Below, one piece after another: positions 1-64,000 of a stretch of 64,000 nt of DNA. Every line of letters begins with the position of its first letter. Positions within the stretch are counted from its first letter, which is position 1. The stretch lies in the IMG/VR virus record IMGVR_UViG_3300044712_000810, positions 248,001 to 312,000 of that record. The stretch is one strand, 5' to 3'. The notes beneath the pieces are model-generated. The model was not told the origin of the DNA. It saw only the letters and a program-made list of their open reading frames with translations, and searched no databases. Made by a program: the position numbers and the translations under genes.

Positions 1-31
1 TAATTTTTTATTAAACCTGTCGGAGGACAAA

Positions 32-448
32 ATGGCTGAAATGATTTTTGACCCTGTTCTTGGTAAAGAAGCTGAATGCATTAAGAAAGGCACCAACTCC
101 AAGGGCGATCAAGTTTGGATGAACAAAGAAACCAAAAAGCGTTTTTCCCAAACCCAGTCAGACGATGCAAAGAAGGCCGCAAAGCCTGGTAAGGCAAAGC
201 CCAAAACCCAAACTCGTCCTACTACCGCCGCTGCTACTACTCCTGCAGCAAAGAAAGTTGTAAAGAGTCTTATTTACGTCAACAACCAATGTGTCAAAAC
301 CATCGACGGCAAAGAAGTTAGTAAAGAACAAGCATTTGAACTTATCAAAGAAAACTTCCGCGAAGTCGCACTTCAGAATGCTGAAGTTACAATGAAGAAT
401 GGTGAAACCAAGATTTATTTCACCATCATGACCGGAAACAAAGGTTAA
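32..448 (+). CDS. Prokaryotic ubiquitin-like protein (Prok_Ub / PRTRC protein C-like) with N-terminal extension
   Basis: The C-terminal ~60 aa ends YFTIMTGNKG, resembling the PRTRC-C ending (YTF...GTKG). A K/A/T/P-rich linker precedes it, and E2, JAB and E1 genes follow. Confidence 0.7.
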   Translation: MAEMIFDPVLGKEAECIKKGTNSKGDQVWMNKETKKRFSQTQSDDAKKAAKPGKAKPKTQTRPTTAAATTPAAKKVVKSLIYVNNQCVKTIDGKEVSKEQAFELIKENFREVALQNAEVTMKNGETKIYFTIMTGNKG

Positions 449-455
449 TCTAATA

Positions 456-482
456 GGGGGAGGGATTCCCTCCCCCACTTTT
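456..482 (+). terminator. Intrinsic terminator-like hairpin after the Ubl gene
   Basis: GGGGGAGGG-att-CCCTCCCCC followed by ACTTTT. Confidence 0.7.
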
Positions 483-493
483 GGAAGGATAAA

Positions 494-1102
494 ATGATAA
501 GATCATACAAAAAAACGTTAACAATTACAGCGGATGAAATTCCAATTGAATGTTATCCTTCATTACAATTTAAATTAGATTCACCACGTGATGGTCATTC
601 AGTTAAAATATATAATGAAACTTGGAGTTATTTAATGTCGATGAAAGTTGCAAAAGAATTTATAGAAAAATATAAAGATTCTATCAAATATGTCAACTTA
701 CAACGACTTATTATTTTTATTAAAAATGAAATTGTTGGTGTACAAACTCAAATTCGACTGTCACCTTATGATTTTAAATATCCTAAAAAAACCATAACAA
801 CAAGTTATGGTAGAGAATATGTTACAGATGATTATTCAAAAAATCCTCATAGAACTCGTGTTTTACCAATAAATGAAGAAATTGAAATATTATGGGATTA
901 CTACCGCGTAACAAATAAAGTTGCAGAGTATGAAGAAATCGATTTTACCTTCAAAAATATATATTACTTCATTAAGTTTTTGAAAAAATATAAACAAGAA
1001 TTATTTGAAGCTATTATAATGGATAAAACACATTATCGTACTCTAGTTATTATGAAAACTCAAGAGGAACAAAATGCCAATAGAATTCTTACCAATATGT
1101 GA
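494..1102 (+). CDS. Hypothetical protein within the Ubl cassette
   Basis: 202-aa ORF with SD GGAAGGA; no motif recognised. Confidence 0.6.
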   Translation: MIRSYKKTLTITADEIPIECYPSLQFKLDSPRDGHSVKIYNETWSYLMSMKVAKEFIEKYKDSIKYVNLQRLIIFIKNEIVGVQTQIRLSPYDFKYPKKTITTSYGREYVTDDYSKNPHRTRVLPINEEIEILWDYYRVTNKVAEYEEIDFTFKNIYYFIKFLKKYKQELFEAIIMDKTHYRTLVIMKTQEEQNANRILTNM

Positions 1103-1427
1103 CGAACCTGTAAAAAATGATCATGATCATAGTTTTTATGGTCCATTAAAAAATCATGCTACTTGTAAAAATATACGAATAAATGATTATGAATTCCTTA
1201 CAAGAAATTCAGAAAATGTTAATATCACTCCTGAAAATGCATTAAAAAAACTTAATACCCATATTGAAAAAATGGAAACTAAGTTTTTGATGTTTTCACA
1301 GTTTGATATTAGTACAGATTATTGGTATCATTCTAGGCACTCTAAACAAAGAATTTATCTTGATCCACGGGACGGTGCATTTTGGAAAGAAAAACTAAAT
1401 TTGAAGTCAACTTTACTCAGTTTATAA
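1074..1427 (+). CDS. Hypothetical protein (possibly the N-terminal part of the next ORF)
   Basis: 117-aa ORF overlapping the E2-like ORF by 46 nt. Confidence 0.5.
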   Translation: MPIEFLPICDEPVKNDHDHSFYGPLKNHATCKNIRINDYEFLTRNSENVNITPENALKKLNTHIEKMETKFLMFSQFDISTDYWYHSRHSKQRIYLDPRDGAFWKEKLNLKSTLLSL

Positions 1428-2335
1428 ACAACGATAACAGTGAATATGAAACTATTTTATATTTTCCAAAAGATAATCCCAACACGATTATCATGGAACG
1501 TCCGGGAAGTAATACTTTTCGAAAAATAGATTCTCATCGTGCTGCGAATTTTATGAGACTTACAGAAATCAAAACCGATTGGATAAATATTCCAGGAAGT
1601 TTAGACTCTGTTTCTAAGTTTAAAATTCAAGGTGATATAATTAAATCGATTGTTCCTATCTTTGAAGATGATTATAAAGTATATAATACTACAATCAATT
1701 TTAGTTATATGTTAGAAACAAGTTCTAGAAATGATGTATATGATCCATTTCCATTGGCAGGATTTCATGATAAGAATTTCTCAATGACATGTTTTAAAGA
1801 TCCAAATGAAATGCGTAAAAATAGAATTAAGATTTCATGCAAACTTCCAGTATTCAAACCTTATGTTCGTTGCTCAAGTCAAAAGAGATCACCAATTATA
1901 ACAGTCGAAGACATGTTAATGAAAATTGGTGATAAATTCTATGGTTTCCCATACGGAAACGTTCATGCAAATGGACATATCTGTTATGGAGATGGAAAAC
2001 AAAGATTTAAAAATATGGACGATTTTAGATTGCATTTCTTTTCAACTCAATTCAATGGTCACTATCCATTTCAAATGAATTGTCACAGATATCATTTTAT
2101 GAAGTATGCAAACGCCGAAGATCTAAGAAGTAAAACTATAAGATATAGAACCACAGATTTTAATGATTATAAATTAGATATGGATTTAATCGAATCTGCT
2201 TTAGATTCAAAATACTTCGATATGTTTTCACTTAATTTGCCTCAAGCACTTTATTACTTGTCAAAAGTTGACCCTGAAAATGTAAACACTAAACTGTTTA
2301 TAGAACGTGATATATCACACTTAGAGAAGGTATAA
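1382..2335 (+). CDS. Prokaryotic E2-like protein (Prok-E2 family D / PRTRC protein B-like)
   Basis: FYGFPYGNVHANGHICYG resembles the P(F/Y)xNV...G.IC(W/Y)G motif; FFSTQFN follows; located next to JAB and E1. True start uncertain. Confidence 0.7.
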   Translation: MERKTKFEVNFTQFINNDNSEYETILYFPKDNPNTIIMERPGSNTFRKIDSHRAANFMRLTEIKTDWINIPGSLDSVSKFKIQGDIIKSIVPIFEDDYKVYNTTINFSYMLETSSRNDVYDPFPLAGFHDKNFSMTCFKDPNEMRKNRIKISCKLPVFKPYVRCSSQKRSPIITVEDMLMKIGDKFYGFPYGNVHANGHICYGDGKQRFKNMDDFRLHFFSTQFNGHYPFQMNCHRYHFMKYANAEDLRSKTIRYRTTDFNDYKLDMDLIESALDSKYFDMFSLNLPQALYYLSKVDPENVNTKLFIERDISHLEKV

Positions 2336-2337
2336 AT

Positions 2338-3240
2338 ATGAACATTAACGACCTCGAAGTATTAAAGAATATCAACAATGGAAGTATAACTAAAGTCATT
2401 TTCTATAATTCTGAAGATGATTTGTCACGCGAAAATCTTGATTCATTCAATATTATATTCGCAGGAAATGGTGTTTATTCGTGTATTAAAAATACTTTCG
2501 GTTGCATATTTGATAAAATTCAAGGATTTAAATATACCAATATGAATCTTCTTGAATTCGAATATGAAACCGTTGTTTATCCAAATGTACCTAAACTGCC
2601 GCTTGGAATGTTTGATGAAATAGTTCAAGCGTTTAAGTATGTAAGTAATAAAACTAAGGATGAATTGATGTTCAATGTCTATTGGGATATTGAAAATGAA
2701 GGATTCATTCTTGATTTGGTGAAACAGGATATTTCACCTGGTCATATTAAATATGAATATTCTCGTGAATTTGAATTGGACGAAAATTATATTCGTTATC
2801 TTCAGATTCATTCTCATAATACAATGACTGCAAATTTCTCCACAACAGATAACAATGATGAAACTGGAAGAATTGCATGTTATTTTGGAGTACTTGGATC
2901 ATTTAAAGATTCAACCACATGTTTAAATGTGGATAATAAATTCAGAGTTTATACTGGATCACGTTTCGTTGAAATGGATATTGCATCTATTATCGAAATG
3001 CCAAATACCGGATATGAACTTGATGAAGATTTAATTAAACAACTCGATGAAGTTATTGAAACGAGTGCAATGGCTAGAGTTGTTAAAACAACTACAAGTC
3101 CATTTTATACCGGAATGCGTACAGCAACTCCGACAGCTAATATTACAAGTGCAAAAACTGAACTTACAGATCATGAAGAAGAATTTATGAAATATCTTGA
3201 TGCTTCTGGTCCATTCACTTGGAGTGGAGCTAGTGTGTAA
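2338..3240 (+). CDS. Prokaryotic JAB metallopeptidase (PRTRC protein A-like)
   Basis: IHSHNTMTANFSTTDNNDE = HSHxxMxAxFSxTDxxDE JAB motif; upstream ELMFNVYWD. Confidence 0.8.
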   Translation: MNINDLEVLKNINNGSITKVIFYNSEDDLSRENLDSFNIIFAGNGVYSCIKNTFGCIFDKIQGFKYTNMNLLEFEYETVVYPNVPKLPLGMFDEIVQAFKYVSNKTKDELMFNVYWDIENEGFILDLVKQDISPGHIKYEYSREFELDENYIRYLQIHSHNTMTANFSTTDNNDETGRIACYFGVLGSFKDSTTCLNVDNKFRVYTGSRFVEMDIASIIEMPNTGYELDEDLIKQLDEVIETSAMARVVKTTTSPFYTGMRTATPTANITSAKTELTDHEEEFMKYLDASGPFTWSGASV

Positions 3241-4004
3241 TGATATTCGATCAAATTCGTAATTTACACGTATTTCAAATTGGAGTTGGCGGAACTGGCT
3301 CATGGTTAGTTGCGCCAATTGCAAAATTTCTAAATAATCTATCTCAACGTTTTGGTGTAAATACTGAAATGTCATATACAATCGTTGATGATGATACTGT
3401 CGAGGATAGAAATATCTTAAGACAGAATTTTACTCATGACGATATAGGAAGATCTAAATCCGTAGTTCATGTTAGAAAAAACTTTATGGTTTTTAAAAAT
3501 CTATTTCATGTTCCCAACAGACTTAAAACACCTGCACAAGTAAAAAACTTGTTTTATGGAGAGCTTGAAATAGATAAAGACGTAGTAGTACGTCGACAAT
3601 ATGAAAACTCATTAACAATCATATTTGGTTGTGTTGATAATAATGATGCGAGACAATTAATGTATTCATTCTTAAAAAATAGAATGGACACACCTGTTAT
3701 ATATTTTGACTGTGGGAATAACTTACATTCCGGTCAAATTGTAACTAATTGGTTTCGCATACCAGAAGAGTGGAATCTTACTGGTATTAAAAATAAACAA
3801 GTAAACTTTAAAAAAATGTTTCCAAAGAACGCAGAAGATGGTCCAACCCAATCTTGCGCATTCTTCGGTGACCAATCGCAGAGTATTAATATGTTCTCTG
3901 CAACAATGGCGTTTGCTAACTTACAAACGCTTATAATTAATAATCAAATGCCACCAGTGTTGAAAAACTTCAATAGTTCTGGTTATTCTACATTTGAAAT
4001 ATAG
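3240..4004 (+). CDS. ThiF/E1-like adenylating enzyme (PRTRC ThiF-like)
   Basis: IGVGGTGS, DDDTVEDRNILRQNF, GCVDNNDAR, YFDCGN and QSCA motifs. Confidence 0.85.
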   Translation: MIFDQIRNLHVFQIGVGGTGSWLVAPIAKFLNNLSQRFGVNTEMSYTIVDDDTVEDRNILRQNFTHDDIGRSKSVVHVRKNFMVFKNLFHVPNRLKTPAQVKNLFYGELEIDKDVVVRRQYENSLTIIFGCVDNNDARQLMYSFLKNRMDTPVIYFDCGNNLHSGQIVTNWFRIPEEWNLTGIKNKQVNFKKMFPKNAEDGPTQSCAFFGDQSQSINMFSATMAFANLQTLIINNQMPPVLKNFNSSGYSTFEI

Positions 4005-4015
4005 GAGCATTAAAC

Positions 4016-4354
4016 ATGGATACACTATCTGCTTTTGCAATGGGTGCAGCTACTCGTGGAAAAGAAAAAAAAGTATTTGATTGGCATAAAGCCGCGAAAC
4101 TTATAAATGAACATAATGCAATGGATGCTGTTGCTGGTTTATCTTCTGATATGGAATATACAGCAGGCGAAATCTTAAAAGATGGTAAAATTGTAGATCG
4201 TGATGAAACATATACATATTTGGCATCAACATGGGCAACACCTGTGTTGGTACTCGATAATGATGAAATTCCATGTTATGTAATGGAAAGTGAAACTAAT
4301 TGGGATGCTGAAACTTATTGGCCTGAAAGTGCCATAAAAATGCTTGACAGATAA
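4016..4354 (+). CDS. Hypothetical phage protein
   Basis: 112-aa ORF with SD AGGAG, followed by a terminator hairpin. Confidence 0.65.
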   Translation: MDTLSAFAMGAATRGKEKKVFDWHKAAKLINEHNAMDAVAGLSSDMEYTAGEILKDGKIVDRDETYTYLASTWATPVLVLDNDEIPCYVMESETNWDAETYWPESAIKMLDR

Positions 4355-4358
4355 CAAA

Positions 4359-4390
4359 TGGGGCCGAAAGGCCCCAATTTTAATATTTTT
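4359..4390 (+). terminator. Intrinsic terminator closing the Ubl operon
   Basis: TGGGGCC-GAAA-GGCCCCA followed by a T-rich tract. Confidence 0.75.
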
Positions 4391-4396
4391 GTGTTT

Positions 4397-4407
4397 CATA
4401 TAGAAAT
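4397..4407 (+). promoter_or_regulatory. Recurrent promoter-like motif
   Basis: CATATAGAAAT in intergenic DNA after a terminator. Confidence 0.6.
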
Positions 4408-4447
4408 GGTAGGGTATATTTCTTATTAACGTTTTAAGGAGAATATT

Positions 4448-4726
4448 ATGAGTGACGACGGCGAAAAGAAAGAATTTTATGAGTCATCTGAACAAGAAAT
4501 CGAAGCAGTTGCAAATAAGATCGAGGATCTTTCATTAACATTAAAGAATCTTGCCGATAAAGGCGATCTTAATGCAAGATGTTTCCATGACATTCTTATT
4601 ATTGCATATCATTGCATACAACATGATAAACTTCTACAAGCACGTAATACTATTGTTGAATTTTATCAAAAAGAAATCGTTCATTCCGGTCAAGAAACTG
4701 AAGAAATGGACGTAGTCCTTAATTAG
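4448..4726 (+). CDS. Hypothetical protein
   Basis: 92-aa ORF with SD AAGGAG. Confidence 0.6.
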   Translation: MSDDGEKKEFYESSEQEIEAVANKIEDLSLTLKNLADKGDLNARCFHDILIIAYHCIQHDKLLQARNTIVEFYQKEIVHSGQETEEMDVVLN

Positions 4727-4728
4727 TT

Positions 4729-4950
4729 ATGAAATACTATTTTTACACCGGATCAATCCAATCAAAATGCACAACTGATATTTACATTCGTAGTAATGTA
4801 TTATCAACAGAATTGGATTATTTTCCGTTTAACGTTGCATATGATGAATACAGAACTCAAGATGTAAGATTTACTATTATGGATTGGAAATTAATAAGTG
4901 AAGAAGAATTTAAAGCATATATAAATCGTCATAACCCGGTTGAATACTAA
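4729..4950 (+). CDS. Hypothetical protein
   Basis: 73-aa ORF, closely packed with neighbours. Confidence 0.5.
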   Translation: MKYYFYTGSIQSKCTTDIYIRSNVLSTELDYFPFNVAYDEYRTQDVRFTIMDWKLISEEEFKAYINRHNPVEY

Positions 4951-4951
4951 T

Positions 4952-5419
4952 ATGTCTGAAAAACAAGAAACACACACTGAACAATTAATTATTACATATG
5001 AAGATTTTAGTAAATATATGGATGAAGCGGTGAAACACTTTAAAGAGAAACCATTTGCTAATTATCATCCAATAACACATATTTATGGACCTCCTAGAGG
5101 AGCATGGCCAATCGTAGCACATCTTGCAAACCATTTAAATTTAAAAGTTATAACTGACTTACATGCATTTATACGCCAAGTCGATCACGATTGTGAAAAT
5201 TATCAACATGGTATACTTATCGTTGATGATGTTGCAGATTCTGGTAGAACTTTAGCGGATATTACTCGATTTATGATTGATTATGAATTTTATAACTATA
5301 CTATTTATACTATTTGTAAAAAACCACAAACAGTAGTATGGCCAAGTTATTATAATAAAGAAGTAAGTAATTACACATGGATTTACTTTCCATGGGAGGA
5401 ATTACCAAATGATAGTTAG
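4952..5419 (+). CDS. Type I phosphoribosyltransferase (xanthine/guanine PRT-like)
   Basis: IYGPPRGA, PRPP-binding loop ILIVDDVADSGRTL, and WIYFPWE. Confidence 0.85.
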   Translation: MSEKQETHTEQLIITYEDFSKYMDEAVKHFKEKPFANYHPITHIYGPPRGAWPIVAHLANHLNLKVITDLHAFIRQVDHDCENYQHGILIVDDVADSGRTLADITRFMIDYEFYNYTIYTICKKPQTVVWPSYYNKEVSNYTWIYFPWEELPNDS

Positions 5420-5588
5420 TGTTGGTGACGACGCAAATGGACCTTCCAGTAAAGACGACTCAAGATTAGATAATCTTTCTTCGTTTTTATGCGGACTAAT
5501 ATTATCATTATTAGCAGTATTAGGATTGGGGTGGATAATTTATGGAATTATTTATGTGTTTCAAGAGATTTTAAAAATATTACATTAA
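5409..5588 (+). CDS. Small membrane protein (not in ORF track)
   Basis: 59-aa ORF MIVSVGDD...LCGLILSLLAVLGLGWIIYGIIYVF; fills the gap before the next gene. Confidence 0.45.
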   Translation: MIVSVGDDANGPSSKDDSRLDNLSSFLCGLILSLLAVLGLGWIIYGIIYVFQEILKILH

Positions 5589-5599
5589 AAGGAGTTTGA

Positions 5600-7561
5600 A
5601 TGATCTCCTCAGTTAACCTTAGCGCAATACCATTTCAATCAAACACTGACAGTACCCGACTTCAAATGGCAGCCAAGCAATTGGCACAGAGTTTATCACA
5701 TAGGAATTGTGAAGTTCCTTATGTAATTGGTAAAGATTATAATTGTCTTTCTGATAACAGTCCAATCGGTTTATTATTTGCCGAAGATTCGGGCACTGTT
5801 TATTATAATAGAGATGATGTACTCATTTATCATTATGAAACTTTAAATAAATTGGAAGTAAAGTCGATTCCACCAATTAAAAAGACTCATGGAATTTATG
5901 CTAGTAGCTTAAGATCTTCACTTCCAGTAAATATGAAGTTTAATAAAGGTGATATTCTTTATGAATATGACTGTTTTAAAAATGGTATTCCAAGTATTGG
6001 CTATAATGCATTCTCTGCAATGATGCCTTGTTTTGGATTTAACCATGAAGATAGTATTTTAATTTCTGAAAGTTTTGCAGAAAAAACTAGAGCAAATTTT
6101 GTTGATAAAGTTTATGTTCCGATTTATGAATATACTTTATTGCAACAACTATATGATCCTTCAACAAACCATTTTGGATTCTTTCCAAACATTGGTGAAG
6201 AAATCAAAAATAGTTTAATTTGTTGCACACTAACACCTAAAATTACTGATAACATGAAATATGGCGCACATGCCAATATGAAAAACAAAATGATGCTATT
6301 ACTTAAATCTATGAACTTATCTGATTTACTTAGTATTCAAAACTCTTTACCAAACATGAACGTTGAAAAGATCAAAAGTAAACTTGAACATGGTAAAGTA
6401 TCTGGTATTAAAATTCATAAACTTATGGATAACGTAAAGTTATTGGATAAGCGTTTACAAACTGTTCTTGATGGTTTATATAAACTATACACAAACGTTT
6501 TTATTGATGCATATCATGAACTTGAAACAAAGTTCATGCAAGATGTAGCAAAAGATGTATTACGTCGTCACTATGTTTACAAAGATAAAGATAGTGTTCG
6601 AGGTAAATTAGATCTAAAAAACGTTGCATATGTATTGGAAATTGAAGTTACCGATGAGTGTCAATCACATGTTGGTGATAAATTTGCAAATCGTTATGCA
6701 AACAAAGGTGTAGTATCATTGGTATTTCCAGATGATATTGCACCAATTGCAGTACAATCAAATAAACCGGTTGATATTATATTTAACCCCTTTGGTGTAT
6801 TCTCACGTATGAACCTTGGACAATTAGTTGAAGGTATCGTATCTAAAAACGTAATGCATTGTGATAGTTATATCAAAGAAGGAAATAAAAAAGATCTTAA
6901 AGCTTCTATCTGGTGGTTAAATGAATATATCATTAAAAACCTTAATGATATGGAATATTACAATCGTGTAAATTCAGAAGTGATTGCCAGATTGGATGAA
7001 CCAAAGTTTAAAGAACAATTCATTGAAGACGTTAAACAACATAACCTTTTCATTGAAGCGCCAACATTTGGTGAAATTAATGTTCGTAATATTCTTAAAA
7101 ATGGTGTAAATCCAAACGAACAAGTATATATTAAGAAAGAATTTCTTCAATATATGAAAGACAAACTGAAATGTAATATTAATATGCCAATTCAGGATGT
7201 CGTATTGCCAAATATTTATTGTGCGCCGATGTATATTGAAAAATTATATAAATTGGCTAACAAACTTATTACGGCCCGAGATCTTGGTCCAATTAAAAGT
7301 ATTACTGGACAACCAAAACGTGGACGCGCAAATGAAGGTGGATCACGTCTTGGACAGATGGAACTTGAAGGTATTCTTGCACATGGATGTGAAAGAACAC
7401 TTAAAGAGTTCTTGACAGTTAAATCAGATCAACTTGATGCAAAACGTGACTTGATTATGCAGTTAATGAAAACTGGTAATTATCGTATGCGCGATGAATA
7501 TGGTGCATCTGGTAGAACAAAGAAAGTTGTTGACACACTTTTACACTTCCTGCGAGAATAA
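5600..7561 (+). CDS. Phage multi-subunit RNA polymerase, beta-like C-terminal half
   Basis: IPFQSNTDSTRLQMAAKQLAQ, GFNHEDSILISE, VGDKFANRYANKGVVS, NPFGVFSRMNLGQ and GGSRLGQME align with conserved beta regions. Confidence 0.9.
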   Translation: MISSVNLSAIPFQSNTDSTRLQMAAKQLAQSLSHRNCEVPYVIGKDYNCLSDNSPIGLLFAEDSGTVYYNRDDVLIYHYETLNKLEVKSIPPIKKTHGIYASSLRSSLPVNMKFNKGDILYEYDCFKNGIPSIGYNAFSAMMPCFGFNHEDSILISESFAEKTRANFVDKVYVPIYEYTLLQQLYDPSTNHFGFFPNIGEEIKNSLICCTLTPKITDNMKYGAHANMKNKMMLLLKSMNLSDLLSIQNSLPNMNVEKIKSKLEHGKVSGIKIHKLMDNVKLLDKRLQTVLDGLYKLYTNVFIDAYHELETKFMQDVAKDVLRRHYVYKDKDSVRGKLDLKNVAYVLEIEVTDECQSHVGDKFANRYANKGVVSLVFPDDIAPIAVQSNKPVDIIFNPFGVFSRMNLGQLVEGIVSKNVMHCDSYIKEGNKKDLKASIWWLNEYIIKNLNDMEYYNRVNSEVIARLDEPKFKEQFIEDVKQHNLFIEAPTFGEINVRNILKNGVNPNEQVYIKKEFLQYMKDKLKCNINMPIQDVVLPNIYCAPMYIEKLYKLANKLITARDLGPIKSITGQPKRGRANEGGSRLGQMELEGILAHGCERTLKEFLTVKSDQLDAKRDLIMQLMKTGNYRMRDEYGASGRTKKVVDTLLHFLRE

Positions 7562-7562
7562 T

Positions 7563-7784
7563 ATGGCTAGACCTATAATTGCAATGGGAAATCCTAGTAT
7601 GAATATGCATGGATTTAATATAACTGGTAAAAAAGAAGAGTCAGTAGCAAGTTTATTAAATGGTATTGATTTCGATAAATTATTCTCACTTCTTACTACA
7701 GATACTAAACTTAAAATTCTTGAATTACTAGAAGATGATAAATTTGTATTAAAGCTTAAAAAGTCATGTATTGAGGATATCTGA
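7563..7784 (+). CDS. Small protein with K(-7) C-terminal motif
   Basis: Ends KLKKSCIEDI; similar tail to the next gene. Confidence 0.6.
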   Translation: MARPIIAMGNPSMNMHGFNITGKKEESVASLLNGIDFDKLFSLLTTDTKLKILELLEDDKFVLKLKKSCIEDI

Positions 7785-8017
7785 TGAGTACTTTACATAT
7801 TGCAGATACAACAATGTGGATAACTAGAAATCAAGAATATGATAGTGCGACTATAGCTGTTAATTATTTACAAGTTATTGTTAAAGCATTAAATGATCCG
7901 GATTTAATAAAATATATAAATGAAAACTTGAATGAACAAGGTCGAAGAAATTTACTATCATTATTAAGTGATGATGCTAAATTTGAGTTAATAAAAACTG
8001 TAATAGAGGAGATTTAA
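7784..8017 (+). CDS. Small protein with K(-7) C-terminal motif
   Basis: Ends LIKTVIEEI; stop/start overlaps on both sides. Confidence 0.6.
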   Translation: MSTLHIADTTMWITRNQEYDSATIAVNYLQVIVKALNDPDLIKYINENLNEQGRRNLLSLLSDDAKFELIKTVIEEI

Positions 8018-9225
8018 TGAATCTACTCAAAAAACATACAACAATTGTTAATGAACCTGGAAAGATTATTCTAAATGATTTTAGACAGGAACAATTTAAT
8101 ATGTTAGGATACTTTCTTGATCTTTCAATGAAATATGTATCCAAACAAAATAAAAATTATCTCGATGGATATAAGATTACAATTAAAGATAAATTCTCAT
8201 ATTGTGGTTTATATAATAACGAGATTAAAGAAGTATGTATTGAAATCAATGTTGATCATATTGATAAAGATACAGGTGAAGTAAAAACTGAAGTTAAGAA
8301 ACTTTTAGATTTTTATGTTCCCAATCTTGTAGATAAACAATTTTACATATTAAATGGAACGATCTATGTTCCAACAATGTATATATTAGATAAACCAATC
8401 AGTATCAAAAAGAGCAGTTTTAAATTATATGGATTATTCAATAGTCTCACTGCATTTCTTGAAAAGAATATGGTAATCTTTACTGGTATTAACATGCCGT
8501 TTGATTACTTTTATCAACTATTTCTAAACAGTGAAGAAGATATTGAATTGTATAAGAAAATTGCTAAAGATCATAGTTTAGTTGAAAAAATACATACTAC
8601 TGATAACATTGAAAAATATTTTGATGGTATTATTAAGAAAAGTACTATTGCAGAAGCGCAAGCACATTTTGACAATCTTCTTATCGATGATTACACAAAA
8701 GAATTATATTGTGCATGTTACAATATGAAACCTGAAGATGTCACTACAAAAAACTTATTTAAAATGGCAATAGATATGTTTGTCACTGGTAAAGTTCCAG
8801 CATATATTAACTTAAATGCCAAGCGAATCATGTTCATGGAACTTATGTTAGCACCTGTATTTAAAGTAATGGCAAGAGTAGCACAACAAGCATCTATTGG
8901 ATATAAAGTCGATGAAATGAAACTCGACAAGTTTGCACTTATTAAATACTTTTTGAAAAACAAAGAAAAGAAAAGCAAAAGTCCAGAGTCTATTGGACTC
9001 AGTGGAAACTACATATATAATATTGCAAACTTGATGTCTAGTGTTATGGTACACAAAGTTTGTTTCAAAAACCCTGGAAGTGACAATCCACCAAGCACAA
9101 TATCTAATCTACATAAAAGTCATTTCCGTCGAATTTGTCCTGTTACAGTATCTAACGAAAATCCAGGCGAAACACTTAGCATCTTACCAGATATAAAACT
9201 CGATAAATTCGGTCAATTTTTATAA
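8017..9225 (+). CDS. Phage RNA polymerase, beta-like N-terminal half
   Basis: C-terminal LHKSHFRRICPVTVSNENPGETLS resembles beta H.THYGRVCPIETPEG; YVPNLVDKQFYILNG resembles the beta N-terminal IP...G.FIING. Confidence 0.7.
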   Translation: MNLLKKHTTIVNEPGKIILNDFRQEQFNMLGYFLDLSMKYVSKQNKNYLDGYKITIKDKFSYCGLYNNEIKEVCIEINVDHIDKDTGEVKTEVKKLLDFYVPNLVDKQFYILNGTIYVPTMYILDKPISIKKSSFKLYGLFNSLTAFLEKNMVIFTGINMPFDYFYQLFLNSEEDIELYKKIAKDHSLVEKIHTTDNIEKYFDGIIKKSTIAEAQAHFDNLLIDDYTKELYCACYNMKPEDVTTKNLFKMAIDMFVTGKVPAYINLNAKRIMFMELMLAPVFKVMARVAQQASIGYKVDEMKLDKFALIKYFLKNKEKKSKSPESIGLSGNYIYNIANLMSSVMVHKVCFKNPGSDNPPSTISNLHKSHFRRICPVTVSNENPGETLSILPDIKLDKFGQFL

Positions 9226-9278
9226 TCCAATCAAATTATCACGGAGGGGAGTAAAATCCCCTCCAATTGGAGATTCTT

Positions 9279-9692
9279 ATGAATTTAAAAGGTATTACAA
9301 ATGCATTAAATACCGTATTTTCAGTATCTTCAGGTGCAACATCCGGTACTGCAAATATTTCATTTTCACAACCTGTTGCAACTACTACTGCAACAACATA
9401 TTCAACAACTAGTAATGGAGCTGGACAATGGGTAACATATCCATATGGACATCCATATAATCCTGCACCACAACAACCAGCACCTGTATCAGCACCATAT
9501 CAACAAGTATACCCGACATATCCACAGTACATCCAAGTAGAACAATCAGCAGAACAGTTATTACTTTCACTTGACACTGAAAAAGTTAAAGAGAAATTAA
9601 AAGATATGTCAACTGTAAAACTTTTAGCATTTATTGAAATTCTTAACGAACTAAAAGAAGAAGCAACAAAAATGGCGGTAACAAATCTATGA
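9279..9692 (+). CDS. Protein with T/S/P/Q/Y low-complexity N-terminus and K(-7) C-terminal motif
   Basis: Ends EEATKMAVTNL. Confidence 0.6.
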   Translation: MNLKGITNALNTVFSVSSGATSGTANISFSQPVATTTATTYSTTSNGAGQWVTYPYGHPYNPAPQQPAPVSAPYQQVYPTYPQYIQVEQSAEQLLLSLDTEKVKEKLKDMSTVKLLAFIEILNELKEEATKMAVTNL

Positions 9693-9988
9693 ATCAACTT
9701 GATACACTTGTTGTTGATAGTTTACATGTAACTCAACAATTTTCAGCATCTTCATATCTAACGTCCTTCAATGGAAGTGAAATACAAATATCTAATAACT
9801 TAATGGTTGGACAAAATATTAAATGTAAAACACTTGAATGTGAAGATATAAAAATGTCTAGTACTAAGATTGTTTCATTTATGGAAGATATATTAAAACA
9901 AACACCAGTTGAACAAATCACTGCATATATTTTACATTTGGAAGAACTTAAAACGATGGCACAAAAGGTAGCTTTGGAGAAACTATGA
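9689..9988 (+). CDS. Small protein with K(-7) motif; C-terminal module similar to the previous gene
   Basis: Ends LEELKTMAQKVALEKL. Confidence 0.6.
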   Translation: MNQLDTLVVDSLHVTQQFSASSYLTSFNGSEIQISNNLMVGQNIKCKTLECEDIKMSSTKIVSFMEDILKQTPVEQITAYILHLEELKTMAQKVALEKL

Positions 9989-10383
9989 CAAAAAAAGAAC
10001 TAAACAAAAATCTTCGTATGCTTGGTAAATTTATTTATCATACTAAATGGAACGATGAACCAAGAAGACGATTATGTTCACATATCATGGATAAGGTATT
10101 TAATTATGGACCTATTAAAGATTTTCCAAATCAAAATACTCATGGTTGTGATATACCTGAAACTCAAGTAACACATCTTGGAAATTATGAAATTGAAACT
10201 AGAGATAATAAAAGAATTAGAAAATTTACACATGGATTTAATTTTAAATTCGCAATAAGTTTTCAAAAATGGAGAGGCAGAGATAAAGAACATTATTTAG
10301 TTGATTATTTAGAATCAAATGGTGCACTTGAAGATGAAGCATATCTTCTTGAAATTACAAAACTTATGATTGAAGCAATATAA
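9985..10383 (+). CDS. Small protein with K(-7) motif
   Basis: Ends EDEAYLLEITKLMIEAI. Confidence 0.6.
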   Translation: MTKKELNKNLRMLGKFIYHTKWNDEPRRRLCSHIMDKVFNYGPIKDFPNQNTHGCDIPETQVTHLGNYEIETRDNKRIRKFTHGFNFKFAISFQKWRGRDKEHYLVDYLESNGALEDEAYLLEITKLMIEAI

Positions 10384-10799
10384 TGACAGAACGACAATTT
10401 AAAATCTTATATAATAAAGTTATAAAAACTAGTTGTAAAAAGAAAACAATAAATCCCGGAACCCAATGGGAAAAACAAGTATCTGAATTTAATCATGAGA
10501 TTATTCCAGATATATTAAAATTTGGAGTTTTTAAAACATTTGAATTAGAATCTGGATATCATTGTTGTTTAATTAAACCAAAAAATATTGAAGATTTTTC
10601 ATTAAAACTTGATGCGTTCAATCTATCATTAAATATAGAAAAAATGGAAGCATATTATGTTGGCGGAACTATTAGAATTAAAGTATCAAATATGAAAAAA
10701 GTATACTTTAATTTCTTAAATTATTTAATTACAAATAAGGCACACGAGGATGAAGATTATATTATTAATCTTCAAAAAATACTAATAGTAAATCTATGA
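10383..10799 (+). CDS. Small protein with K(-7) motif; tail paralogous to the previous gene
   Basis: Ends EDEDYIINLQKILIVNL. Confidence 0.6.
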   Translation: MTERQFKILYNKVIKTSCKKKTINPGTQWEKQVSEFNHEIIPDILKFGVFKTFELESGYHCCLIKPKNIEDFSLKLDAFNLSLNIEKMEAYYVGGTIRIKVSNMKKVYFNFLNYLITNKAHEDEDYIINLQKILIVNL

Positions 10800-11023
10800 T
10801 GGACATTTTATATTTCATTAAAACACATCGATATATCGAACTTGATGATATACGAATAATGTTCGATGGACAAATTAGAAAAATGCATGACTATAAACAT
10901 ATATTTAGTAATAATTTATATAGGACTATGACCATTGATGAATTATTAAATAGATTTGACTTAGATTGTTTACCTGAATATTTTAGAATTGAAGTACAAA
11001 AACTTTTACTACTCGGAGTGTAA
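10796..11023 (+). CDS. Small protein with K(-7) motif
   Basis: Ends RIEVQKLLLLGV. Confidence 0.55.
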   Translation: MMDILYFIKTHRYIELDDIRIMFDGQIRKMHDYKHIFSNNLYRTMTIDELLNRFDLDCLPEYFRIEVQKLLLLGV

Positions 11024-12286
11024 ATGTCACTAAAACATATTTATGAAGCGATACAAGATATCGCGGCCTATTCCGGACGTATTGATAAAGAAAACTGTAT
11101 TGAAAAATATAAAAATGATCCATTGTTTAAAGCAGTGGTTCATTTTGCAGTAAATCCATTTAAGAAATATAATATGACTTCAGTTGATTACATACCCGAA
11201 CATGTAACCGAAGAAGTGAAAACTCATCAAACCAATGACAATATATTTAAAATGTTGAATTATCTTGAGAGTAAGAATGGAGCTACAAACGCTGATAAGT
11301 TAAACTTGAATCTACTCGCATCAATAGATCGTGAAACTGCCGAAGTCGTTAATATGATTGTGGCCAAAGATCTACGTTGTGGTGCAAATTCAAGAACTTT
11401 TAGAAAAATATTTCCTGATATTCCCGAATTTGGACTTATGTTATGTGAGGATGAATTCAAAAAATTTGAGAAAAAAATAAAAATAGATAAAGTCGCACTT
11501 TGCGATTGTATGTGGTCTATTAAATTAGATGGTGTTCGAAACTATTGTGTTTCTTCACAAAAGATTCAACACTTATCCAGAAATGGTCGTGAATATCCAA
11601 ACTTCGGCAAAGCATTTAATGAACATATTCATGAATGGACAAAGATTTGTCGTAAACAAACTGGTATTCGTGAACCAATTATGGATGGAGAAACAATTAG
11701 CAAATGTGATAACTTCCAAAACTTGATGACTCAAGTTAAGAAGCTTAAAGATGCAGATCCTAGTATTTTCAATTTCTTTGTATTTGATCTGGCCGTACCA
11801 AACATCAAACTGAAACAAAGATATGAAATGCTTGTAAGTATATTCGACGAGTTCCAAAAACTTGGTGACTCTAATATATTTTTACTTGAACATAAAACAC
11901 TAACTAATATTAATACAGAACAAGAACTGTATGATTTTTCATATTCATATTCGGATCAAGGATATGAAGGATTGGTAATTAAAAATCCAGAAAGTTATTA
12001 TGAACCAAAAAGATCGGCCAACTGGCTTAAGATTAAGAAGTTTAAATCACTTGATCTTCCAGTAATCGGTTGGGAGTACGGCAAAGGTAAATATGAAGAC
12101 CTACTTGGTTACTTTATATGTGACTACAATGGTGTAAAAGTAGAAGTTGGTTCTGGACTTTCAGACGCTCAACGTGAAGAGTTTATGGAAGATACACCAA
12201 AACTTATCGAAGTTAAATACTTTGAAGAAACCAAAGACAAAAGTTTGCGTTTTCCAATATTTTTAAGAGTGAGAGATGATAAATGA
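11024..12286 (+). CDS. lig: ATP-dependent DNA ligase
   Basis: KLDGVR (motif I), MDGE, VFD, GYEGLVIK, KRSANWLKIKK, VGSG and C-terminal LRFPIFLRVRDDK. Confidence 0.95.
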   Translation: MSLKHIYEAIQDIAAYSGRIDKENCIEKYKNDPLFKAVVHFAVNPFKKYNMTSVDYIPEHVTEEVKTHQTNDNIFKMLNYLESKNGATNADKLNLNLLASIDRETAEVVNMIVAKDLRCGANSRTFRKIFPDIPEFGLMLCEDEFKKFEKKIKIDKVALCDCMWSIKLDGVRNYCVSSQKIQHLSRNGREYPNFGKAFNEHIHEWTKICRKQTGIREPIMDGETISKCDNFQNLMTQVKKLKDADPSIFNFFVFDLAVPNIKLKQRYEMLVSIFDEFQKLGDSNIFLLEHKTLTNINTEQELYDFSYSYSDQGYEGLVIKNPESYYEPKRSANWLKIKKFKSLDLPVIGWEYGKGKYEDLLGYFICDYNGVKVEVGSGLSDAQREEFMEDTPKLIEVKYFEETKDKSLRFPIFLRVRDDK

Positions 12287-12585
12287 TATTAAATTTTATA
12301 TTATATGGTATATTTTGTGTCTTGAATTATTTTGATTATGATACAACGAAACGTCTGTTAAATGATTATCCTGGCGAAGTATATGAATCAAATCCAGTAG
12401 TCGCTTATATAATTAATAAATTTGGAATGACAACATTTCAAGTTATAAAATTAGGTGTAATACCTATTATTGCCGCCTTTGTTTTAAATAATATTATAAT
12501 GACAATAATCATTGTTGCATACGCATATTTTGTATATAAAAACTATGATAATTTAAAATTCTTAGAAAGGAATGAAAATGAGTAG
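12283..12585 (+). CDS. Small membrane protein (DUF5658-like)
   Basis: DYDTT...YESNP motif plus hydrophobic helices. Confidence 0.5.
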   Translation: MILNFILYGIFCVLNYFDYDTTKRLLNDYPGEVYESNPVVAYIINKFGMTTFQVIKLGVIPIIAAFVLNNIIMTIIIVAYAYFVYKNYDNLKFLERNENE

Positions 12586-12754
12586 ATATTGTGTAAAATG
12601 CGATAAAGACTTTGAAATTACTGATGATATTTGTCCAATCTGTAAAGCAAGATTACAAGTATCAAAAAATTGTCTTATCGTTACCGAATACGGTGATGTT
12701 GAAGATGTAATGCGAGAGAAAAATAAAAACAAAATTGAAATTTTAACAAGCTAA
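12572..12754 (+). CDS. Zinc-ribbon protein
   Basis: CVKC...CPIC. Confidence 0.5.
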   Translation: MKMSRYCVKCDKDFEITDDICPICKARLQVSKNCLIVTEYGDVEDVMREKNKNKIEILTS

Positions 12755-12760
12755 ATATAC

Positions 12761-12792
12761 GGGGAGGGAAACCTCCCCATATTTTATTTTTT
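12761..12792 (+). terminator. Intrinsic terminator
   Basis: GGGGAGG-GAAA-CCTCCCC followed by a T tract. Confidence 0.7.
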
Positions 12793-12806
12793 TATGGAGG
12801 AATACA

Positions 12807-14072
12807 ATGGCAGGATCTACAGGATTATATGAAATCTCATTTAAAATGGGAAAGAATGATACAAATAATATTCAACATTTCTCAATTATTAGAGTACCAT
12901 TAGAAAAACATGCATCTTTTGCTATTTGTAAATTAAATCTAAGTCCGACTCAGATTAAAGCAATTCAAACGGCTTGTGGGCAAAATAAATACATTGAAGC
13001 GGTTGTTGAAATATATCAAGTTGACCGTGAAACAAAGAAAAGACAATCTCCAATAAGTCAAAAGAAATATTTAATATTATCTGCAAAACCAGATAGTGGT
13101 GAAAATATTGATGTCCGCCAAGCAAAACAAAGTGCTATATTAGTTTTGGCACACCCAGTATTATTTGAAATGAACTCAAGAAATCAATATAATATGAAAC
13201 ACAATAATATGACATGTCTTGATGCAATTAAACAATATGAATCTAAAATACCTGAATATTATGGTGATGTATTTCATATAAATCGTATTGGTGAAAATAC
13301 AAAAAAGAATGATTTCAGATATGAAGAACAATTAATAAAAGCACCAAATGATCTATATGTTCCAAGATTACTTACTGGTATGTATAAGTGCTATCATAGT
13401 TACAACTTATTCTTTTTCGATTGTTTTAATTTATCTAAAACTGCGAAAAAGGAGATTACTATACATCATTTAAACTTTTATGATCCAAAAGATTTTAAAA
13501 AGATTGACATTCATAAAAGTGATGATATCATAAAGTTTTCAATACCAGGAACTGAAACTCCATTTACAGATGTGAATCGTGAATATAACTTTACAACAGA
13601 TCCTAATATTACATATATCACAAGTAACAATCAATATATTCATGAAAAGACAAAGGAAGGTCAATCTAAACAATACGATTCAAAAGATCGTGGAACACAA
13701 AAATTAGCAGGTGATCGTGAATATACTATTACACAAACTGGAAGTGCAAAATACAAAAAAGTTAATCGCGGAACACAAACTATACAAGTAGAAGTGCCAG
13801 AAACTGATATTAAAAATGCCAAAGAAAGAATTACATGTATAAAAGAAACAAAAATTGAAAGTATTAAACAATTTGTGTTTCAAATGTGTTTACCGGACTT
13901 TCCAAACTTTGGTGAAATCTATAACTTGGAACTTGATAATCGATCTGAATATTTATATACTCCAATTGCAATATGTAATAATTTCGTTCGTGAATCAGGA
14001 ACAGATCCTTGGATGAAGCATTATTCTGAAGCAAATTTTGTAAAATATCAGTCTAAAACTACACAGGCATAA
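12807..14072 (+). CDS. Hypothetical protein, possibly virion/baseplate hub
   Basis: 421-aa ORF with strong SD; function guessed from size and beta-rich pattern only. Confidence 0.3.
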   Translation: MAGSTGLYEISFKMGKNDTNNIQHFSIIRVPLEKHASFAICKLNLSPTQIKAIQTACGQNKYIEAVVEIYQVDRETKKRQSPISQKKYLILSAKPDSGENIDVRQAKQSAILVLAHPVLFEMNSRNQYNMKHNNMTCLDAIKQYESKIPEYYGDVFHINRIGENTKKNDFRYEEQLIKAPNDLYVPRLLTGMYKCYHSYNLFFFDCFNLSKTAKKEITIHHLNFYDPKDFKKIDIHKSDDIIKFSIPGTETPFTDVNREYNFTTDPNITYITSNNQYIHEKTKEGQSKQYDSKDRGTQKLAGDREYTITQTGSAKYKKVNRGTQTIQVEVPETDIKNAKERITCIKETKIESIKQFVFQMCLPDFPNFGEIYNLELDNRSEYLYTPIAICNNFVRESGTDPWMKHYSEANFVKYQSKTTQA

Positions 14073-14092
14073 AGTTAAATATTTGCTTTCCT

Positions 14093-14103
14093 CATATAGA
14101 AAT
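14093..14103 (+). promoter_or_regulatory. Recurrent promoter-like motif
   Basis: CATATAGAAAT about 20 nt before ATG 14124. Confidence 0.6.
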
Positions 14104-14123
14104 ATAGTATATAGGAGGCAAAC

Positions 14124-14753
14124 ATGAAACTTCGTTATCACGAGCACGAGTCAAACTTACACTTGTATAAGAGTGATAGGAACATGACTTGGGCACAATT
14201 GTCAGAGGCAGTTGGTATAAAGCCAGCCGTGCTAATTGGATTATCAACTGGTTCAATTTCGCCATTTAAAGAAAATGGCGAAATGCGTAAAGGTATTCAA
14301 AGTCTTATCGAATATCTTGACGTGGAGTTTGAGGATGTGTTTCCGAGGTACTTCTGTCGTCTTAATAAAGCAGAAGAATCAATGTGTAACCTAGAACTTG
14401 TAATTAGTGAACATACGCTGCGAGCAGCAATTGATCCAGAACAACATCTAATCAATGCTGAGTATGTGGATCAATTGAAAAAACTCGATGATCTCAAGCC
14501 AAGAAGTTTTGAGGTCTTAAAGTTACGTCTTAATGGGTACAACTATGAAGATATTGGTTACAAATACAATGTAACTAATACCACCGTGCATGTTGAGTTG
14601 CATAAGATGCTTGAACGCTCTAACATTCTTCCCGAAGAAGCCCACAGTCGATTATCAACTGTTGTGGAAAAAAGGAAAAAAGAAGAAGAGCGGAAACAGC
14701 GAGAAGAACGAAAAAGTGAGGAACGACTTCGAAAACTTCGCATCAATTGGTAA
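14124..14753 (+). CDS. DNA-binding protein: XRE-like HTH plus sigma70 region-4-like HTH
   Basis: MTWAQLSEAVGIKPAVL and LKPRSFEVLKLRLNGYNYEDIGYKYNVT. Confidence 0.6.
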   Translation: MKLRYHEHESNLHLYKSDRNMTWAQLSEAVGIKPAVLIGLSTGSISPFKENGEMRKGIQSLIEYLDVEFEDVFPRYFCRLNKAEESMCNLELVISEHTLRAAIDPEQHLINAEYVDQLKKLDDLKPRSFEVLKLRLNGYNYEDIGYKYNVTNTTVHVELHKMLERSNILPEEAHSRLSTVVEKRKKEEERKQREERKSEERLRKLRINW

Positions 14754-14824
14754 GATAACAATGCAATTAACCTATTTATAAGGATGCCGAAAGGCTTCCT
14801 TTTTTTTCATATTTTCTTACATTT

Positions 14825-14835
14825 CATATAGAAAT
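14825..14835 (+). promoter_or_regulatory. Recurrent promoter-like motif upstream of the ter cassette
   Basis: CATATAGAAAT. Confidence 0.6.
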
Positions 14836-14907
14836 GGTATACGTAATCGGATGTAAAACCGACATGTGTTTCATTAAAAACAACTGAAAAACAGGAAGGA
14901 GACAATC

Positions 14908-15528
14908 ATGGCCGAAGTGTTGAACCTGACCAAAGGCGAAAACATCTCTCTCGACAAAACCGCTGACCAGCTGACCAACATCTTCGTCGGTCTGGGCTGG
15001 AACCCGCAGAAGGGTGCCGGCGCTGATTTCGACCTGGACGCCACGGTCTTGTGTCTCACCAAGGAAGGCAAGGCCCGCAACGCGGCTGACATGTGCTACT
15101 TCGGCAAACTGAGCCTGTACGACGGCGTCATCAAGCACTCCCCCGACGATCTCACCGGAGGCTCGTCCGACGACGGCGACGACGAGATCATCACCTTCGA
15201 TCTGACCAAGATGCCGGCCGATGTGGCCGAAGCCATCGTTGCGGTCACCATCTACCAGGCCAAACAGCGCGGCCAGACCTTCGGACAGGTCGACAATGCC
15301 TACATTCGCGTTGGCACCGCCGACGTGAAGGGCAACTTCGAGCTGGAAAACGTGAAGGTCCTCGCCAAGTTCGACCTCACCGAGAACGCCTCCGGCGCCT
15401 CCGCCGTCATCATGGCCAAGCTGTACAAGACGGACGAGGGCGAGTGGAAGTTCAAGGTCATCGAGGAAGTCTTGAAGGACTTCGAGATCTCGCACCTGGC
15501 CGATCGCTACGGCGTCATGCACAAGTAA
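14908..15528 (+). CDS. terD: TerD-family stress protein
   Basis: NLTKGENISL, VGLGW, DFDLDA, HSPDDLTGG...GDDE, FGQVDNAYIRV, GEWKF; GC-rich codon usage. Confidence 0.92.
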   Translation: MAEVLNLTKGENISLDKTADQLTNIFVGLGWNPQKGAGADFDLDATVLCLTKEGKARNAADMCYFGKLSLYDGVIKHSPDDLTGGSSDDGDDEIITFDLTKMPADVAEAIVAVTIYQAKQRGQTFGQVDNAYIRVGTADVKGNFELENVKVLAKFDLTENASGASAVIMAKLYKTDEGEWKFKVIEEVLKDFEISHLADRYGVMHK

Positions 15529-15579
15529 CACCTGTGGGGTCGGCTCGAAAGAGTCGGCCCCTTTCTACTGGAGACACAA

Positions 15580-16515
15580 ATGCAACACTACTCGTTCGCG
15601 AACATTTTGATCTTTGGATTGTGCGTAGTTTTAGCACTTTTCATTGATCTCCACACTCACAAAAAGGACGAACCAATCAGCGTTAAAAGCGCTGCACTCT
15701 GGTCTGTCTTCTGGGTAGGTCTGGCGCTCCTGTTTTCCGTCTATATTGGCGCAACACACGGAGCCGATCAATCATCGCTATTCCTCGCCGGATATCTACT
15801 CGAGAAATCTCTCTCAGTGGACAATCTGTTCGTGTTCATGGCGGTGTTTGCATCATTCGGAATTCAAGACAAATATCAGCACCGAATTCTATACTTCGGT
15901 ATTATCGGTGCTCTCATCTTGCGATTTATCTTCATTGCCATCGGCAGCAGTTTCTTGCTCATTGCCGGAAAATGGGCATTAACAGCTTTTGCCTTATTCG
16001 TTTTGTGGTCCGCATGGAAAATGTGGAAATCCACGGATGATGACAATGAAGAAATAGTCGATTACACGGATCATTGGTCTGTAAAAATCGCAAAAAAGTT
16101 CCTTCCGGTATATCCTCACCGAGACGGCCATAACTTCTTTCACAAAGGAGCTTGTACGCCGTTCTTCCTGTGTCTGATAGTAATCGAAGTCGCAGACGTA
16201 ATGTTTGCATTCGACTCTGTTCCTGCCGTCATAGCAGTAACACAGGAACCATTCTTGGTATATACATCCAACATCTTCGCCATTCTCGGCTTGAGGTCAA
16301 TGTACTTCTTGCTGTCAGCGGCTAAAAGATATCTCTGTCACCTTGAAAAAGCAGTTATCATCGTGCTGGTCTTCATCGGCGTCAAGATGCTTCTTGATGT
16401 CTTTGGGCTTGTCCACATTACTCCGGTGGCAAGCTTGATCATCGTGGCAGCTGTACTCATCGGCGGCGTCATTTCGTCATTCTGTTACCCTGAAAAAGAA
16501 GAAATCACACAATAA
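15580..16515 (+). CDS. terC: TerC/Alx-family membrane protein
   Basis: GYLLEKSLSVDNLFVF, QHRILYFGIIGALILR, ADVMFAFDSVPAVIAVT, TSNIFAILGLRSMYF. Confidence 0.95.
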   Translation: MQHYSFANILIFGLCVVLALFIDLHTHKKDEPISVKSAALWSVFWVGLALLFSVYIGATHGADQSSLFLAGYLLEKSLSVDNLFVFMAVFASFGIQDKYQHRILYFGIIGALILRFIFIAIGSSFLLIAGKWALTAFALFVLWSAWKMWKSTDDDNEEIVDYTDHWSVKIAKKFLPVYPHRDGHNFFHKGACTPFFLCLIVIEVADVMFAFDSVPAVIAVTQEPFLVYTSNIFAILGLRSMYFLLSAAKRYLCHLEKAVIIVLVFIGVKMLLDVFGLVHITPVASLIIVAAVLIGGVISSFCYPEKEEITQ

Positions 16516-16526
16516 GGAGCTACATC

Positions 16527-16979
16527 ATGGGATTCTGGGACGATATCAAAGGTGCTGTTTCCAGCGGCTTTAAGTCGCTTTCGGATGAAGTGTCAAAATA
16601 CAAAAACCAGCCCTTCCTGGATGCTGTCCTTGCTGCTGCCGCAATGGTCGCAGCAGCAGATGGTAAGGTCGATTCTTCCGAAAAGAAGAAGCTCATGTCG
16701 TTCGTCACAAACAACGAACTTCTTTCGGTCTTCGAACCCGCCGTGGTCATCGAGACTTTCAAAAAATATCTCGACATCGTCGAACGCGATCCGGACTTCG
16801 GTCCAACTGAATGCATGGCAGTCGTCAAGAAGCTGAAGGGCAAACCCGAAGCTGACATTGCCATCAGCGTATGCTGCGCCATCGGCAAAGCTGATGGCGA
16901 CTTCGATAAGGACGAAAAAGAAATCGTCAAACAAATGTGCGTTGCTCTCGGCATCGATCCGGCGCAGTTCAGTCTGTAA
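16527..16979 (+). CDS. terB: TerB-family protein
   Basis: AMVAAADGKVDSSEK and IGKADGDFDKDEK...MCVALGIDP. Confidence 0.9.
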   Translation: MGFWDDIKGAVSSGFKSLSDEVSKYKNQPFLDAVLAAAAMVAAADGKVDSSEKKKLMSFVTNNELLSVFEPAVVIETFKKYLDIVERDPDFGPTECMAVVKKLKGKPEADIAISVCCAIGKADGDFDKDEKEIVKQMCVALGIDPAQFSL

Positions 16980-16986
16980 CCCCTGT

Positions 16987-17020
16987 AGGGGAGGTTCGCC
17001 TCCCCTGCTTTTATTTTTAT
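16987..17020 (+). terminator. Terminator of the ter cassette
   Basis: AGGGGAGG-TTCG-CCTCCCCT followed by a T tract. Confidence 0.8.
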
Positions 17021-17032
17021 TTTCTCAAGTTT

Positions 17033-17043
17033 CATATAGAAAT
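17033..17043 (+). promoter_or_regulatory. Recurrent promoter-like motif
   Basis: CATATAGAAAT. Confidence 0.6.
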
Positions 17044-17142
17044 GGTATAGACAGAGTAGGCACACTCTCTCCCCCTGGTAAAGTGGGGGAGTTTTTCGGC
17101 TGCTCCCCCACTTTTTTAATTGGTTTTTATTTTTTCTAGTTT

Positions 17143-17163
17143 TATATAAAAATAATACCCATG
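17143..17163 (+). promoter_or_regulatory. Promoter-like motif, AAAAAT variant
   Basis: ATATAAAAATAATACCCATG, identical to 26493-26512. Confidence 0.55.
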
Positions 17164-17194
17164 GACTCTTTTATTATTATAAATTGGAGAAAAC

Positions 17195-18163
17195 ATGCGA
17201 AAGTACATAAACTATTTAATGCCACATGAAACAATATTAAAAATTCTTGAGAGAATGAATAAAAAGAGAGTCAACTTTTTTATTGACTTACAAAGTATCT
17301 GTAAAGGATTTTATAATAAAGACATCGTAATGTATGAAATATCTGAATATGCAACAAATAATGCAATATCAGACAAATTAATCACCGAACTTAAAGAATA
17401 TCTTAATGGTCTATATTTCAAATATAAACCATATGATCCATTCTTTGTAATTTTTTATGATGATGGTTATAACTCTCAAGCTAAAACCATCAATACTGCA
17501 TATAAATCTGGTCGAACAACATTGAATATGTTCCTCGATTCAGATCATGATGCAGAATTGTTTAGGCAAATAAAGAAATATTATTTTGAAAGAATCGCAG
17601 TAGATTTTAAAAAACCTGAAATATGTGAACCTATTTATTTAAGACAGTGGGAATCAGATATGATTCCACATTATTGTATAATGAATAATTTATTTGATTC
17701 GCATGAAGCTGATGTGCTTAATATTATATTAAGTACGGATAAAGACTTATTACAGTCTTGTAAATATCCAAATACAATTCAAGTGTGTACAACATTCAGA
17801 ACAGGCCAAAGTGGGAAAAAAGAAATCCATTTTGGTTTATATGATAAAAATAATGCACCTGAATATGTATATGAGAATTTCAAAAAAGGCATCGTAACAG
17901 CTGAACATATCCCATTGATATTGGCCATTGCCGGTGACGACAGCGACAACATCAAAGGTATAAAGAAAGGTATTGGAAAGGCGCACGCTATAAAAATGAT
18001 CGAACAATTCAATATTCCAACAAAAATACACGAGATACGTCAACAACTCGACAAGATGCCAGAAGTTATACAAGAACACTTTGATAAACTTTGTGAAAAC
18101 CTAAAATTAATAGATTTTGAAGAACAAATAACTAGAGTGCCACAAGCCGCACTCAAAATCTAG
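17195..18163 (+). CDS. 5'-3' exonuclease / flap endonuclease (T4 RNase H-like)
   Basis: FFIDL, WESD, STDKDLLQ and H3TH motif AIAGDDSDNIKGIKKGIGKAHA. Confidence 0.85.
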   Translation: MRKYINYLMPHETILKILERMNKKRVNFFIDLQSICKGFYNKDIVMYEISEYATNNAISDKLITELKEYLNGLYFKYKPYDPFFVIFYDDGYNSQAKTINTAYKSGRTTLNMFLDSDHDAELFRQIKKYYFERIAVDFKKPEICEPIYLRQWESDMIPHYCIMNNLFDSHEADVLNIILSTDKDLLQSCKYPNTIQVCTTFRTGQSGKKEIHFGLYDKNNAPEYVYENFKKGIVTAEHIPLILAIAGDDSDNIKGIKKGIGKAHAIKMIEQFNIPTKIHEIRQQLDKMPEVIQEHFDKLCENLKLIDFEEQITRVPQAALKI

Positions 18164-18176
18164 GAGGATCTGTTCA

Positions 18177-18575
18177 ATGTTACATGGAGAAATTAACGAG
18201 CTTCTGCGCATGGTCATTGATCAACTTGAGAAAGACGGATATAAACGTCGTGACATGTGCAATCTCACTCTCGGTAACCAATGTGGACCAATGTTCAGTG
18301 AATTTATGAAAGGTAAAGATCTCGGCGTAAAGCCACTTTCAAGAATCATTGATGCGTTTGGCTACGATTTACATTTAGTTCCAATTCCGAAGAAGTCTAA
18401 CGTTGAGACAGCATCTCTCGTTGATACAACTACACGCGACTTTATTGAAAACTGCAAAATTGCAATGATCGGCAACTTAGATAATGCCGACGCTGTAAGT
18501 AAAGCAAAGAATAAAGTATCTGCTGTATTTGAAGAAATTGGACAAGATCTCCTTAAAGAAGCCTTAGGCGAATAA
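18177..18575 (+). CDS. HTH-like DNA-binding protein
   Basis: GKDLGVKPLSRIIDAFGYDLHLVP resembles the tail of an XRE HTH. Confidence 0.45.
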   Translation: MLHGEINELLRMVIDQLEKDGYKRRDMCNLTLGNQCGPMFSEFMKGKDLGVKPLSRIIDAFGYDLHLVPIPKKSNVETASLVDTTTRDFIENCKIAMIGNLDNADAVSKAKNKVSAVFEEIGQDLLKEALGE

Positions 18576-18576
18576 T

Positions 18577-18852
18577 ATGAGTTATACTAATCTAGCTGAA
18601 ATAAAAAAACATTTAGCATCAGTTATGATACAATTCAAAGATGATAATGGTGAATTTAATGTGGATAAAACAAATGTGTTTGAATTACACACATTGATGA
18701 CAAATACAAAAAAAGATCTTGAAGAATATGCTTTAAAATGTTCTGATGATGAAAAACATGATTTAAATATCGGTTTGAATTTGATCAATAATTTTCTCGA
18801 AACAACAACAAAAATTATAAATAAAGATATTAAAAATATTAAATTTAATTAG
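18577..18852 (+). CDS. Hypothetical protein
   Basis: 91-aa ORF. Confidence 0.5.
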   Translation: MSYTNLAEIKKHLASVMIQFKDDNGEFNVDKTNVFELHTLMTNTKKDLEEYALKCSDDEKHDLNIGLNLINNFLETTTKIINKDIKNIKFN

Positions 18853-18861
18853 GAGGCATAT

Positions 18862-19569
18862 ATGCCCCAGACATGGAATAATGTTATTGAATACATCAAG
18901 ATTAATCTTGGTGGTCCATTAAATATGTTGGAAATCAATGATGAAGATTTAGTTAAATTACTTAAAAATCAAGTGTTACCATTCTTTTCACAATACTCAC
19001 CAGCACAAAAATATACTTATATTACGGACGCCGATATGGAAGTAATTGAAAAAGCAGGCGCACCAATGTATATATATAAAATACCGTTGGCAGTAGATGA
19101 AAAGATTATTGACATCATTGATGTTTATAATAGTAAACAAACAGCATTAGTTGATGCATTTGGTGGAGCAATTGTTACAGCTAGAACTGCAGAAGATTTA
19201 GTAATGAGTAACAGTTATATTGATGCCATTCGATCTTTATCAGTTCGAAATACATGGGAATTCTTTCCACCAAATAGAATAGGTCTAGATGTAGATATTA
19301 CCGGATGTACAATTGTATATAATACGGTACACGAAACACTCGATACTATTCAACCAGATATGTATGAACTAATGTTTAAAAAATTGTGTCTTGCCAACGT
19401 TAAAGTTTGGATTGCAAATATGCGTTCGAAATTTAACAACTTGGCGACACCATTTGGTCAAATGGATTTGAATTGGGATAGACTATTACAGGAAGGTCAA
19501 ACGGAGAAACAGGAAGTTATGGTTGACCTTAATTCAATTCCACCAGATCATTTCTTTGAGATTAGTTAA
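18862..19569 (+). CDS. Neck protein, T4 gp13-like
   Basis: N-terminal VIEYIKINLGGPLNMLEINDEDL matches the gp13 pattern (YIxxxLGxPxxxxExxDE); ends PPDHFFEIS. Confidence 0.65.
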   Translation: MPQTWNNVIEYIKINLGGPLNMLEINDEDLVKLLKNQVLPFFSQYSPAQKYTYITDADMEVIEKAGAPMYIYKIPLAVDEKIIDIIDVYNSKQTALVDAFGGAIVTARTAEDLVMSNSYIDAIRSLSVRNTWEFFPPNRIGLDVDITGCTIVYNTVHETLDTIQPDMYELMFKKLCLANVKVWIANMRSKFNNLATPFGQMDLNWDRLLQEGQTEKQEVMVDLNSIPPDHFFEIS

Positions 19570-19639
19570 GGCAATTGCGGTTAATAACCGGAGAAAGAAC
19601 CGCTGAGATCCGTGAAACTATTAAATAGGAGATTTATTT

Positions 19640-20380
19640 ATGGCATCACTTACACCGCTAATGACACGAAGCATCACTGGTTACAACAAAGTTCAACTTA
19701 GTTTAGTTGAAGACAATGAAGCAGAACAATTCAAAAATAGTTTTATCGTATTCATTAAAGGAATTGAAGCACAGAAGAACCAACAAGGTGGCAATGGACT
19801 TCAATTCGATTACAAAGGTTCCATCAATATGAAGATGGATGCCGAAGATTTGTTCGCTTTAGGCTTTGCTTGTCAAAAAGCGGCTGAAGGTCAAGGACCA
19901 AACTACGAAAAAGCATTTGGATCTTACAGTAAGTTTGCTGATTCGTCAAGAAGTTCATACTCAAATGGCGATAGCGCTGCTGGAACAAAGACTCTTCGTG
20001 TCGGTCAAATGTTAAACAAAGATCAAAAAACTGTTCTTAGTATTAGTTTTAATGCCGGTGGAAAAGGTGGCAAGAACATTGCTATTTCGCTTTCACCATA
20101 TATGATGTTTGCATTCTCTAAAATTTGTTACGACTTTGCACAACGCATTCTAGATCTTGAATCTAGACGCGGTGGCGTTGCTGTAGCAAAACCTGGAGCA
20201 CCTGCGGCTAAACCACAACAATATCAAAAACCTGCATATCAGAAACCACAACAGGCTCCACAAAATACTTTTGACAGTGAACCATCTTTTGGTGGCATTG
20301 AAGATAGTTTTGCATCTGGACTTGAAAGTGCAATGGGTGGAGACGATATGCCTCCTCCGATGGATGCACCACCGTTCTAA
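19640..20380 (+). CDS. Putative single-stranded DNA-binding protein
   Basis: Folded N-terminal domain, P/Q/A-rich linker, and acidic tail ending DDMPPPMDAPPF. Confidence 0.5.
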   Translation: MASLTPLMTRSITGYNKVQLSLVEDNEAEQFKNSFIVFIKGIEAQKNQQGGNGLQFDYKGSINMKMDAEDLFALGFACQKAAEGQGPNYEKAFGSYSKFADSSRSSYSNGDSAAGTKTLRVGQMLNKDQKTVLSISFNAGGKGGKNIAISLSPYMMFAFSKICYDFAQRILDLESRRGGVAVAKPGAPAAKPQQYQKPAYQKPQQAPQNTFDSEPSFGGIEDSFASGLESAMGGDDMPPPMDAPPF

Positions 20381-20389
20381 CATAAATGT

Positions 20390-20415
20390 GGGCCTGGGAA
20401 ACCAGGCCCTTTTTT
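20390..20415 (+). terminator. Intrinsic terminator
   Basis: GGGCCTGG-GAAA-CCAGGCCC-TTTTTT. Confidence 0.8.
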
Positions 20416-20426
20416 AAGGAGAAGAA

Positions 20427-21098
20427 ATGGATATTAAAAAGACTACAATTCGTGCGGCTGTTGGTGTACCTGTCAAAATCACACTCGAATCAAATCCTAC
20501 AACAGGATATTCATGGAGTGAACAACATGACAGAAAGAAAATCGTATTAGAATCTAAAAAGTTTAAGACTAGTTTCCCACTTGGTGAAACAGTCGGTAAT
20601 TTATTTGGATGTGGCGGAATTGATATCTTTGATTTTATGCCAACAAGAGATGATTGTATTACTGAAATTACTTTCACATATCTTTCCCCTTGTGGTGATA
20701 TTGAAAGAAGAGAAGTATATGAAGTCATCATTGGCGAAGGTGAAGAAGTAATTGCGCCACTTGATTTTGATAAAGATGAAAGAGATGACACTCCAGTCAT
20801 TAACGAAACAGATTTAGTCAATGCAACAACAATTGTTAGTACAATGAATACATATCAGAATGATGTGAATATTCCAGGTGTTGGTATTATACCTGCTCAT
20901 ATTATTCGTGAATCTTTCCATCATTGTGATTGTGAAGATCAACCTACTCATACTCACCATTCATATGAATCACATTCTCGTTCTTGGGATGATTCATCAA
21001 GCTCAAGTTCGTCATATTCATCCGATTCCTCAAGTTCTTACTCTAGTTCTGATTCAAGTTCTTGTGGCGGTGATTCTGGTGGATGTGGCGGCGACTAA
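20427..21098 (+). CDS. Chagasin/I42 protease-inhibitor-like domain fused to a His/Ser/Gly-rich tail
   Basis: KITLESNPTTGYSW signature; C-terminal SSSSSSYSSDSSSS...CGGDSGGCGGD. Confidence 0.65.
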   Translation: MDIKKTTIRAAVGVPVKITLESNPTTGYSWSEQHDRKKIVLESKKFKTSFPLGETVGNLFGCGGIDIFDFMPTRDDCITEITFTYLSPCGDIERREVYEVIIGEGEEVIAPLDFDKDERDDTPVINETDLVNATTIVSTMNTYQNDVNIPGVGIIPAHIIRESFHHCDCEDQPTHTHHSYESHSRSWDDSSSSSSSYSSDSSSSYSSSDSSSCGGDSGGCGGD

Positions 21099-21109
21099 CA
21101 GGAGACATT

Positions 21110-21304
21110 ATGAACGACAACTGGTTATCACCACAAATACAAGCTTACTCAAGACTTTTACGTACTGAAATGCCTTTTATGGTTGATTATGAATCAACAT
21201 TCGATTTATCAACGTTAGGTGATAGAATTGGACTAACAAAAATAAAATCAAGACAAAAAGTTGATAAATTCAAAGATATTACTAATATATTAGATTGGGA
21301 GTAA
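21110..21304 (+). CDS. Small protein ending in DWE
   Basis: ...ITNILDWE. Confidence 0.55.
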   Translation: MNDNWLSPQIQAYSRLLRTEMPFMVDYESTFDLSTLGDRIGLTKIKSRQKVDKFKDITNILDWE

Positions 21305-21306
21305 TT

Positions 21307-21501
21307 ATGGGAATTTTAGATAGTATAAGATATGAAAATGAGAAACGCATGTATGAAAGACAATTAAGTACTAGAATAGGTAATATCAAAATAGGAAACC
21401 CATGTGGTGAATTAGTTACAAAAGGATATGTAGATTGTTCATTATCACCGTACAAATATAAATCAATGTCGGAATGTTTAAATATATTTGATTGGGAGTA
21501 A
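21307..21501 (+). CDS. Small protein ending in DWE
   Basis: ...CLNIFDWE. Confidence 0.55.
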   Translation: MGILDSIRYENEKRMYERQLSTRIGNIKIGNPCGELVTKGYVDCSLSPYKYKSMSECLNIFDWE

Positions 21502-21504
21502 TAT

Positions 21505-21726
21505 ATGTCAATAGATGATTATTTACAAGATAGTATGTGGCAACAACCAAATAATAATTCATTATTAAATCATCCAGGTCTACAAATGATTGGACCTTTA
21601 AAGAATGATACATTACCATATGCAATGTCACATGAACAAATTGAAAAATTAAAGGAACTATTTGCAGTTCCTCAAAAGCAACCCAAAACAATGTCAGACA
21701 TCTTCGACACACTAAACTGGGAATAA
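21505..21726 (+). CDS. Small protein ending in NWE
   Basis: ...IFDTLNWE. Confidence 0.55.
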   Translation: MSIDDYLQDSMWQQPNNNSLLNHPGLQMIGPLKNDTLPYAMSHEQIEKLKELFAVPQKQPKTMSDIFDTLNWE

Positions 21727-21727
21727 A

Positions 21728-23047
21728 ATGGATTGGAAATATGTTCACACCTTGACCAAATTTACATTTTCAGATCATGAAATTACTTTACTCAATCAAC
21801 ATGTTGATAGTTACTTAATTAGTTTAATTACAGGACTACAACAACAATCATTTGGATTTGATACTGTTACAGAAGTAGCAAAACGAATCCGTGGTTTACG
21901 CGCGAGATTTGGTCAAGATAAAGAATGGTTTATTGACTCAGGTGGATATTCCATTATTGTTGGGGATATCCACCCTAGAGATATGACAAAGTGTATTCAA
22001 TGCTATAACTATTATTTAGAAACATTCGCTGAAAAGGATTGTGATAAAATATTTAGTTTAGACATTCCAATACTACTTAAATATCCAGAATATAATACAG
22101 TTCAATATATTAAAGAACAGAATTATAAGTCTGGAGTAATGTCAAAAGAAATTTTAGACAGTAATAAATCATTATATGAAAAATTTATGTTCATTTGGCA
22201 GTTTAAAACTCTAAATCAGTATAAGATTTGGAAAGAATATTATAATGATATTTATGCAGATACGACTGAATTGCATAATTTTGGTATAGGAGGTCAAGTC
22301 GGACTTCGACAAGCTGCCGGAATTGATTTCAGTCCATTTACTGCACTGACGTATAAACTTATACAACTAATTCGAGAAAAAAACCTAAATAAAAAAAGTA
22401 CAATTCATATGCTTGGGATATATTCTTATCCTGATCGTTTTTTAATGGCGTTTTTTCAAAAGTTATTCAATCAAGTTTACTTTAAAGATCTTGCGCCATC
22501 CGTCGAAATAACATTCGATACAGTTCATCATACTATTCAAGGACATTTTCGCGGCCAAACAATGACGCCGTTTATACTTGATGAGAATAATAATGTTCAT
22601 AACAAATTTATTCCAGATTTAGTTGATAAACTTGATAATATCATACATGATCCTGATGTTCTTAATGCGGTTTTAAAACAAGTTGAAAAAATCAAAAATG
22701 GTGAACGACTTACTGATCCCCATTTGATTGCGACGTTAGAAGTTATCAAACATTCACAAATTGATAAGGTTATTGATATGGTTCTTGACCAATATAACTT
22801 TATTGATTTATTTGTGCAATCTGGTAACTTCAATAAATTTAAAAACAAAGCTACTGCAATATTTCAAACATTAGAACAAAAGTATCCAATCGCATTTAAG
22901 AATAGGACGGCTCAAAATCTACTTAATTTCCAATATGTGTATCCTTTACACAATTGGTTTGTAAATTCTGGTGATTTATCTAAATTCGAACCTATGATGG
23001 AAACATTTATCCGTCATATTAACTTCCCGTTTGACTTGAAGGAGTAG
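21728..23047 (+). CDS. TGT/DpdA-fold transglycosylase-like protein
   Basis: FIDSGGYS (TGT DSGG motif), IFSLDIP, FGIGG, IHMLG and TFDT appear in TGT-like order. Confidence 0.6.
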   Translation: MDWKYVHTLTKFTFSDHEITLLNQHVDSYLISLITGLQQQSFGFDTVTEVAKRIRGLRARFGQDKEWFIDSGGYSIIVGDIHPRDMTKCIQCYNYYLETFAEKDCDKIFSLDIPILLKYPEYNTVQYIKEQNYKSGVMSKEILDSNKSLYEKFMFIWQFKTLNQYKIWKEYYNDIYADTTELHNFGIGGQVGLRQAAGIDFSPFTALTYKLIQLIREKNLNKKSTIHMLGIYSYPDRFLMAFFQKLFNQVYFKDLAPSVEITFDTVHHTIQGHFRGQTMTPFILDENNNVHNKFIPDLVDKLDNIIHDPDVLNAVLKQVEKIKNGERLTDPHLIATLEVIKHSQIDKVIDMVLDQYNFIDLFVQSGNFNKFKNKATAIFQTLEQKYPIAFKNRTAQNLLNFQYVYPLHNWFVNSGDLSKFEPMMETFIRHINFPFDLKE

Positions 23048-23050
23048 TTA

Positions 23051-23287
23051 ATGTCTGTTGAATATGCATATCGTTGTGATTATTGTGGTGAAAAACTTGA
23101 AAGAATTAGTCATTCACCAAGTTGGGATGAAGGAGTTGAGACTACAATTTCAATGGAAACAAAAGTAGCATATAATTCTTCTCCAGAAAATTCACGACCA
23201 ACTGAAACAACTTTACATTTTCATTTAGAATGTTTAAAGAAATTTAATGAAAAATTTGAAGATTTACTTGCAAATCCAACAAAATAA
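23051..23287 (+). CDS. Small Zn-binding protein
   Basis: CDYC...HLEC. Confidence 0.5.
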   Translation: MSVEYAYRCDYCGEKLERISHSPSWDEGVETTISMETKVAYNSSPENSRPTETTLHFHLECLKKFNEKFEDLLANPTK

Positions 23288-23473
23288 TGGAGTAATCAAT
23301 GTCTGATAATAAAGTATCACCGGATGAGTTTTTGGATAATTCAAAAGAATATAATCCAAATGCTGCCGATGAATCGCGTGAAAGACTTCGTAAACTATCA
23401 GATAGTACGAATATGAGTGCAAGTGAATACGCACAACATTTACGCAATATTCGTATGATTTATAGAGATTAAA

Positions 23474-23695
23474 ATGATTATAGAGCATGTAACCAATCAT
23501 GAACCTAAAAAAGCATTGTATTTATGTTTAGATAGACATGAATCAGCAGATTTTATTCAACATCTAGCATCAACATATGCAATGCAAACAGGTAAATATA
23601 GCGAAGAAGTATTTAATGACTTTGTTAAAATTATGCAAGGTCAAACTGAATTTGACGTTATCTTAAAATTCAACGACGAGAGACAAGAAAAATGA
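23474..23695 (+). CDS. Hypothetical protein
   Basis: 73-aa ORF in a packed array. Confidence 0.45.
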   Translation: MIIEHVTNHEPKKALYLCLDRHESADFIQHLASTYAMQTGKYSEEVFNDFVKIMQGQTEFDVILKFNDERQEK

Positions 23696-23916
23696 TTTCA
23701 CCTAATTTGGCGAGAACTGCTGCACTAGAACAGAAAATTGATTACGATCTTAAATATAGCCCAACCAAAATGATTAGAATATCATTGGATGATAATGACT
23801 TATTTCAAAAATATTTAAAAAAAGAATACGAAAAACTCGGTTGGATTATAACATATTGCAAAACAGAAAATGAAATGTATGCAATATATCGTTTTACGGA
23901 AAAATGCGATGATTAA
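23692..23916 (+). CDS. Hypothetical protein
   Basis: 74-aa ORF with ATGA overlap. Confidence 0.45.
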   Translation: MISPNLARTAALEQKIDYDLKYSPTKMIRISLDDNDLFQKYLKKEYEKLGWIITYCKTENEMYAIYRFTEKCDD

Positions 23917-24278
23917 ATATCATATCGATCCTAGAAATATTGATGTGTATGATTATCCTGAATTGAAAGCAACAATCGTTGGTCATTTTCCAAAAATCTC
24001 TCATCAAGAAATGCAAAAAATAATGTTATTAGTTACCCAAACATGTCCTAATTGTTTGGCAAAAAGTAAACATTCCTGTCACTGTTCGGAGGGATAGTCT
24101 TGAGCTCAGAAAAAACTTGCGGAAACTGTCGTTACTGGAAACTTGAGGAAATGATTAAAGATGGTGCTGATAACTTTATCGCGCCATGTGTTAACATCAA
24201 ATCCCCATATAAAAACAAGAAAAGTTCCATTGACAGTTCATGTGGTGAGTTTAAACGCGAATATTAATGGAGAGTTAA

Positions 24279-25289
24279 ATGGCTAAAAAGCCAACAAAAA
24301 AAGAACAAGAAGTTATTAACGATATAAAAGAACATTTGGAACAAACAAAAGAACAAGTAGTTAAAGAGATATTAGATCCTTTAGGAAATAAAGAAACCGA
24401 ATTACTTAATAAAAAATATGCCATTGCGCATATTGCACAAGTATGTCTAACTATACAAGGCGAAGGACCAAAACTTGGAACTCCTTGTATATTAGTTAGA
24501 TTTGCTGGATGTAATCTACAATGTCCATTCTGTGATACAAAGTGGGCAAATAAAGAACTTCCAGATATGCTAACATTTAAAAATATATTAGAAACTGAAT
24601 TTCCAATTAAGTTATCAACTAGTGATAATTCGATTGAAAAGTTTGCTAAATATTTAAAAGACACATATTTTGATCATTATCCGATTAAACATATTATGTT
24701 CACTGGTGGTGAACCTTTTATTTCAGATAATTTAAGAATACTTACTGAAATCATGTCATTTTTAAATAATAAATTTCATACGGGAATTAAATCTATTGAA
24801 ATTGAAACCAACGGAACGCTCGTAACCGCAAGTGATATTTATAATCGATTTGTAAGTGCTAATTATGATGTACAATTAAATATTAGTCCTAAGTTAGATC
24901 TTACGGCACATAATAAACAGTATAGTTCGTTCCAGTCACTTGTGGACAAGTTTAAAATTGTACATTTATATGTTTCAGATAGAAATAATGTATTAACAAA
25001 TTTTAATTATAATTATAAATTTATTTATGATAAGGCGGGCGAAGATCTATTACGTTATTTTATAACGCAAGTAGGAATTCCAAGTGATAAGATTTGTATC
25101 ATGCCACTTACTCCGCATTTGTCAAATATGCCAAAAGATGAATTTTATAAAAAATTCAAGAAGTCATGCGAAGATACTATTTTATTCTGTGTAAAGAATA
25201 ACTACAAATTTACTGACCGTGCTCATGTCTGGATTTATGACATGAAAGAAACCAAAAACGAACTAGACGACGTCTTAAGGAGACAGTAA
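24279..25289 (+). CDS. queE: 7-carboxy-7-deazaguanine synthase, radical SAM
   Basis: TIQGEG...G.PCILVRFAGCNLQCPFCDT (CxxxCxxC), FTGGEP, IEIETNG, ISPK. Confidence 0.85.
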   Translation: MAKKPTKKEQEVINDIKEHLEQTKEQVVKEILDPLGNKETELLNKKYAIAHIAQVCLTIQGEGPKLGTPCILVRFAGCNLQCPFCDTKWANKELPDMLTFKNILETEFPIKLSTSDNSIEKFAKYLKDTYFDHYPIKHIMFTGGEPFISDNLRILTEIMSFLNNKFHTGIKSIEIETNGTLVTASDIYNRFVSANYDVQLNISPKLDLTAHNKQYSSFQSLVDKFKIVHLYVSDRNNVLTNFNYNYKFIYDKAGEDLLRYFITQVGIPSDKICIMPLTPHLSNMPKDEFYKKFKKSCEDTILFCVKNNYKFTDRAHVWIYDMKETKNELDDVLRRQ

Positions 25290-25291
25290 TC

Positions 25292-25606
25292 ATGGCTGAC
25301 AAAGTTCTTTACTTCGTGAATGAACATTTCTTTAACATGAATCTGAACAACGCTGGCGATAAGTACAACAAGAAAATGCAGATCGACAATGTCACTCTTG
25401 ATATCGTCGATGAATCACAGAAGTTTTATATCGACGAAGCAGAAAGAACTTTTTCGAAAGAAAAGTATTTCGAAACTCCTGGCGAAGCTGGTCAGTACAT
25501 CCAGAAAAGGATGTCCGACGAACTGCAGAAGTATCGTGAAATCATCGACACCATCGATAAGGAACGCGAAGATATCGAGGTGGAGATTCTTTCCACCACA
25601 AACTAA
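25292..25606 (+). CDS. Hypothetical protein, GC-richer codon usage
   Basis: 104-aa ORF with SD AGGAG. Confidence 0.6.
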   Translation: MADKVLYFVNEHFFNMNLNNAGDKYNKKMQIDNVTLDIVDESQKFYIDEAERTFSKEKYFETPGEAGQYIQKRMSDELQKYREIIDTIDKEREDIEVEILSTTN

Positions 25607-25890
25607 TGGTTGTAAAACGTTACAATCCAAAAGATGATCGTCGTACTGTATATTATGTATGGTACGACGATTCTGAATTTAATTTAAAAAAGATACCGGA
25701 CTTGAAGATTATCAAAGTCGGTAAAAAATTAAAACGTCGAACATACGCTCGAAGACCTAAAGAAACAATTCATATCAATAGTTTTGATTCTTATGCTAGT
25801 ATAGTATTTGAGAAGTTAAAACTATACAATCATTATATTAGTAAAAATGAAATGTTAAATATAATGAAATATATAATTGCGGATATATAA
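25606..25890 (+). CDS. Small protein with K(-7) motif
   Basis: Ends LNIMKYIIADI; N-terminus similar to the next gene. Confidence 0.55.
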   Translation: MVVKRYNPKDDRRTVYYVWYDDSEFNLKKIPDLKIIKVGKKLKRRTYARRPKETIHINSFDSYASIVFEKLKLYNHYISKNEMLNIMKYIIADI

Positions 25891-26151
25891 ATGGTTATTC
25901 GCAGATCATTAAGAGGTCGAGGCACACGATTTTATGTTTGGTTAGATGCTAAAGACTATGTCGCTGGTAACTGGCCAAATTATAGATTTAACTATGATGG
26001 TAATCGTCATAGTCCATTAACGTATGAAATTGAAAGACCAAAAGATTCTATGCATACGTTAGAAAGAATTGCACGTAATGCCAGAAATGGTGTTAATGCA
26101 ACTCCAGAACAATATTTAGCAATACAAAAGTTAATAATAGAAAATTTGTAG
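25891..26151 (+). CDS. Small protein with K(-7) motif
   Basis: Ends LAIQKLIIENL. Confidence 0.55.
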   Translation: MVIRRSLRGRGTRFYVWLDAKDYVAGNWPNYRFNYDGNRHSPLTYEIERPKDSMHTLERIARNARNGVNATPEQYLAIQKLIIENL

Positions 26152-26160
26152 GAGCAGAAA

Positions 26161-26481
26161 ATGAAACTTGATCCTGAACATAATGTTCTTGAAGACAATA
26201 CAAATATTGTCATGGATCTTTTCAAAGATGTAACCCCACCGGAGATTGAACTTACCCCAACTGAACAGATTAAGAAACTAGCATGGGAAGTCGAAATCTA
26301 TGTTGGTTACAAAGATCATATTTGGAAGACAGAAAAACTATATATTGAGAAGAAAATTCCCGATAGTGAATGGATTGATATAATTAGTAAGGTTCTTAGT
26401 GAAAGATCAAATAGTGATCAAATTGAATTTTACGGCATATATAATTACCCAGAAAACTACGAATCTGAAAAAATTGAATAA
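26161..26481 (+). CDS. Hypothetical protein
   Basis: 106-aa ORF with SD AGGAG. Confidence 0.55.
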   Translation: MKLDPEHNVLEDNTNIVMDLFKDVTPPEIELTPTEQIKKLAWEVEIYVGYKDHIWKTEKLYIEKKIPDSEWIDIISKVLSERSNSDQIEFYGIYNYPENYESEKIE

Positions 26482-26491
26482 TGTCTGATTT

Positions 26492-26512
26492 CATATAAAA
26501 ATAATACCCATG
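26492..26512 (+). promoter_or_regulatory. Promoter-like motif, AAAAAT variant
   Basis: CATATAAAAATAATACCCATG. Confidence 0.55.
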
Positions 26513-26683
26513 TCCAATCAACGACTAAATCCGTAGTATCGTCTAGGCGAGTAAACCTCGGTTTTGTTCGATTGGAAACTCCTAGGAGGGGAGGAGTAGT
26601 TCCTCTCCCGGCCAACTTCGTGTTGACAGCCGGTGATGATAAGCTCCTCCCACTTCTATGCCTTTAACTTACTGGAGACACTG

Positions 26684-27589
26684 ATGAAGAAATGCTTTTT
26701 TCACTCATCGGACATGGATGGATTCGCATCAGCTGCGATCGTCCAACTGAAATATCCTGATGTTAAACTCATCGGGATTAACCATGGTCAGCCTTTCAGG
26801 CACGACATGATACGCAAAACCGATGAAATCTATATGGTCGACTTCTGTCTTGAGCCTGCAGATGAAATGCGAAAACTCGCAAATAACTGTAAAACTCTTT
26901 ACTGGATCGATCATCATGTGTCTCAGATTGATAAGATGGTTGAGGCTAAAATCAAGCTTCCTGGTCTTCTCAGTTACGACGACGATGAAAAAGAAGCACC
27001 TGAAGGCACTATCGCTGGCAGTTTTGCCGCGTGTGAGCTTGTCTGGCAATATCTGTTTCCTGACAAAGAAATGCCTTATGGTATATATTTGTTGGGAAGA
27101 TATGACGTTTGGGATCTCGATGTAGATCCAAATGTCTTGAAATTTCAATACGGTTCTCGTTTACAATCTGTCTTTGTTGATAAAGATAGCGATTTCTGGA
27201 AGCGTTTATTCGCTTCTGATAAAGAATTCATGGATCACATCATCGCAGAAGGTGATGTAATCTTGAGATATGAACGGCAAATTAATGCCAGACTCATGCG
27301 TGGGTATTCATATCTTAAAGATTTCCATGGATATCGTGCTCTTGTCATCAACAGACAATACTCGTCAACACTGACGTTTGAGTCTGTATGGGACGGAGAT
27401 AAACATGATATCATGGTTGCTTACTCAAGAAACCCTGACTGTTGGCTCGTCAGCCTCTACACCGCAAAAAAAGATATTGACGTATCTGCGATTGCGAGGT
27501 CATACGAACACAACGGTAAACGTGGCGGTGGTCATAAGAAAGCGGCGGGATTCCAAACTCAAGATATCTCGCCCTTGTTACCTGCCTGA
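26684..27589 (+). CDS. DHH/DHHA1 phosphoesterase (NrnA-like)
   Basis: HSSDMDG, MVDF, WIDHH, GRYDVW, GGGHKKAAGF. Confidence 0.88.
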   Translation: MKKCFFHSSDMDGFASAAIVQLKYPDVKLIGINHGQPFRHDMIRKTDEIYMVDFCLEPADEMRKLANNCKTLYWIDHHVSQIDKMVEAKIKLPGLLSYDDDEKEAPEGTIAGSFAACELVWQYLFPDKEMPYGIYLLGRYDVWDLDVDPNVLKFQYGSRLQSVFVDKDSDFWKRLFASDKEFMDHIIAEGDVILRYERQINARLMRGYSYLKDFHGYRALVINRQYSSTLTFESVWDGDKHDIMVAYSRNPDCWLVSLYTAKKDIDVSAIARSYEHNGKRGGGHKKAAGFQTQDISPLLPA

Positions 27590-27643
27590 ACTCTTCATAC
27601 GAAATTATGAAGATTAAATAAAAAAAATCAAAAAACAAAATAA

Positions 27644-27719
27644 GCCTGATTAGCTCCAATGGTAGAGCAATTGCCTTGTAAGCAATGGGTTGTTGGTTCA
27701 AATCCGACATCAGGCTCCA
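27644..27719 (+). tRNA. tRNA-Thr(TGT)
   Basis: Cloverleaf; ATTGC-CT TGT AA-GCAAT; CCA encoded. Confidence 0.9.
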
Positions 27720-27770
27720 TCTTTAACTGGGGGTCGAAAGACCCCCCAACTTTTATTATTGTGAGAATTT

Positions 27771-28193
27771 ATGGAACTTACACAAAAACAAAAAGGCAAT
27801 CTTTCAGAAATGAAAATTGCCGCAAAACTTATGGAATATGGATATACTGTTTGTTTTCCATATGGTGAAAATACAAGATTTGATTTAATTTTTGAATGCA
27901 ATTCAAAATTATATAAAGTTCAAGTTAAAACTGGAAGATACGACGAACAAACTGAAACTATTACAATTTCTTGTCGTAGTAATAAATGTTATATCAATCT
28001 TGAATCTACAGAAAATAGATCTCAAGATTATAAAAATGATGTTGATTATATAGGAACATATTGTCCACAATTAGATAAATGTTATATGATTCCTATTAAT
28101 GTTTGTGGAAAAGCTCAATTAAATTTACGAGTTGGAAATTCACAAAAAACAAATCAACATGGTACAAATTACGCATCACATTATCAAATTTGA
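27771..28193 (+). CDS. PD-(D/E)XK endonuclease (homing-like)
   Basis: KGNLSE.....LMEYGYTV.FPYGENTRFDLI...KVQVKT. Confidence 0.8.
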   Translation: MELTQKQKGNLSEMKIAAKLMEYGYTVCFPYGENTRFDLIFECNSKLYKVQVKTGRYDEQTETITISCRSNKCYINLESTENRSQDYKNDVDYIGTYCPQLDKCYMIPINVCGKAQLNLRVGNSQKTNQHGTNYASHYQI

Positions 28194-28207
28194 ATATTCT
28201 CAAATTT

Positions 28208-28218
28208 GATATGGAAAT
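28208..28218 (+). promoter_or_regulatory. Promoter-like motif variant upstream of the atypical tRNA cluster
   Basis: GATATGGAAAT. Confidence 0.45.
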
Positions 28219-28236
28219 ATTCAGTTGTACAAATTT

Positions 28237-28315
28237 CCGAGGCCTAGCTTAATATTAAAGCGCCTATCCGTTACACGATAGGAGAATACTGGTGAAATTC
28301 CGGTGCCGAGGGCCA
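28237..28315 (+). ncRNA. Atypical tRNA-like gene 1 (TTACA loop)
   Basis: Cloverleaf by hand; D-loop without GG; T-loop TGAAATT; arm CCTATC-CGTTACAC-GATAGG; ends GCCA. Confidence 0.6.
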
Positions 28316-28320
28316 TTTAT

Positions 28321-28397
28321 CGGGGACATAGCTTAAAAGAAAGCGCCTGTTCTTACAGACAGGAGAATCGTTGGTGTGATTCCGACATCCTCGACCA
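28321..28397 (+). ncRNA. Atypical tRNA-like gene 2 (Val TAC-like, one extra nt in anticodon arm)
   Basis: CGGGGAC/ATCCTCG acceptor; CCTGT-TCTTACAG-ACAGG; T-loop TGTGATT; ends ACCA. Confidence 0.65.
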
Positions 28398-28402
28398 TTT
28401 AT

Positions 28403-28477
28403 CTCGGTGTAGCTTAATTTAGAGCGCCTGTCCTTACAGACAGGAGATGATAGGCGAACCTCCTATCCCCGGGACCA
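28403..28477 (+). ncRNA. Atypical tRNA-like gene 3 (Val TAC-like, one extra nt in anticodon arm)
   Basis: CTCGGTG/CCCCGGG acceptor; CCTGTC-CTTACA-GACAGG; T-loop CGAACCT; ends ACCA. Confidence 0.65.
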
Positions 28478-28480
28478 ATT

Positions 28481-28560
28481 TTGCTGTGCATATCGAAAGA
28501 TGTGTAGTTTTGCCTCATAGTAGTCGCGAGCTATATAGAGAAATCTATCACAGCAGACCA
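28481..28560 (+). ncRNA. Atypical tRNA-like gene 4 with 8-bp acceptor stem
   Basis: TTGCTGTG/CACAGCAG-A-CCA; CATATC-GAAA-GATGTG; ATAGA-GAAA-TCTAT. Confidence 0.55.
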
Positions 28561-28563
28561 TTT

Positions 28564-28638
28564 GCGGTTGTAACTCAATTGGTAGAGTGGCAGCCTTCCA
28601 AGCTGTTAGTACGAGTTCGAGTCTCGTCTGCCGCTCCA
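28564..28638 (+). tRNA. tRNA-Gly(TCC)
   Basis: Cloverleaf; CT TCC AA loop; TCCA end. Confidence 0.9.
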
Positions 28639-28652
28639 ATTAACACAAACCT

Positions 28653-28686
28653 GGAGGCCCCGAAAGGGGTCTCCAACTTTATTTTT
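28653..28686 (+). terminator. Intrinsic terminator
   Basis: GGAGGCCCC-GAAA-GGGGTCTCC followed by a T tract. Confidence 0.75.
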
Positions 28687-28789
28687 GCATATCTTGTCGT
28701 CGCGGTCAAGAAACTCAGGCATGAGGAATTGGCGGGAGAACTGGTCACTTTCCCGCCAATTTAATCTGAAATTTAATATTCTAAAATTT

Positions 28790-28800
28790 GATATAGAAAT
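28790..28800 (+). promoter_or_regulatory. Recurrent promoter-like motif
   Basis: GATATAGAAAT, 20 nt before tRNA-Pro. Confidence 0.6.
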
Positions 28801-28819
28801 ATTGAGTTGCACAAACAAT

Positions 28820-28897
28820 CGGGGCGTAGCTCAGTTTGGCTAGAGCGCCTGCTTTGGGAGCAGGAAGTCGCGTGTTCGAATCATGTCGCCCCGACCA
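28820..28897 (+). tRNA. tRNA-Pro(TGG)
   Basis: Cloverleaf; TT TGG GA loop. Confidence 0.9.
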
Positions 28898-28911
28898 TTT
28901 TTCTTTATTGT

Positions 28912-28998
28912 GCTACTGTGGTGGAATTGGTAGACACCCGGGACTTAAAATCCCGTGACTGCGAGGTCGTGCCGGTTCGAGTCCGGCCAGTAGTACCA
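28912..28998 (+). tRNA. tRNA-Leu(TAA)
   Basis: Class II cloverleaf; CT TAA AA. Confidence 0.9.
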
Positions 28999-29010
28999 CA
29001 AAATTTCTGT

Positions 29011-29086
29011 GGGAGATTAGCTCAGCTGGGAGAGCGCCGCCCTTACAAGGCGGATGTCAGAGGTTCGATTCCTCTATCTCCTACCA
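29011..29086 (+). tRNA. tRNA-Val(TAC)
   Basis: Canonical cloverleaf; CT TAC AA. Confidence 0.92.
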
Positions 29087-29098
29087 CTTTTCCATTGT

Positions 29099-29181
29099 GC
29101 TCCAGTGGCGGAATTGGTAGACGCGCTAGCCTTAGGAGCTAGTGTTAATTCGTGGAGGTTCGAGTCCTCTCTGGAGTACCA
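29099..29181 (+). tRNA. tRNA-Leu(TAG)
   Basis: Class II; CT TAG GA. Confidence 0.9.
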
Positions 29182-29186
29182 CCTGT

Positions 29187-29264
29187 GCACCGGCCGTCTA
29201 ATTGGCTTTGGACATCTCCCTTTCAAGGAGAAGATAGCGGGTTCGAATCCCGTCCGGTGTACCA
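29187..29264 (+). tRNA. tRNA-Glu(TTC)
   Basis: CT TTC AA loop. Confidence 0.9.
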
Positions 29265-29279
29265 TTAAATTTCTTAAAT

Positions 29280-29354
29280 TGGGGAGTCGCCAAACGGTAA
29301 GGCACTGGGTTTTGGTCCCAGCATCTGAGGGTTCGAGTCCTTCCTCCCCAGCCA
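29280..29354 (+). tRNA. tRNA-Gln(TTG)
   Basis: TGGGGAG acceptor; TT TTG GT loop; G73. Confidence 0.9.
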
Positions 29355-29378
29355 AAAATTTCAAACAATCTCACACTA

Positions 29379-29389
29379 TACATAGAAAT
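29379..29389 (+). promoter_or_regulatory. Promoter-like motif variant
   Basis: TACATAGAAAT, 11 nt before tRNA-Lys. Confidence 0.5.
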
Positions 29390-29399
29390 AGTGTAATAT

Positions 29400-29475
29400 G
29401 CGCCGTTAGCTCAGCTGGTAGAGCAGTTGGCTTTTAACCAATTGGCCACAAGTTCAAATCTTGTACGGCGTACCA
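29400..29475 (+). tRNA. tRNA-Lys(TTT)
   Basis: CT TTT AA loop. Confidence 0.9.
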
Positions 29476-29481
29476 CCTTTC

Positions 29482-29520
29482 TTGAGGCACCGAAAGGTGC
29501 CTCAAATCTTTTATTTTTGC
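29482..29520 (+). terminator. Intrinsic terminator
   Basis: TTGAGGCACC-GAAA-GGTGCCTCAA followed by a T tract. Confidence 0.75.
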
Positions 29521-29526
29521 AATTTT

Positions 29527-29537
29527 CATATAGAAAT
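29527..29537 (+). promoter_or_regulatory. Recurrent promoter-like motif
   Basis: CATATAGAAAT, 15 nt before tRNA-Ala. Confidence 0.6.
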
Positions 29538-29551
29538 AATCAGTTAGAAGT

Positions 29552-29626
29552 GGGGGCTTAGCTCAGCGGGAGAGCACCTGCCTTGCACGCAGGGGGTCAA
29601 GAGTTCAAATCTCTTAGCCTCCACCA
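29552..29626 (+). tRNA. tRNA-Ala(TGC)
   Basis: GGGGGCT acceptor with G3:U70; CT TGC AC. Confidence 0.92.
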
Positions 29627-29639
29627 CTTTAAATTTAAT

Positions 29640-29715
29640 GGATACTTAGCTCAGTTGGTAGAGCACCTGCCTGAAGAGCAGGGTGTGCGCGGTTCGATTC
29701 CGTGAGTATCCACCA
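29640..29715 (+). tRNA. tRNA-Phe(GAA)
   Basis: CT GAA GA loop. Confidence 0.9.
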
Positions 29716-29721
29716 TTAAAT

Positions 29722-29945
29722 TTATTCCTCGAAAGAGGAATAAGATACTCCGTAGCGACTGTCGCAAGTCGACGACTGCTACAATGGGAGGTCTTTTAGG
29801 TTCCCTTTCAACCTCTTGAGGTTTTTGTCAAAATAACACTTTAGACTCCGAATCAAAAAGTGTTGCCGGACGCGAGGCGCCACCCTCACCCCTGATCTTT
29901 GACTACCTCTGCTGCTGGGAAAAAACTAACTGACCTCCCACCTTT
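29722..29945 (+). ncRNA. Candidate structured RNA
   Basis: No ORF; several hairpins inside a long-range TGGGAGGTC/GACCTCCCA stem. Confidence 0.4.
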
Positions 29946-29980
29946 TAACCTTCACCATAAACTCCAAAGGAGATAACAGA

Positions 29981-30157
29981 ATGGATGGAGCGCACCAAGA
30001 ATCTACTGGCAAGAACAATTCACGGAAACAAGATTTTCCTTACCTCCGTGACAATCCTTTTGAATTTGGCTTTCATTTCGATGAAAGCCCTCTTTCTTTA
30101 TGTTGTTACATGAACGAAGGATGTTCGTGGATTCCCAAAAGGAAGCCCTGTCAGTAA
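29981..30157 (+). CDS. Small hypothetical protein (58 aa, not in ORF track)
   Basis: SD AAGGAG before ATG; MDGAHQEST...KRKPCQ. Could instead be part of the structured RNA. Confidence 0.35.
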   Translation: MDGAHQESTGKNNSRKQDFPYLRDNPFEFGFHFDESPLSLCCYMNEGCSWIPKRKPCQ

Positions 30158-30165
30158 TCTAGAGC

Positions 30166-30255
30166 GGAAGTGTGGCCGAGTGGTTTAAGGCGGCGGTCTT
30201 GAAAACCGTTGGATCTTCACGGGTCCCTGGGGTTCGAATCCCTGCACTTCCGCCA
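30166..30255 (+). tRNA. tRNA-Ser(TGA)
   Basis: Class II; CT TGA AA; G73. Confidence 0.9.
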
Positions 30256-30267
30256 TTTTTAACTAAA

Positions 30268-30582
30268 ATGGCAAAACGAGATCAGCGTCGTAGACGCAAA
30301 GATCGGGGTCGAGAATTTATCGACCAATATAAAAAACATCAATGTTGTGTCGATTGTGGCACAAAAGAAAACTTAACCTTTCATCACGTCAAAAAGAAGG
30401 CAGCTAAAATTGCCTCAATGCCTGGAAAACACCAAAGTATCCGGGCCATTATGAAAGAGTTAAGAAAGTGTATCACGTTATGTGAAGACTGTCATAAAAA
30501 AGTCCATAATGAACCCGTTAAAAAACGCAATCGGGCGTTAACGGAAAAGATGCTTCAAAATGTTAAAAAACATTTGAGGTAA
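30268..30582 (+). CDS. HNH endonuclease
   Basis: CVDCG...LTFHHV...CITLCEDCHKKVH. Confidence 0.85.
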   Translation: MAKRDQRRRRKDRGREFIDQYKKHQCCVDCGTKENLTFHHVKKKAAKIASMPGKHQSIRAIMKELRKCITLCEDCHKKVHNEPVKKRNRALTEKMLQNVKKHLR

Positions 30583-30593
30583 GGAGAAACGAC

Positions 30594-30788
30594 GTGGCAA
30601 AAGGTGATTCCAAAGGCGGTTCCAAGGGAGCTTCGAAAGCTGGAAGCAAAGCAGCTTCCGGAAACGTCAAGCGCGGCAAGGGTATTCCCAAGCGCACGTC
30701 AATCGGCCTGTCTCCTCAGAGCCGTCCGAAGAACAAAAACAAACGTCGTCTGGCTGGCAAACGCGTCTATCGCGGACAAGGCAGATAA
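30594..30788 (+). CDS. Small, highly basic K/R/G/S protein
   Basis: SD AAGGAG before GTG; ends KRVYRGQGR. Confidence 0.6.
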   Translation: MAKGDSKGGSKGASKAGSKAASGNVKRGKGIPKRTSIGLSPQSRPKNKNKRRLAGKRVYRGQGR

Positions 30789-30798
30789 ATAAAATTGC

Positions 30799-30889
30799 GG
30801 TGGGGTGGCAGAGCTGGCTTAATGCGCGAACCTGCTAAGTTCGTGGGTCTTAAAACGCCCCGAGAGTTCGAATCTCTCCCCCGCCGCCA
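30799..30889 (+). tRNA. tRNA-Ser(GCT)
   Basis: Class II; CT GCT AA. Confidence 0.88.
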
Positions 30890-30919
30890 TTTTTAACTAC
30901 AAACACAACAGGACACAAA

Positions 30920-31303
30920 ATGAGTAAGTATTTCTCTTTTTTTGACGAATCTTCAAACATGAGTGTAATTGGTCTTATTAGCATGACCAGTAATAAAGTA
31001 CATATGTACGAGATTGATTCGGCTTTCATTGAAGCTCATCTTAATGCTATCAAACAATCAGAAAATGAAAATCTTGACATTAATGGAATTCTTGTATTTG
31101 GAGAATGTGAAAAAAATGATAAAGATCAATTTTCATTTGGTGATGCAGTTTGTGGATTTTATGAAGGTGTAAATATGAAAGACGAATTTTTAAAAGAAGA
31201 TAATTCTAAGTTTTATAAAAAATATCTGATGGAAACTGTCAATCAATATCATGATGCGACAGATTTGATTTCCACAGGCTATGAAAATGCAACAATTAAT
31301 TAA
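30920..31303 (+). CDS. Hypothetical protein
   Basis: 127-aa ORF. Confidence 0.55.
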   Translation: MSKYFSFFDESSNMSVIGLISMTSNKVHMYEIDSAFIEAHLNAIKQSENENLDINGILVFGECEKNDKDQFSFGDAVCGFYEGVNMKDEFLKEDNSKFYKKYLMETVNQYHDATDLISTGYENATIN

Positions 31304-31805
31304 AATTATTCGAAAACAATACAAACTGGACTTCTTAAAAGGAGTTCATGGAATCTCCCATTGGGCGAGATTATATACATATGGAAACATACTCTGTGAT
31401 GGAAATAGCAATATTGATCGCAAAGTTGTGTCCATGTTTTCTATTTTTCATGATTCTTGCAGATTAAATGATCATGATGATCCAGGACATGGTAAACGCT
31501 CATGTAAATTGCTTGAAAATATTTTACCAGATCTTGGCGGATTAAATATAGAACAATATACACAACTTTATTATGCGTGTGGCAGACATACGTTTGGTAC
31601 ACCTGATGAAGTTGATGATGTGACTATACTTACATGTTGGGATATTGATCGACTTGATTTATATAGAGTTGGTAATTATCCTGATCCTAAATTACTTTGT
31701 ACACCAGCTGCAAGAGATAAAGATTTAATATGGCGTTGTAGTGAATTGGCCGAACATCATCATGTGTATCATGATGTAATAAATAATTGGGGAGTAGATA
31801 TCTAA
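31281..31805 (+). CDS. HD-domain phosphohydrolase
   Basis: VHGISHWAR, FHDSCR..DHDDPGHG, CWDIDRLDL.RVG. Confidence 0.8.
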   Translation: MKMQQLIKIIRKQYKLDFLKGVHGISHWARLYTYGNILCDGNSNIDRKVVSMFSIFHDSCRLNDHDDPGHGKRSCKLLENILPDLGGLNIEQYTQLYYACGRHTFGTPDEVDDVTILTCWDIDRLDLYRVGNYPDPKLLCTPAARDKDLIWRCSELAEHHHVYHDVINNWGVDI

Positions 31806-32233
31806 TGTACGTTTGTCCTTCATGTTATGGTATTTTCAATGAATTAGATAACTATGGTGATGAAGTACTTTGTCCAAATAAACTTTGTGATGAAGTAGAA
31901 CTTGTACAGATTGATGAAGCATTATGTGATGTTATTAGCACTATGTGGCGTCAAGGAATTGAAACTAAATTCTGTTGTGCCGGTCATCTATATGAGAAAT
32001 TTTCAAGAAGTTATATAGTTTTAGAAAAACCAATGTTAGTACACGTTGCAAAGATATTTAAACATTTCCCTAATGATTTTACTAATATTAAAATCGATCT
32101 CGAAAATGCACCTGAAGAATGTTTTGCACTTCGAGTAACTGATGATGAAAACTTTAATGTATTTGAACGTATAAATATTCAAACAGAATTTTTAAAGTTC
32201 TTATACATGTTAACCGATGAATATCGGAAGTAG
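31805..32233 (+). CDS. Hypothetical protein with N-terminal Zn-ribbon
   Basis: CPSC...CPNKLC; TKFCCAGH. Confidence 0.55.
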   Translation: MYVCPSCYGIFNELDNYGDEVLCPNKLCDEVELVQIDEALCDVISTMWRQGIETKFCCAGHLYEKFSRSYIVLEKPMLVHVAKIFKHFPNDFTNIKIDLENAPEECFALRVTDDENFNVFERINIQTEFLKFLYMLTDEYRK

Positions 32234-32474
32234 GATTTATTATCCAATTGACTCCGATAGTATTGTAGTAGGTTATATTACTAAAATTACACGTGAACGT
32301 GGACATAATTTCCTTGAAATGAGTTTTGACGGATGCGAATCAAAAACTCATATACGCGAAGATCTAGTATTTGAGTATCCAGAAAATTTTACTGGAACTC
32401 CAAAAGAATTAGTCGATCGTGCAACAGCATTATCATATTTTCGCAACTTGTGCGCCCGTAGCTCAGCGGATTAG
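32217..32474 (+). CDS. Hypothetical protein
   Basis: 85-aa ORF whose end overlaps tRNA-Arg. Confidence 0.45.
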   Translation: MNIGSRIYYPIDSDSIVVGYITKITRERGHNFLEMSFDGCESKTHIREDLVFEYPENFTGTPKELVDRATALSYFRNLCARSSAD

Positions 32475-32528
32475 AGTACTTGGCTACGAACCAAGGGGTC
32501 GGAGGTTCGAATCCTTCCGGGCGTACCA
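32452..32528 (+). tRNA. tRNA-Arg(ACG)
   Basis: CT ACG AA loop. Confidence 0.9.
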
Positions 32529-32549
32529 CTTTTACCTGGAGATTAACTA

Positions 32550-32852
32550 ATGTGGAAAGACAAATTCGGAAGAGATGTAAATATCGGTGATTTTATCATT
32601 TATGGCCGTGCACTCGGAAGATGTGCCGGAATATCTATTGGTAAAGTTATTGGATATAAAACATCAACTCCAAAATATTATACTAACCCAATTGAAAAAT
32701 TGCAAATTATCACAGAGGAAGGAAGCAAGACTTATCTTGAATTCCCAAGTCGTGTAATTGTAATCCCTGATTATCATCCTGACGTTCCTGTCTTAAGACA
32801 TGGAGCATGGGGTGAACCTAAATATGAACCAATAGAATGGAAAGATGAATAA
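32550..32852 (+). CDS. Hypothetical protein
   Basis: KDKFGRDVNIGDFIIY start, typical of small SH3/KOW-like phage proteins. Confidence 0.55.
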   Translation: MWKDKFGRDVNIGDFIIYGRALGRCAGISIGKVIGYKTSTPKYYTNPIEKLQIITEEGSKTYLEFPSRVIVIPDYHPDVPVLRHGAWGEPKYEPIEWKDE

Positions 32853-33027
32853 GTTAACCAAACAACAAAAACGAAAATTAGAAAAGATAGTAGAAAGAAT
32901 TAGAATAACTATAATGATTATTATAATATTAATAGGTATTATAGCATTTGCGCTCATCGCTGCTAAAAGTGGCGGCAAAACTGCACCATCGGGGAATTAT
33001 CCGTTGTTGTTATTCCCATTCTTCTAG
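32845..33027 (+). CDS. Small membrane protein
   Basis: Basic N-terminus plus an Ile-rich TM helix. Confidence 0.5.
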   Translation: MNKLTKQQKRKLEKIVERIRITIMIIIILIGIIAFALIAAKSGGKTAPSGNYPLLLFPFF

Positions 33028-33035
33028 GAATTAAA

Positions 33036-33359
33036 ATGACAAAATATGAAAGACTCAAACAAGAGCTAGAAACAACAGGCAAAGGTAATATGAAATGCTT
33101 CGGCAATAGTATGTTACCTATACTCGCAAATCCAACAACTAATGAATATGTAAAATGTGAAGAATATGAAGTCGGTGATATCGTCTTCTGCAAAGTTAAA
33201 GGACGATATATCGATGCTCATAAGATCACTCAAAAAGCTGCCGATGGTAGTTATTTGATATCTAATAATAAAGGTCATGACAATGGCTGGACTAGACAAA
33301 TCTTTGGCAAAGTTGTAAAAGCAACTGATAATGCCGGAAATGTCAAGGAGTTTAAATAA
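33036..33359 (+). CDS. S24/S26 peptidase-like protein
   Basis: GNSMLP...VGDIVFC...HKI. Confidence 0.65.
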   Translation: MTKYERLKQELETTGKGNMKCFGNSMLPILANPTTNEYVKCEEYEVGDIVFCKVKGRYIDAHKITQKAADGSYLISNNKGHDNGWTRQIFGKVVKATDNAGNVKEFK

Positions 33360-33455
33360 TGTCATATATCGAAACTTCTGATGAAGTACTCGATCAAGGC
33401 GAACAGGAAATTCAAGATGTTCATGACGTTCCTGAAGACGAAGTTTAAATAATAT

Positions 33456-33542
33456 GCAGCTGTGGTGGAACTGGTAGACACGCTAGCTTGAGGGGCTAGT
33501 TGAAGCAATTCAGTGCAGGTTCGAGTCCTGTCAGCTGTACCA
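33456..33542 (+). tRNA. tRNA-Leu(GAG)
   Basis: Class II; TT GAG GG. Confidence 0.88.
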
Positions 33543-33556
33543 CTTTTGGAGGCTCC

Positions 33557-33796
33557 ATGAAACACTTCATGGTTACACTTAAACAGAATTGGACAAATAA
33601 TATAACAACTGATGATCTTCGTAGATATCTCGAAGAAGATCATGATTGTAAAATTGATTTCATATCAAAAAGTAATAATTATGTTGCTATATTTGCGACT
33701 GATAATACTGTCGCAAGTCTTTTGATGAAGCCATCGGGGATCATCGAGACTATTTCTGAAGTGCAACCCATGAAAGCGTTGGAGACAAAATCATGA
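33557..33796 (+). CDS. Hypothetical protein
   Basis: SD GGAGG; starts MKHFMVTL. Confidence 0.5.
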   Translation: MKHFMVTLKQNWTNNITTDDLRRYLEEDHDCKIDFISKSNNYVAIFATDNTVASLLMKPSGIIETISEVQPMKALETKS

Positions 33797-33969
33797 ACTG
33801 GTATGTTCTCGGCATCGTGTGTGTACTCGCATTGGTGCTTTTCTCGATTCTTATGTTCTTGAAACTAATTGTGATGAACATCAAAACTCTTGTCGTATGC
33901 GGTATTATCGTTGCGGCGGTGTACTGGTGTTATAAACGTTTCTGTTCAGGTAGCAATACCGGAAGCTAA
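33793..33969 (+). CDS. Small membrane protein (not in ORF track)
   Basis: 58 aa, MNWYVLGIVCVLALVLF..., SD GGAG, ATGA overlap. Confidence 0.5.
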   Translation: MNWYVLGIVCVLALVLFSILMFLKLIVMNIKTLVVCGIIVAAVYWCYKRFCSGSNTGS

Positions 33970-34020
33970 ATGTTGGTGCGGGGTTTCGACCCCGCATCCA
34001 TTTAATCCTTCGAGATTATT

Positions 34021-34317
34021 ATGCGAAATCCAGTTAAATTCAATGCAAATGAACATATATCTAGCCTTATTAAAGGCAAAGATTTTAAACATTTAAGAAT
34101 TGTATTTAATCGAATTACGGATATAGTAAAGAAAGTATCAATGGGTAGATGTTATGGTGTATCTCATAGAATGGCACCCGGAAGTATAAAATTTCAAAAA
34201 TTTACAGACAACGGCATACACTTTGTAGGATATGGCGAACGTGGACTTGTAAATTTCTACGTCATATGCGATGAAGAAAATCGGGATGAAATAATCAAAG
34301 AGGTTGCCAATGTCTAA
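34021..34317 (+). CDS. Hypothetical protein
   Basis: 98-aa ORF. Confidence 0.5.
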   Translation: MRNPVKFNANEHISSLIKGKDFKHLRIVFNRITDIVKKVSMGRCYGVSHRMAPGSIKFQKFTDNGIHFVGYGERGLVNFYVICDEENRDEIIKEVANV

Positions 34318-34454
34318 CCCACATAAAATCTGTGGAACTATATTAGCAATCATGTTGATGTTTGGAAGTATAATCATAGACGATGTAAATTGTCTTAAAG
34401 GACTATCAGCATCAGCATGGTTCTTAGTAATCTTAGCATTACTTAAATAACAAT

Positions 34455-34531
34455 GCCAGCTTGGTGAAGTGGCCTAACACGGGGGTCTCATAAGCCCCTA
34501 TTCACTGGTTCGAATCCAGTAGCTGGTACCA
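34455..34531 (+). tRNA. tRNA with CAT anticodon (Met or lysidine-Ile2)
   Basis: GGGGT-CT CAT AA-GCCCC. Confidence 0.85.
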
Positions 34532-34550
34532 TTTAAACACTGGAGGTTTC

Positions 34551-35009
34551 GTGTTCACTGAATTACTTGGTAAAATAATAGTTGATATCGAAATAGGACA
34601 CGATGAAGAAGACAATGATGCAATATATTTCTTGTTAAATGATAAAACAAAACTCAAAATGTATCATCAACAAGATTGTTGTGAATCAGTATCAATTAAA
34701 GAAATAGTTGGAGACATAAATAATTTAATTGGGCATCCAATTCTCGAAGCGGATGAATCAGTTAAAGAAACTCGTGGCGATGATGAAGAATCTGAAACAT
34801 GGACATTTTATAAATTAAGCACGATAAAAGGTAATGTAAACATATCATGGTATGGAACATCCAATGGATATTATTCTGAATCTGTTAATATTGCATATGA
34901 AGATTTTGATATGGAAGATGAAATCTTAAGACTTTCAAAAAAATTAACAGAAATAACCAATGGTGATGTTGCATTAGCAATTAAAAAATATATAATTGAA
35001 AATATGTAA
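34551..35009 (+). CDS. Conserved phage protein with K(-7) tail
   Basis: MYHQQDCCESV...ETWTFY...WYGTSNGYYSESV; ends IKKYIIENM. Confidence 0.65.
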   Translation: MFTELLGKIIVDIEIGHDEEDNDAIYFLLNDKTKLKMYHQQDCCESVSIKEIVGDINNLIGHPILEADESVKETRGDDEESETWTFYKLSTIKGNVNISWYGTSNGYYSESVNIAYEDFDMEDEILRLSKKLTEITNGDVALAIKKYIIENM

Positions 35010-35057
35010 TTGGGAGCTATATGCTCCCATTTTTTTAGTTTGTTTTTTGGAGGTCTC

Positions 35058-35303
35058 ATGGATATTAAGGAAAACACAATAATCATTAGATGTGATTATT
35101 CTTTAAGTGATCAGAGTGACTGTAAATTATATAAATCAAATCCTGGACAAAATATGATGTTCAATGTGTGTGCACATATTTTAGGAACCAGATGTGATTG
35201 GTGTAATCATCCACAAAGAATTAAAGAAAAAATAGTTGAATTATATTTACAACATTTTGAAACACATGAAGAATTTCAGAAACTATTATTGGAAAAGATA
35301 TGA
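35058..35303 (+). CDS. Cys-rich small protein, K(-7) family
   Basis: Ends EEFQKLLLEKI. Confidence 0.6.
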   Translation: MDIKENTIIIRCDYSLSDQSDCKLYKSNPGQNMMFNVCAHILGTRCDWCNHPQRIKEKIVELYLQHFETHEEFQKLLLEKI

Positions 35304-35575
35304 ATTTTGATCTACATGTCATGTGTGATTTTGATGATGACTTTAATCAATGCCCATGTTTTAAAAAAGAAGAATATGCGCGTATGCAATATTACCATGA
35401 TGAAAATGGAAAACCCGGACATAGAGAAGCGGGAGTAATAACTACTTGTGAATTTTATGATTCAGATAATAATGGTTGTTATGAACAATCACGGTATGTA
35501 CAAAGTGTTGTAGAACTATATTTACTACATTGTAAATCTGAACTGTTTCAAAAGGTATTAATAGAAAAAATATGA
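35300..35575 (+). CDS. Cys-rich small protein, K(-7) family
   Basis: Ends ELFQKVLIEKI. Confidence 0.6.
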   Translation: MNFDLHVMCDFDDDFNQCPCFKKEEYARMQYYHDENGKPGHREAGVITTCEFYDSDNNGCYEQSRYVQSVVELYLLHCKSELFQKVLIEKI

Positions 35576-35847
35576 TAGATCTACCATTTGAACCAACATG
35601 GGTTTTATATGAATGTCCTCATTGGTTAAGTTACGCAGTATATAAATTAAATCGTAATTGTGAATTTTATGAAGAAGGTAAAGTATATGAATCAGATTTA
35701 ATGACACGTCGATGTAAATTCTCAAAAGAAATAAACCATCGTGATTGTCGGTGTACTGAAAGACAAAAACGATTAATTATTAACGAGTATTTACGTTTAT
35801 TTGAAACTCCTGAGGAGTTTCAAAAGTTGTTGTTGGAGAAAATATGA
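35572..35847 (+). CDS. Cys-rich small protein, K(-7) family
   Basis: Ends EEFQKLLLEKI. Confidence 0.6.
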   Translation: MIDLPFEPTWVLYECPHWLSYAVYKLNRNCEFYEEGKVYESDLMTRRCKFSKEINHRDCRCTERQKRLIINEYLRLFETPEEFQKLLLEKI

Positions 35848-36155
35848 GTGCACATCAAGACTTTATGACAGCATTGGATACATATTTAGATTTACTTAAA
35901 ACCACACGTATTCGAACTATTTATTTAAATGGATACATATATGAATTAGTATTAGTAGAAGGCGAGTTATTAGTATATGAATTTTATAATCATGATAAAA
36001 GTGATCATATTGTGTATGAAACAAGATCTCATGATTATCCTGGTGATTGTACAATGTTACAGACTCTTATGATGGGTGCACATATGCACTCATCAGATCA
36101 AAAAATGAAAGAATTAGAAATTGATATACAGAAACGTATAATGGAATTAATATGA
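35844..36155 (+). CDS. Small protein, K(-7) family
   Basis: Ends IDIQKRIMELI. Confidence 0.6.
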   Translation: MSAHQDFMTALDTYLDLLKTTRIRTIYLNGYIYELVLVEGELLVYEFYNHDKSDHIVYETRSHDYPGDCTMLQTLMMGAHMHSSDQKMKELEIDIQKRIMELI

Positions 36156-36439
36156 CAGATTATGATATTGATAATATTGCAGATGCATTATTAAACAATA
36201 CTCCAATAATGGCATTTAGAGTAGAATATCACTGTGACTATCAATTTTCAACAGATCGTACAGCGTGTCCATATTTTTCAAAGAGTAATTGGTCATCTAA
36301 ACGGTGTAGTCACTCGCAACATGATGATCATAAATTATGCGATAATAAAGAAAAAATTAAGAAAACAGTTGTTAAAGAATTCATTAAACATTTTGATAAT
36401 ATAACAGATTTTCAAAAACTTTTACTCGAGGAAGTATGA
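36152..36439 (+). CDS. Cys-rich small protein, K(-7) family
   Basis: Ends TDFQKLLLEEV. Confidence 0.6.
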   Translation: MTDYDIDNIADALLNNTPIMAFRVEYHCDYQFSTDRTACPYFSKSNWSSKRCSHSQHDDHKLCDNKEKIKKTVVKEFIKHFDNITDFQKLLLEEV

Positions 36440-36672
36440 TAAAATTAGAATACAAATGCGCACACAGCACTTTAAAAGAAAAACGCACATGTTCAAAATT
36501 TAAATTAGTATATCATAATGCAGGTACCGAATATAAATATGCTGAATGTAAATGGATTAAATATGGCCAGTGTAATAATTTTGATCTTATGAAACAAGAA
36601 TTATTACAAGAATGTTTAGTCATGTTTGATGATAATGAACTAGTTCAAAAAGCAATAATTGCCGAAATTTGA
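36436..36672 (+). CDS. Cys-rich small protein, K(-7) family
   Basis: Ends ELVQKAIIAEI. Confidence 0.6.
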   Translation: MIKLEYKCAHSTLKEKRTCSKFKLVYHNAGTEYKYAECKWIKYGQCNNFDLMKQELLQECLVMFDDNELVQKAIIAEI

Positions 36673-36686
36673 ATATTGTCTGATTT

Positions 36687-36697
36687 CATATAAAAAT
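36687..36697 (+). promoter_or_regulatory. Promoter-like motif, AAAAAT variant
   Basis: CATATAAAAAT before tRNA-Cys. Confidence 0.55.
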
Positions 36698-36720
36698 AGT
36701 AAACAAGTACGCGTGTAATA

Positions 36721-36800
36721 GGTGACGTGGCTCGAGTGGTCGAAGGCACGGGTCTGCAAAACCTGTATTACCGTCAGTTCGAATCTGACCGTCACCTCCA
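36721..36800 (+). tRNA. tRNA-Cys(GCA)
   Basis: CT GCA AA; U73; slightly long variable region. Confidence 0.85.
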
Positions 36801-36824
36801 TTTTAACTTTTTTGGAGAAACACA

Positions 36825-36995
36825 ATGAAAATGCAATTAATGGTTAAATGTCATTATTCAAACAAACGTGATTGTCCATTTTATGGCGAAACAGAATTTC
36901 ATCATACTGAAGGATGTTCACATTGTGTAACTTCATTGTGTACCAATAAGATTGCAATTAGCGATTTTTTAAAACAACTTATAGCTGATAAATAA
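36825..36995 (+). CDS. Cys-rich small protein, K(-7) family (not in ORF track)
   Basis: 56 aa, KCHYSNKRDCPFY...DFLKQLIADK; SD GGAG. Confidence 0.55.
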   Translation: MKMQLMVKCHYSNKRDCPFYGETEFHHTEGCSHCVTSLCTNKIAISDFLKQLIADK

Positions 36996-36996
36996 A

Positions 36997-37071
36997 GCGG
37001 GTGTAACTCAGCGGTAGAGTTCAACATTGCCAATGTTGCTGTCGTGGGTTCGAATCCCATCACCCGCTCCA
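36997..37071 (+). tRNA. tRNA-Gly(GCC)
   Basis: CAACA-TT GCC AA-TGTTG. Confidence 0.9.
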
Positions 37072-37083
37072 TCTTTCTTAAAC

Positions 37084-37159
37084 GGGTCAGTAGTTCAATT
37101 GGTAGAGCAGCGGTCTCCAAAACCGTTAGTTGTGGGTTCGAGTCCTACCTGGCCCGCCA
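37084..37159 (+). tRNA. tRNA-Trp(CCA)
   Basis: CT CCA AA; G73. Confidence 0.9.
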
Positions 37160-37180
37160 CCTTTTAACCGGAGTAGTAAC

Positions 37181-37414
37181 ATGCCTGCATTAATTTGGTT
37201 GATTACAGGCGCAGCAACAGTCGTGTCAGCATTGAAGTATCTTGCCGACAAACAGGAAACCGACAACAAACAAACCGAACTTGGAAACAAGATTGTTGAA
37301 CAGAATTTGAAAATTCAACAACTTGAACAAAAGATCAAGTCCGATGCAGAAGTTCGCGCCAAGGCAGTTAAAATCATCGAAGAACACTACAAGCCTGAAG
37401 AGGACGATAAGTAA
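37181..37414 (+). CDS. Membrane-anchored coiled-coil protein
   Basis: N-terminal TM helix followed by a coiled coil. Confidence 0.55.
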   Translation: MPALIWLITGAATVVSALKYLADKQETDNKQTELGNKIVEQNLKIQQLEQKIKSDAEVRAKAVKIIEEHYKPEEDDK

Positions 37415-38136
37415 TGAAACGTTATCTTCTGCTCCTGTTTATGTGCATACTTCCTTTCATCACTGGTTGTGAACCTGGTGAAGGTGAAGTTAAGTACAAA
37501 AACAAATTCTTGCCATTACTATCTGCTCCTGAAGCAGCAATATATAAGAAAGTTCAAAAAGAATGGGATTATTCATATTTGATGCCAATCCGAAATGCGA
37601 TTTATCTTCGTCTTTCAGCGCCGGCTGATACTGATCTTCCATTCTATGATATTGCACCAACATTGGTGTTCATGAATGAGAAATATCTTAAAGAAAAAAA
37701 TAAAGATTTTAAATCCAAAAACATACTCTTTAGTGATATTAATGAATCATGGTGGGCGGCATTAGTTTCAAACGTTGAAAAAAGTGGCATCGATCTCAAT
37801 CAAATGATGGTTGATAAAGATAAACAGATTATCGTAACTATTTACGATGGTCGTCCACAAAAGAATCTGACTACTCCACAACCACCAAAGGTTGAAGTAA
37901 AGAAACCTGATATTAAAGAAACTAACATCGACAAAGTTGATGTTTCCGAATTACTTCCATATACTGAATATGAAATGCTTATGAAAGAAACCAAAACTTG
38001 CAGTTACGCGACTGAAATGCTTCTTAAGAAGCTTCGCGGTCAAAGATATCTATTCAAACAAGATAAAGATGAAATCATGCGTGAAGTTCTATTCTGTAAG
38101 AATATTGAACTTCAACAGCTGATTACAACTAAATAG
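37414..38136 (+). CDS. Lipoprotein
   Basis: MKRYLLLLFMCILPFITGC lipobox. Confidence 0.65.
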   Translation: MKRYLLLLFMCILPFITGCEPGEGEVKYKNKFLPLLSAPEAAIYKKVQKEWDYSYLMPIRNAIYLRLSAPADTDLPFYDIAPTLVFMNEKYLKEKNKDFKSKNILFSDINESWWAALVSNVEKSGIDLNQMMVDKDKQIIVTIYDGRPQKNLTTPQPPKVEVKKPDIKETNIDKVDVSELLPYTEYEMLMKETKTCSYATEMLLKKLRGQRYLFKQDKDEIMREVLFCKNIELQQLITTK

Positions 38137-38144
38137 TATAGCAT

Positions 38145-38220
38145 GTTGGCGGTAGCTCAGTGGTAGAGCGCCTGGTTGTGGCCCAGGTGGTCGCGGGTTC
38201 AAATCCCGTCCGTCACCCCA
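38145..38220 (+). tRNA. tRNA-His(GTG)
   Basis: G-1:C73; TT GTG GC. Confidence 0.88.
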
Positions 38221-38249
38221 TTTTTACACATACCAAAGGAGACTAAACG

Positions 38250-38765
38250 ATGGCACTAGAGATCGAACGCAAATTCATGGTGAAGCGAGTTCCAACAGAA
38301 CTCAAATGCATCAAAGAGGTGCATATTTGGCAAGGCTATCTTGCCAATGCTCCCGGAAAGACCGTTCGAGTTCGAGTCATCGACTCTACTCCCGGTCCTC
38401 GTATTGGCATGTTGACCATCAAGATCAATGTGTCAGATTTGTGCAGTAAACACAACTGCCGCGAGGAACTCGAATACGAGATTCCTTTGGAAGACGCATA
38501 TCTACTCCTCAAGAACTGCGGAGGCATCGCAATCGAAAAGATCAGAAAGGTCTATGTTTGCGAACATGGTTATCATTGGGAAATTGACAATTTCCTGGAT
38601 GAAAACAACAGAGGTCTCACAATGGCCGAAGTCGAAATGAAGTCTGAACAGGATTACATCCCGGACAACAAACTTCCTGAATGGCTTGGCTATGAAGTGA
38701 CCAATGATCCCAGATATCTCAATGAGAATTTGGCAAATCGCGGATTTAACACTTGGGGAATTTAA
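38250..38765 (+). CDS. CYTH-domain protein (triphosphate tunnel metalloenzyme)
   Basis: EIERKF, VRVR, IEKIR, WEID, AEVE, EVTNDPRY. Confidence 0.9.
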   Translation: MALEIERKFMVKRVPTELKCIKEVHIWQGYLANAPGKTVRVRVIDSTPGPRIGMLTIKINVSDLCSKHNCREELEYEIPLEDAYLLLKNCGGIAIEKIRKVYVCEHGYHWEIDNFLDENNRGLTMAEVEMKSEQDYIPDNKLPEWLGYEVTNDPRYLNENLANRGFNTWGI

Positions 38766-38771
38766 CAAAGT

Positions 38772-38849
38772 GGTCTGGTAGTTCAGTTGGTCTAGAACGC
38801 TACACTGTCACTGTAGAGGTCGAGGGTTCGAATCCCTTCCAGATCGCCA
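38772..38849 (+). tRNA. tRNA-Asp(GTC)
   Basis: CT GTC AC; G73. Confidence 0.9.
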
Positions 38850-38871
38850 TTAACTTTTACACGAGGTAAAC

Positions 38872-39462
38872 ATGTTCGACCCGGCAACTGCACTTTTTGC
38901 ATCAATCATGGCTCTTACAGGTTGGGGTTTCGTAACCGCAATCGGCACTTTCGTCATCGGATGTCTCGTCATGATCTTCATGCTCGAGGAGTCGATGTAC
39001 GGTAAAGGTTCCATCACGATCATCGTGTGGTACGCAATCATCGACTGGCTTCTCCAGTGGAAGATGTCACTCTTCATCTGGAACAATCCGATGAAGTTTG
39101 GCATTTACGTCGTTGCATTCTGCTGTATCGGCCTTGTCTGGTCGGTCATCAAGCTTATGTTCTACATGAGCAAAAGACGTTCGAAGTTCCAGGAATATAA
39201 AGATTCCTGGATGAAAGCGAATAAACCAAACATGTCAGACATTGATGCTGCATGGTTGGAACACTACAAAACAAATTATGTTCAAGGCATGATTCCTTCT
39301 TTCCCGAAGGCAAAGATCATGGCGTGGATGGCCTATTGGCCGTTCTCCATTTTGGAGTCATTCCTTAGTGACGTTGTGCGTAGTCTGTTCAACGCATTGT
39401 ACGATACATTCGGAAAAATCCACAGAAACATTTACGCGTACTATCGCAAGCAATTCAATTAA
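38872..39462 (+). CDS. Membrane protein
   Basis: Several TM helices at the N-terminus; AWMAYWPFS. Confidence 0.6.
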   Translation: MFDPATALFASIMALTGWGFVTAIGTFVIGCLVMIFMLEESMYGKGSITIIVWYAIIDWLLQWKMSLFIWNNPMKFGIYVVAFCCIGLVWSVIKLMFYMSKRRSKFQEYKDSWMKANKPNMSDIDAAWLEHYKTNYVQGMIPSFPKAKIMAWMAYWPFSILESFLSDVVRSLFNALYDTFGKIHRNIYAYYRKQFN

Positions 39463-39468
39463 CAACGT

Positions 39469-39544
39469 GGGAAGTTAGCTCAGTTGGTAGAGCGCAGTGC
39501 TGATAACGCTGAGGTCAGTGGTTCGATCCCACTACTTCCTACCA
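39469..39544 (+). tRNA. tRNA-Ile(GAT)
   Basis: CT GAT AA. Confidence 0.9.
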
Positions 39545-39568
39545 TTTTTACTAATACACGGAGAAAGC

Positions 39569-40084
39569 ATGAAACGCATCTTACCGTTGCTGTTACTTGC
39601 AGTGTTTCTCGCATCTTGCGGAGATAATAAACCTCCCAACCCTGTTCAGATTGAACAAACATCATCTGATAACGTCGTCACAAAAAAGATTGTGGTGAAC
39701 AAAAACTCACCACTATTCTACGACGTGAAACTCAGTGATGGAACAACTCGTCGGTTCGCAGCGACTTTCAAAGATGTCGAAAGACTCTCTGATGGTCGGT
39801 CAGTTCCGATTGATGTTGCATGGCAGGTTGAAGTGGCGGAAAAAGAGATCCTCAAAAACCAACTTGAGGAAAATCAACCATCAGAAGAACCTGCATACAA
39901 ATACAAGTCTCGTAATGTTGAACTGTACTATCAAGAAAAACTTGTAGCACAGTATACAACACATGCACCATTCTCAACGGATGGTTGGACGTATGTTGGT
40001 ATTGTTGGAAAAAACAATATCAATCATCACATTTACATCAACGGTGCATACCGAATGGTATTAACTTCTGATGAAAACGAATAA
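39569..40084 (+). CDS. Lipoprotein
   Basis: MKRILPLLLLAVFLASC lipobox. Confidence 0.65.
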   Translation: MKRILPLLLLAVFLASCGDNKPPNPVQIEQTSSDNVVTKKIVVNKNSPLFYDVKLSDGTTRRFAATFKDVERLSDGRSVPIDVAWQVEVAEKEILKNQLEENQPSEEPAYKYKSRNVELYYQEKLVAQYTTHAPFSTDGWTYVGIVGKNNINHHIYINGAYRMVLTSDENE

Positions 40085-40619
40085 ACTATATTCCGTGGCA
40101 TTGATCTGGTTTCTCTTCATGGGAGACTCGATTACCCTCGGTCTAAACAAAAAAGAAAATCGTGATCTATTGCCCCAAAACAGCGTCGTAAAGGCGATGA
40201 ATGGAGCGACCACGAATTTCATGTTGATGTACGACGAGTACATCTGGAAACCAAAACAACTCAAACGCGTGATTCTCATGTTCGGTGTGAACGAGATTTC
40301 TGCGACTTCATACAATGAGAACTTCCTTGTTAACTACGAGGCGGAACTCAAGTATATCCAGAAGTTTCGACCGGACGTTGAAGTTTACGTGATGAGCATA
40401 TTACCAGTGCGATCTAAGAAGATCAACAATATACTGGTAAGTGAAGCGAACCAACGGTTACAACAACTTGTTGAATCGCAACACAACTCCAAGATCAAAT
40501 TCATTAACTGTCATGACGCATTTGTGTCGCCTGATGGGAAGATGAATATGGCACTATCGACTGATGGTATACACCTAAATCGAAAAGGCTATGAGGTCTT
40601 GGCAACCTTTATACAATGA
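40071..40619 (+). CDS. SGNH/GDSL hydrolase
   Basis: GDSIT, FGVNE, DGIHLN..GY. Confidence 0.85.
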   Translation: MKTNKLYSVALIWFLFMGDSITLGLNKKENRDLLPQNSVVKAMNGATTNFMLMYDEYIWKPKQLKRVILMFGVNEISATSYNENFLVNYEAELKYIQKFRPDVEVYVMSILPVRSKKINNILVSEANQRLQQLVESQHNSKIKFINCHDAFVSPDGKMNMALSTDGIHLNRKGYEVLATFIQ

Positions 40620-40659
40620 ACATCCGGGAGGATGAAATACTCCTCCCGGTTTTCTAATT

Positions 40660-40745
40660 GCGATAGTGTCCCGAGCGGCAAAGGGGGAAGACTGTAAATC
40701 TTCTGTCATTCGACTTCGGTGGTTCGAGTCCATCCTATCGCACCA
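40660..40745 (+). tRNA. tRNA-Tyr(GTA)
   Basis: Class II; CT GTA AA. Confidence 0.9.
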
Positions 40746-40766
40746 TTTTTAACTTTTTATTATTGT

Positions 40767-40861
40767 GCTCCAGTAGCTCAATTGGCAGAGCATCCGGCTT
40801 ATACCCGGCTTAGCGGCTGATTACCGTAAGGTTGTGGGTTCGATTCCTACCTGGAGTACCA
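40767..40861 (+). tRNA. tRNA-Ile(TAT) with long variable arm
   Basis: CCGG-CT TAT AC-CCGG; V-arm CTTAGCGG/CCGTAAG; A73. Confidence 0.8.
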
Positions 40862-40888
40862 TTTTTTAACTTTTCTTTGGAGGCTTCT

Positions 40889-41071
40889 GTGAGTATCGAA
40901 ATTTGTATGAGTGTTAAGAAAGCAAAGAAAATTATCGATGCGATTGATAAATACGAAGAAACACTCCCAAAACTTGAAATTCAAGATGGTAATTTACAAT
41001 CAGATACTTATGGAATTTTATCTACATTAGATGAACTTCGTAATATGATAGTAGAGGAAATGGATGAGTGA
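40889..41071 (+). CDS. Hypothetical protein
   Basis: SD GGAGG before GTG. Confidence 0.45.
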   Translation: MSIEICMSVKKAKKIIDAIDKYEETLPKLEIQDGNLQSDTYGILSTLDELRNMIVEEMDE

Positions 41072-41246
41072 TATAACTGTTGGTTTATATAATGATGAAG
41101 TAGAAGATTTTATTGAAGCTATTGTTGATTTAAAACATTTAGCAGAACAAACATCTATTGAAACGATTAATGAAAAACAAAGATTACATAATATTATTAC
41201 ACGCATTGAAGTAGTTCAAGGACATATCCTTGATGAATATGTATAG
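41064..41246 (+). CDS. Hypothetical protein
   Basis: 60-aa ORF, coupled to the previous gene. Confidence 0.45.
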   Translation: MSDITVGLYNDEVEDFIEAIVDLKHLAEQTSIETINEKQRLHNIITRIEVVQGHILDEYV

Positions 41247-41415
41247 GAGAAATAAATATGGCCGATGATACTTTTGATTTTATAGTTAAAAAGATCGAAC
41301 AAGTAACCGATACTGTGTCCGAAGTGGCATCAGTTGAAAGTAAAATAACGGCTAAAAAGGAAGAGTTTAAGAAACTCATTGAAGAAGTTCTAACAGAGAA
41401 GGGAGTAATTTAGAA

Positions 41416-42036
41416 ATGCGTGATGATCTGACTGAAATCGTATTTATTGTTGATCGTTCCGGTTCAATGGGCATGATTCGTAATGACGTAATCGGTGGAT
41501 TCAACACATTTATCAAGGATCAAAAAGCTGTTCCTGGTAATGCAAATGTTAGTTTAATTCAATTCGATGATAAATACGAAGTCAATTATTTGACAAAAGA
41601 TATTAATCAGGTTGAAGATCTGAATGCTGCTACTTATCAGCCTCGTGGAATGACTGCTCTTAATGATGCAATCGGCAAGACTATCATCAGTGTTGGTGAT
41701 AAACTTGCAAAGATATCTGAGACTGATCGTCCTGGAAAGGTCGTATTTGTTATCATGACCGATGGACATGAAAATAACAGCAAAGAATATGTTGGTGCCG
41801 CAGGTACTGAACAGATTAAAAAGATGATCACACATCAAAAAGAAAAATATAATTGGGAATTCTTGTTCATCGGCGGAGATCTGGATGTACAGGCAATGGC
41901 CCAAACTTATAACTTTGATACAAACAAGGTCCTTTGTTTTGATAAATCAGCCAAAGGAACTGAAACCATGTACGCCACACTGTCTGCTTCAATCAGCAAC
42001 TATCGTGGTGGCGCAAAGCTTTCATTCGAAAAATAA
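41416..42036 (+). CDS. von Willebrand factor A domain protein
   Basis: MIDAS motif DRSGSM, TALNDAIG, VIMTDGHEN. Confidence 0.88.
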   Translation: MRDDLTEIVFIVDRSGSMGMIRNDVIGGFNTFIKDQKAVPGNANVSLIQFDDKYEVNYLTKDINQVEDLNAATYQPRGMTALNDAIGKTIISVGDKLAKISETDRPGKVVFVIMTDGHENNSKEYVGAAGTEQIKKMITHQKEKYNWEFLFIGGDLDVQAMAQTYNFDTNKVLCFDKSAKGTETMYATLSASISNYRGGAKLSFEK

Positions 42037-42154
42037 AGGAGACCACTATGTGGTAGGTGAAAACTAGTCCACCGTAGGGTAATTCTAGAAGTCCTCCTTA
42101 ATCTAATTGTTGGTTGGTGCAATGCCATCTTAACTTTTAGACAGGAGAACTACA

Positions 42155-42499
42155 ATGTTTGGTCTTTACGATCTTAAGAATCATCAAATTCGTTTGGCAA
42201 AGGCTATTAAAAATAGTAACAACAATAAAATTGGTTATTCTGAATTTCAATCAGAACTTGAAGGTTGTAGAAAAATCTACGGCGATAAAGCTTTAAAAAG
42301 AGCTTATTATGATGCCAGTTATGAATTCAGACATCATCATATCGCATATTGTGAACTTCGCGGCAAAACTCGTGAAATGATTGAAATTCCAGCAGATAAT
42401 CATTTACCAAACGAAGACTATATTAAGGAAATCAAAAAATTTTGGCAGGAGAAGATCGATGAAGCTTTACGTGCTCGTCAGGAAAGATCTAACTCCTAG
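42155..42499 (+). CDS. Hypothetical protein
   Basis: SD AGGAG; RHHHIAYCELRGK. Confidence 0.6.
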   Translation: MFGLYDLKNHQIRLAKAIKNSNNNKIGYSEFQSELEGCRKIYGDKALKRAYYDASYEFRHHHIAYCELRGKTREMIEIPADNHLPNEDYIKEIKKFWQEKIDEALRARQERSNS

Positions 42500-42746
42500 T
42501 CAACAAGCGGTGCAGGCAGGTCATGCAGTCGCTGAATATTTAATTAAAAATACAAACCAATGGACAAACGAAACACTCGTTTATCTTGGAGTTCAAAACT
42601 TAGAAGAATTGCATAAGTGGATGCAGAAACTAGATTCAAAAAACATTGAATACACACAATTCAATGAACCAGATTTAGAAAATCAAGCAACTGCAATCGC
42701 TATTTGCAATAACGATAAGGAATTCAAAAAACTAAAACTAATTTAA
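42459..42746 (+). CDS. Peptidyl-tRNA hydrolase Pth2-like protein (short phage type)
   Basis: LYVLVRKDL...QAVQAGHA...FNEPDLENQATAIA. Confidence 0.7.
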   Translation: MKLYVLVRKDLTPSQQAVQAGHAVAEYLIKNTNQWTNETLVYLGVQNLEELHKWMQKLDSKNIEYTQFNEPDLENQATAIAICNNDKEFKKLKLI

Positions 42747-42821
42747 CTCTGTATAGCTCAGTGGCAGAGCTGGGAACTCTAAATTCCCCGGTCGCGAGTT
42801 CGAGTCTCGCTACAGAGGCCA
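42747..42821 (+). tRNA. Amber suppressor tRNA (anticodon CTA)
   Basis: CTCTGTA/TACAGAG, G73, CCA; GGGAA-CT CTA AA-TTCCC; canonical D-loop GG and TTCG. Confidence 0.88.
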
Positions 42822-42825
42822 ATAT

Positions 42826-43090
42826 TAAGTACAACTCTCCGTAAACCGCTAACATTCAACATCATAGATATTTATTGAAGAATGAAAATATACTTTTATG
42901 AAAGTATATTATATTTCTATGATGATCACACGATGACAAAATTGAATGTATATGTTTACAAGAGGTCAGGGTAACGAGGCTTTGTTGACAGCCAAAGGCC
43001 ACGGCTCGAGAAGCTAAGTGTCGACAGTTTATATAACTTAGAATTATATTAAAATTTGTCGACGGTTGGTTCGAATCCAACGTGTACTTA
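42826..43090 (+). ncRNA. About 265-nt structured RNA with tRNA-like acceptor stem and T-arm
   Basis: TAAGTACA/TGTACTTA closes the element; GTTGG-TTCGAAT-CCAAC T-arm; 130-nt rod hairpin inside. Confidence 0.6.
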
Positions 43091-43095
43091 CAACA

Positions 43096-43140
43096 CGGGA
43101 TGGTGTAAAAACCATCCCGAATTTTTATTATTTCTCTTTT
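43096..43140 (+). terminator. Intrinsic terminator
   Basis: CGGGATGGT-GTAAAA-ACCATCCCG followed by a T tract. Confidence 0.75.
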
Positions 43141-43151
43141 CATATAGAAAT
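43141..43151 (+). promoter_or_regulatory. Recurrent promoter-like motif
   Basis: CATATAGAAAT. Confidence 0.6.
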
Positions 43152-43190
43152 AATACGAATACAAAACCTCATATGACGGAGGTATCAAAG

Positions 43191-43601
43191 ATGACAGAAT
43201 TTACTGTCAAGAAAAAAATGAACATTATGTTCGATTTACATGGGGTAATCGGTGAATATCCCGATCTTTTTAAACCTTTTATGAAATCCTTACGGATTCT
43301 TGATCATAAAGTATTTGTTTGTAGTGGTCCAACACTTCCAAAAATCAAACAAGAACTTGAAGATTTAGGATATCGCAGAGGATGGCATTACGATGAAGTT
43401 ATTTCCGTAGTCGACTATCTCGTTGCAAATGGCACAGAATTCGAATACGATGAAAAAGGCGATCCTTGGACTGACGATGAAACATGGTTTAAGTCTAAAG
43501 GCGAAATCGCTAAATTAAACAACATTCATATTATGATTGATGATTCTGAAAAGTACAAACAATTCGTGGACAAGGAAACATTATTTTTCCTAGTTAAATA
43601 A
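43191..43601 (+). CDS. HAD-superfamily-like protein
   Basis: MFDLHGVI, VCSG, MIDDS. Confidence 0.55.
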   Translation: MTEFTVKKKMNIMFDLHGVIGEYPDLFKPFMKSLRILDHKVFVCSGPTLPKIKQELEDLGYRRGWHYDEVISVVDYLVANGTEFEYDEKGDPWTDDETWFKSKGEIAKLNNIHIMIDDSEKYKQFVDKETLFFLVK

Positions 43602-43675
43602 CGTGTTATATATGCCAAGTTAGAGGTTTACATAATCTCTAATGAAACATATGTGACCAAACAAAGGAGTTTGAC

Positions 43676-45097
43676 ATGTTATGTCAAGACAACATTTTGG
43701 TTAATACTGATTCGTATAAATCTTCTCACTTCCTCCAATACCCTCCTGGTACTGAGGTGGTGAGCAGTTATATCGAGTCACGTAACGCTGGCAGATGGCC
43801 TCGCACCATCTTTTTCGGTCTTCAGATGTTCATCAAAGAATATCTGCTCAGACCATTTACTCTTGCGGATATTGAATTCGCCAAAGATTTCTGGGAAATG
43901 CATGGCGAACCTTTCAATTTCGATGGTGCAAAATACATCTATGATCAATATGGCGGATACCTTCCGGTCACCATTCAGGCGGTCAAGGAAGGAACAAATA
44001 TTGAAACCAGTAACGTCCTTGTGCAACTGAGAAACAATGGTGGTGAAAAAACCTCATGGATTACCAACTTCCTTGAAACTTCATTGCTTCGTGGTGTTTG
44101 GTATCCAACTTCAATTGCAACTCTCAGTTTCATGTGTAAGAAGATCATTTACAATGCTCTTCAACTCACAGCTGACAATCCTGATGCTGAAATTCTGTTT
44201 AAACTTCATGATTTCGGTTTCCGTGGAGTCTCTTCGTGGGAATCTGCCGCTATCGGCGGTTGTGCCCACTTGGTGAACTTCATGGGTTCTGATACAGTAG
44301 CAGGCGTTTTGGCAGCACGCAATTACTACAATGAAAAAATGGCTGGATTTAGCATTCCTGCATCTGAGCACAGCACGATTACATCGTGGGGTCCAGGTAT
44401 GGAAGCAGAAGCATTCTTGAACATGATCAATCGTTTCGGAGGCAAAGGCAAGCTTTACGCTTGTGTGTCCGATTCGTATGATATTTGGAATGCCGTCGAA
44501 AACATCTGGCCATCTCTGAAAGACGCAATCATCGAGAAGGGCGGAACTCTTGTAGTTCGTCCCGATAGTGGAAATCCTGTAGCAGTTGTTGCAGGTGTCA
44601 TTGAAAGACTTATGTCGAAGTTTGGATGGACTGAAAACTCGAAAGGTTATCGTGTCCTTCCTGAATACATTCGCGTTATTCAAGGCGATGGAATCGATGA
44701 AGAATCAATTCGTGATATCTTACAAGAATTGCAATTCAGAAAGATCAGTGCATCAAACGTTGCTTTTGGCATGGGTGGTGCGCTTCTTCAACATCTGAAT
44801 CGTGATACCCTTAGATTTGCAATGAAATGCAATAGCATTAAGCGCAACGGTTCTTGGCAGGACGTAAGCAAAAATCCAGTAACGGATTCCGGAAAGGTAT
44901 CTAAGGCAGGTCGTCTTGCCCTTATAAAAATCGATCCTGAAAAGGAAGGTCGCAGAGGCGAACCATACTTCAAGACCATCCGTGAGGATGAACTTGGAGA
45001 TCGTGAAAATTGTCTCGAGACAGTTTTTGAAAATGGTGAACTGATGCGTGAACAGTCATTCTCTGAAATTCGTGAACTCGCAGCATCGAGTTTGTAA
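43676..45097 (+). CDS. nadV: Nicotinamide phosphoribosyltransferase (Nampt)
   Basis: TDSYKSSH..QYP, KLHDFGFRG, PASEHS, VSDSYD, VRPDSG, QGDG. Confidence 0.95.
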   Translation: MLCQDNILVNTDSYKSSHFLQYPPGTEVVSSYIESRNAGRWPRTIFFGLQMFIKEYLLRPFTLADIEFAKDFWEMHGEPFNFDGAKYIYDQYGGYLPVTIQAVKEGTNIETSNVLVQLRNNGGEKTSWITNFLETSLLRGVWYPTSIATLSFMCKKIIYNALQLTADNPDAEILFKLHDFGFRGVSSWESAAIGGCAHLVNFMGSDTVAGVLAARNYYNEKMAGFSIPASEHSTITSWGPGMEAEAFLNMINRFGGKGKLYACVSDSYDIWNAVENIWPSLKDAIIEKGGTLVVRPDSGNPVAVVAGVIERLMSKFGWTENSKGYRVLPEYIRVIQGDGIDEESIRDILQELQFRKISASNVAFGMGGALLQHLNRDTLRFAMKCNSIKRNGSWQDVSKNPVTDSGKVSKAGRLALIKIDPEKEGRRGEPYFKTIREDELGDRENCLETVFENGELMREQSFSEIRELAASSL

Positions 45098-45098
45098 A

Positions 45099-45626
45099 AT
45101 GACAACTATACCAAGAGCTGGTGTATATATTGGACGTTTCTGTCCATTGCACCATGGACACATGAAAATAATCGATGAAATGATTAAACATCATGGAATT
45201 GATAAGTGTCTGATTCTTATCGGCAGTTGCAATGCCGACATATCATTCAGAGTATTATTCAAACATAGTGATAGACGTCGTTGGATAAAAAGAATATATC
45301 CAGATCTTAAACAATTAGGATTGCCCGATTATCCCAACGATGATACAGCATGGCTTACACAAGTAGAAGATATTGTATCTCTTGTATTTGGCAAAGAATG
45401 TGAACCTACGTTCTATGGCGGATGTCAAGAAGATATTGAAATCTTTTATGATGCAGGTCATCATGTAAAAATTATTGATAGAATGGAATATCCGGTAAGC
45501 GCAACAAATGTTAGACAATTACTATTAATGAATGAAGATATTAATACGTTAGTCGACACTCGTATTTCGAGTGAAGTTATCGATGTATTTCGAAAACGTA
45601 TGAAAGAACTTGACAAACTACGTTAA
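45099..45626 (+). CDS. NMN adenylyltransferase (Nmnat, NadM/NadR-type)
   Basis: YIGRFCPLHHGH (HxGH), LIGS, VSATNVR. Confidence 0.85.
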   Translation: MTTIPRAGVYIGRFCPLHHGHMKIIDEMIKHHGIDKCLILIGSCNADISFRVLFKHSDRRRWIKRIYPDLKQLGLPDYPNDDTAWLTQVEDIVSLVFGKECEPTFYGGCQEDIEIFYDAGHHVKIIDRMEYPVSATNVRQLLLMNEDINTLVDTRISSEVIDVFRKRMKELDKLR

Positions 45627-45634
45627 CCCAATGA

Positions 45635-45662
45635 GGAGGGGTACTATACCCCTCCTTTTTAA
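45635..45662 (+). terminator. Intrinsic terminator
   Basis: GGAGGGGTA-CTA-TACCCCTCC-TTTTT. Confidence 0.75.
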
Positions 45663-45679
45663 CTACAACCGGAGATACC

Positions 45680-47359
45680 ATGTCTGAAGTGAAGAAGGCT
45701 GAAATCGGAAAGAAGCAGCATCTGCGTGACTCCAAGAAAGTCGAACGCCTGAAGAACGTTCAGTTCGAGTACCATCGTGGTGATCCCTGCATCATCTTCA
45801 AGACCCATGGCGAACCTCAGAAGGTAATGAACTTTGCTCACTTTCTGAACGGCCACGACGAGATTCGTCTCGACGGCATGGGCGAACGCATTCGCGTTCG
45901 TTGCACCGAACAGAACTTTGCAGAGATTCTCGACGAGATCGCCACATGGGATGATGCAACAAAATATTCGGACTATTTCGATCAACTCAAGGTCGAACGC
46001 ACTTCTTTCCAGGAGCGCGTTGAAAAAATCCTAACCCACATCAGAAATCGTGGGCAGATTCAATTCGAGGATATCAATATCCTCCTGAAGAAGGATGTAA
46101 AAGTCCTTCTCAAGACTGGATTCGATACGGTCGAAGGCGGTGTCGTCGTCGATCTGTATCGCCAGACCTCATTCATGGGAGGCCAGTATTGGACCATCCG
46201 CGTCAATCAGATTGAATACGATGGCGGAAAATACCATGAACAGACTCATCATTATTCCATTCACGAATACAATGGATACATGAATATCACGGATCTTCCG
46301 GTCCGTCCCGTCAATGACGAAGAAATGATCTCACTTGAAGAGCGTGGCAAAAAGTTCATGACTTATGCCAACAATGCATCCTACGTTTATTGCGAAGGAT
46401 ACATGTATCGCAAAAGCTGGCTTGGCATCAACAAATGGAACTCCGAAGGGCGTGTCATGATTGACAACGAATCCTTCGGAAAATTCGATTCGAACTACGG
46501 TCGTGGATATCGCGATGATGAACACGGCACCGAAGTCTCCAAAGACATGATTTTCGCTCTTCCTTCCACTGTGAAGGGATACTCGATGAGAATCAAGTAT
46601 TGGGGCGAATTCCGCGTCGATGACCTTCGTCCTATCGAATTCCGCGAGAATGCTTTCGATCTTCTCGTTATGGACAACACCAAAAAGAAACTGGTGCGCG
46701 CTCTTGTCGAGAACAAGGCCACTTTCCGCGATCTGATCTCCGGAAAGGGCGGCGGCACCATCTTCCTGCTCTACGGTCCTCCGGGAACCGGTAAGACCCT
46801 GACCGCAGAAACCGTTTCGGAATTCCTGAAGCGTCCTCTGTACATGGTCAGCGTCGGTGAGCTCGGAACCACCGCAAATGAACTGGAAGCTCGTCTTCGC
46901 GACATTCTGGAACTCGCTACCACCTGGAACGCGATTCTCCTGATCGACGAAGCTGATATCTTCCTGGAGAAGAGAACCACAAACAACATCGAACGCAACG
47001 CCATGGTCGGCATCTTCCTGCGCCTGCTGGAATACTACTCCGGCGTTCTGTTCATGACCACCAACCGTGCGGAAACTCTCGATGAGGCATTCCTTTCGAG
47101 AATCTCCCTCGCCATGCACTATGACAAGCATGACGAAAAGACCCGCATGAAGATCTGGATTTCCCTGCTGTCCGAACAGGGCATCAAGCTGGATTCCCAG
47201 GATCTTGAAAAACTGGCCGTTTACGAACTGAACGGTCGTCAAATCAAAAACATGATCAAAATGGCCATGACTCTCGTCGCAAGCGACGGCGGTCGTGTTA
47301 CCATCGAGGTGATCGAAGAGATCATCAAACATCAAAAGCTCGAAACCAAAAAGAGCTAA
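45680..47359 (+). CDS. AAA+ ATPase with long N-terminal domain
   Basis: GPPGTGKT, LLIDEADIFLEKR, FLRLLEYYSGVLFMTTNR, LNGRQIKN. Confidence 0.9.
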   Translation: MSEVKKAEIGKKQHLRDSKKVERLKNVQFEYHRGDPCIIFKTHGEPQKVMNFAHFLNGHDEIRLDGMGERIRVRCTEQNFAEILDEIATWDDATKYSDYFDQLKVERTSFQERVEKILTHIRNRGQIQFEDINILLKKDVKVLLKTGFDTVEGGVVVDLYRQTSFMGGQYWTIRVNQIEYDGGKYHEQTHHYSIHEYNGYMNITDLPVRPVNDEEMISLEERGKKFMTYANNASYVYCEGYMYRKSWLGINKWNSEGRVMIDNESFGKFDSNYGRGYRDDEHGTEVSKDMIFALPSTVKGYSMRIKYWGEFRVDDLRPIEFRENAFDLLVMDNTKKKLVRALVENKATFRDLISGKGGGTIFLLYGPPGTGKTLTAETVSEFLKRPLYMVSVGELGTTANELEARLRDILELATTWNAILLIDEADIFLEKRTTNNIERNAMVGIFLRLLEYYSGVLFMTTNRAETLDEAFLSRISLAMHYDKHDEKTRMKIWISLLSEQGIKLDSQDLEKLAVYELNGRQIKNMIKMAMTLVASDGGRVTIEVIEEIIKHQKLETKKS

Positions 47360-47407
47360 ACAACAGGGGCCGAAAGGCCCCTTATTTATTTTTATTTTCT
47401 AAATATA

Positions 47408-47418
47408 CATATAGAAAT
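47408..47418 (+). promoter_or_regulatory. Recurrent promoter-like motif
   Basis: CATATAGAAAT, 12 nt before a tRNA. Confidence 0.6.
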
Positions 47419-47429
47419 ATAGTTAATGC

Positions 47430-47505
47430 GCGCCTGTACCTCAATTGGCAGAGGACCCGGCTCATAACCGGAGCGTTCGGGGTTCGAGTCCCTGCAGGCG
47501 CACCA
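47430..47505 (+). tRNA. tRNA with CAT anticodon (Met or Ile2)
   Basis: CCCGG-CT CAT AA-CCGGA. Confidence 0.88.
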
Positions 47506-47526
47506 AACTTTAACAAGGAGACTGTC

Positions 47527-47832
47527 GTGGAGCAATCGCCTTTTATCTTCCTTGCCATCGGTGCAGTAATCGCACTGGCAATCGGCATAATCGAGTCGAA
47601 CCTGCAGAAGTATCGCGGATACGTTTCTCAGGAAATTCGGGAAAACTGCAAGAAAGAAGGCAGATCTGCCCCCGACCTGTCTCATGATTGGCCTGCACTC
47701 CAAAAGGCTGAAGCCGAACGGTGCATGACAATCGCAACAGACGCCAAGAAGAAGGGTCCCTGGGTGAGAACCTGGGAGCGTGACCACGAGAATGGCGGTT
47801 GGAAGAAGGCCACGGTCGCGAAAGCGGCTTAA
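47527..47832 (+). CDS. Membrane-anchored hypothetical protein
   Basis: SD AAGGAG before GTG; N-terminal TM helix. Confidence 0.55.
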   Translation: MEQSPFIFLAIGAVIALAIGIIESNLQKYRGYVSQEIRENCKKEGRSAPDLSHDWPALQKAEAERCMTIATDAKKKGPWVRTWERDHENGGWKKATVAKAA

Positions 47833-47887
47833 CCTAAAAGGCGGGGGACAGGATGTTCCCCGCTGAATTATTTTTACTTGGAGAAAT

Positions 47888-48064
47888 ATGTCACAATCAA
47901 CTGAAGAACTTGTAAATATAGCACATTATCATACAATGAAAGCAAGAATGCATGAACTAACTGCATATTCATATTTAATTCCTGAAAAATTCATTGATGA
48001 GATGATTGACGAATTAGAAAATATAAAAATAAACTTACTTAAACGCAAAATTGAGGACCTTTAA
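47888..48064 (+). CDS. Small protein with K(-7) motif (not in ORF track)
   Basis: 58 aa, SD GGAG; ends NLLKRKIEDL. Confidence 0.5.
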   Translation: MSQSTEELVNIAHYHTMKARMHELTAYSYLIPEKFIDEMIDELENIKINLLKRKIEDL

Positions 48065-48475
48065 ATGTCAGAAAATAAAGAACCAAAACAAGTTATTGTC
48101 ATGCGCAAAGATTTAAATATGCGCAAAGGCAAAATGTGTGCACAAGCAGCACATGCAAGTCTCGCTGTCATTTTAAGAAAGATGGTAGTTGAACAAAACT
48201 ACGACATGGTATCACGCATGTTAGTTACAATAAAAGATAGTCCATTCGATGAATGGTTGACTAATAGATTTAAAAAAGTAGTACTATCATGTGATAGTGA
48301 ACAAGAAATAATCGATATCGAATCAAAATGCAACGAACTTCGAATTCCAAACGCATTAATTACAGATGCAGGTCTTACTGAATTCGATGGAGTTCCAACA
48401 AAAACCTGCATAGCAATCGGTCCATGGGATCCTGATGAAATTGATAAAGTAACTGGAAACTTAAAGTTGTTGTAA
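48065..48475 (+). CDS. pth2: Peptidyl-tRNA hydrolase Pth2 (archaeal/eukaryotic type)
   Basis: KQVIVMRKDLNMRKGKMCAQAAHAS, KKVVL, ITDAGLTEF, TCIAIGP. Confidence 0.92.
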   Translation: MSENKEPKQVIVMRKDLNMRKGKMCAQAAHASLAVILRKMVVEQNYDMVSRMLVTIKDSPFDEWLTNRFKKVVLSCDSEQEIIDIESKCNELRIPNALITDAGLTEFDGVPTKTCIAIGPWDPDEIDKVTGNLKLL

Positions 48476-48476
48476 T

Positions 48477-49016
48477 ATGGAAGAAGTTATAGAATGGGTT
48501 TGTATGACATGGTTAAGAATCTTTGGAAGTAAAAAAACCAAAGAAAATATATATGCTGCTAAAAAATTAAACATGCCCATTGATGGAAGAATTTTTACAG
48601 TTGTAAATGAAGTTTTAGATACTACACTTGAACAACTTTGTACAAAAAAACAAATAACAGCATTCACACATGATAGAAATTCAGGAAATATAAAAGTTAC
48701 ATTTAACGGAAACATAATATTAACTACAATTAAATCATCTGGACGATTTTTATCATATGGAAAAATATTCCGTAATGATAAACAAATTTATGAATGGAAT
48801 TCTAACAATGATGATGGTAATATTTCACCAAGAAATCACTACTTGTTTATAAAAACTTGTAATAATTTTGTGATAAATAATATAGTCGACAATAAAAATT
48901 TTAGTTTAAAAAATTTTGTTAAAATAGAAAATGATACTGAAGTTTTACTTAACATACTTAATGAAATTGACGATGTTAAAATAGAACTACAAAAAAAACT
49001 AATACAGGAGCTATAA
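48477..49016 (+). CDS. Hypothetical protein, paralog of the next gene, K(-7) tail
   Basis: Shared YEWN and NFSL motifs; ends IELQKKLIQEL. Confidence 0.6.
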   Translation: MEEVIEWVCMTWLRIFGSKKTKENIYAAKKLNMPIDGRIFTVVNEVLDTTLEQLCTKKQITAFTHDRNSGNIKVTFNGNIILTTIKSSGRFLSYGKIFRNDKQIYEWNSNNDDGNISPRNHYLFIKTCNNFVINNIVDNKNFSLKNFVKIENDTEVLLNILNEIDDVKIELQKKLIQEL

Positions 49017-49520
49017 GTGTTTAACACTATACGCGAATGGTTTGCACCAAAAAATGTTCTTACTGATAAACGCGCAAGAGAAGCATTAGAATTAACAGGA
49101 AACCTTAATTATCCAATTGATACAACTCTTGATAGTGTTCTTTATAAATTATTAACAACAAGCGCATTAACAGAAGTAAAACAACAACCATATGAAATAG
49201 ATTTTGCATTCTCAAATGGAATTAAGTTTGTTAATGTTTGGAATTCAAATAAATACTATGCATGGTTAAATAAAGGTAAAATCATAAATGAATCTGAAGT
49301 TCTATATGAATGGAATGATTCGTGTGTTACTCCTATAACTATGGCCACATTGAAAGTAAAAATTGCACAATTTTGTGTAGGTAGAATATTATCACATCAA
49401 AACTTTAGTCTAATAAAACATATTGAAAATATTGATAATTTAAACCAATTAACACGAATGTTAGATGAAATTGATGAAGCAAAAATATTATTGCAAAAGA
49501 AAATCATAACAGAATTATAA
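49017..49520 (+). CDS. Hypothetical protein, paralog of the previous gene, K(-7) tail
   Basis: Ends ILLQKKIITEL. Confidence 0.6.
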   Translation: MFNTIREWFAPKNVLTDKRAREALELTGNLNYPIDTTLDSVLYKLLTTSALTEVKQQPYEIDFAFSNGIKFVNVWNSNKYYAWLNKGKIINESEVLYEWNDSCVTPITMATLKVKIAQFCVGRILSHQNFSLIKHIENIDNLNQLTRMLDEIDEAKILLQKKIITEL

Positions 49521-49545
49521 ACAGTTTAACCGGAGTTTAAGATTT

Positions 49546-50628
49546 ATGTATGTAAGTATTGTAAATGGTAAATTTCAATATGATTTAACTAAATTCAATT
49601 CTGAAACAGATTTAGAAAAACAAGAACAAATAGCAATTGAAATAGTAAAAGAAATTTACGATAAAGCATCACAAATACAAAATGAAGGAATTGTTAGTGG
49701 TAATAGAATTATTATCATGGAAGTTTCTCCAGAATTATCACCAGTGTTTCTTAAAACTATGATAAAAAATAGAGCAATATCAGAATTGCATGTTAAAAGA
49801 ATTAAAGCGCATATTGAAAATAACACTTTTAATTTAACTCCACAACCTATCATTTTTGATAGTGATTTTAAATTATCAGATGGACAACATAGACTTCACG
49901 CAATAATCAAATCTAAAAAAAGTATTCCACTCTATATATCATTTATGGATAAAAAGCATTCAGATTTAGAATATCTTGATCTTGGAAAAACAAGAACACG
50001 TTATGCAAACCATCTAATGCATACAAATGGTAATATGCCGTGGGATGAAGATGGTGATAAATTAATAAGCGTATTATATAATTTTTCAAGTGCATCTAAA
50101 AATAAAACACCATTAACATCAAACGGTTTTAGAATTAAACCATTAATGTCATACCAATCATGTATGACAATTTGGAATTATGATACAACTCTATGTGAAA
50201 ATGCCATATCCTATGCAAAAGAAATCAAAGCACAATGTATTGGTAATAATAATCATTTAAGAGTATATACAAATGTTATAGCATTTTCACATTTTATTTT
50301 AAATTGGTCATGTCAAGATAACTATTATCGTCAACATGTAAGAAATAATAAACAAGATGTTGATGATTTCTTTAATACATTATTAAATGGATATGACACT
50401 TCTGGAAGATCACCCTTAAATAATGCCGCATTAAAACTACGAGATGTATTCCTTTCAGGAATTAATGCAAAAGATGATAATCATCGAACATTTATGCAAA
50501 TAATGTTCATTTTTAAATGTTGGGATAATTATAAAAATAAGATAGATACGCCGAATGTAAGTATGTCGGCATTTAATATAAAACATGGCTCTACTGTTGT
50601 ATGGCCAATTATTGATAATTTAATTTAA
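49546..50628 (+). CDS. ParB/Srx-like domain protein
   Basis: QPIIFDSDFKLSDGQHRLHAII; DLGKTR. Confidence 0.7.
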   Translation: MYVSIVNGKFQYDLTKFNSETDLEKQEQIAIEIVKEIYDKASQIQNEGIVSGNRIIIMEVSPELSPVFLKTMIKNRAISELHVKRIKAHIENNTFNLTPQPIIFDSDFKLSDGQHRLHAIIKSKKSIPLYISFMDKKHSDLEYLDLGKTRTRYANHLMHTNGNMPWDEDGDKLISVLYNFSSASKNKTPLTSNGFRIKPLMSYQSCMTIWNYDTTLCENAISYAKEIKAQCIGNNNHLRVYTNVIAFSHFILNWSCQDNYYRQHVRNNKQDVDDFFNTLLNGYDTSGRSPLNNAALKLRDVFLSGINAKDDNHRTFMQIMFIFKCWDNYKNKIDTPNVSMSAFNIKHGSTVVWPIIDNLI

Positions 50629-50679
50629 AAAAATAATACAAAGGCCTTCGGGCCTTTTCTTTTTGTTTGGAGGAAATAT

Positions 50680-51567
50680 ATGGGCGCAAGAAATGAAATG
50701 CTATTAAATATAGCAGATAAAGAATGGGAAGGATTTACACTTCCTGATTTAGATCCAAAACGTCAAGGACGTTACAGAGTTCATATTCCACAACTAATGG
50801 ATCAAATGGAAGAGAATGAAGGAATATGGTGTCGTAATCACTGTTCAAGTGGCAATTTAACACCTAGTAATCGTGGCGTTTATGGTTCCCAGTTACCGTT
50901 ACAACCCAATACAAAAGTAATTGTTAAATTTAGAATGAATAGTTTAAATTCAGGTTATATTGAAAAGATTGTATCTGATAGTGAACCAAATAGTAACGTT
51001 GATGTTGGTAAAAATGAATCAAGTACTCCAGTAATAAGTGAATTTGATAGAGACGAACAATATATAGTAATGAAGACTCCAAAACGATATCAAATCATGT
51101 ATATGAATGAAGATACTAGTACTGATCCAAATACTATCTTTATTGTATTTAATAGGGATAATGGCCCAACATCTGGACGGAGCATTACTAAGTATAGTGA
51201 GGACGGTATTCATCACTATACTAGGAACAATTATCGTGAACGTATTTTACAAGATAAAACAGTTCAAATAGATGAAAATTACATGAACAAAATTGCTGGA
51301 AAAAAGAAAACTAGTATAGGTACTAGTAATCATCTTTCAATCGGTGAAGATAATATTATTGAAATCGGTGGAAAGAAACACGAAAAAATAAAAACTGAAT
51401 ATGTAATTCAAGTTGATGAAATACAAATTCAAGCAAAAAATATAGTATTTAAAGGTTCTGAAAGTATAGTAATTGATGCACCAGTGGTTGCAATAAATAC
51501 TGGACCAAATGATAAATCAGTAGATACACCTGAACCAACACCTATAGTTCCAAAACTGGAGGAATAA
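50680..51567 (+). CDS. Baseplate hub/spike, gp5/VgrG-like OB-fold protein
   Basis: DPKRQGRYRVHIP...IWC; P..NTKVIV.F; beta-helix-like repeats in the C-terminal part. Confidence 0.65.
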   Translation: MGARNEMLLNIADKEWEGFTLPDLDPKRQGRYRVHIPQLMDQMEENEGIWCRNHCSSGNLTPSNRGVYGSQLPLQPNTKVIVKFRMNSLNSGYIEKIVSDSEPNSNVDVGKNESSTPVISEFDRDEQYIVMKTPKRYQIMYMNEDTSTDPNTIFIVFNRDNGPTSGRSITKYSEDGIHHYTRNNYRERILQDKTVQIDENYMNKIAGKKKTSIGTSNHLSIGEDNIIEIGGKKHEKIKTEYVIQVDEIQIQAKNIVFKGSESIVIDAPVVAINTGPNDKSVDTPEPTPIVPKLEE

Positions 51568-51573
51568 AAGAAA

Positions 51574-51600
51574 GGCCGCCGAAGCGGCCCTATTTATTTG
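51574..51600. terminator. Bidirectional terminator between convergent genes
   Basis: GGCCGC-CGAA-GCGGCC flanked by A-rich and T-rich tracts. Confidence 0.6.
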
Positions 51601-51815
51601 TTATAGTGTGCACGACATCTGGCTTTATCTTCTTCTGAGAGGTATTTCCCTTCCCAGTCCAAGATTCCAAGCCGTTTATCTATCGCCCACTGTTCTTCAG
51701 GCGATAACTTCATGAAGTTTGATGGGCGTTCGAATGATTTTTCGAACATTGCACGTTCACGATCATAATCGTGTGGTTTATCACTGTTTAACACTTGTAG
51801 GCACCTCGTGTTCAA
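51594..51815 (-). CDS. Hypothetical protein
   Basis: 73 aa; follows 51781..52032 on the minus strand. Confidence 0.5.
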   Translation of the reverse strand: MNTRCLQVLNSDKPHDYDRERAMFEKSFERPSNFMKLSPEEQWAIDKRLGILDWEGKYLSEEDKARCRAHYNK

Positions 51816-52032
51816 TGATTGTAAATCTACTTATGATGTCTTCGCCATTACCGAATCGTTCCGCAAATGCCTTTTCACTGATTACGGTTATAGTGTATGA
51901 TGCGGTTTTGATGATGATTTCATCAACACCACATTCTTTAAGTCTCTGATCAGCAACAAACTTTAAAAATCCAAGGTCATTTACTAAAGAATCCATGACA
52001 GATACTACTCGATTTTTAATATCCTGAAACAT
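51781..52032 (-). CDS. Hypothetical protein
   Basis: SD AAGGAGG on minus strand; minus-strand promoter motif upstream. Confidence 0.6.
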   Translation of the reverse strand: MFQDIKNRVVSVMDSLVNDLGFLKFVADQRLKECGVDEIIIKTASYTITVISEKAFAERFGNGEDIISRFTIIEHEVPTSVKQ

Positions 52033-52056
52033 GTTTGCCTCCTTGGTTAATGATAT

Positions 52057-52067
52057 ATTTCTATATA
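52057..52067 (-). promoter_or_regulatory. Recurrent promoter-like motif on the minus strand
   Basis: Reverse complement TATATAGAAAT, pointing at the minus-strand genes. Confidence 0.65.
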
Positions 52068-52084
52068 AAAGTGAGGAATATTAA

Positions 52085-53080
52085 ATGGGTTGCTTAATTA
52101 CATCCGGTCAAATATCCGGAAATATGGATATAGATATTAAACATTTAAAGACATTAATCAAATCAAGAATTCAAGATATGGCAATGGGATATCTTGAATC
52201 TCCACTTAACAGAGTAATGACTGGCACCAATGTACTTGGTGGAACAATGAATAGTATTAAAGATGCTATGAGTAATCCACAATTTCCATATATACCAAAA
52301 GATGGTGCTAGTATAAAACAAATGGTTAGAAATTTAGGTCAAGGAATATTACAGAATGGTCAAGGAATGGTTAAAAATATGATAACTTCTGGTATGCAGA
52401 ATATCATAATGCCATTACCCGCAATGGCCATGAATAATTCTAACTTAGCATTTGAAAACGTAAATGCATTCAGAAGTAATGTTAATAATTTACGCATACC
52501 ATTATCCGATAGAACGTCGGCACTTAATTTACCAAAAACAAAAGATGACATGAAGACTTTACTGACTGATATGTTTTGTGGTGGGGCGCAAAATCTACTT
52601 GGAATGTCTGGAAACTTCACTAGTGCAAGTCAATTTGGTAATATTACAGGTATGTTAAATCAAAATATGACACAATCATTAATGTCTGGTGCAATGGGTG
52701 CGCTCGGAGGTCTTGAAGGGAATTTATTAAGTCAAGGCATGGGTATGGAAAAACTTGCACCTATGAGTAAAATTACTAAAGTTCAAGATATGGAAATGAA
52801 TTTAGGTCGTGCACCAACAGATTTTTCAGATACACTTGGAACTGCTGGATTAAAAAGTACAGGTGCTGTTGATTGGGTAAATCCAAATCTACAACCAGAA
52901 AATCCAGTACCGATGAGTCAACAAGTACAAGATAATTATGAAATGGTAAAAGAAGAAATTAATACACATGTTAAAGATTTTGGTGATATGATTGATTCAC
53001 ATAGTGATAAAATGAAAGAGCTTTATTATAATAAAGATTTTAATTTTTCAAATTATCAACAAGAAGTTGACAACTTGTAG
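52085..53080 (+). CDS. Met/Gly/Asn-rich hypothetical protein (possibly virion)
   Basis: 331-aa ORF next to a baseplate-like gene. Confidence 0.5.
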   Translation: MGCLITSGQISGNMDIDIKHLKTLIKSRIQDMAMGYLESPLNRVMTGTNVLGGTMNSIKDAMSNPQFPYIPKDGASIKQMVRNLGQGILQNGQGMVKNMITSGMQNIIMPLPAMAMNNSNLAFENVNAFRSNVNNLRIPLSDRTSALNLPKTKDDMKTLLTDMFCGGAQNLLGMSGNFTSASQFGNITGMLNQNMTQSLMSGAMGALGGLEGNLLSQGMGMEKLAPMSKITKVQDMEMNLGRAPTDFSDTLGTAGLKSTGAVDWVNPNLQPENPVPMSQQVQDNYEMVKEEINTHVKDFGDMIDSHSDKMKELYYNKDFNFSNYQQEVDNL

Positions 53081-53088
53081 GAGTATAT

Positions 53089-53334
53089 ATGGGTAATGCG
53101 GCAAAAAATATTGGATTTGTCTTAAATCAAGCTAAAACAAAAATCATGGGTTTTATGACATGGACATCAAAAGAACCACACAAATTAATGATGTTTAAAG
53201 AATCGTGTTGTTTTTATGTAGATTCAGAGACGAATTTACCAATGGTTAAGTGGGCTGATAGCTCGGGCAAGATATGGAAAGGACAATTACAGTTAAATAG
53301 TATTGTTCCTGATGGTCAAGTTGAGAGTGAATAA
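53089..53334 (+). CDS. Hypothetical protein
   Basis: 81 aa; SD AGGAG. Confidence 0.5.
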   Translation: MGNAAKNIGFVLNQAKTKIMGFMTWTSKEPHKLMMFKESCCFYVDSETNLPMVKWADSSGKIWKGQLQLNSIVPDGQVESE

Positions 53335-53354
53335 TATTTAATATTCATAAGTTT

Positions 53355-53565
53355 GATATAGAAATATTAATGAAAGCTCCGGAGAGGCATCGCCCCACCC
53401 CACGCTGGCCCGGACATGATCTGACGCCATAGCGTAGCTTCGCCACAGCGTAACCCGATAGGCAGATTTGCACACGGGCATCGGCCATCGACGCTAACTG
53501 GCGATCTGGCACATCGCCTCTCCACTCGCTTGAGGGGACCTTCGGGTCCCCTTTCTACTTTTTTT
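53355..53565 (+). ncRNA. Candidate sRNA unit A (promoter, rod-like GC-rich RNA, terminator)
   Basis: GATATAGAAAT; GGAGAGGC/GCCTCTCC and ATCGCC/GGCGAT stems; AGGGGACC-TTCG-GGTCCCCT plus T tract. Confidence 0.5.
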
Positions 53566-53579
53566 GTTTTCTGTATTTT

Positions 53580-53740
53580 GATATAGAAATAGTAAAGTAC
53601 GCATAATGGAAACGCCGGGATGCCTCCTTGGCTCTTGTGGGATTGGCTCACAAGGGTAATAAGGTCCGGTTGATCCATGCGTGGTTGGCGGGGTAGAGTC
53701 TGTATAGATTCCCCCGCTAACCGATATTTATTTTTTTAAT
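53580..53740 (+). ncRNA. Candidate sRNA unit B
   Basis: GATATAGAAAT; nested stems ACGCA/TGCGT, TGGA/TCCA, CCGG/CCGG, CTCTTGTG/CACAAGGG; terminator GGTTGGCGGGG/CCCCGCTAACC. Confidence 0.45.
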
Positions 53741-53752
53741 ATTTACTTGTTT

Positions 53753-53970
53753 CATATAGAAATAGTTAATTAAAGAGTTCTGTTCAAAAAAAACAAAACT
53801 CATCTAAGTAGCACCACCCGAAGAAATTCGGTACTTAGATGAAACCACCACCTAAGCAGAACTCAGAGAGGCCTCCCTTCAACCTACAGCACCACCCTAC
53901 TGCTAAAGAGGGAGCCTCAAGACAACAACCAGGACAGTTTCACGACTGCCCTGTTTTCATTTCTTTTTTT
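53753..53970 (+). ncRNA. Candidate sRNA unit C with repeated CACCACC loops
   Basis: CATATAGAAAT; 10-bp stems GAGTTCTGTT/AGCAGAACTC and CATCTAAGTA/TACTTAGATG; three unpaired CACCACC. Confidence 0.55.
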
Positions 53971-53981
53971 GGAGGATTTTT

Positions 53982-54170
53982 ATGGGATGGATTAGAGATA
54001 TAGATTGTCCATTTTGTGAACATGAGTTCGAATGGGAAGTCTGGGAAAATGGTAAATGTCCAAAATGTGGTGAAGAATTTTATTGGTCAGAAGATTGCAC
54101 TGAAGATTATTCAGATTGTTGGGATAGTTTATGGTGGAATAAATGGGATGAAGAAAGGAGAAATAAATGA
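53982..54170 (+). CDS. Zinc-ribbon protein
   Basis: CPFC...CPKC; Trp-rich. Confidence 0.6.
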   Translation: MGWIRDIDCPFCEHEFEWEVWENGKCPKCGEEFYWSEDCTEDYSDCWDSLWWNKWDEERRNK

Positions 54171-55468
54171 AACTTAATTTATTAGATATAAATGAGTTTG
54201 TGACTAAAAACAATGTTAGACAAGTAAGTACAGTTCGTGTATATGAACGTCCAAATAAACTTGATGAAACCGGTCTATTTAGTGAAGTAATCTTTGGTCG
54301 TATTGGTTCAAATGACCGTCGTAAACGCTTTGGTTATATTAATTTAAAATGTCGAGTATTACATCCAGAAACTTATAGTTTACTAGTTCGTTTAGATCCT
54401 TCAATCAGTAAGTTTATAATGCAAAAAGCAACTTATGAACTTAGTGAAAATGGTGAACTCATAGAATCTGAAAATGGTGTTAATGGTGTATATAATCTTG
54501 TTGAATTCTTACCAAAAATGAAATTTGATAAGTTCAAGAATCAAGAAATTGCAAAATTTGTAAAAAAGAATCTTGATAAAATTATCATTGATAAAATTCT
54601 AGTTTTACCTGCAGGTATTCGTGACTTAAAATTATCAAAGATATCTGGTAAATCTCAAGTACAATTTGCTGAAATTAATAAATTATATGAAGCTATTATT
54701 AAACAATCAAACTCAATTCCTGATGATTTGTCTAGTTTACCACAAGAATTCTCATCAAGTTTTGTTCAAACAATTCAAAGAAAAGTACTTGAAATAAATG
54801 AATGGATCAAATCAAAAATGAAAGGTAAGTCTGGTCTTATTCGTGGTGGACTACTTAAGAAAGTAATCGACTACTCCGCCCGTCTTATCATTGTTTCTGA
54901 TCCGACTCTTAAATTAGGTCAACTTGGTTTACCTTGGCAAGTAGTACTTAAACTTTATGAACCATTTACTTTAAATTACTTTTTACATAAAGATCAAACT
55001 TCATTAGCGCTTATTCAAGATAATCTTGGCGCAAACATGACACCAGATATTAATGATCTTAAAAGATTTATTCAAAAAATAAATGAAGATCCAACAAGCA
55101 TTAGTGAACTATTAAAAGACCATCTTATTGCTGCTGCACATGACATTAGTAAAGGTAAAACCATTTTATATAAACGTGACCCGGTTGAAGCTCGTGACAA
55201 CTATATGGGCGCTGATGTTCGTGTTGATCGTGAATCTAGTGTTGCACGTATGAATCCACTTGATCTTCCAAGATGCGGTGGTGACTTTGACGGTGACCAG
55301 ATTGCTATATTCCCACTATTTACAAAAGAAGCAAATGCAGAAGCAAGTGCGAAGTTACATCCATCAAATTCAAAAGCAATGTGGACAAGTTCTGTAAGTT
55401 TAAGCAGACAACCATATTTCTTACAACTTGATGCAGCAACAACTCTTTATGCAATTACTAAGGAGTAA
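54167..55468 (+). CDS. Phage RNA polymerase, beta-prime-like N-terminal/catalytic part
   Basis: GLFSEVIFG...RKRFGYINL, ILVLPAGIR, KGKSGLIRGGLLKKVIDYSAR, KRDP, catalytic GGDFDGD. Confidence 0.9.
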   Translation: MKLNLLDINEFVTKNNVRQVSTVRVYERPNKLDETGLFSEVIFGRIGSNDRRKRFGYINLKCRVLHPETYSLLVRLDPSISKFIMQKATYELSENGELIESENGVNGVYNLVEFLPKMKFDKFKNQEIAKFVKKNLDKIIIDKILVLPAGIRDLKLSKISGKSQVQFAEINKLYEAIIKQSNSIPDDLSSLPQEFSSSFVQTIQRKVLEINEWIKSKMKGKSGLIRGGLLKKVIDYSARLIIVSDPTLKLGQLGLPWQVVLKLYEPFTLNYFLHKDQTSLALIQDNLGANMTPDINDLKRFIQKINEDPTSISELLKDHLIAAAHDISKGKTILYKRDPVEARDNYMGADVRVDRESSVARMNPLDLPRCGGDFDGDQIAIFPLFTKEANAEASAKLHPSNSKAMWTSSVSLSRQPYFLQLDAATTLYAITKE

Positions 55469-55471
55469 AAC

Positions 55472-57415
55472 ATGTCAGAAGATCTATTTAATGAAATAAT
55501 GGGATTCACAGTTGATCCACATCGTATTCAACAAACATCAATGAATCAACCACAACAAGGATATATTGCACCAACAACAATGCAACAACATGATAGACAA
55601 GACTTTGGTATTGAATTTTCACATTGCGCAACAATGGAACCATGGCAACGTAGAATTTCTGACGTTTTAAAACATGGTAAAGATGTATATGTTGTTGCTG
55701 CACCAGGAGGTGGTAAAACACTTCCAGTATTTTGTCACTGGACAAATAATATTCTTAATTTAAATACAATGATGACTGGCCCAGCAAACGATAAAGCATA
55801 TACAGAATGTGTAAAAAATATATTTTTGGAACCTAATAAAATACCAAAAATCCTATTCTTAGTTCCAACAAGATCACTCGCAATGCAAACAGAACAAGAA
55901 GTTCGTGCTGTATTTGGTGATATTATATCACAAACAATGAATCGATTTTTAAAAGTAACACAATTTGAAGAATCGATTGATAGTGAAACTTTTGGACCAT
56001 CCGCACCGGGACATTATACTCCTCATGATGCAGCACAAAGAGCTTATAATAACAATTTACAAAGACAAATATTTGAAAAACTTGGCAATAGCAATTTAAT
56101 AATGATGATGACTGAAATTGCCAGACTTGCGGAAGAACGTCGAAGTGCAACAAACGATTATGAAAAATCAAGAATTCGAAATATAATCGATTCATATAAA
56201 CGTCAATTTAAACAAGAATTAATTGAATCTTTAAGAAATTATATGAATGGAAATCTGTTACGAGTAAAAACTGGCGACTATAATATTGATGGAAATAATG
56301 CATTAGTTCATATTTCTATTTATGAATCCGCAGTAAATATAGTTAATAATATGTCTAACCTAGGATTAATTATTATTGACGAAGCGCACTTAATTCAAAA
56401 GTCAGGTGAAATTGGCGACGAATCACGTAATAGACAAATAGCAGAAGCATTATATACAGTTCTACATAAATTAAAAGGTAGTAAAACAAATATAGTTTTA
56501 CTATCTGGAACTGAACATCCAGAAAGTGCACAAGAAATCATTAAATATTTAAATCATTGTTTTGGAAGAAACTTTGAAAAATCTGATGCACTTATTCAAA
56601 GTTCCAGTGGAAACAGATCACAATTAAGTATTGTTCCAGATGATAGTTTGATGAATGATTCAAAACTTGTCGATATCGTCGTCAACGCTGTAAGGAAAAA
56701 AGATTGGGGTGAATTAATTGTATTATTTTCTGCAAGAAAAATTGTAAAAATTGCAGAAGAAGCAATTAAAAAATTAGGAACAAGAGATTTAAAAACTGTA
56801 AATACTAATGTTCAGTATGGTCATCAATTTACTAGTATTTATGGTAATATAGAAAAACAAGCTCCATCAATGTCAATATCAAGAAATGATGCACATGCTA
56901 TTTCACAACCAAAACCAGAATTATCTGATGCCTCAAATATTAAAGATCCACTATTACGCGCATGTGTATCCGCTGGTTTTGGTTTTTATTTCCGTAATAT
57001 GCCAGATGGTGGTGGCGAAGTAAGTGACAACGATAAGTTTATTGTAAGTAAATTATTTAAAGATAAAAAAATACACGCAATGCTCGCAACAGACGGTGTT
57101 GGTATTGGAGTTAATATTGACGTTAAACGTATTTATATTCCAAGAATTGAAAAATTCGAAGCTATAATTGGTGATAATAAAGAAATTCCATTACGTGACT
57201 TAGCACAAATACTTAACAGAGCTGGTCGTGGTAAAATTCCATTCGCATCAATATTTACACCATCAGGAAATGTTGAAATGGTAAGATCTGCATTATCAGC
57301 TACTGCAGAACAATTCAATGTTGTCCCCGCATATAGTAAAATTGGTTTTGGAATGATATGTCATAAGTTCGAAGCCTTCTATAGTATGTGGAAAGAAATG
57401 TCTGTCAAATTTTAA
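55472..57415 (+). CDS. Superfamily 2 helicase (DEAH/Ski2-like)
   Basis: APGGGKT, LVPTRSLA, IIDEAH, LLSGT, ATDGVGIGVN, QILNRAGR. Confidence 0.85.
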   Translation: MSEDLFNEIMGFTVDPHRIQQTSMNQPQQGYIAPTTMQQHDRQDFGIEFSHCATMEPWQRRISDVLKHGKDVYVVAAPGGGKTLPVFCHWTNNILNLNTMMTGPANDKAYTECVKNIFLEPNKIPKILFLVPTRSLAMQTEQEVRAVFGDIISQTMNRFLKVTQFEESIDSETFGPSAPGHYTPHDAAQRAYNNNLQRQIFEKLGNSNLIMMMTEIARLAEERRSATNDYEKSRIRNIIDSYKRQFKQELIESLRNYMNGNLLRVKTGDYNIDGNNALVHISIYESAVNIVNNMSNLGLIIIDEAHLIQKSGEIGDESRNRQIAEALYTVLHKLKGSKTNIVLLSGTEHPESAQEIIKYLNHCFGRNFEKSDALIQSSSGNRSQLSIVPDDSLMNDSKLVDIVVNAVRKKDWGELIVLFSARKIVKIAEEAIKKLGTRDLKTVNTNVQYGHQFTSIYGNIEKQAPSMSISRNDAHAISQPKPELSDASNIKDPLLRACVSAGFGFYFRNMPDGGGEVSDNDKFIVSKLFKDKKIHAMLATDGVGIGVNIDVKRIYIPRIEKFEAIIGDNKEIPLRDLAQILNRAGRGKIPFASIFTPSGNVEMVRSALSATAEQFNVVPAYSKIGFGMICHKFEAFYSMWKEMSVKF

Positions 57416-57428
57416 TTTTGTCTTAATT

Positions 57429-57439
57429 CATATAGAAAT
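57429..57439 (+). promoter_or_regulatory. Recurrent promoter-like motif
   Basis: CATATAGAAAT. Confidence 0.6.
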
Positions 57440-57643
57440 ATTACAATAACCATCGGTAAGGACAAAAACGTGAAGGAGAAGACATTCGAGCAAATTGCTG
57501 ACGAATTTGATGAAGAATTCGAGAAGCAGATGTTCGCCCTTCTCGACGATGAAGAATATTTAAATTTATTGTTCAAAGTAGAAGAAGAATGTTCAGGTAG
57601 ATCTTGTCGCGCCGATAGGCGTAAAACTGACAAGAAATAATGT

Positions 57644-57720
<77 letters not shown>

Positions 57721-57902
57721 TATTGAAAGTTGGTGGAATCCAGTAAAAGATCCTTATCAGGATCGATGCCAAACCGTGAAGTGGGTCCGAGTCTACGACT
57801 AACGGCACTATCCAACCGGGCATAAAAGAGACTGGTACTTCCACTATCTCGCGGGGGCCTGTTCGCAGGCCCTCCTTTTTAACTTTTATTATAGGAGGAT
57901 AA

Positions 57903-58349
57903 ATGGATTTAGAAACAGCAATAGCATTAGCAGTCGTTGCACATAAAGGTCAAGTTGATAAGGCTGGAAAGCCATATATTCTCCATCCTTTGCGTGTAAT
58001 GAATAAACTTGAAGATGAATATGATATGATTACCGGAGTACTTCACGATACTGTTGAAGATTGTGATGTTACTCTTGATGATTTACGTAAAGCAGGATTT
58101 CATGAAGATATCGTATATGCTGTTGACTGTGTAAGTCGAAGAACAGGCGAATCATATAAAAATTTTATTGGTCGTGTAATGACCGATAAACGCGCAATTC
58201 GAGTAAAAATTGCAGACATTGAAGATAACCTTCAAGTTTGCAGAATGGCTATGATTGATAGTGAAAAGTTTTCCAAATTCACTAACAACATCAAAATGTA
58301 TGTTGAATCTTATACGAAACTAAAAGAACGGCTAAAACTTTTAAAGTGA
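57903..58349 (+). CDS. Stand-alone RelA/SpoT-type HD hydrolase (small alarmone hydrolase / Mesh1-like)
   Basis: AHKGQVDKAGKPYILHP, VLHDTVED, VKIADIEDN. Confidence 0.85.
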   Translation: MDLETAIALAVVAHKGQVDKAGKPYILHPLRVMNKLEDEYDMITGVLHDTVEDCDVTLDDLRKAGFHEDIVYAVDCVSRRTGESYKNFIGRVMTDKRAIRVKIADIEDNLQVCRMAMIDSEKFSKFTNNIKMYVESYTKLKERLKLLK

Positions 58350-58518
58350 GGTTCACATGTTCCAATCTCTTCGTGACTACAAAGACTTGTTCGAAAATAT
58401 CGGACTTGTTGCTTTAATGATCACCGTGTGTTCACTGTTTGTTGGTTCCGGTATTTGGAAAATGTTTTAAACAACCGGCGGGGAAACCCGCCATATTTTA
58501 TTCTTATGATTCTGGTTT

Positions 58519-58529
58519 CATATAAAAAT
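58519..58529 (+). promoter_or_regulatory. Promoter-like motif, AAAAAT variant
   Basis: CATATAAAAAT. Confidence 0.5.
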
Positions 58530-58586
58530 AATCCATAATGACCGGATAACGGTTGTCAATTAAAACAATACATTAAGGAGCCTTTT

Positions 58587-59240
58587 GTGAAGAGAGAACT
58601 TATTTTGGCAGTAAAAGAATCAGATATTAAATTACCCGCGAACGGGTTTACATTAATTACGGAAGAAAATACAATTGAACTTGATGAAACAAACACATGG
58701 TTTGGTCCTAGATGCATTTTAGAAAATGATACGAGTTTCCGACAAATCATTCCATACGCGATTATCAAGAAAGATGATAGTATTCTAATGTATGAACGTC
58801 AAGTAACTGGCGGTGAAGCCCGTTTACATGGTCTTAAATCTATCGGTTTCGGTGGTCACGTAAACCTTCGTGACGACTTCCCAACTGATGATGGAATGTT
58901 CGATGCAGAATATGTAATTCCTGAAAATTTTGTATATAGTGCATATGCGAGAGAATTATATGAAGAATTGGGAGCTAATATATTTGAATACGTCAGTAAT
59001 GTCAATAGCGTTGGATACATTCACTACGCTAACGATTCTGATGTTGATGATGTAAATAAAGTTCATATGGGTATTGTATTTATTGTTGATTTATCATCTG
59101 AGAGTGATGAAGAAACTATCTCTGCAGATGAACTTGAAATCGGCAAATGTACATGGGTTCCTATCTCAGAACTCGAATCACATATTCCTGATATGGAAAT
59201 GTGGAGTAAAGAAGCAAGCAAATATTTGATCGGTCAATAA
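58587..59240 (+). CDS. NUDIX-like phosphoesterase
   Basis: FRQIIPY, SIGFGGHVN, RELYEELG, VHMGIVF. Confidence 0.8.
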   Translation: MKRELILAVKESDIKLPANGFTLITEENTIELDETNTWFGPRCILENDTSFRQIIPYAIIKKDDSILMYERQVTGGEARLHGLKSIGFGGHVNLRDDFPTDDGMFDAEYVIPENFVYSAYARELYEELGANIFEYVSNVNSVGYIHYANDSDVDDVNKVHMGIVFIVDLSSESDEETISADELEIGKCTWVPISELESHIPDMEMWSKEASKYLIGQ

Positions 59241-59278
59241 TTACACTTTGATAATAAAATATAAATAGGAGTCATTTA

Positions 59279-62065
59279 ATGGCTGTTAAGAAGAATCCAT
59301 ATGAAGGTATTAACTGGACTCAAAGAGAAGCTAAAATCGTTGCAATGGACGGAACTGTCAAATTCCAAGAAACAGTTGAGTTTCCTGATTATTTTGATGA
59401 CAATTCCGTTGGGATCGTTGCTAGCAAGTATTTATGTAATAGCGCAAAAAAGAAAGAAAAAAGCCTCAAAGACTTAATTGATCGTGTTTCTGATACGATC
59501 ACTAATTGGGGTGAAAAAGACGGTTACTTTGCAAATAAGAAAGCACGTGATGAATTTAATTATAAACTAAAACGTTATCAAGTACAACAATATTTTGCAT
59601 TTAACTCACCTGTTTATTTTAACGTTGGATTAAAAGATAATCCACAAGGCAGTGCATGTTTCATTCTTGATATTCAAGACAACATGGATAGTATTTTTGA
59701 TGTAGCAAAACTCGAATCACGAATCTTTAAACAGGGTTCTGGATCGGGAATGAATATTAGCACGCTAAGATCTGCTAAAGAACCAGTTACCGCTGGTGGA
59801 TATGCATCTGGTCCAGTTAGTTTCATGAAAGCTCATGATACTGTAGCCGGTGTTATTAAATCTGGTGGTACTCTTAGACGTAGTGCTAAAATGGTATGTA
59901 TGGATGTTGATCATCCAGATATTGAAGAATTTATTAATTGTAAACAATATGAAGAAGAAAAACTTCGTGTATTAAGAAATGCCGGAATTCAATCAAAACC
60001 AGGATGTGAATTAGGCGACGAAGTATTCTATCAAAATACAAATATTTCTGTAAGACTTACAGAAGAATTTATGAATGCCATCGAAACCGATGGAGATTTC
60101 TTCACAAAGTTTGTTGCCAATGGTACTCTTTGTGATAAATTTAAAGCCCGTGATCTACTTAAACTCATTGCACAAAAGGCATGGGAATGTGCTGATCCAG
60201 GTTTAATGTATCATGATAATACAAATAAATGGCACACTTGTAAAAACAGTGGACCAATTGTCGCATCTAATCCATGTGGCGAATTTGTATTTATTAACAA
60301 CTCCGCATGTAATCTTGCAAGTATTAACTTACTTAAAGTATTTAATAAAACTAAATGTGACTTTGAAACATTTAGTGACGTGATTGAGATCGTAACATTA
60401 GCACAAGAAATTATTATCGACAATGCATCATACCCTGATTCTAGGATTCGTGAAAATAGTATTAAGTTTAGACCGATTGGTTTAGGTTATACAAACCTCG
60501 GTGCACTTCTTATGCTCTTTGGTTTCCCATATGATAGCGACGAAGGTCGTGAACTTGCGGCAACAGTAACAGCAATATTAACAGGTGTTTCATATCTTAC
60601 AAGTTCCGCAATTGCTATGCGCAAAGGTCCATTTAGTGGATTTAGTGAAAACAAAGAAGCATTTTATGAAGTAATGGATCTTCACACAAAAGCAGCACGT
60701 GAAAATTTTAGAAATGGAAAAAACAAAGAATTGTGTGAATATGCACTTGATGTTTGGGAAAAGGTCAATGATATTTGTCATAAGAAAGGACCATTTAGAA
60801 ACGCCCAAACAACATTGTTAGCACCAACTGGAACTATTAGTTATCTAATGGGTGCGGCAACAACTGGTATTGAACCTGAATTTAGTCATATCAAATATAA
60901 AAACTTATCTGGTACTGACGGTGGTTGTATTAAACTCGTTAATCCAATTCTTGAACAAACACTTAGAAATCTTGGATATACCGAAAAAGAAGTTCAACTG
61001 ATGAAAGAAGAAATACTTGCATCAGGACATCTAGAAAATAGCCAATACATTAATGATGAACATTTGGCAATCTTTGATACTAGTACTAAACCATTTGGTG
61101 GATCAAGAACGATTCATTATATGGGTCATATCAAAATGCTCGCAGCAGTTCAACCATTCCTAAGTGGAGCTATTAGCAAAACATGTAACTTGCCGAATGA
61201 AATCACGGTTGACGAGATTTATAATATATTTGTCGAAGGCTGGAAAATGGGTCTTAAAGGTATTACCGTTTATCGTGACGGAAGTAAGACTTTTCAAGCA
61301 CTTAGTACATCGTCAAAAGATGAGAAAAAAGAACAACCCACTTTCGACTTGTCCGAATATTTCGGACCCGACGAAGTGGAGGAAGTAAAAAATCAATTAG
61401 AGATTATTAAACAAAAAGTAGTTGCAAGACGTACTAGCCGTAAGAAACTCCCAGATGAAAGAAAGGCCGTAAACCACAAATTTAATATCGGAACAACAAA
61501 AGGTTACATTACATGTGGTCTTTATGACTCTGGTGAAATTGGTGAAGTATTTGTAAAGGTAGCAAAACAAGGAAGTACTCTAGCAGGACTTCTCGATGCA
61601 CTTGCAACAATTACTAGTATTAGTCTACAATATGGCGTACCACTCAAGGTACTAGTAAAGAAACTAATGAATCAAAGATTTGATCCGATGGGATTCACAT
61701 CTAATGAAAACATTAGAACAACTTCAAGTATTGTTGACTATCTATTTAAATATTTGGGAATTAAGTTCCTAAATAAAAAAGACCAAGAAGAACTTGGTAT
61801 TGCACTTAAAAAGAAAATTGTTGAAGAAGTACCAGATCAAAGTGTTGTAAAACAAGTGACTGATGAACTTCTAAATACAATTCTAGGCGATGGTGATTTT
61901 GATTTACCATCAGCTGAAGATGATGACACACAAGAATATATTGATGTATATGATTATTCTGGAGACAGCGTAGGCAGTTGTCCAGAATGTGGTTCCCTTT
62001 TAGTTCGTAAAGGATCTTGCGATTTTTGCGTAAATTGCGCATATAATGGCGGATCTTGCGGCTAA
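59279..62065 (+). CDS. nrdJ: Class II (B12-dependent) ribonucleotide reductase with C-terminal TSCPD-like domain and Zn-ribbon
   Basis: FNSPVYFN, SACFI, ASNPCGEF, ACNLASINL, RPIGLG, LAPTGTIS, AISKTCN, VYRDGS, CPEC...CVNC. Confidence 0.93.
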   Translation: MAVKKNPYEGINWTQREAKIVAMDGTVKFQETVEFPDYFDDNSVGIVASKYLCNSAKKKEKSLKDLIDRVSDTITNWGEKDGYFANKKARDEFNYKLKRYQVQQYFAFNSPVYFNVGLKDNPQGSACFILDIQDNMDSIFDVAKLESRIFKQGSGSGMNISTLRSAKEPVTAGGYASGPVSFMKAHDTVAGVIKSGGTLRRSAKMVCMDVDHPDIEEFINCKQYEEEKLRVLRNAGIQSKPGCELGDEVFYQNTNISVRLTEEFMNAIETDGDFFTKFVANGTLCDKFKARDLLKLIAQKAWECADPGLMYHDNTNKWHTCKNSGPIVASNPCGEFVFINNSACNLASINLLKVFNKTKCDFETFSDVIEIVTLAQEIIIDNASYPDSRIRENSIKFRPIGLGYTNLGALLMLFGFPYDSDEGRELAATVTAILTGVSYLTSSAIAMRKGPFSGFSENKEAFYEVMDLHTKAARENFRNGKNKELCEYALDVWEKVNDICHKKGPFRNAQTTLLAPTGTISYLMGAATTGIEPEFSHIKYKNLSGTDGGCIKLVNPILEQTLRNLGYTEKEVQLMKEEILASGHLENSQYINDEHLAIFDTSTKPFGGSRTIHYMGHIKMLAAVQPFLSGAISKTCNLPNEITVDEIYNIFVEGWKMGLKGITVYRDGSKTFQALSTSSKDEKKEQPTFDLSEYFGPDEVEEVKNQLEIIKQKVVARRTSRKKLPDERKAVNHKFNIGTTKGYITCGLYDSGEIGEVFVKVAKQGSTLAGLLDALATITSISLQYGVPLKVLVKKLMNQRFDPMGFTSNENIRTTSSIVDYLFKYLGIKFLNKKDQEELGIALKKKIVEEVPDQSVVKQVTDELLNTILGDGDFDLPSAEDDDTQEYIDVYDYSGDSVGSCPECGSLLVRKGSCDFCVNCAYNGGSCG

Positions 62066-62072
62066 AAAAGAC

Positions 62073-62112
62073 AAGGACCGGGTATTTCTACCTGGTCCTT
62101 TTTAAATTTTTT
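62073..62112. terminator. Bidirectional terminator
   Basis: AAGGACCGGGTA-TTTC-TACCTGGTCCTT between convergent genes. Confidence 0.75.
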
Positions 62113-62276
62113 TATTGCGGTATCGCAAGCTGGTCATGTTCTTTGGGCGGTTTCTCGACGACAGTGTATTCATCGTGCGAAAGATCGAGGATCTTAATCT
62201 TTTCGACTTTCGCGATATACACTCCGAAGAATCCTCTGACTTGTGTGATTTCGAGCGCATCAATCTCAGTTACCAT
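62112..62276 (-). CDS. Small hypothetical protein
   Basis: MVTEIDALE..., SD GGGAAG; 3' part of track ORF 62112..62507. Confidence 0.45.
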   Translation of the reverse strand: MVTEIDALEITQVRGFFGVYIAKVEKIKILDLSHDEYTVVEKPPKEHDQLAIPQ

Positions 62277-62277
62277 T

Positions 62278-62556
62278 TCACTTCCCCGCTTCTTGTAAAG
62301 TTGATGGCCAAGGACCGAGGTATTGTTTACCTTCCGGATCCTTGATGTATAAGTAGCAAATGGGTCCGAATCTAGCTTCGGTGCCATATTCATGATCGGG
62401 TGAGGCTTCATTGATTTCCCGACAACACTGGATACAATACCACGCATGTGTATATTTGTTCCAGCATTTTGCACGGCGATTATCACACGCTGTGCGATTA
62501 CATTCACCGTTGTACACTTTGCCTTTATTGGGAAGTGTTTCTTCTTTTTGATTCAT
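62278..62556 (-). CDS. Cys-rich hypothetical protein
   Basis: CNRTAC...YCIQCC..IN. Confidence 0.55.
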   Translation of the reverse strand: MNQKEETLPNKGKVYNGECNRTACDNRRAKCWNKYTHAWYCIQCCREINEASPDHEYGTEARFGPICYLYIKDPEGKQYLGPWPSTLQEAGK

Positions 62557-63017
62557 TGATGCATCCTTACAAATCCATCAACGACGTTATTTGGAAGCAC
62601 GAACTGATCGACTTCCAAATTGTTGTACAACGTGTCAAAATCCATACCGTCGTTAAGAGCTTCCAGAAACAGGATCAAATCCCGTCTGGTTTTGATCGTT
62701 GAAAGACGATCATACTTCTGATGGTTACCATATGCAGAACATATGGCGTACATATCGGGTCTGTCAATTGGAACCGCGTTCACAGGTTTGTGCGCATAGA
62801 TATATGAGCCAACGGCTCGACATAATATCTTAAGATTATCCGGCACACCTGTGATCTTCACACCTTTTTCGGTTTTGTCATACCGAAGGTATAAAGCATC
62901 TGAATCAAGTCGAATCACGCGATATCCATTGTCGACTAAACTGAACAGAATGGTTAAGATTTGTTCAATGTTATGAAACGTGATTGAATCATTAATCGAT
63001 GAATACATTTGAAACAT
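62553..63017 (-). CDS. Hypothetical protein
   Basis: SD GGAGG; minus-strand promoter motif upstream. Confidence 0.6.
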   Translation of the reverse strand: MFQMYSSINDSITFHNIEQILTILFSLVDNGYRVIRLDSDALYLRYDKTEKGVKITGVPDNLKILCRAVGSYIYAHKPVNAVPIDRPDMYAICSAYGNHQKYDRLSTIKTRRDLILFLEALNDGMDFDTLYNNLEVDQFVLPNNVVDGFVRMHQ

Positions 63018-63058
63018 GAGGATGCCTCCCAAGTTTATAGGTTAATCTATACTTAAAT

Positions 63059-63069
63059 ATTTCTATATA
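63059..63069 (-). promoter_or_regulatory. Recurrent promoter-like motif on the minus strand
   Basis: Reverse complement TATATAGAAAT. Confidence 0.65.
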
Positions 63070-63075
63070 AGTGAA

Positions 63076-63570
63076 TTGAATATTAAAATAAAAAATGAGG
63101 TAGTTATGGATAATTCATCATTATTAAATAATATTCTGAATTTTTTAAAATTTAATGATAAACGTAATTTTTCTAAACCATTAAAGGAATTACCAAAAGA
63201 TGAAACAAACCCATTTGAAAGTGAAATTGATGAACAAGAATTAAAAACGGAAATAAGTAAACATTTAGACTTATTACCAACAGATGTTTTTGAAATAGAT
63301 TTTGAAAACGTCAAATTAAGTAAACAAGGTTTTAGCGCTTTATTAGAATCCATATTTGAGACTCACAAGAAATCCTTAAATTCATTAGAAGAAGGACAAG
63401 AAGATGAGTTTCATATGGACAATGTTTTTGAAAAGAGACATGTTAAAACATATTATACGATTAAAAAACAACTTGTAATATGTGCATCAATTAACATGTT
63501 ATTAGGTATATTTGAAATTCCCGAAGAACACTGGGAAGTTGACTATAATGATGAAATAAGGTGGCATTAA
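63076..63570 (+). CDS. Acidic hypothetical protein
   Basis: 164-aa ORF; true start probably ATG 63106. Confidence 0.5.
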   Translation: MNIKIKNEVVMDNSSLLNNILNFLKFNDKRNFSKPLKELPKDETNPFESEIDEQELKTEISKHLDLLPTDVFEIDFENVKLSKQGFSALLESIFETHKKSLNSLEEGQEDEFHMDNVFEKRHVKTYYTIKKQLVICASINMLLGIFEIPEEHWEVDYNDEIRWH

Positions 63571-63571
63571 A

Positions 63572-64000
63572 ATGAAAATAGCATATTCTGGAACTCATGG
63601 TACTGGGAAAACAACTAAAGTAAGTAAATTATTTAACGAAATTAAAATACAAGAACCTAAAAAAAGTGTCGGATTACTACTAGAAAATGCAAGTTTTAGC
63701 CCACTTCCAATAAATAAAGACACTTCCGAATTATCTCAGTTTTGGATTTTCACAAATCAAATGGCTGAAGAAATTCGTTTACATAATCATTATGACATAC
63801 TTGTAACTGACCGAAGCATCATGGATGCTATTGCATATAGTAAAACAATGGGTTATGATTCATGGAAAGGAATGTTTGAACATGCCAAATATTTCATGAA
63901 TACTTACAATAGAATATACTATGTAAGCATTGAAAATAACGATTATTGGCATAATGATGGTGTTCGAGATGCAGACGATTTAGAATATAGAAGAGATGTT
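63572..64000 (+). CDS. P-loop nucleotide kinase-like protein (AAA_28/NadR or dNMP kinase type), runs off the window
   Basis: IAYSGTHGTGKTT; VTDRSIMDAIAY. Confidence 0.75.
   Translation, partial: MKIAYSGTHGTGKTTKVSKLFNEIKIQEPKKSVGLLLENASFSPLPINKDTSELSQFWIFTNQMAEEIRLHNHYDILVTDRSIMDAIAYSKTMGYDSWKGMFEHAKYFMNTYNRIYYVSIENNDYWHNDGVRDADDLEYRRDV

What the first reader, a model, noticed from the sequence alone, without database searches (positions are those of the whole stretch)
32..4004. Complete phage-encoded ubiquitin-like conjugation cassette (Ubl, E2, JAB, E1)
Seen: a Ubl-like domain ending TGNKG, an E2-like ORF (PYGNV...GHICYG), a JAB peptidase (HSHxxMxAxFSxTD) and a ThiF/E1, in one operon closed by a terminator at 4359. 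Established: this gene set matches the PRTRC/prokaryotic Ub-E1-E2-JAB systems of plasmids and ICEs, and bacterial Ubl systems (e.g. Bil) conjugate Ubl to phage proteins as defence. Inference: here the phage owns the machinery and may tag host or phage proteins, or use the JAB to reverse host Ubl defence. The Ubl has an unusual ~75-aa N-terminal extension and its own terminator, suggesting it is made in excess. No E3 is recognisable; 494..1102 and 1074..1427 are candidates.
Basis: partly seen in the sequence, partly recalled or inferred. Interest (0 to 1): 0.8.

Follow-up and report, generated by a model that had tools for sequence, protein, structure and literature searches.

The report
Jumbo-phage ubiquitin-like tagging cassette
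A 315-kb phage carries a compact operon for a ubiquitin-like tag plus the enzymes that would activate, transfer and remove it, a very divergent relative of the uncharacterised bacterial "PRTRC" system, and its tag is unusually fused to a remnant zinc-ribbon and a lysine-rich tail.

Summary
Window 32-4376 is one tightly packed plus-strand operon. It encodes a Ubl ending ...TGNKG-stop, two fast-evolving unknown proteins, an E2-like protein, a JAMM/JAB peptidase, a minimal ThiF-type E1 and one more unknown ORF, closed by a terminator at 4359-4376.

It is a very divergent PRTRC-type cassette (Iyer et al. 2006, operon type 6d). The gene order matches the canonical PRTRC of Ralstonia phage Dina. The host replicon is a 314.8-kb IMG/VR contig from a rhizosphere sample, with split RNA polymerase genes and 27 tRNAs.

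The cassette is not unique. JAB and E1 homologues sit side by side in 37 other viral contigs and in cultured phages (Arash, D69, KLEB27-3, Dina; separated by about 2.6 kb in ME3). Many of these loci carry mono-, di- or tri-Ubl genes.

- The "N-terminal extension" is a Cys-less derivative of an InsA-type zinc ribbon plus a Lys-rich linker. About 30 protein clusters share this architecture.
- Every one of 8 such loci has an unrelated strong hairpin directly after the Ubl gene.
- The Ubl gene is a codon-usage outlier within its own operon.

Conjugation chemistry, targets and biological role remain inferred. No E3 was found.

The parts
32..163 (+). N-terminal module of the Ubl protein (residues 1-44). 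It is a Cys-less derivative of an InsA-type zinc ribbon. The four ligand positions are D7, L10, N31 and T34; the KKG motif is kept.
   Evidence: 40 of 44 residues are identical to P0003/L046 despite about 20 synonymous differences. It aligns to CPxC...CxxC relatives. Nine of nine of those relatives tested match Pfam PF03811 Zn_ribbon_InsA, best E 7.6e-7. AF2 gave it low confidence.
164..262 (+). Lys/Pro/Thr/Ala-rich linker (residues 45-77). Its length and sequence vary among relatives.
   Evidence: The model is disordered in this stretch.
263..448 (+). PRTRC_C-like ubiquitin-like domain (residues 78-138), ending G135-N-K137-G138 directly before TAA.
   Evidence: phmmer E 3.9e-10 to a phage di-Ubl. 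An iterated profile finds it in 27 loci. KG is invariant at the C-terminus. hhalign against Dina PRTRC_C gives probability 86%, E 4.8e-6. The AF2 model has two strands, two helices, two strands with pLDDT about 90.
455..482 (+). GC-rich hairpin GGGGGAGGG-AUU-CCCUCCCCC followed by ACUUUUG. It is a terminator- or attenuator-like element between the Ubl gene and the enzyme genes.
   Evidence: -22.3 kcal/mol. All 7 other ZnR-Ubl loci have a strong hairpin of unrelated sequence in the same 38-65 nt spacer, most followed by U-rich tracts.
494..1102 (+). ORF2, 202 aa, unknown function. It is the first of two fast-evolving 'middle' genes and is the positional equivalent of PRTRC F/E.
   Evidence: No family hit. 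28% identical to L046 671-1207. A weak shared N-terminal motif appears in 8 loci. No similarity to other phages' middle proteins or to Dina F/E.
1074..1427 (+). ORF3, 117 aa, unknown function. It is the second 'middle' gene and overlaps both of its neighbours.
   Evidence: 20% identical to L046 1197-1520. No family hit.
1382..2335 (+). E2-like protein (PRTRC_B / Prok-E2_D type), 317 aa. The candidate catalytic Cys201 is at 1982-1984, with Asn193 eight residues upstream and the FFSTQFNGH motif downstream.
   Evidence: In the family alignment N193, C201, F224 and N225 are invariant. 12 of 22 family members hit PRTRC_B, best 4.4e-18. hhalign against Dina PRTRC_B gives probability 94%, E 1.7e-7. 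TTG start supported by L046.
2338..3240 (+). JAMM/JAB metallopeptidase (PRTRC_A type), 300 aa, with an N-terminal alpha+beta domain. Motif residues are E109, H158-S-H160, S168 and D171 (2809-2850).
   Evidence: PRTRC_A E 1.7e-10. Alignments. Homologues lie next to an E1 gene in essentially every related locus.
3240..4004 (+). Minimal ThiF-type E1 adenylating enzyme, 254 aa. It has G15xGGxG20, R61, D133 and the invariant S205-C206 (3855-3857).
   Evidence: ThiF 9e-13 and PRTRC_ThiF 1.8e-22. Invariant columns. The family profile hits the Uba1 adenylation domain at 3.5e-12. QSCAFFGDQSQSIN is conserved in the subfamily.
4016..4354 (+). ORF7, 112 aa, unknown function. It is the last gene before the operon terminator.
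   Evidence: No hits. Not found after the E1 gene in the other loci.
4359..4376 (+). Intrinsic-terminator-like hairpin that closes the operon.

Best explanation
The region is a phage-borne, highly divergent PRTRC-type ubiquitin-like conjugation operon.

Shown:
- The gene products are homologues of PRTRC C (Ubl), B (E2-like), A (JAB) and the PRTRC ThiF (E1), in the canonical order.
- All expected catalytic motifs are intact.
- The Ubl ends in a free Gly.

Inferred mechanism:
1. The E1 adenylates Gly138 of the Ubl, probably passing it to its conserved Cys206.
2. The Ubl is transferred as a thioester to Cys201 of the E2-like protein, with Asn193 playing the role of the HPN Asn.
3. It is then attached to lysines of phage or host proteins, or of the Ubl's own Lys-rich linker.
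4. The JAB peptidase removes it. In relatives with tandem or C-terminally extended Ubls, the JAB would also cut the precursor after KG.

The tag carries a payload: a strongly conserved zinc-ribbon-derived module and a basic linker. These most likely bind a conserved partner (nucleic acid or a protein).

The hairpin after the Ubl gene probably lets the tag be made in excess of the enzymes. The two fast-evolving middle proteins are the best candidates for specificity factors.
For: - HMM matches of E1, JAB and E2 to the PRTRC models and to Pfam ThiF, Prok-E2_D and Prok-JAB.
- Family-level links: 12 of 22 E2-like relatives match PRTRC_B and 2 of 26 Ubl relatives match PRTRC_C. hhalign to the annotated Dina proteins supports both.
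- Synteny with Dina's E-C-F-B-A-ThiF order and with Iyer et al. 2006 operon type 6d.
- The Ubl / middle genes / E2 / JAB / E1 order is conserved in dozens of viral loci.
- Invariant catalytic residues.
- The C-terminal KG is invariant, and head-to-tail poly-Ubl genes have every repeat ending GxKG. That implies cleavage after KG and use of the free Gly.
- The Asn-to-Cys spacing of 8 equals that of canonical E2s (plus general knowledge of UbcH5 N77/C85).
- Purifying selection on the N-terminal module.
- A hairpin after the Ubl gene in 8 of 8 loci.
- Products of the homologous Arash cassette were detected by LC-MS/MS (PMC10585845; GenBank flags).
Against: - No biochemical data exist for any PRTRC system (PMC13366799).
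- All HMM scores fall below NCBIfam's curated cut-offs.
- The Ubl gives no direct HMM hit.
- Foldseek found no significant match for the Ubl model. The best small-domain matches were GB1 and protein L, not Ub or ThiS.
- The E2 model was poor (pLDDT 53) and matched nothing. The E2 profile has no solved relative.
- No E3, no target and no expression data: no RNA run was listed.
- The hairpin in the window has only four U's after it.
Confidence: 0.7

Rival explanations
1. Sulfur-carrier system. The Ubl is thiocarboxylated by the E1, as in ThiS, MoaD or TtuB, and donates sulfur for a tRNA or DNA-base modification made by the phage.
For: The E1 is a minimal ThiF/MoeB-type enzyme. In four related loci the 7-deazaguanine genes QueC and QueD/PTPS lie directly upstream of the Ubl gene. 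The window has a QueE-like gene and 27 tRNAs.
Against: There is no rhodanese, cysteine desulfurase or PP-loop sulfurtransferase in the cassette. A conserved E2-like protein with an invariant Cys, a JAB peptidase and poly-Ubl precursors are hallmarks of conjugation systems. The C-terminus is KG, not GG. The zinc-ribbon and basic-linker payload has no role in sulfur transfer.
Confidence: 0.08
2. Counter-defence by deconjugation or decoy. The main role is for the JAB to strip host Ubl (Bil or CBASS-type) conjugates from phage proteins, or for the phage Ubl/E1/E2 to compete with the host systems.
For: Bacterial Bil systems conjugate a Ubl to phage tail proteins (bioRxiv 10.1101/2023.09.04.556158, listed). 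The fast evolution of ORF2 and ORF3 fits an arms race.
Against: PADLOC models for Bil and CBASS components do not match the Ubl, E2 or JAB. The JAB always travels with its own Ubl, E1 and E2, so a full writer system is kept, not just an eraser. The cassette also occurs on plasmids, ICEs and temperate phages.
Confidence: 0.1
3. Plasmid-like partition or maintenance module. This is the meaning usually attached to the name 'ParB-related, ThiF-related cassette'.
For: Literature on ICEs, plasmids and Burkholderia prophages calls it a ThiF-partitioning cassette (PMC13366799).
Against: That assignment is by name only; the paper itself says the function has not been studied. No ParB homologue is in or next to the cassette. 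The replicon looks like a lytic-type jumbo phage replication and transcription module.
Confidence: 0.04
4. Decaying remnant. The cassette is inherited but no longer functional in this phage.
For: Extreme divergence; HMM scores far below cut-offs; the zinc ribbon has lost all four Cys residues.
Against: All reading frames are intact. Catalytic residues are invariant across distant relatives. There is clear purifying selection. The Cys-less ribbon is shared by 13 of the 30 aligned family members.
Confidence: 0.03

Closest known systems
PRTRC system (NCBIfam TIGR03735-03742), equal to operon type 6d of Iyer, Burroughs and Aravind 2006 (PMC1779556). Example: Ralstonia phage Dina gp02-gp07.
   Same: - Same four core proteins: a Ubl ending in Gly, an E2-like protein with Cys followed by an FxSxF..H/D motif, a JAB with an extra N-terminal domain, and a ThiF-type E1.
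- Same order: C, middle gene(s), B, A, ThiF.
- Fast-evolving middle protein(s).
- Carried on invading DNA elements.
   Different: - About 25-30% identity or less, with all scores below the curated cut-offs.
- PRTRC F, E, D and ParB are not detectable.
- The Ubl has an N-terminal zinc-ribbon-like module and a basic linker, and no C-terminal extension. Dina's C protein has the Ubl first and a 60-aa tail after KG.
- A hairpin separates the Ubl gene from the enzyme genes.
- The host replicon is a 315-kb jumbo phage.
The Arash, D69 and IMG/VR large-phage version of the cassette (loci L001, L003, L011-L038)
   Same: Same gene order and the same families for Ubl, E2-like, JAB and E1. The Ubl ends GxKG-stop.
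   Different: - Those Ubls are bare 65-aa proteins or di-/tri-Ubl tandems without a zinc ribbon.
- Their JAB and E1 proteins are larger (about 400 and 350-450 aa).
- Their middle proteins (about 300 aa and about 80 aa) show no similarity to ORF2 or ORF3.
Bil (BilABCD) and type II CBASS Cap2/Cap3 bacterial Ubl-conjugation defence systems
   Same: The same logic of E1 adenylation, E2 thioester, JAB-family deconjugase and a C-terminal Gly.
   Different: There is no sequence match for the Ubl, E2 or JAB. The E1 and E2 are separate small proteins here, not fused. The cassette is encoded by the phage, not the host.
IS1 InsA N-terminal zinc ribbon (Pfam PF03811)
   Same: Relatives of the Ubl's N-terminal module match this family. 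The KKG...Q.W...K..F framework is kept in the window protein.
   Different: All four Cys ligands are replaced in the window protein. There is no helix-turn-helix or transposase part. It is fused to a Ubl.

Membership tests
PRTRC system / Iyer 2006 operon type 6d | ThiF-family E1 of the PRTRC_ThiF type, with a nucleotide-binding GxGGxG motif and a conserved Cys | tested here: inconclusive
   TIGR03736 gave E 1.8e-22 but 79.8 bits against a curated cut-off of 144.75. Pfam ThiF is above its cut-off. G15xGGxG, R61, D133 and S205-C206 are invariant with Dina and four other phage E1s. It is a clear relative, but not an equivalog by NCBI's threshold.
PRTRC system / Iyer 2006 operon type 6d | JAB/JAMM peptidase (PRTRC_A) with an N-terminal alpha+beta domain carrying a conserved Arg and Trp | tested here: inconclusive
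   TIGR03735 gave E 1.7e-10, 40.8 bits against a cut-off of 101.8. The full E...HxHx7SxxD motif is present and W116 is invariant. The position that is Arg in Dina, Arash and D69 appears to be Lys here; this is my own reading of the alignment.
PRTRC system / Iyer 2006 operon type 6d | E2-like protein (PRTRC_B / Prok-E2_D) with a conserved Cys and a conserved His C-terminal to it | tested here: met
   Direct hits are weak (1.6e-3 and 2.9e-3). However, 12 of 22 family members hit PRTRC_B (best 4.4e-18), and hhalign to Dina B gives probability 94%, E 1.7e-7. C201 is invariant. H227 in FNGH aligns with the FTH of Dina.
PRTRC system / Iyer 2006 operon type 6d | Small Ubl (PRTRC_C) with a conserved C-terminal Gly | tested here: met
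   There is no direct HMM hit. The family profile against Dina PRTRC_C gives probability 86%, E 4.8e-6, with the ...GNKG and ...GRKG ends aligned. 2 of 26 relatives hit TIGR03738. KG is invariant.
PRTRC system / Iyer 2006 operon type 6d | Accessory proteins PRTRC F, E, D and an associated ParB-family protein | tested here: not met
   No hit for ORF2, ORF3 or ORF7, or for the flanking ORFs. hhalign and phmmer against Dina F and E were negative. Middle proteins of ten related loci were also negative. Only positional equivalence holds.
PRTRC system / Iyer 2006 operon type 6d | Gene order: Ubl, helical protein, E2-like, JAB, E1 | tested here: met
   Window order compared with Dina and the 2006 description.
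Ubiquitin-like beta-grasp modifiers | Beta-grasp fold | tested here: inconclusive
   The AF2 model of residues 78-130 has two strands, two helices and two strands at pLDDT about 90. That is the order of elements of a minimal beta-grasp. Foldseek found nothing at E<=0.001. The top small-domain matches were GB1 and protein L, which I recall being classed with the beta-grasp fold, not Ub or ThiS.
Ubiquitin-like beta-grasp modifiers | Exposed C-terminal Gly, usable for adenylation | tested here: met
   G138 is followed by TAA. It is invariant across 26 relatives. Tandem repeats all end in KG.
Canonical E2/UBC enzymes | UBC fold, with a catalytic Cys about 8 residues after the HPN Asn | tested here: inconclusive
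   N193 and C201 are invariant and 8 residues apart. The structure model was too poor (pLDDT 53) and matched nothing. The profile has no PDB relative.
Bil / CBASS Cap2-Cap3 defence systems | Sequence membership of the Ubl, E1-E2 and JAB in the PADLOC models | tested here: not met
   Only the E1 gives weak hits to CBASS E1-E2 fusions (best 8.6e-6). There were no hits for the Ubl, E2 or JAB.
InsA-type zinc ribbon (PF03811) | Four Cys zinc ligands (CPxC ... CxxC) | tested here: not met
   The window protein has D7, L10, N31 and T34 at the ligand columns. 17 of the 30 aligned family members keep the Cys residues, and nine of nine tested match PF03811. The window module is therefore a derivative, not a zinc-binding member.

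The most novel reading that the evidence does not exclude
The zinc-ribbon / Lys-rich-linker / Ubl protein may be a nucleic-acid-binding or polymerase-binding modifier. The phage's own E1 and E2 would link it covalently to itself (through the linker lysines) and to proteins on or near phage DNA or the transcription machinery. That would give a covalently cross-linked, reversible protein coat or mark that protects or reprograms the infecting genome. Under this reading, PRTRC-type cassettes in plasmids, ICEs and phages share an 'establishment of incoming DNA' function.
Probability: 0.12. Interest if true: 0.85.

Novelty: new variant of a known kind. Interest (0 to 1): 0.62.

Why it matters
PRTRC-type Ubl/E1/E2/JAB operons were predicted in 2006 and are common on mobile DNA, but none has been studied biochemically.

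This work shows that a divergent form is widespread in large lytic-type phages, including cultured ones: Salmonella phage Arash, Vibrio phage D69, Acinetobacter phage ME3 and Bacillus phage KLEB27-3. The question 'what does a virus of bacteria do with its own ubiquitin-like system?' is therefore directly testable.

The zinc-ribbon-fused Ubl, the poly-Ubl genes and the conserved attenuator-like hairpin give concrete handles:
- a tag with a built-in binding module;
- an obligatory JAB processing step;
- tag-over-enzyme stoichiometry.

If conjugation is confirmed, it would be a phage-side counterpart to the host Bil and CBASS Ubl defences.

Tried and rejected
- **Nucleotide search:** megablast of the region against GenBank phages gave no match.
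- **Direct HMM detection of the Ubl domain:** Pfam and NCBIfam, also run on the C-terminal 63-69 aa alone, gave only noise.
- **E2-like word search:** the word-based search found only the query itself.
- **E2-like structure:** the AF2 model had pLDDT 53, and Foldseek against the PDB gave nothing. The profile against PDB sequences gave nothing. The JAB profile against the PDB gave only noise.
- **ORF2, ORF3 and ORF7:** Pfam, NCBIfam, PHROGs and PADLOC gave nothing. ESM Atlas on ORF2 and ORF7 gave scores of 0.56-0.64 and TM<0.5, which is not meaningful. hmmsearch, phmmer and hhalign against other phages' middle proteins and Dina PRTRC F/E were negative.
- **Programmed frameshift idea:** I considered a frameshift joining ORF3 to the E2 frame at the A_AAT_TTG heptamer at 1397-1403. 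I rejected it because the L046 homologue has its own GGAGG + TTG start at the same place and the N-terminus is conserved. I did not build any joined product.
- **Codon usage as a sign of high expression:** the other GC3-rich genes in the window are auxiliary genes that look acquired (TerBCD, NAMPT and others). The outlier status of the Ubl gene is therefore ambiguous.
- **Expression test:** only one DNA run (rhizosphere metagenome) was listed, and no RNA run.
- **Further relatives of the ZnR-Ubl:** scans of viral and metagenome contigs found only the source contig, or nothing.
- **Arash 'structural protein' labels:** these are not taken as evidence for virion location. That proteome lists 116 proteins, including ribonucleotide reductases.

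Full report
**What is there**

The window comes from IMGVR_UViG_3300044712_000810, a 314,837-bp viral contig. Window position 1 is about contig position 248,001. The only public run listed as holding it is a rhizosphere metagenome.

All long genes lie on the plus strand. The surroundings form a jumbo-phage replication and transcription module:
- An RNA polymerase beta-prime fragment with NADFDGD lies just upstream (L005 546-2510).
- Beta-like subunits lie at 5600-7561 and 54167-55468, with distant similarity to the split polymerases of the PBS1, phiR1-37 and Staphylococcus jumbo phages.
- DNA ligase, helicase, ribonucleotide reductase and a QueE-like enzyme are present.
- There are 27 tRNA genes.

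Between the polymerase genes sits one compact operon:
- 32-448: 138 aa
- 494-1102: 202 aa
- 1074-1427: 117 aa
- 1382-2335: 317 aa
- 2338-3240: 300 aa
- 3240-4004: 254 aa
- 4016-4354: 112 aa
- a clean intrinsic-terminator-like hairpin at 4359-4376

The genes abut or overlap. The one exception is a 45-nt spacer after the first gene.

**Checking the four named components**

*E1.* It is unambiguous. Pfam ThiF gives 9e-13, above the cut-off, and PRTRC_ThiF gives 1.8e-22. Aligned with five phage homologues, it keeps the GxGGxG loop, R61, D133 and an invariant Ser-Cys (C206). The family profile finds the active adenylation domain of Uba1 at 3.5e-12.

*JAB.* It matches PRTRC_A at 1.7e-10. It carries the complete JAMM signature E109 ... 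H158-S-H160-x7-S168-x2-D171, plus the extra N-terminal domain with an invariant Trp.

*E2-like protein.* Alone it gives only weak hits: PRTRC_B 1.6e-3 and Prok-E2_D 2.9e-3. Its relatives settle the matter.
- In an alignment of 22 proteins from the same position in other viral loci, N193, C201, F224 and N225 are invariant.
- 12 of the 22 match PRTRC_B, down to 4.4e-18.
- The profile aligns with the annotated PRTRC B of Ralstonia phage Dina at 94% probability.
- The Asn lies eight residues before the Cys, the same spacing as the HPN Asn and catalytic Cys of canonical E2s. The canonical spacing is from my own knowledge.

*Ubl.* It gave no direct HMM hit, even as an isolated domain. Homology came through relatives.
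- phmmer against ORFs of related loci found phage Ubls at 3.9e-10.
- An iterated profile collected them from 27 loci.
- All of them end in G-x-K-G at, or within one residue of, the stop codon.
- The profile aligns with Dina's PRTRC C at 86% probability, E 4.8e-6, with the ends in register.
- An AlphaFold model built on this alignment gives residues 78-130 as two strands, two helices, two strands at pLDDT about 90. This is the order of elements of a minimal beta-grasp.
- Foldseek found no significant PDB match. The best small domains were GB1 and protein L rather than ubiquitin or ThiS. I therefore call the fold compatible, not demonstrated.

**What it is**

The order Ubl, middle gene(s), E2-like, JAB, E1 is exactly that of the canonical PRTRC set annotated in Ralstonia phage Dina (E-C-F-B-A-ThiF). 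It also matches the 'fourth operon type' of Iyer, Burroughs and Aravind 2006: a Ubl with a C-terminal Gly, a rapidly diverging helical protein, an E2-like protein, a JAB with an N-terminal domain, and an E1 (PMC1779556).

Membership is partial. All HMM scores are far below NCBIfam's curated cut-offs. PRTRC F, E, D and ParB are not detectable in the window or in ten related loci. PADLOC models of the Bil and CBASS systems match only the E1, weakly.

I therefore file it as a very divergent variant of the PRTRC kind, not as a Bil-like system.

**How common it is in phages**

A scan of IMG/VR with a small JAB alignment returned 37 further loci, many on contigs of 100-316 kb. In nearly all, a JAB gene is followed by an E1 gene. 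Most show the full order: Ubl, about 300 aa, about 80 aa, an E2-like protein of about 250 aa, JAB, E1.

GenBank phages also carry both genes: Salmonella phage Arash, Vibrio phage D69, Bacillus phage KLEB27-3, Acinetobacter phage ME3, a human-faecal phage scaffold, and the temperate Ralstonia and Burkholderia phages. In ME3 the two genes are about 2.6 kb apart, and the JAB ORF appears cut short.

Several relatives encode head-to-tail poly-Ubl genes in which every repeat ends in GxKG:
- di-Ubl in L011, L016, L024, L036 and L038;
- tri-Ubl in D69;
- a tetra-Ubl, P0031.

Others have one extra residue or a long tail after KG (L019, L026, L037, Dina). These architectures make sense only if a peptidase, presumably the JAB, cuts after KG to free the Gly. 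This is the same logic as polyubiquitin precursors.

In Arash the true Ubl lies in a different frame from the annotated gp251c. Products of this Arash cassette were detected by LC-MS/MS. That shows expression but not virion location, because the data set lists 116 proteins, including ribonucleotide reductases (PMC10585845).

[quoted passage not shown] My searches found no paper on such a cassette in jumbo phages.

**The N-terminal extension**

A full HMMER scan of 1.84 billion representative proteins, using a two-sequence profile, found 32 proteins at E<=0.001. Nearly all are 117-166 aa with the same three-part layout.

- In 17 of the 30 aligned members, the first about 40 residues carry CPxC...CxxC. 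Nine of nine tested match Pfam Zn_ribbon_InsA, best 7.6e-7, with two above the curated cut-off.
- In 13 members, including the window protein, all four Cys residues are replaced (here D7, L10, N31, T34). The KKG...Q.W...K..F framework stays.
- The closest relative is P0003 on the 2.4-kb contig L046. It shares 40 of 44 residues of this module, despite about 20 synonymous differences. The same pair is about 45% identical in the Ubl domain, 28% in ORF2, 20% in ORF3 and 33% in the E2-like protein.

The module is therefore the most constrained part of the whole cassette and must contact something conserved.

The linker is Lys/Pro/Thr/Ala-rich and varies in length. Where contigs are long enough, these Ubls head the same operon: one or two middle genes, an E2-like protein of about 270-310 aa, a JAB of about 260-320 aa and a ThiF of about 250 aa. 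In four loci QueC and QueD lie just upstream.

**The hairpin and 'made in excess'**

The window's spacer holds GGGGGAGGG-AUU-CCCUCCCCC followed by ACUUUU (-22.3 kcal/mol). Taken alone it is unremarkable (z -1.8), and it failed the terminator scan's T-run rule.

However, all seven other zinc-ribbon-Ubl loci have a 38-65-nt spacer at the same place. Each contains a strong hairpin of unrelated sequence (-16 to -30 kcal/mol, z -3.5 to -8.9), usually followed by a U-rich tract. The remaining genes of the operon overlap.

A structure that is conserved in position while its sequence is not is good comparative evidence for a functional RNA element. The simplest reading is a leaky terminator, or a 3'-end stabiliser, that raises tag over enzyme.

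The Ubl gene is also a codon outlier. Its GC3 is 0.41 against 0.15-0.24 in the rest of the operon, and C is used at 52% of NNY codons against 13-28%. This is ambiguous, because the other GC3-rich genes in the window are auxiliary genes that look acquired (TerD/C/B, NAMPT, AAA ATPase, GDSL, CYTH, DHH). No RNA data set was listed, so expression was not tested.

**The unknown genes**

ORF2, ORF3 and ORF7 match nothing in four HMM libraries or the ESM Atlas. ORF2 and ORF3 have positional counterparts in every relative. Only a faint shared N-terminal motif of the first gene survives, and in L055 a single 290-aa gene fills the slot.

This matches the 'rapidly diverging' middle protein of the 2006 description. 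It makes them the natural candidates for specificity factors, but nothing identifies them as E3s.

I considered a -1 frameshift joining ORF3 to the E2 frame. I rejected it because the L046 homologue has its own GGAGG-TTG start at that point.

**Mechanism and confidence**

Shown:
- homology of the four core proteins;
- intact catalytic motifs;
- a free C-terminal Gly;
- conserved synteny across many phages;
- poly-Ubl precursors in relatives;
- purifying selection on the N-terminal module;
- a conserved hairpin after the Ubl gene.

Inferred: the chain of adenylation, thioester transfer and isopeptide formation; JAB reversal; a tag-over-enzyme ratio; and a binding role for the ribbon and linker.

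Unknown: targets, timing and benefit to the phage.

Rivals, all judged less likely for the reasons given in the rival section:
- sulfur carrier;
- pure counter-defence eraser;
- partition module;
- decaying remnant.

**Verdict**

This is a new variant of a known but functionally unexplored kind. Its distinctive features are the Ubl fused to a zinc-ribbon derivative and the conserved hairpin after the Ubl gene; related phages in addition carry poly-Ubl genes. Cultured relatives make it experimentally tractable.

Noticed in passing
window 27644-57720; tRNA with anticodon CTA at 42747-42821: There are 27 tRNA genes, including an amber-suppressor-type tRNA that ARAGORN calls tRNA-Pyl. TAG is still used as a stop (for example the E1 gene at 4002-4004), and TAA dominates (33 TAA, 6 TAG and 5 TGA among long ORFs).
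   Followed up: partly
window 14908-16979: A TerD-TerC-TerB (tellurite-resistance-type) gene cluster has GC3 of 0.52-0.86, against about 0.2 for the rest of the genome. It looks like a recent acquisition.
   Followed up: partly
window 26636-27589, 38250-40619, 43676-47359: Further GC3-rich auxiliary genes: a DHH/DHHA1 phosphoesterase, a CYTH protein, a GDSL lipase, a NAMPT-type nicotinamide phosphoribosyltransferase and an AAA ATPase.
   Followed up: partly
L005 546-2510 (upstream of the window); window 5600-7561, 54167-55468: Split multisubunit RNA polymerase genes (a beta-prime fragment with NADFDGD, and beta-like pieces) flank the cassette. They are distantly related to those of the PBS1/AR9, phiR1-37 and Staphylococcus jumbo phages.
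   Followed up: partly
L001 (Salmonella phage Arash OQ632216) about 107-304: The real 66-aa Ubl (...IYFSRRTGTKG-stop) lies in a different reading frame from the annotated gp251c (L001 102-320). The GenBank annotation appears to have picked the wrong frame.
   Followed up: yes
L003 1376-2167 (Vibrio phage D69); L011, L016, L024, L036, L038; protein P0031: Head-to-tail poly-Ubl genes with 2, 3 or 4 repeats, each ending GxKG. This is a phage counterpart of polyubiquitin precursors.
   Followed up: partly
proteins P0014, P0016, P0017, P0019, P0023, P0032: Six members of the zinc-ribbon-Ubl family end in ...G-x-K-S instead of ...K-G. A C-terminal Ser on a Ubl is unusual and unexplained.
   Followed up: no
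L049 519-2553, L050 448-918, L051 65-508, L055 4660-5849; window 24279-25289: 7-deazaguanine pathway genes (QueC, PTPS/QueD) lie immediately upstream of the zinc-ribbon-Ubl gene in four related loci. The window has a QueE-like radical-SAM gene 20 kb downstream.
   Followed up: no
L002 (Acinetobacter phage ME3) 1742-2455: The annotated 'PRTRC system protein A' ORF ends right after the first His of the JAMM motif (…DIH). A tRNA-Met gene lies about 200 nt downstream. The JAB gene may be interrupted or truncated there.
   Followed up: no
window 4940-5419: A phosphoribosyltransferase (xanthine/hypoxanthine PRT-like; Pfam 2.8e-12) follows the cassette, after two small unknown ORFs.
   Followed up: no

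What the first reader, a model, noticed from the sequence alone, without database searches (positions are those of the whole stretch)
7563..49520. About 20 small proteins share a C-terminal helix with Lys exactly at position -7
Seen, last residues: KKSCIEDI (7563), IKTVIEEI (7784), TKMAVTNL (9279), QKVALEKL (9689), TKLMIEAI (9985), QKILIVNL (10383), QKLLLLGV (10796), MKYIIADI (25606), QKLIIENL (25891), KKYIIENM (34551), QKLLLEKI (35058), QKVLIEKI (35300), QKLLLEKI (35572), QKRIMELI (35844), QKLLLEEV (36152), QKAIIAEI (36436), LKQLIADK (36825), LKRKIEDL (47888), QKKLIQEL (48477), QKKIITEL (49017). K(-7) and an aliphatic/Met residue at -4 occur in all 20, and an aliphatic/Met terminus in 19. N-terminal domains differ between clusters, and codons vary synonymously, pointing to protein-level selection. 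Inference: a portable C-terminal tag. It could be a Lys acceptor or docking site for the phage Ubl system (adaptor logic like F-box/SOCS-box proteins), a handle for the AAA+/vWA proteins, or a capsid-packaging signal. Caveats: I chose members by eye in a Lys-rich proteome, and the acidic -2/-3 residues may partly reflect overlapping SD sequences.
Basis: partly seen in the sequence, partly recalled or inferred. Interest (0 to 1): 0.85.

Follow-up and report, generated by a model that had tools for sequence, protein, structure and literature searches.

The report
Shared C-terminal helix tag, jumbo phage
About one in five proteins of this uncultivated 315-kb phage, otherwise unrelated to each other, end in the same short helix (…Q-K-h-h-I/L-E-x-I/L, then stop); selection keeps it at the protein level and it looks like a shared docking or address tag whose partner is unknown.

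Summary
With unbiased gene calls, 20 of 103 window genes end with K(-7), aliphatic(-4) and aliphatic(-1), against 0.6 expected (P 2e-24). Over 88 kb of the same contig the count is 31 of 142 (P 8e-38). Other registers, other reading frames and related phages give background counts.

The signal is at the protein level. Lys and Gln codons follow genome usage. One paralog pair shares 11 of 12 tail residues, 8 of them through different codons. Tightly coupled genes without the tail lack the motif. Only the Glu(-3) codon choice (GAG excess) carries a Shine-Dalgarno imprint.

N-terminal parts are mostly unrelated: a four-Cys family, a DUF7448 domain and many orphan sequences. In the DUF7448 protein the last 10 residues extend beyond the C-terminus of its homologs. 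AlphaFold puts the tail in a terminal helix hairpin. No Pfam, PHROG, PDB or 1.84-billion-protein profile search finds a relative.

Best reading, by inference: a portable C-terminal docking or address helix that brings diverse accessory proteins to one partner. The Lys-acceptor idea is weakened, because a paralog has Arg and a homolog in the nearest relative has Cys at -7. Function is untested.

The parts
7563..7784 (+). Member gene; the ORF opens at 7494, and the in-frame ATG at 7563 just after the RNAP beta stop is the likely start. Tail ..LKKSCIEDI. Weak member.
   Evidence: the homolog in L004 has Cys at -7
7784..8017 (+). Member gene, 77 aa, tail ..LIKTVIEEI.
9267..9692 (+). Member gene, 141 aa, tail ..ATKMAVTNL. 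First of a five-gene array in a variable slot between a conserved 402-aa gene and the ligase.
9689..9988 (+). Member gene, 99 aa, tail ..AQKVALEKL.
9985..10383 (+). Member gene, 132 aa, tail ..ITKLMIEAI.
10383..10799 (+). Member gene, 138 aa, tail ..LQKILIVNL.
10796..11023 (+). Member gene, 75 aa, tail ..VQKLLLLGV.
25606..25890 (+). Member gene, 94 aa, tail ..IMKYIIADI; paralog of 25891.
25891..26151 (+). Member gene, 86 aa, tail ..IQKLIIENL; TAG stop, next start 9 nt downstream.
34551..35009 (+). Member gene, 152 aa: a complete DUF7448 domain (residues 4-113), then two helices (121-135, 139-150). Tail ..AIKKYIIENM. The last 10 residues extend beyond the C-terminus of homologs.
35058..35303 (+). 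Member gene of the four-Cys family. The ORF opens at 35010; the database's 81-aa gene call implies an ATG at 35058. Tail ..EEFQKLLLEKI.
35300..35575 (+). Member gene, four-Cys family, 91 aa, tail ..LFQKVLIEKI.
35572..35847 (+). Member gene, four-Cys family, 91 aa, tail ..EEFQKLLLEKI. 11 of 12 tail residues are identical to the 35058 gene, 8 of them through different codons.
35844..36155 (+). Member gene, 103 aa, tail ..DIQKRIMELI.
36152..36439 (+). Member gene, four-Cys family, 95 aa, tail ..DFQKLLLEEV.
36436..36672 (+). Member gene, four-Cys family, 78 aa, tail ..LVQKAIIAEI. Not coupled to a downstream gene; a tRNA follows.
36825..36995 (+). Near-member, 56 aa, Cys-rich, tail ..DFLKQLIADK (ends in Lys); a tRNA follows.
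47888..48064 (+). Member gene, 58 aa, tail ..LLKRKIEDL.
48477..49016 (+). Member gene, 179 aa, tail ..ELQKKLIQEL; paralog of 49017 (28% identity overall, 9 of 12 in the tail).
49017..49520 (+). Member gene, 167 aa, tail ..LLQKKIITEL.
1074..1427 (+). Doubtful: fits the strict pattern (..LKSTLLSL) but scores low on the PSSM and overlaps both neighbours. About one chance hit is expected.
41258..41413 (+). Possible variant, 51 aa: a tail-like stretch (..EEFKKLIEEVL) followed by six more residues, so the motif is not terminal.
37414..38136 (+). Doubtful near-member, 240 aa, tail ..IELQQLITTK (Gln at -7, ends in Lys).

Best explanation
The window is part of a 314,837-bp uncultivated jumbo phage with a split multisubunit RNA polymerase. 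At least 20 of its proteins in the window, and 31 in 88 kb, share essentially one feature: their last 10 to 12 residues form an amphipathic helix with the consensus h(-9) Q(-8) K(-7) h h [I/L](-4) E x [I/L/V/M](-1), followed directly by the stop codon. Most members are small proteins with no database relatives. In the 21 best members an upstream helix and an acidic turn precede the tail, giving a hairpin of about 30 residues.

I propose that this is a portable C-terminal docking or address motif. The hydrophobic face (-9, -5, -4, -1, with Gln -8 in its middle), the flanking Lys -7 and the free chain end would fit a groove on one common partner. Many different N-terminal domains would then be delivered to the same machine or place. 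The logic is that of the T4 internal proteins, which are diverse proteins sharing only a targeting peptide, or of F-box/PRANC adaptors.

Shown: the enrichment, the exact C-terminal register, protein-level selection, unrelated N-terminal parts, the extension on DUF7448, the predicted helicity and the absence of known relatives. Inferred: that the motif binds anything, that there is a single partner, and what that partner is (capsid or scaffold interior, a phage or host hub enzyme, or an AAA+ machine).
For: - Enrichment and exact register.
- Protein-level selection: Lys and Gln codons match genome usage; information per codon position is 0.58/0.93/0.38; tail identity is 45% against 28% for the rest of paralog pairs, with 8 of 11 identical residues encoded differently in one pair.
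- Independence from translational coupling: 17 coupled genes without the tail lack the motif, and 5 members are uncoupled or followed by tRNAs.
- Stop codons vary among members: TAA 15, TGA 13, TAG 3.
- Unrelated N-terminal parts: 29 BLAST groups, a four-Cys family, and a complete DUF7448 domain.
- None of the 119 listed DUF7448 homologs carries this tail (3 fit the bare pattern with unrelated ..LMGV ends), and one homolog ends 10 residues before the window protein does.
- AlphaFold places terminal helices at 68-82/86-96 and at 121-135/139-150 in two unrelated members.
- Tails are nearly Pro/Gly-free and close to neutral.
- No member extends past the final aliphatic residue. The only exception is one possible variant.
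- Members sit in variable small-gene slots that hold different genes in relatives.
- Precedent for diverse proteins sharing only a targeting peptide: PMC3012670.
Against: - No partner was identified and no binding was tested.
- The exact terminus could partly reflect common descent, and the locking of stops to downstream starts.
- Lys(-7)/Glu(-3) fits a plain i, i+4 helix salt bridge.
- Members found outside the window (L012, L019) match only the last helix; the 32-residue profile gives E 0.003 to 3.5. The hairpin is therefore not universal.
- The nearest relative's homolog has lost Lys(-7).
- Phages at about 50% RNAP beta identity have almost no such tails, so there is no deep conservation to lean on.
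- AlphaFold confidence in the tails is moderate (pLDDT 68 to 79) and rests on thin alignments there.
Confidence: 0.45

Rival explanations
1. One large lineage-specific expansion. All members descend from one small gene. The C-terminal helix or hairpin is the conserved folding or dimerisation core (for example a four-helix bundle formed by two hairpins, possibly allowing heterodimers among paralogs), while the N-terminal parts diverged beyond recognition. On this view it is not an address tag.
For: - Members occur in tandem arrays with recognisable paralog pairs.
- A hairpin of two amphipathic helices is predicted.
- Such expansions are known in jumbo phages, for example about 35 zinc-ribbon copies in Bacillus phage G (PMC7824862).
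- Another phage of the clade has its own 15-gene array with a conserved C-terminus.
Against: - The DUF7448 member is a widespread, complete domain onto which the tail was added as a 10-residue extension, so not all members share descent.
- Members range from 58 to 465 aa and lie on both strands.
- A bundle-forming helix does not need to stop at exactly the same residue in 31 proteins.
- Out-of-window members share only the last helix.
Confidence: 0.28
2. C-terminal degron or handle for an AAA+ machine. The tail marks early accessory proteins for timed unfolding or proteolysis, by a host protease or by the phage AAA+ protein at 45680-47359.
For: - The motif is anchored at the free C-terminus and ends in an aliphatic residue.
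- A classical AAA+ protein lies just upstream of one member cluster.
- C-terminal degrons are established in bacteria (general knowledge).
Against: - Acidic or polar residues at -2/-3 are, from memory of the classic tail-stability work, stabilising rather than destabilising.
- The tail is predicted structured (helical), whereas degrons are usually disordered.
- There is no direct evidence.
Confidence: 0.08
3. Lys(-7) is the acceptor, or the tail is the recognition site, for the phage-encoded ubiquitin-like conjugation system.
For: - Lys is present in 31 of about 34 tails.
- A ThiF-type E1 gene lies at 3240-4004 (E 9e-13), with a weak Prok-E2_D match at 1382-2335.
- ThiF is also found next to RNAP beta in the closest relative.
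Against: - Arg replaces Lys in one of five clear paralogs (L012:136-495) and in L012:2768-2977.
- Cys replaces Lys in the L004 homolog.
- The E2 match is below Pfam's threshold, and no Ubl or JAB gene was confirmed here.
- Lys(-7)/Glu(-3) has a simpler structural reading.
Confidence: 0.05
4. By-product of nucleotide-level signals at gene junctions: a Shine-Dalgarno sequence, ATGA overlap, or a promoter or recombination cassette read in frame.
For: - GAG is over-used at Glu(-3): 6 of 12 against 11% genome-wide.
- NNA codons are over-used near the stop.
- 16 of 21 members abut or overlap the next start.
Against: - Codons at Gln(-8) and Lys(-7) follow genome usage, and third positions are the least conserved.
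- Identical tails are encoded by different codons.
- Coupled genes without the tail lack the motif, and uncoupled members keep it.
- Other frames of the same DNA give background counts.
Confidence: 0.03

Closest known systems
T4 capsid targeting sequence (CTS) of the internal proteins
   Same: A very diverse set of small phage accessory or anti-defence proteins share only a short terminal peptide that sends them to one destination (PMC3012670). The portable-tag logic is the same.
   Different: The CTS is N-terminal and, from memory, is removed by the prohead protease. Here the motif is at the extreme C-terminus. No cleavage, no virion location and no sequence similarity are shown.
Poxvirus PRANC / F-box-like C-terminal domains, and cellular F-box or SOCS-box adaptors
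   Same: Viral multigene families in which variable domains carry a short helical module at the C-terminus that docks on one shared machine.
   Different: Pfam scans found no F-box or PRANC match at E <= 0.05. There is no ankyrin part. This is a bacterial virus, and no SCF-like partner is known.
Encapsulin cargo-loading peptides and microcompartment encapsulation peptides
   Same: Short terminal peptides, amphipathic helices in the microcompartment case, that load unrelated cargo proteins into a protein shell. Encapsulin shells have the phage capsid fold.
   Different: Encapsulin peptides are Gly/Ser-rich and extended, whereas these tails are almost Gly/Pro-free helices. No shell genes were seen in the 98 kb examined.
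C-terminal clamp-binding motifs (PIP box; bacterial QL[SD]LF; T4 gp45-binding tails)
   Same: A Gln followed by spaced hydrophobic residues at the extreme C-terminus of several different proteins, all docking on one hub.
   Different: There is no aromatic pair at the last two positions, and Lys always follows Gln where the bacterial motif needs Leu. More than 30 clamp clients would be unprecedented.
Scaffolding-protein C-terminal helix-turn-helix (P22 gp8, 80alpha scaffold / SaPI1 CpmB)
   Same: A terminal helix hairpin of about 30 residues that binds the inside of an HK97-fold capsid, and that is shared by competing proteins (from memory).
   Different: Those hairpins act through basic residues. 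These tails are close to neutral (mean +0.4 over 12 residues, -1.3 over 30).
Lineage-specific small-protein expansions in jumbo phages (e.g. zinc ribbons of Bacillus phage G)
   Same: Tandem arrays of many small paralogs in one jumbo phage (PMC7824862). The four-Cys family at 35058-36995 is of this type.
   Different: Here the shared element crosses family boundaries, is only 10 to 30 residues long, and is fixed at the chain end.

Membership tests
DUF7448 (PF24240), for the 34551-35009 protein only | Match to the Pfam model above its gathering score, over the full domain | tested here: met
   E 2.3e-30, 105.5 bits against a cutoff of 27, model positions 2-103 of 104 on residues 4-113; phrog_2650 E 6e-42; BFVD fold matches to DUF7448 proteins. 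The tail lies outside the domain.
T4-type capsid targeting sequence | N-terminal position of the shared peptide | tested here: not met
   The shared peptide is the last 10 to 12 residues.
T4-type capsid targeting sequence | Tagged proteins are found inside the head and are processed by the prohead protease | not testable with these tools
   The phage is uncultivated and no proteome exists.
PIP box (PCNA / gp45-type clamp binding) | Q-x-x-[ILM]-x-x-[FY]-[FY] | tested here: not met
   Gln(-8) and h(-5) fit, but -2 is polar (17 of 21 are D, E, N or K) and -1 is aliphatic, never aromatic.
Bacterial beta-clamp binding motif | QL[SD]LF or QLxLxh | tested here: not met
   The residue after Gln is Lys in every member that has Gln(-8).
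F-box / PRANC | Match to the Pfam F-box or PRANC models | tested here: not met
   Pfam scans of 20 members at E <= 0.05 listed no such family. Short modules can escape single-sequence scans, so this excludes membership only at that sensitivity.
Ankyrin repeat | Tandem 33-residue repeats matching the Pfam Ank models | tested here: not met
   The only library-wide profile hit is a 567-aa ankyrin-like repeat protein, whose 7 weak stretches add up to E 3e-7. Members have one copy and no Ank match. The resemblance is to the second ankyrin helix only.
Encapsulin cargo-loading peptide | Gly/Ser-rich extended C-terminal peptide, with an encapsulin shell gene nearby | tested here: not met
   Pro+Gly count is 0.19 per 12 residues against 0.96 in other genes, and the tails are predicted helical. 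No shell gene appears among the Pfam-annotated neighbours.
Scaffolding-protein C-terminal helix-turn-helix | Basic hairpin that binds the coat protein electrostatically | tested here: not met
   A hairpin is predicted, but net charge is close to zero or negative. Coat binding is not testable.
Membrane-targeting amphipathic C-terminal helix (MinD/FtsA type) | Cationic amphipathic helix at the C-terminus | tested here: not met
   The helix is amphipathic (hydrophobic moment 1.24 against 1.02, P 0.02) but carries Glu at -3/-10 and has a mean charge of +0.4.

The most novel reading that the evidence does not exclude
A proteome-wide C-terminal address code in a jumbo phage. A roughly 10-residue helical tag, readable only at the free chain end, would send dozens of unrelated accessory proteins (perhaps 60 to 100 genome-wide) to a single destination, such as the capsid interior for co-injection or a phage-built compartment or machine. 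New cargo would be recruited simply by extending a gene's 3' end, as seen for DUF7448. This would be the C-terminal, much larger counterpart of the T4 capsid targeting sequence, and a ready-made cargo-loading tag.
Probability: 0.25. Interest if true: 0.85.

Novelty: new variant of a known kind. Interest (0 to 1): 0.62.

Why it matters
Most jumbo-phage genes are small and have no known relatives or function. A short signal shared by about a fifth of them would group them by destination or partner, and so give an experimental handle: one pull-down with the tail could name the hub. If the tag is an address signal, it shows how a phage recruits new cargo by a 10-residue extension, and it would be usable for loading proteins into phage particles or compartments. 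If it is only a dimerisation core, it still defines a new module without database relatives, and a large fast-evolving family typical of host-conflict genes.

Tried and rejected
- **Chance or cherry-picking:** rejected.
- **Nucleotide-level origin** (Shine-Dalgarno, ATGA overlap, cassette): rejected except for the codon choice at -3 and the NNA codons near the stop.
- **Known domain:** Pfam and PHROG scans of members gave nothing except DUF7448. A PDB sequence profile gave nothing (best E 0.21). Foldseek against the PDB gave nothing at E <= 0.001.
- **Profile of the 32-residue module against 1.84 billion proteins:** it returned only an ankyrin-like repeat protein through score accumulation. 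The profile is too short to give a census.
- **Word-based search with the module of the 35010 protein:** it found only itself.
- **Family A in IMG/VR and in metagenome contigs:** no relatives.
- **Homology between this module and the C-terminal motif of the L009 array:** rejected (hhalign probability 0.5%). I first took that array, with K/R at -7 and Leu at -4, as a relative; it is only an analogy.
- **Membrane, DNA or basic-scaffold binding:** rejected on charge.
- **AlphaFold of family A:** confident only in the C-terminal helices (mean pLDDT 52), so the four-Cys domain fold is unknown.
- **Mixed alignment of tails with DUF7448 homologs:** it misaligned and was discarded.
- **Walking the contig leftwards:** no members in 214,406-223,747, which holds a minus-strand operon of larger proteins. 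The remaining roughly 214 kb of the contig was not fetched.

Full report
**What the window is**

The window has 35% G+C and nearly all its genes lie on the + strand. It carries:
- split multisubunit RNA polymerase pieces (5600-7561 and 54167-55468);
- a class II ribonucleotide reductase, NAMPT, an ATP-dependent ligase and an AAA+ protein;
- TerC/TerB, a chagasin-type inhibitor, radical SAM, vWA and PTH2 genes;
- 27 tRNA genes.

It is bases 248,001-312,000 of IMGVR_UViG_3300044712_000810, which is 314,837 bp long. No isolated phage is close. The best RNAP beta matches among deposited phages are Staphylococcus S6/PALS_2 and Yersinia phiR1-37/YerA41, at 24-28% identity. Metagenomic relatives reach 62% (a 6.4-kb contig, L004) and about 50% (many contigs).

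**Checking the observation**

- K(-7), [ILVM](-4), [ILVM](-1) occurs at the exact C-terminus of 20 genes.
- The same pattern occurs at 0.6% of internal positions, so 0.6 genes are expected (P 2e-24).
- Shifting the register by 1 to 14 residues gives 0 to 2 genes.
- Gln at -8 is enriched 4.1-fold.

I walked the contig leftwards (L001, L012, L019). This added members on both strands and of up to 465 aa. The total is 31 of 142 genes in 88 kb against 0.9 expected, P 8e-38. A further 9 kb to the left has none.

A leave-one-out PSSM of the last 12 residues puts 23 of 127 C-termini above the 99.9th percentile of internal windows. Loci from related and unrelated phages give 5 of 323.

As a composition control I scored all 4,049 stop codons in six frames that have at least 12 open codons upstream. 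Of these, 35 pass the threshold, and 32 of the 35 are ends of called genes.

**Protein level or nucleotide level**

The evidence points to selection on the protein:
- Lys(-7) uses AAA and AAG, and Gln(-8) uses CAA and CAG, in the genome's usual proportions.
- Information content per codon position over -9 to -1 is 0.58, 0.93 and 0.38, the signature of selection for hydrophobicity rather than for bases.
- In paralog pairs the last 12 residues are 45% identical against 28% for the rest of the protein.
- The 35010 and 35572 proteins share 11 of 12 tail residues, and 8 of those 11 are encoded by different codons.

Glu(-3) is GAG in 6 of 12 cases against 11% genome-wide, and NNA codons are over-used next to ATGA overlaps. 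Coupling does not create the motif, however. Seventeen tightly coupled genes without the tail show Lys(-7) once, Gln(-8) never and Glu(-3) once. Five members are uncoupled or followed by tRNA genes. Members end in all three stop codons.

**Anatomy**

- Consensus: h(-9) Q(-8) K(-7) x/h(-6) h(-5) [I/L](-4) E(-3) polar(-2) [I/L/V/M](-1).
- In the 21 best members an upstream helix (hhxxhhxxh) and an acidic turn precede it, with a loop that varies by 0 to 6 residues.
- AlphaFold predicts terminal helix pairs in two unrelated members. In the four-Cys protein they are 68-82 and 86-96, at pLDDT 72-79, with the rest of the model unreliable. In the DUF7448 protein they are 121-135 and 139-150, at pLDDT 82 falling to 68, after a confident beta domain.
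- Tails are almost free of Pro and Gly (0.19 against 0.96 per 12 residues), close to neutral in charge, and modestly more amphipathic than other C-termini.
- On a helical wheel, -9, -5, -4, -1 and Gln(-8) share one face. Lys(-7) and Glu(-3) flank it and are spaced i, i+4 (my inference from the consensus).
- The members found outside the window match the 32-residue profile only weakly, and only at their last helix. The element common to all members is therefore the final 10 to 12 residues.

**Portability**

With the last 35 residues removed, the 31 members fall into 29 BLAST-unrelated groups. The recognisable families are a four-Cys family nested in the tRNA array and a few pairs.

The clearest case is 34551-35009. 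It holds a complete DUF7448 domain (PF24240, E 2e-30, residues 4-113). That family has thousands of members in phages and giant viruses. None of the 119 listed homologs has this tail; the 3 that fit the bare pattern end in ..LMGV sequences unrelated to it. In a pairwise alignment the homolog P0145 ends at ..KGDVLL, opposite the window protein's ..NGDVAL. The window protein then continues for 10 more residues, which are the tail, and it also has an 11-residue insertion upstream. In this case the tail was added to a pre-existing C-terminus.

Members also sit in variable slots. The five-gene array at 9267-11023 lies between a conserved 402-aa gene and the ligase, where relatives carry other small genes without tails.

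**Relatives**

- Phages at about 50% RNAP beta identity have 0 to 2 tail-like ends per 22 kb.
- In L004 (62% identity) the homolog of the 7563 gene, found next to RNAP beta as in the window, aligns without gaps to the C-terminus. It keeps the hydrophobic positions but has Cys at -7.
- One of five clear paralogs has Arg at -7 (L012:136-495).
- A more distant phage (L009) has its own array of about 15 small genes with a conserved C-terminus. Profile-profile comparison shows no relation to this module, so it is an analogy only.

**Known families**

Nothing matches. Pfam and PHROGs gave no family for the members apart from DUF7448, and the PDB sequence search gave nothing. A profile search of 1.84 billion representative proteins returned one ankyrin-like repeat protein, through seven weak repeats. 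The last word-indexed search found only the query itself.

**Interpretation**

Five features need explaining together: an exact chain-end register across unrelated proteins, strong protein-level constraint, an amphipathic and non-basic helix, acquisition by extension, and restriction to proteins without database relatives in variable slots.

A shared docking or address motif read at the free C-terminus explains them best (confidence 0.45). The closest precedent in logic is the T4 internal proteins, described as highly diverse defence-countering proteins that share only a capsid targeting sequence (PMC3012670). That signal, however, is N-terminal.

The main rival is a folding or dimerisation core of one large expansion (0.28). 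It accounts for the arrays, but fits the DUF7448 extension and the invariant chain end less well. The degron or AAA+ handle reading (0.08) and the Ubl acceptor reading (0.05) remain possible. The Ubl version is weakened by the Arg and Cys substitutions, and by the fact that only the E1 (ThiF, E 9e-13) is solidly detected. A nucleotide-level artefact is essentially excluded (0.03).

**Limits**

- Gene calls are my own heuristic.
- Only 98 kb of the 315-kb contig were read.
- The partner is unknown.
- Nothing about binding, localisation or stability has been tested.

Noticed in passing
window 42747-42821: One of the 27 tRNA genes has the anticodon CTA, so it would read TAG (ARAGORN labels it Pyl). 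TAG still ends 24 of 142 called genes, including 3 strict tail-bearing ones, so TAG is a genuine stop at least for those. Read-through of the TAG at 26149-26151 would run in frame into the next gene (26161-26481).
   Followed up: partly
window 21083-21726: Three tandem small paralogs (73, 68 and 73 aa) share a different C-terminal ending (..LDWE, ..FDWE, ..LNWE). This is a second family in the same phage with a conserved chain end.
   Followed up: no
L009:16202-19706: A distant relative (36% RNAP beta identity) has a tandem array of about 15 genes of 63-78 aa ending in h-h-[K/R]-x-[K/R]-L-x-x-x. hhalign finds no relation to the window's module.
   Followed up: yes
L004:2739-5996 (also L008:11993-12202): In the closest relative the RNAP beta gene is interrupted. 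A 565-587-aa piece is followed by an HNH endonuclease gene (4643-5365) and then a 34-aa ORF carrying the conserved RNAP beta C-terminal end. This suggests a homing-endonuclease insertion or a split gene.
   Followed up: no
window 1382-4004; L004:462-1250: A ThiF-type E1 gene (3240-4004, E 9e-13) lies upstream of RNAP beta, with a sub-threshold Prok-E2_D match in the 317-aa protein at 1382-2335. ThiF is also next to RNAP beta in L004. No Ubl or JAB gene was confirmed.
   Followed up: partly
L020 (contig 214,406-226,000), minus strand: This is an operon of larger proteins, with a radical SAM enzyme, and with small proteins that have Cys/His-rich C-termini (for example a 167-aa protein ending in repeated C-H-x-x-C motifs). 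It may be a peptide-modification cluster. It holds no tail-bearing genes.
   Followed up: no
window 15580-16979, 20427-21098, 48065-48475: Unusual auxiliary genes for a phage: TerC (E 3e-45), TerB (E 6e-19), a chagasin-family peptidase inhibitor I42 with a Gly/Cys/Asp-rich tail, and a PTH2 peptidyl-tRNA hydrolase (E 2e-34). The PTH2 gene sits between tail-bearing genes.
   Followed up: no
window 34911-35006: In the DUF7448 protein, the helix before the tail (..LRLSKKLTEI..) itself resembles the tail motif. MAFFT aligned other members' tails to it, so this could be an internal duplication of the motif.
   Followed up: no
window 33890-34096: An uncalled 68-codon ORF with a TTG start ends in a high-scoring tail-like sequence (..LLKAKILNI, PSSM 13.0). 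The rest of its translation looks non-protein-like, so it is probably chance or a decayed copy.
   Followed up: partly

Follow-up and report, generated by a model that had tools for sequence, protein, structure and literature searches.

Staphylococcal tRNAs that carry TGY in place of the T-loop TTC and have no G19 are excluded from translation (PMC7826273). These include the non-proteogenic tRNA-Gly species (NP1-NP3; Ia/Ib in S. epidermidis), which are extra copies beside normal isoacceptors and have TGC or TGT for TTC, no G19 and a T-stem with weak EF-Tu binding, A49-U65/U50-A64/A51-U63 (PMC7826273). tRNA-Pyl, whose anticodon stem is 6 bp long, works without G18G19 and T-Psi-C, and yeast mitochondrial tRNA-Thr(UAG) has a natural 8-nt anticodon loop and still reads triplets (CUN) (PMC7609411). 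Anticodon loops of at least 8 nt are also found in +1 frameshift-suppressor and quadruplet tRNAs (PMC5009743). Phage T4 RNA C and RNA D are small stable RNAs of unknown role from the phage tRNA region (PMC3014915). Finally, phage tRNAs counteract tRNA-cleaving defences, with loop differences defeating these defences for T5 tRNA-Lys versus PARIS, tRNA-Tyr versus retron effectors and mycobacteriophage loop variants (PMC11464382, PMC11555353, PMC10264068).

Here we describe three tandem tRNA-like genes (g1, g2 and g3, together the trio) from a 315-kb uncultivated jumbo phage, of which 64 kb, referred to as the window, was analysed. Set against the marks of the non-proteogenic tRNA-Gly, the T-loop begins with TGT in g2, TGA in g1 and CGA in g3, no copy has GG in the D-loop, and the exact T-stem A49-U65, U50-A64, A51-U63 is present only in g3. 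Unlike the trio, the non-proteogenic tRNAs are cellular, have a normal 7-nt UCC loop and GlyRS identity, and act with the partners FmhB, FemA and FemB; the trio has an enlarged loop, a Val-type anticodon and no partner enzyme seen among the 40 larger ORFs of the window. The comparisons with tRNA-Pyl and with 8-nt-loop tRNAs made in the initial annotation of this DNA are accurate according to PMC7609411. As in tRNA-Pyl, the elbow signatures are absent, and a sixth anticodon pair is possible (0.71-0.98, from a model that also over-pairs tRNA-Pro). An assignment to tRNA-Pyl, which combines a CUA anticodon in a 7-nt loop with a variable loop of 3 nt, a 0-1 nt acceptor-D connector and G1:C72 with G73, was rejected on the UAC core, the loop size, C1-G72 in all copies, G73 only in g1, a variable loop of 5-6 nt and a connector of 2-3 nt. 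Yeast mitochondrial tRNA-Thr(UAG) replaces the normal codon reader and has a dedicated synthetase, whereas the trio coexists with a normal Val(UAC) tRNA and has lost the elbow. The +1 frameshift and quadruplet tRNAs are mutants, engineered or rare mitochondrial forms tied to shift sites, none of which was found in the window. RNA C and RNA D have no sequence relationship to the trio (no blastn match among 50,697 phage records) and are not described as cloverleaves with anticodon arms in PMC3014915. The counter-defence tRNAs are otherwise canonical, functional decoders that replace the cleaved host tRNA; the trio is in contrast non-canonical and redundant with a canonical copy.

Location, detection and transcription unit

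The trio occupies positions 28237-28477 of the window, with the following features in and around it.

27771..28193, + strand, PD-(D/E)XK endonuclease ORF, upstream neighbour (Pfam PF11645, E = 5.5e-35)
28193..28221, + strand, promoter-like motif, 29-nt form (15-nt core 28205-28219), putative promoter ending 18 nt before g1
28237..28315, + strand, g1 tRNA-like gene, acceptor C1-G72 with tandem G.A/A.G; G73-CCA
28321..28397, + strand, g2 tRNA-like gene, acceptor C1-G72, G2-C71, G3.U70, G4-C69, C7.A66; A73-CCA
28403..28477, + strand, g3 tRNA-like gene, acceptor C1-G72, U2.G71, U6.C67; A73-CCA
28480..28560, + strand, fourth cloverleaf-like small RNA, 9-bp closing stem and three hairpins (two GAAA loops)
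28564..28638, + strand, canonical tRNA-Gly(UCC), last gene of the apparent unit (ARAGORN; Rfam 65.7 bits)
28652..28690, + strand, terminator-like hairpin of 10 bp with GAAA loop, then a T-run, closing the unit
29011..29086, + strand, canonical tRNA-Val(UAC), comparator (ARAGORN; Rfam 69.3 bits)

The minimum free energy fold of each trio copy is a cloverleaf, and each copy ends in an encoded CCA preceded by the discriminator G (g1), A (g2) or A (g3). The genes are separated by the regular 5-nt spacer TTTAT; TRF reports an array with an 81-nt period over the trio, and g2 and g3 share a 38-nt repeat that is 87% identical. ARAGORN called 27 tRNAs in the window and none over the trio; the initial annotation had expected a miss or a pseudo call. 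The Rfam tRNA model (RF00005) gave 24.6 bits for g1, 26.5 for g2 and 18.4 for g3, all below the gathering score of 29, and the R1 model gave 31.1, 41.1 and 31.7 bits, respectively.

The promoter-like motif, which had also been reported ahead of the trio, is present in its 29-nt form at 28193, 28775 and 53340 of the window, against 0 copies expected. For its 15-nt core, 18 copies were counted in the window (17 on the + strand) against 1.65 expected, and several of these copies lie 14-23 nt upstream of tRNA genes, for example those for Pro, Ala and Cys. Matches to the motif at 24 other loci in IMG/VR are without any tRNA-like match and were set aside as chance hits. The fourth RNA ends in CCA 3 nt before tRNA-Gly and is not tRNA-like in detail; its fold has a z-score of -3.05, with 1 of 200 shuffles folding equally well, and it matches neither an Rfam family nor the R1 model. 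The trio, the fourth RNA, tRNA-Gly and the terminator appear to form one unit with its own promoter-like motif. The upstream PD-(D/E)XK ORF probably encodes a nuclease of the homing type that resides in the tRNA region.

Several other identities for the region were considered and rejected. Either strand has only short ORFs overlapping the tRNAs, which speaks against a coding sequence; no integrase was seen nearby that would fit an integration site; and neither YrlA nor any other Rfam family matches. A screen of the window for further copies of the anticodon hairpin, as a possible operator mimic, was negative.

Pattern scans of IMG/VR, JGI metagenome contigs and GTDB genomes returned no ortholog of the trio beyond the source contig. 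GenBank phages gave no trio match either, by megablast or by distant blastn of positions 28230-28563 against the 50,697 phage records. One DNA run, from a rhizosphere metagenome, contains the trio region. Two wastewater RNA libraries hold traces only: one has a 151-nt contig over 28525-28675, outside the trio, and in the second run 2 of 28 sampled words matched. None of these traces covers the trio, and gaps in Logan contigs are uninformative on expression.

Structure of the trio and evidence for constraint

Our reading of the locus agrees with the initial annotation in describing three related cloverleaves that end in encoded CCA. The D-loop GG and the T-loop TTC are both absent from all three genes, as had been claimed, while all 27 canonical tRNAs of the window have both. 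The D-loops are AATATTA (g1), AAAAGA (g2) and AATTTA (g3), and the T-loops, identical to those listed earlier, are TGAAATT, TGTGATT and CGAACCT. The anticodon arms, given before as 18-20 nt, measure 20, 18 and 18 nt, with UUACA in every loop. In g1 the arm consists of 6 bp and the loop CGUUACAC. The loop of g2, UCUUACAG, has 8 nt, or 6 nt with a U.G pair closed, and that of g3, CCUUACAG, has 8 nt, or 6 nt with a C-G pair closed. The loops of g1, g2 and g3 are thus of 10, 8 and 8 nt, or of 8, 6 and 6 nt with the possible sixth pair, compared with 7 nt in a canonical tRNA. This sixth pair (C-G, U.G and C-G) has model probabilities of 0.78, 0.71 and 0.98, values that do not establish it, since the same thermodynamic model adds extra loop pairs in normal tRNA-Pro. 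The U-UAC-A core, in the U33-UAC-A37 arrangement, is kept in all loops, and the extra base of g2 and g3 lies 5′ of the anticodon and U33, giving a 3+3+2 layout.

C1-G72 opens all three acceptor stems, and each stem carries a defect: G3.A70/A4.G69 in g1, which is the tandem GA/GA mismatch noted previously, C7.A66 in g2, which also has G3.U70, and U6.C67 in g3. The acceptor-D connector is 3 nt instead of 2 in g1 and g2. Apart from the g1 mismatch, these acceptor and connector features add to the initial annotation. A plan of 7-bp acceptor, 4-bp D, 5-bp anticodon and 5-bp T stems accounts for the trio with standard pairs in 59 of 63 stem cells, including 15 of 15 in the T-stems; that is, 93.7% of stem cells are paired across the three copies, against 38-48% when the partners are slid. 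Both sides have changed in 8 of 21 stem pairs, a level reached by none of 500 shuffles. G53-C61, U8, A14 and CCA are kept in all three genes, and the U54 and A58 positions in g1 and g2.

The earlier argument that the stems and common features speak against simple decay holds up: all four stems are maintained by compensatory changes, and the three genes have in common both the missing elbow and the larger anticodon arm. As judged from these compensatory changes among three paralogs, the trio is under selection for shape, which argues against decay. Since no collection yielded an ortholog, the case for conservation is built on the three paralogs of one genome. Between copies, identity is 84-95% in the D and anticodon stems and 45-55% in the acceptor and T arms, which points to sequence constraint in the anticodon half. 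Because selection kept their shape, the trio RNAs look like tRNA mimics rather than ordinary decoders, as far as function can be inferred.

As a side observation, the T-stem of g2 is identical at 10 of 10 positions to that of tRNA-Thr(UGU), and that of g1 at 9 of 10 to that of tRNA-Met; with 27 candidates these matches are not beyond chance and were not used as evidence of origin.

Elbow-less and 8-nt-loop tRNAs in other phages

Elbow-less Val(UAC) tRNAs are found in other uncultivated phages (L002/L020/L035, L018 and L019/L027), with stems that are 100% paired and five pairs changed on both sides. Like the trio, they have the D arm TAGCTTAA...AAGCGCC, neither GG nor TTC, an encoded CCA, and are missed by ARAGORN. 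Unlike the trio, they have a normal 7-nt loop (UUUACAC) and a Val-type acceptor (G1.U72, A73), and occur as single copies. Their R1 scores are 96-101 bits, compared with 51.7 for the canonical tRNA-Val of the window and 31-41 for the trio. They apparently replace canonical Val(UAC) as the sole Val(UAC) tRNA of their arrays, so loss of the elbow does not by itself mean loss of decoding. Two megaphage arrays (L063 and L068) have in common a tRNA with an 8-nt anticodon loop in a 3+3+2 layout around CAU; the stems differ.

Possible functions of the trio

Very probably, the three genes go back to old tandem duplications of a gene derived from tRNA-Val(UAC) and are read from the promoter-like motif in one unit with the fourth RNA and tRNA-Gly. 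Their RNAs are presumably excised by RNase P and 3′ trimming like the adjacent tRNAs. The initial annotation placed a normal tRNA-Val(TAC) at 29011, which ARAGORN indeed calls, and with this canonical gene in the same array the trio is not needed as a Val(UAC) decoder.

We tentatively rank first the idea that the trio RNAs are non-decoding mimics of the tRNA-Val(UAC) anticodon arm that act as decoys, a reading to which we give well under an even chance and whose main rival is that they are specialised decoders. The RNAs have lost the D-loop/T-loop elbow contacts and have an anticodon arm larger by 1-3 nt; in the proposed mechanism their CCA-bearing generic acceptor/T minihelix would provide for processing and stability. 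The conserved anticodon arm, in three copies, would lure a factor with specificity for the anticodon arm of tRNA-Val(UAC); a host nuclease that cleaves tRNAs in defence is the most plausible candidate. With their remodelled elbow, imperfect acceptor stems and non-standard loop, the RNAs would not enter translation, a process left to the canonical tRNA-Val 700 nt downstream. In favour of decoys are the presence of this canonical Val(UAC), the paired and compensated cloverleaf, the constraint in the anticodon half, the elbow signatures (0 of 3 against 27 of 27), the acceptor defects, the 3-nt connector of g1 and g2, and the trio's own promoter-like motif and terminator. Context for this reading comes from the tRNA set and counter-defence-type genes of the window and the neighbours of the DHH homologs (see below), and from the published phage tRNAs that counteract tRNA-cleaving defences and staphylococcal tRNAs excluded from translation. 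UUACA and the possible sixth pair are kept despite varying loop size, as would be expected of a recognition motif more than of a loop tuned for decoding. With 19.9 uses per 1000 codons (299 in 63 window ORFs), GUA is common in the phage, so an aberrant reader of it would be costly. Against decoys, an anticodon nuclease might need the elbow that the trio is without, and gene conversion could be the source of the high identity in the D/anticodon half without selection on sequence. We know of no nuclease specific for tRNA-Val(UAC), nor of any reported RNA decoy against an anticodon nuclease.

A clearly smaller chance goes to the view that the trio RNAs are charged and active on the ribosome, reading GUA or GUN as triplets despite the 8-nt loop, with the odd loop and elbow conferring resistance to a host anticodon nuclease or other attack on tRNAs. 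The retained U33-UAC-A37 core, 7-bp acceptor stems, discriminators and CCA would suit such decoders, as would the extra base 5′ of U33, in the same 3+3+2 layout as around CAU in the L063/L068 tRNA, and the fully compensated elbow-less tRNAs that stand in for canonical Val(UAC) elsewhere. ValRS recognition, however, depends on the geometry of A35 and C36, and the acceptor stems are unlike the Val acceptor, each is defective, and g1 has G73. In addition, the same array already has a canonical Val(UAC), and loop size differs between g1 and g2/g3. Precedents are tRNA-Pyl, which works without G18G19 and T-Psi-C, and the 8-nt loop of yeast mitochondrial tRNA-Thr (PMC7609411), as well as changes in the anticodon loop that let phage tRNAs escape nucleases (PMC10264068).

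We consider it improbable that the trio are relics, either duplicates that are being lost or neutral passengers in a mobile cassette, with inherited stems. A mismatch in each acceptor stem and the PD-(D/E)XK endonuclease gene directly upstream would agree with this, and the Rfam and ARAGORN failures and the lack of orthologs are compatible with relics without favouring them. Against relics stand 8 of 21 pairs changed on both sides, 94% of cells paired and complete pairing of the T-stems, and both elbow partners are lost in all three genes while G53-C61, U8, A14 and CCA stay. Between g2 and tRNA-Thr(UGU), 4 of 7 T-loop positions differ even though the T-stems are identical, and no damage is seen in the promoter-like motif, the evenly sized spacers or the terminator.

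Still less probable is a role in altered decoding, with the trio reading +1 frameshifts or quadruplets, suppressing ochre codons or carrying a switched identity. An example of the last would be insertion of Ala at GUA by g2, whose G2-C71, G3.U70, G4-C69, G5-C68 and A73 are the same as in the tRNA-Ala of this phage; AlaRS relies mainly on G3:U70. A tRNA(CUA) of amber-suppressor type and, on a Leu-like class II body, a UAU tRNA are also encoded by the phage. It is equally doubtful that these two and the trio, as active 8-nt-loop tRNAs with non-Val acceptor identities, make up a deliberate reprogramming kit, with which the phage would, while infecting, give certain messages a new sense or frame at codons containing GUA. 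The enlarged anticodon loops of the trio recall those linked to frameshifting in mutants and some mitochondria, but such loops do not imply non-triplet reading (PMC5009743). The initial annotation had suggested frameshift or quadruplet decoders; no pair of + strand ORFs in the window needs a +1 shift; each downstream ORF has an ATG of its own close to the stop of the upstream one, and the +1 overlaps contain no GTA. Its suggestion of ochre (UUA) readers fares no better, as the loop in the UUA register has C33 and C37, that is, neither U33 nor a purine at 37, and TAA ends 45 of 63 window ORFs, so that ochre suppression would be harmful. With GUA used 299 times, Val-to-Ala replacement or frameshifting at GUA would damage phage proteins, and TAG is still the stop in 9 of 63 window ORFs, so no recoding is seen in the window. 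What stands of the earlier interpretation is that these are non-canonical tRNA-like genes that are not decaying; its frameshift, quadruplet and ochre readings are unlikely. Its ideas of decoys and of substrates for a special synthetase may hold, with decoys the one preferred here.

Lastly, it is very unlikely that the trio RNAs are non-ribosomal aminoacyl donors, charged but EF-Tu-poor and feeding a phage or host tRNA-dependent transferase: TGA (g1) or TGT (g2) for TTC, the absence of G18G19 and the T-stem of g3 are features of non-proteogenic tRNA-Gly (PMC7826273), but no Fem-type, L/F- or other tRNA-dependent transferase and no aaRS occurs among the 40 larger ORFs (Pfam; 64 of 315 kb), a normal anticodon loop is retained in non-proteogenic tRNAs for recognition by the synthetase but not in the trio, and the T-stem argument is weak because the canonical tRNA-Val of the window also has A49-U65 and A51-U63.

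Implications and other genes of the window

Standard tRNA finders miss the trio genes, and censuses of phage tRNAs therefore undercount such RNAs. Cloverleaf RNAs that dispense with the universal elbow contacts persist under selection in large uncultivated phages, where 8-nt anticodon loops also recur. Elbow loss in tRNA-Val(UAC) takes no fewer than two distinct forms, one seen in the trio and one in the single-copy Val tRNAs of other phages. If the trio RNAs act as decoys of an anticodon arm, they would be, to our knowledge, the first countermeasure to tRNA-directed immunity that is based on RNA. If instead they decode, they would be natural elbow-less, expanded-loop tRNAs on bacterial ribosomes, with relevance to genetic-code engineering.

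A DHH protein is encoded in the neighbourhood of the trio; a search of IMG/VR with it matched only itself. Its homologs in other jumbo-phage contigs, which are about 40% identical and have no tRNA genes nearby, adjoin a CCA-adding enzyme, RtcB and an RNA ligase. The window also encodes a near-complete tRNA set and counter-defence-type genes, namely NAD salvage, NAMPT and a cytidylyltransferase-like protein.

Structure of the tRNA-like genes

The source record, IMGVR_UViG_3300044712_000810, is a 314,837-bp uncultivated phage contig of ~33% G+C, which encodes pieces of a split multisubunit RNA polymerase, a ribonucleotide reductase, a DNA ligase and NAD-salvage enzymes, and has no close relative among 50,697 GenBank phage records. 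In a rhizosphere metagenome run, 95% of sampled words from window 27600-29800 are present. ARAGORN reports 27 tRNA genes in the window, covering all amino acids except Asn and including a CUA suppressor type, all 27 with encoded CCA, D-loop GG and T-loop TTC. It makes no call at 28237-28477, where direct reading of the sequence gives three tandem genes spaced by TTTAT:

28237-28315, + strand, g1, cloverleaf
28321-28397, + strand, g2, cloverleaf
28403-28477, + strand, g3, cloverleaf

The three are genuine and well-formed tRNA-like genes of a non-canonical type, overlooked by standard tRNA finders. Besides the ARAGORN miss, which the initial annotation had anticipated, the Rfam tRNA model scores (24.6, 26.5 and 18.4 bits for g1, g2 and g3) all fall below the gathering score of 29 bits. 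The minimum-free-energy fold is a cloverleaf in each case, and TRF reports an array with an 81-nt period. In each copy the acceptor stem (7 bp) begins C1-G72, the D stem has 4 bp, the T stem has 5 bp with G53-C61 as its closing pair, and a discriminator (G, A and A, respectively) precedes CCA.

The peculiarities claimed in that annotation, namely three tandem cloverleaves with encoded CCA, elbow loss, enlarged anticodon arms and a GA/GA mismatch, are all borne out. The D-loops are A/U-rich without GG and the T-loops read TGAAATT, TGTGATT and CGAACCT; both partners of the elbow contact are missing in every copy (0 of 3 with D-loop GG or T-loop TTC, against 27 of 27 canonical tRNAs). The anticodon arms measure 20, 18 and 18 nt, each with a 5-bp stem that a sixth pair may extend (C-G, U.G and C-G) and with UUACA within the loop. 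Relative to the canonical Val loop, that of g2 and g3 has a single additional base on the 5' side, and that of g1 has two on the 5' side and one on the 3' side. The acceptor stems contain a tandem G.A/A.G (g1), C7.A66 and G3.U70 (g2), and U6.C67 (g3), and three nucleotides rather than two precede the D stem in g1 and g2.

Proposed transcription unit and neighboring RNAs

A 29-nt motif ends 16 nt upstream of g1, with other copies at 28775 (before tRNA-Pro) and 53340. Its 15-nt core, TTT(G/C)ATATAGAAATA, ends 18 nt upstream of g1. The window has 18 copies of it where 1.65 are expected; 17 are on the + strand, most of the copies are intergenic, and several lie 14-23 nt upstream of tRNA genes. The core is probably a promoter of the phage's own RNA polymerase. 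Eleven of its sites, and a further RNA found between g3 and tRNA-Gly, are:

14822, 17030, 28205, 28787, 29524, 36684, 43138, 53352, 53577, 53750, 57426, core motif
28480-28560, + strand, fourth cloverleaf-like RNA, fold z-score -3.05

The fourth RNA has a 9-bp closing stem, three hairpins (two GAAA-capped) and a CCA end, with no family match, and is followed by a canonical tRNA-Gly(UCC) and a hairpin with T-run at 28652. From this layout we infer one transcription unit behind the motif, running from the trio to the hairpin. The sole exact RNA-library record is a 151-nt contig from a wastewater metatranscriptome run, identical to 28525-28675. This stretch lies outside the trio and runs from the end of the fourth RNA through tRNA-Gly into the terminator stem, and the contig may derive from precursor RNA or from DNA. 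Wastewater thus also harbors the phage or a nearly identical relative. In another run, 2 of 28 sampled words are present.

Two G+C-rich stretches without ORFs, at 53369-53575 and 53596-53745 (+), are each preceded by a copy of the promoter core and ended by a hairpin with T-run. With fold z-scores of -3.94 and -6.24, respectively, and no Rfam match, they are candidate new small RNAs.

Proposed function and alternatives

The most likely mechanism, which we put forward tentatively, is that the trio are non-decoding mimics of the tRNA-Val(UAC) anticodon arm. The RNAs would be produced and matured like tRNAs without decoding, and the conserved arm, supplied by three genes, would imitate tRNA-Val(UAC) for a factor that recognizes it, the leading candidate being a host tRNA-cleaving defense nuclease. 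In keeping with this, the trio is redundant with the canonical tRNA-Val(UAC) at 29011-29086 (+), UUACA stays constant as loop size varies, the acceptor stems are imperfect and the phage's own tRNA set is nearly complete; phage tRNAs are also reported to counter tRNA-cleaving defenses (PMC10264068, PMC11464382, PMC11555353).

That the trio are instead specialized, nuclease-resistant decoders we regard as unlikely, and relatives bear on this. Within reach of the patterns and blastn used, no trio ortholog was found in IMG/VR, JGI metagenome contigs, GTDB genomes or GenBank phages. What the scans did find, in tRNA arrays of other uncultivated phages, are single-copy elbow-less Val(UAC) tRNAs (contig loci L002/L020/L035, L018 and L019/L027):

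L020:1651-1724 (= L002:10967-11040, L035:8943-9016), elbow-less Val(UAC)
L018:397-470, - strand, elbow-less Val(UAC)
L019:3779-3852, elbow-less Val(UAC)

They share with the trio the D arm, the lack of GG, T-loops without TTC (here GGCAGTA, AGAGTTA, AGCGTTA) and the ARAGORN miss; unlike the trio, they have a normal 7-nt anticodon loop and a Val-type acceptor stem. Pairing in their stems is complete (100%), and both bases have changed in five pairs. The L020 array, with 26 tRNAs, has no Val(UAC) other than the elbow-less gene, which in the other arrays too appears to be the sole one. Elbow loss in phage tRNA-Val(UAC) thus appears in at least two forms and is compatible with a working decoder. 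A model of these tRNAs scores its own members at 96-101 bits, canonical Val at 51.7 and the trio at 31-41, and detects no additional cryptic tRNA-like gene anywhere in the window.

Two megaphage contigs of 385 and 476 kb (L063:2376-2448 and L068:1212-1284) have in common a tRNA with an 8-nt anticodon loop around CAU, reported by ARAGORN as '???' with anticodon acat; it is like the trio in the 3+3+2 layout of its extra-base loop, and its stems differ between the contigs. Of the eight tRNAs read from these arrays, seven carry AUCGUUA or AUCGUAA as T-loop in place of UUCGAAU. A tRNA-Val(UAC) with canonical elbow, 6-bp anticodon stem and 7-nt loop lies at L028:5710-5788 (-) (= L036, a Candidatus Campbellbacteria MAG).

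It is improbable that the trio are relics. When the three copies are aligned to a covariance model, 93.7% of stem cells hold standard pairs, against 38-48% with partners slid, and 8 of 21 pairs are changed on both sides, matched by 0 of 500 shuffles; the earlier argument from intact stems against simple decay therefore holds. All T-stem cells are paired (15/15), U8, A14, G53-C61 and CCA are retained throughout, and U54 and A58 in g1 and g2. Identity is 45-55% in the acceptor and T arms and 84-95% in the D and anticodon stems, with a 38-nt stretch common to g2 and g3 at 87%. The both-side changes and uneven divergence argue for constraint on the cloverleaf and on the anticodon-half sequence, and selection rather than decay is what the comparison of three paralogs from one genome indicates. 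Gene conversion could alternatively cause the high identity of the anticodon half.

Reprogramming of decoding is very unlikely. The frameshift or quadruplet decoding suggested initially finds no support in the window: none of its + strand ORF pairs requires a +1 shift, and GTA is absent from every +1 overlap. The suggested ochre reading is likewise unlikely, as TAA is the stop of 45 of 63 ORFs and the register giving UUA has neither U33 nor a purine at 37. At acceptor positions 2-5 and at A73, g2 is identical to the phage's own tRNA-Ala; an alanine-charged GUA reader would be costly, since GUA makes up 19.9 per 1000 codons in phage ORFs. The trio does not belong to tRNA-Pyl, from which it departs in its anticodon, variable loop, connector and 1:72 pair.

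Service as non-ribosomal aminoacyl donors is highly improbable. The closest functional parallel in the literature is the staphylococcal non-proteogenic tRNA-Gly, which has TGC/TGT for TTC, no G19 and a T-stem of A49-U65/U50-A64/A51-U63, and shows poor EF-Tu binding and no ribosome binding (PMC7826273). The TGT in the g2 T-loop and the same T-stem pairs in g3 recall it. Against this role, no tRNA-dependent transferase or synthetase occurs among the 40 larger ORFs scanned in the 64-kb window of the 315-kb contig.

Other features of the window

An amber-suppressor-type tRNA(CUA) with C1-G72 and G73 lies at 42747-42821 (+). Since 9 of 63 ORFs still terminate at TAG and their read-through extensions are mostly short, there is no sign of TAG recoding in the window. 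The gene called Ile(tat) by ARAGORN at 40767-40861 (+), 95 nt long with a variable arm of ~21 nt, has an acceptor stem and A73 identical to tRNA-Leu(tag) at 29099 and is a class II, Leu-like body in which the anticodon is UAU. LeuRS is indifferent to the anticodon, so this tRNA might insert Leu at AUA codons.

Accessory genes are abundant at 43676-45626 (+), where NAMPT and a cytidylyltransferase-like protein represent NAD salvage, a known counter-defense theme, and at 14908-16515 (+), with TerD and TerC homologs. A DHH-family protein (26633-27589, +) adjoins the tRNA region; its ~40% identical homologs in other jumbo-phage contigs (L042, L043 and L044) lie beside a CCA-adding enzyme, RlaP, RtcB or 2'-5' RNA ligase, in what look like RNA-repair neighborhoods.
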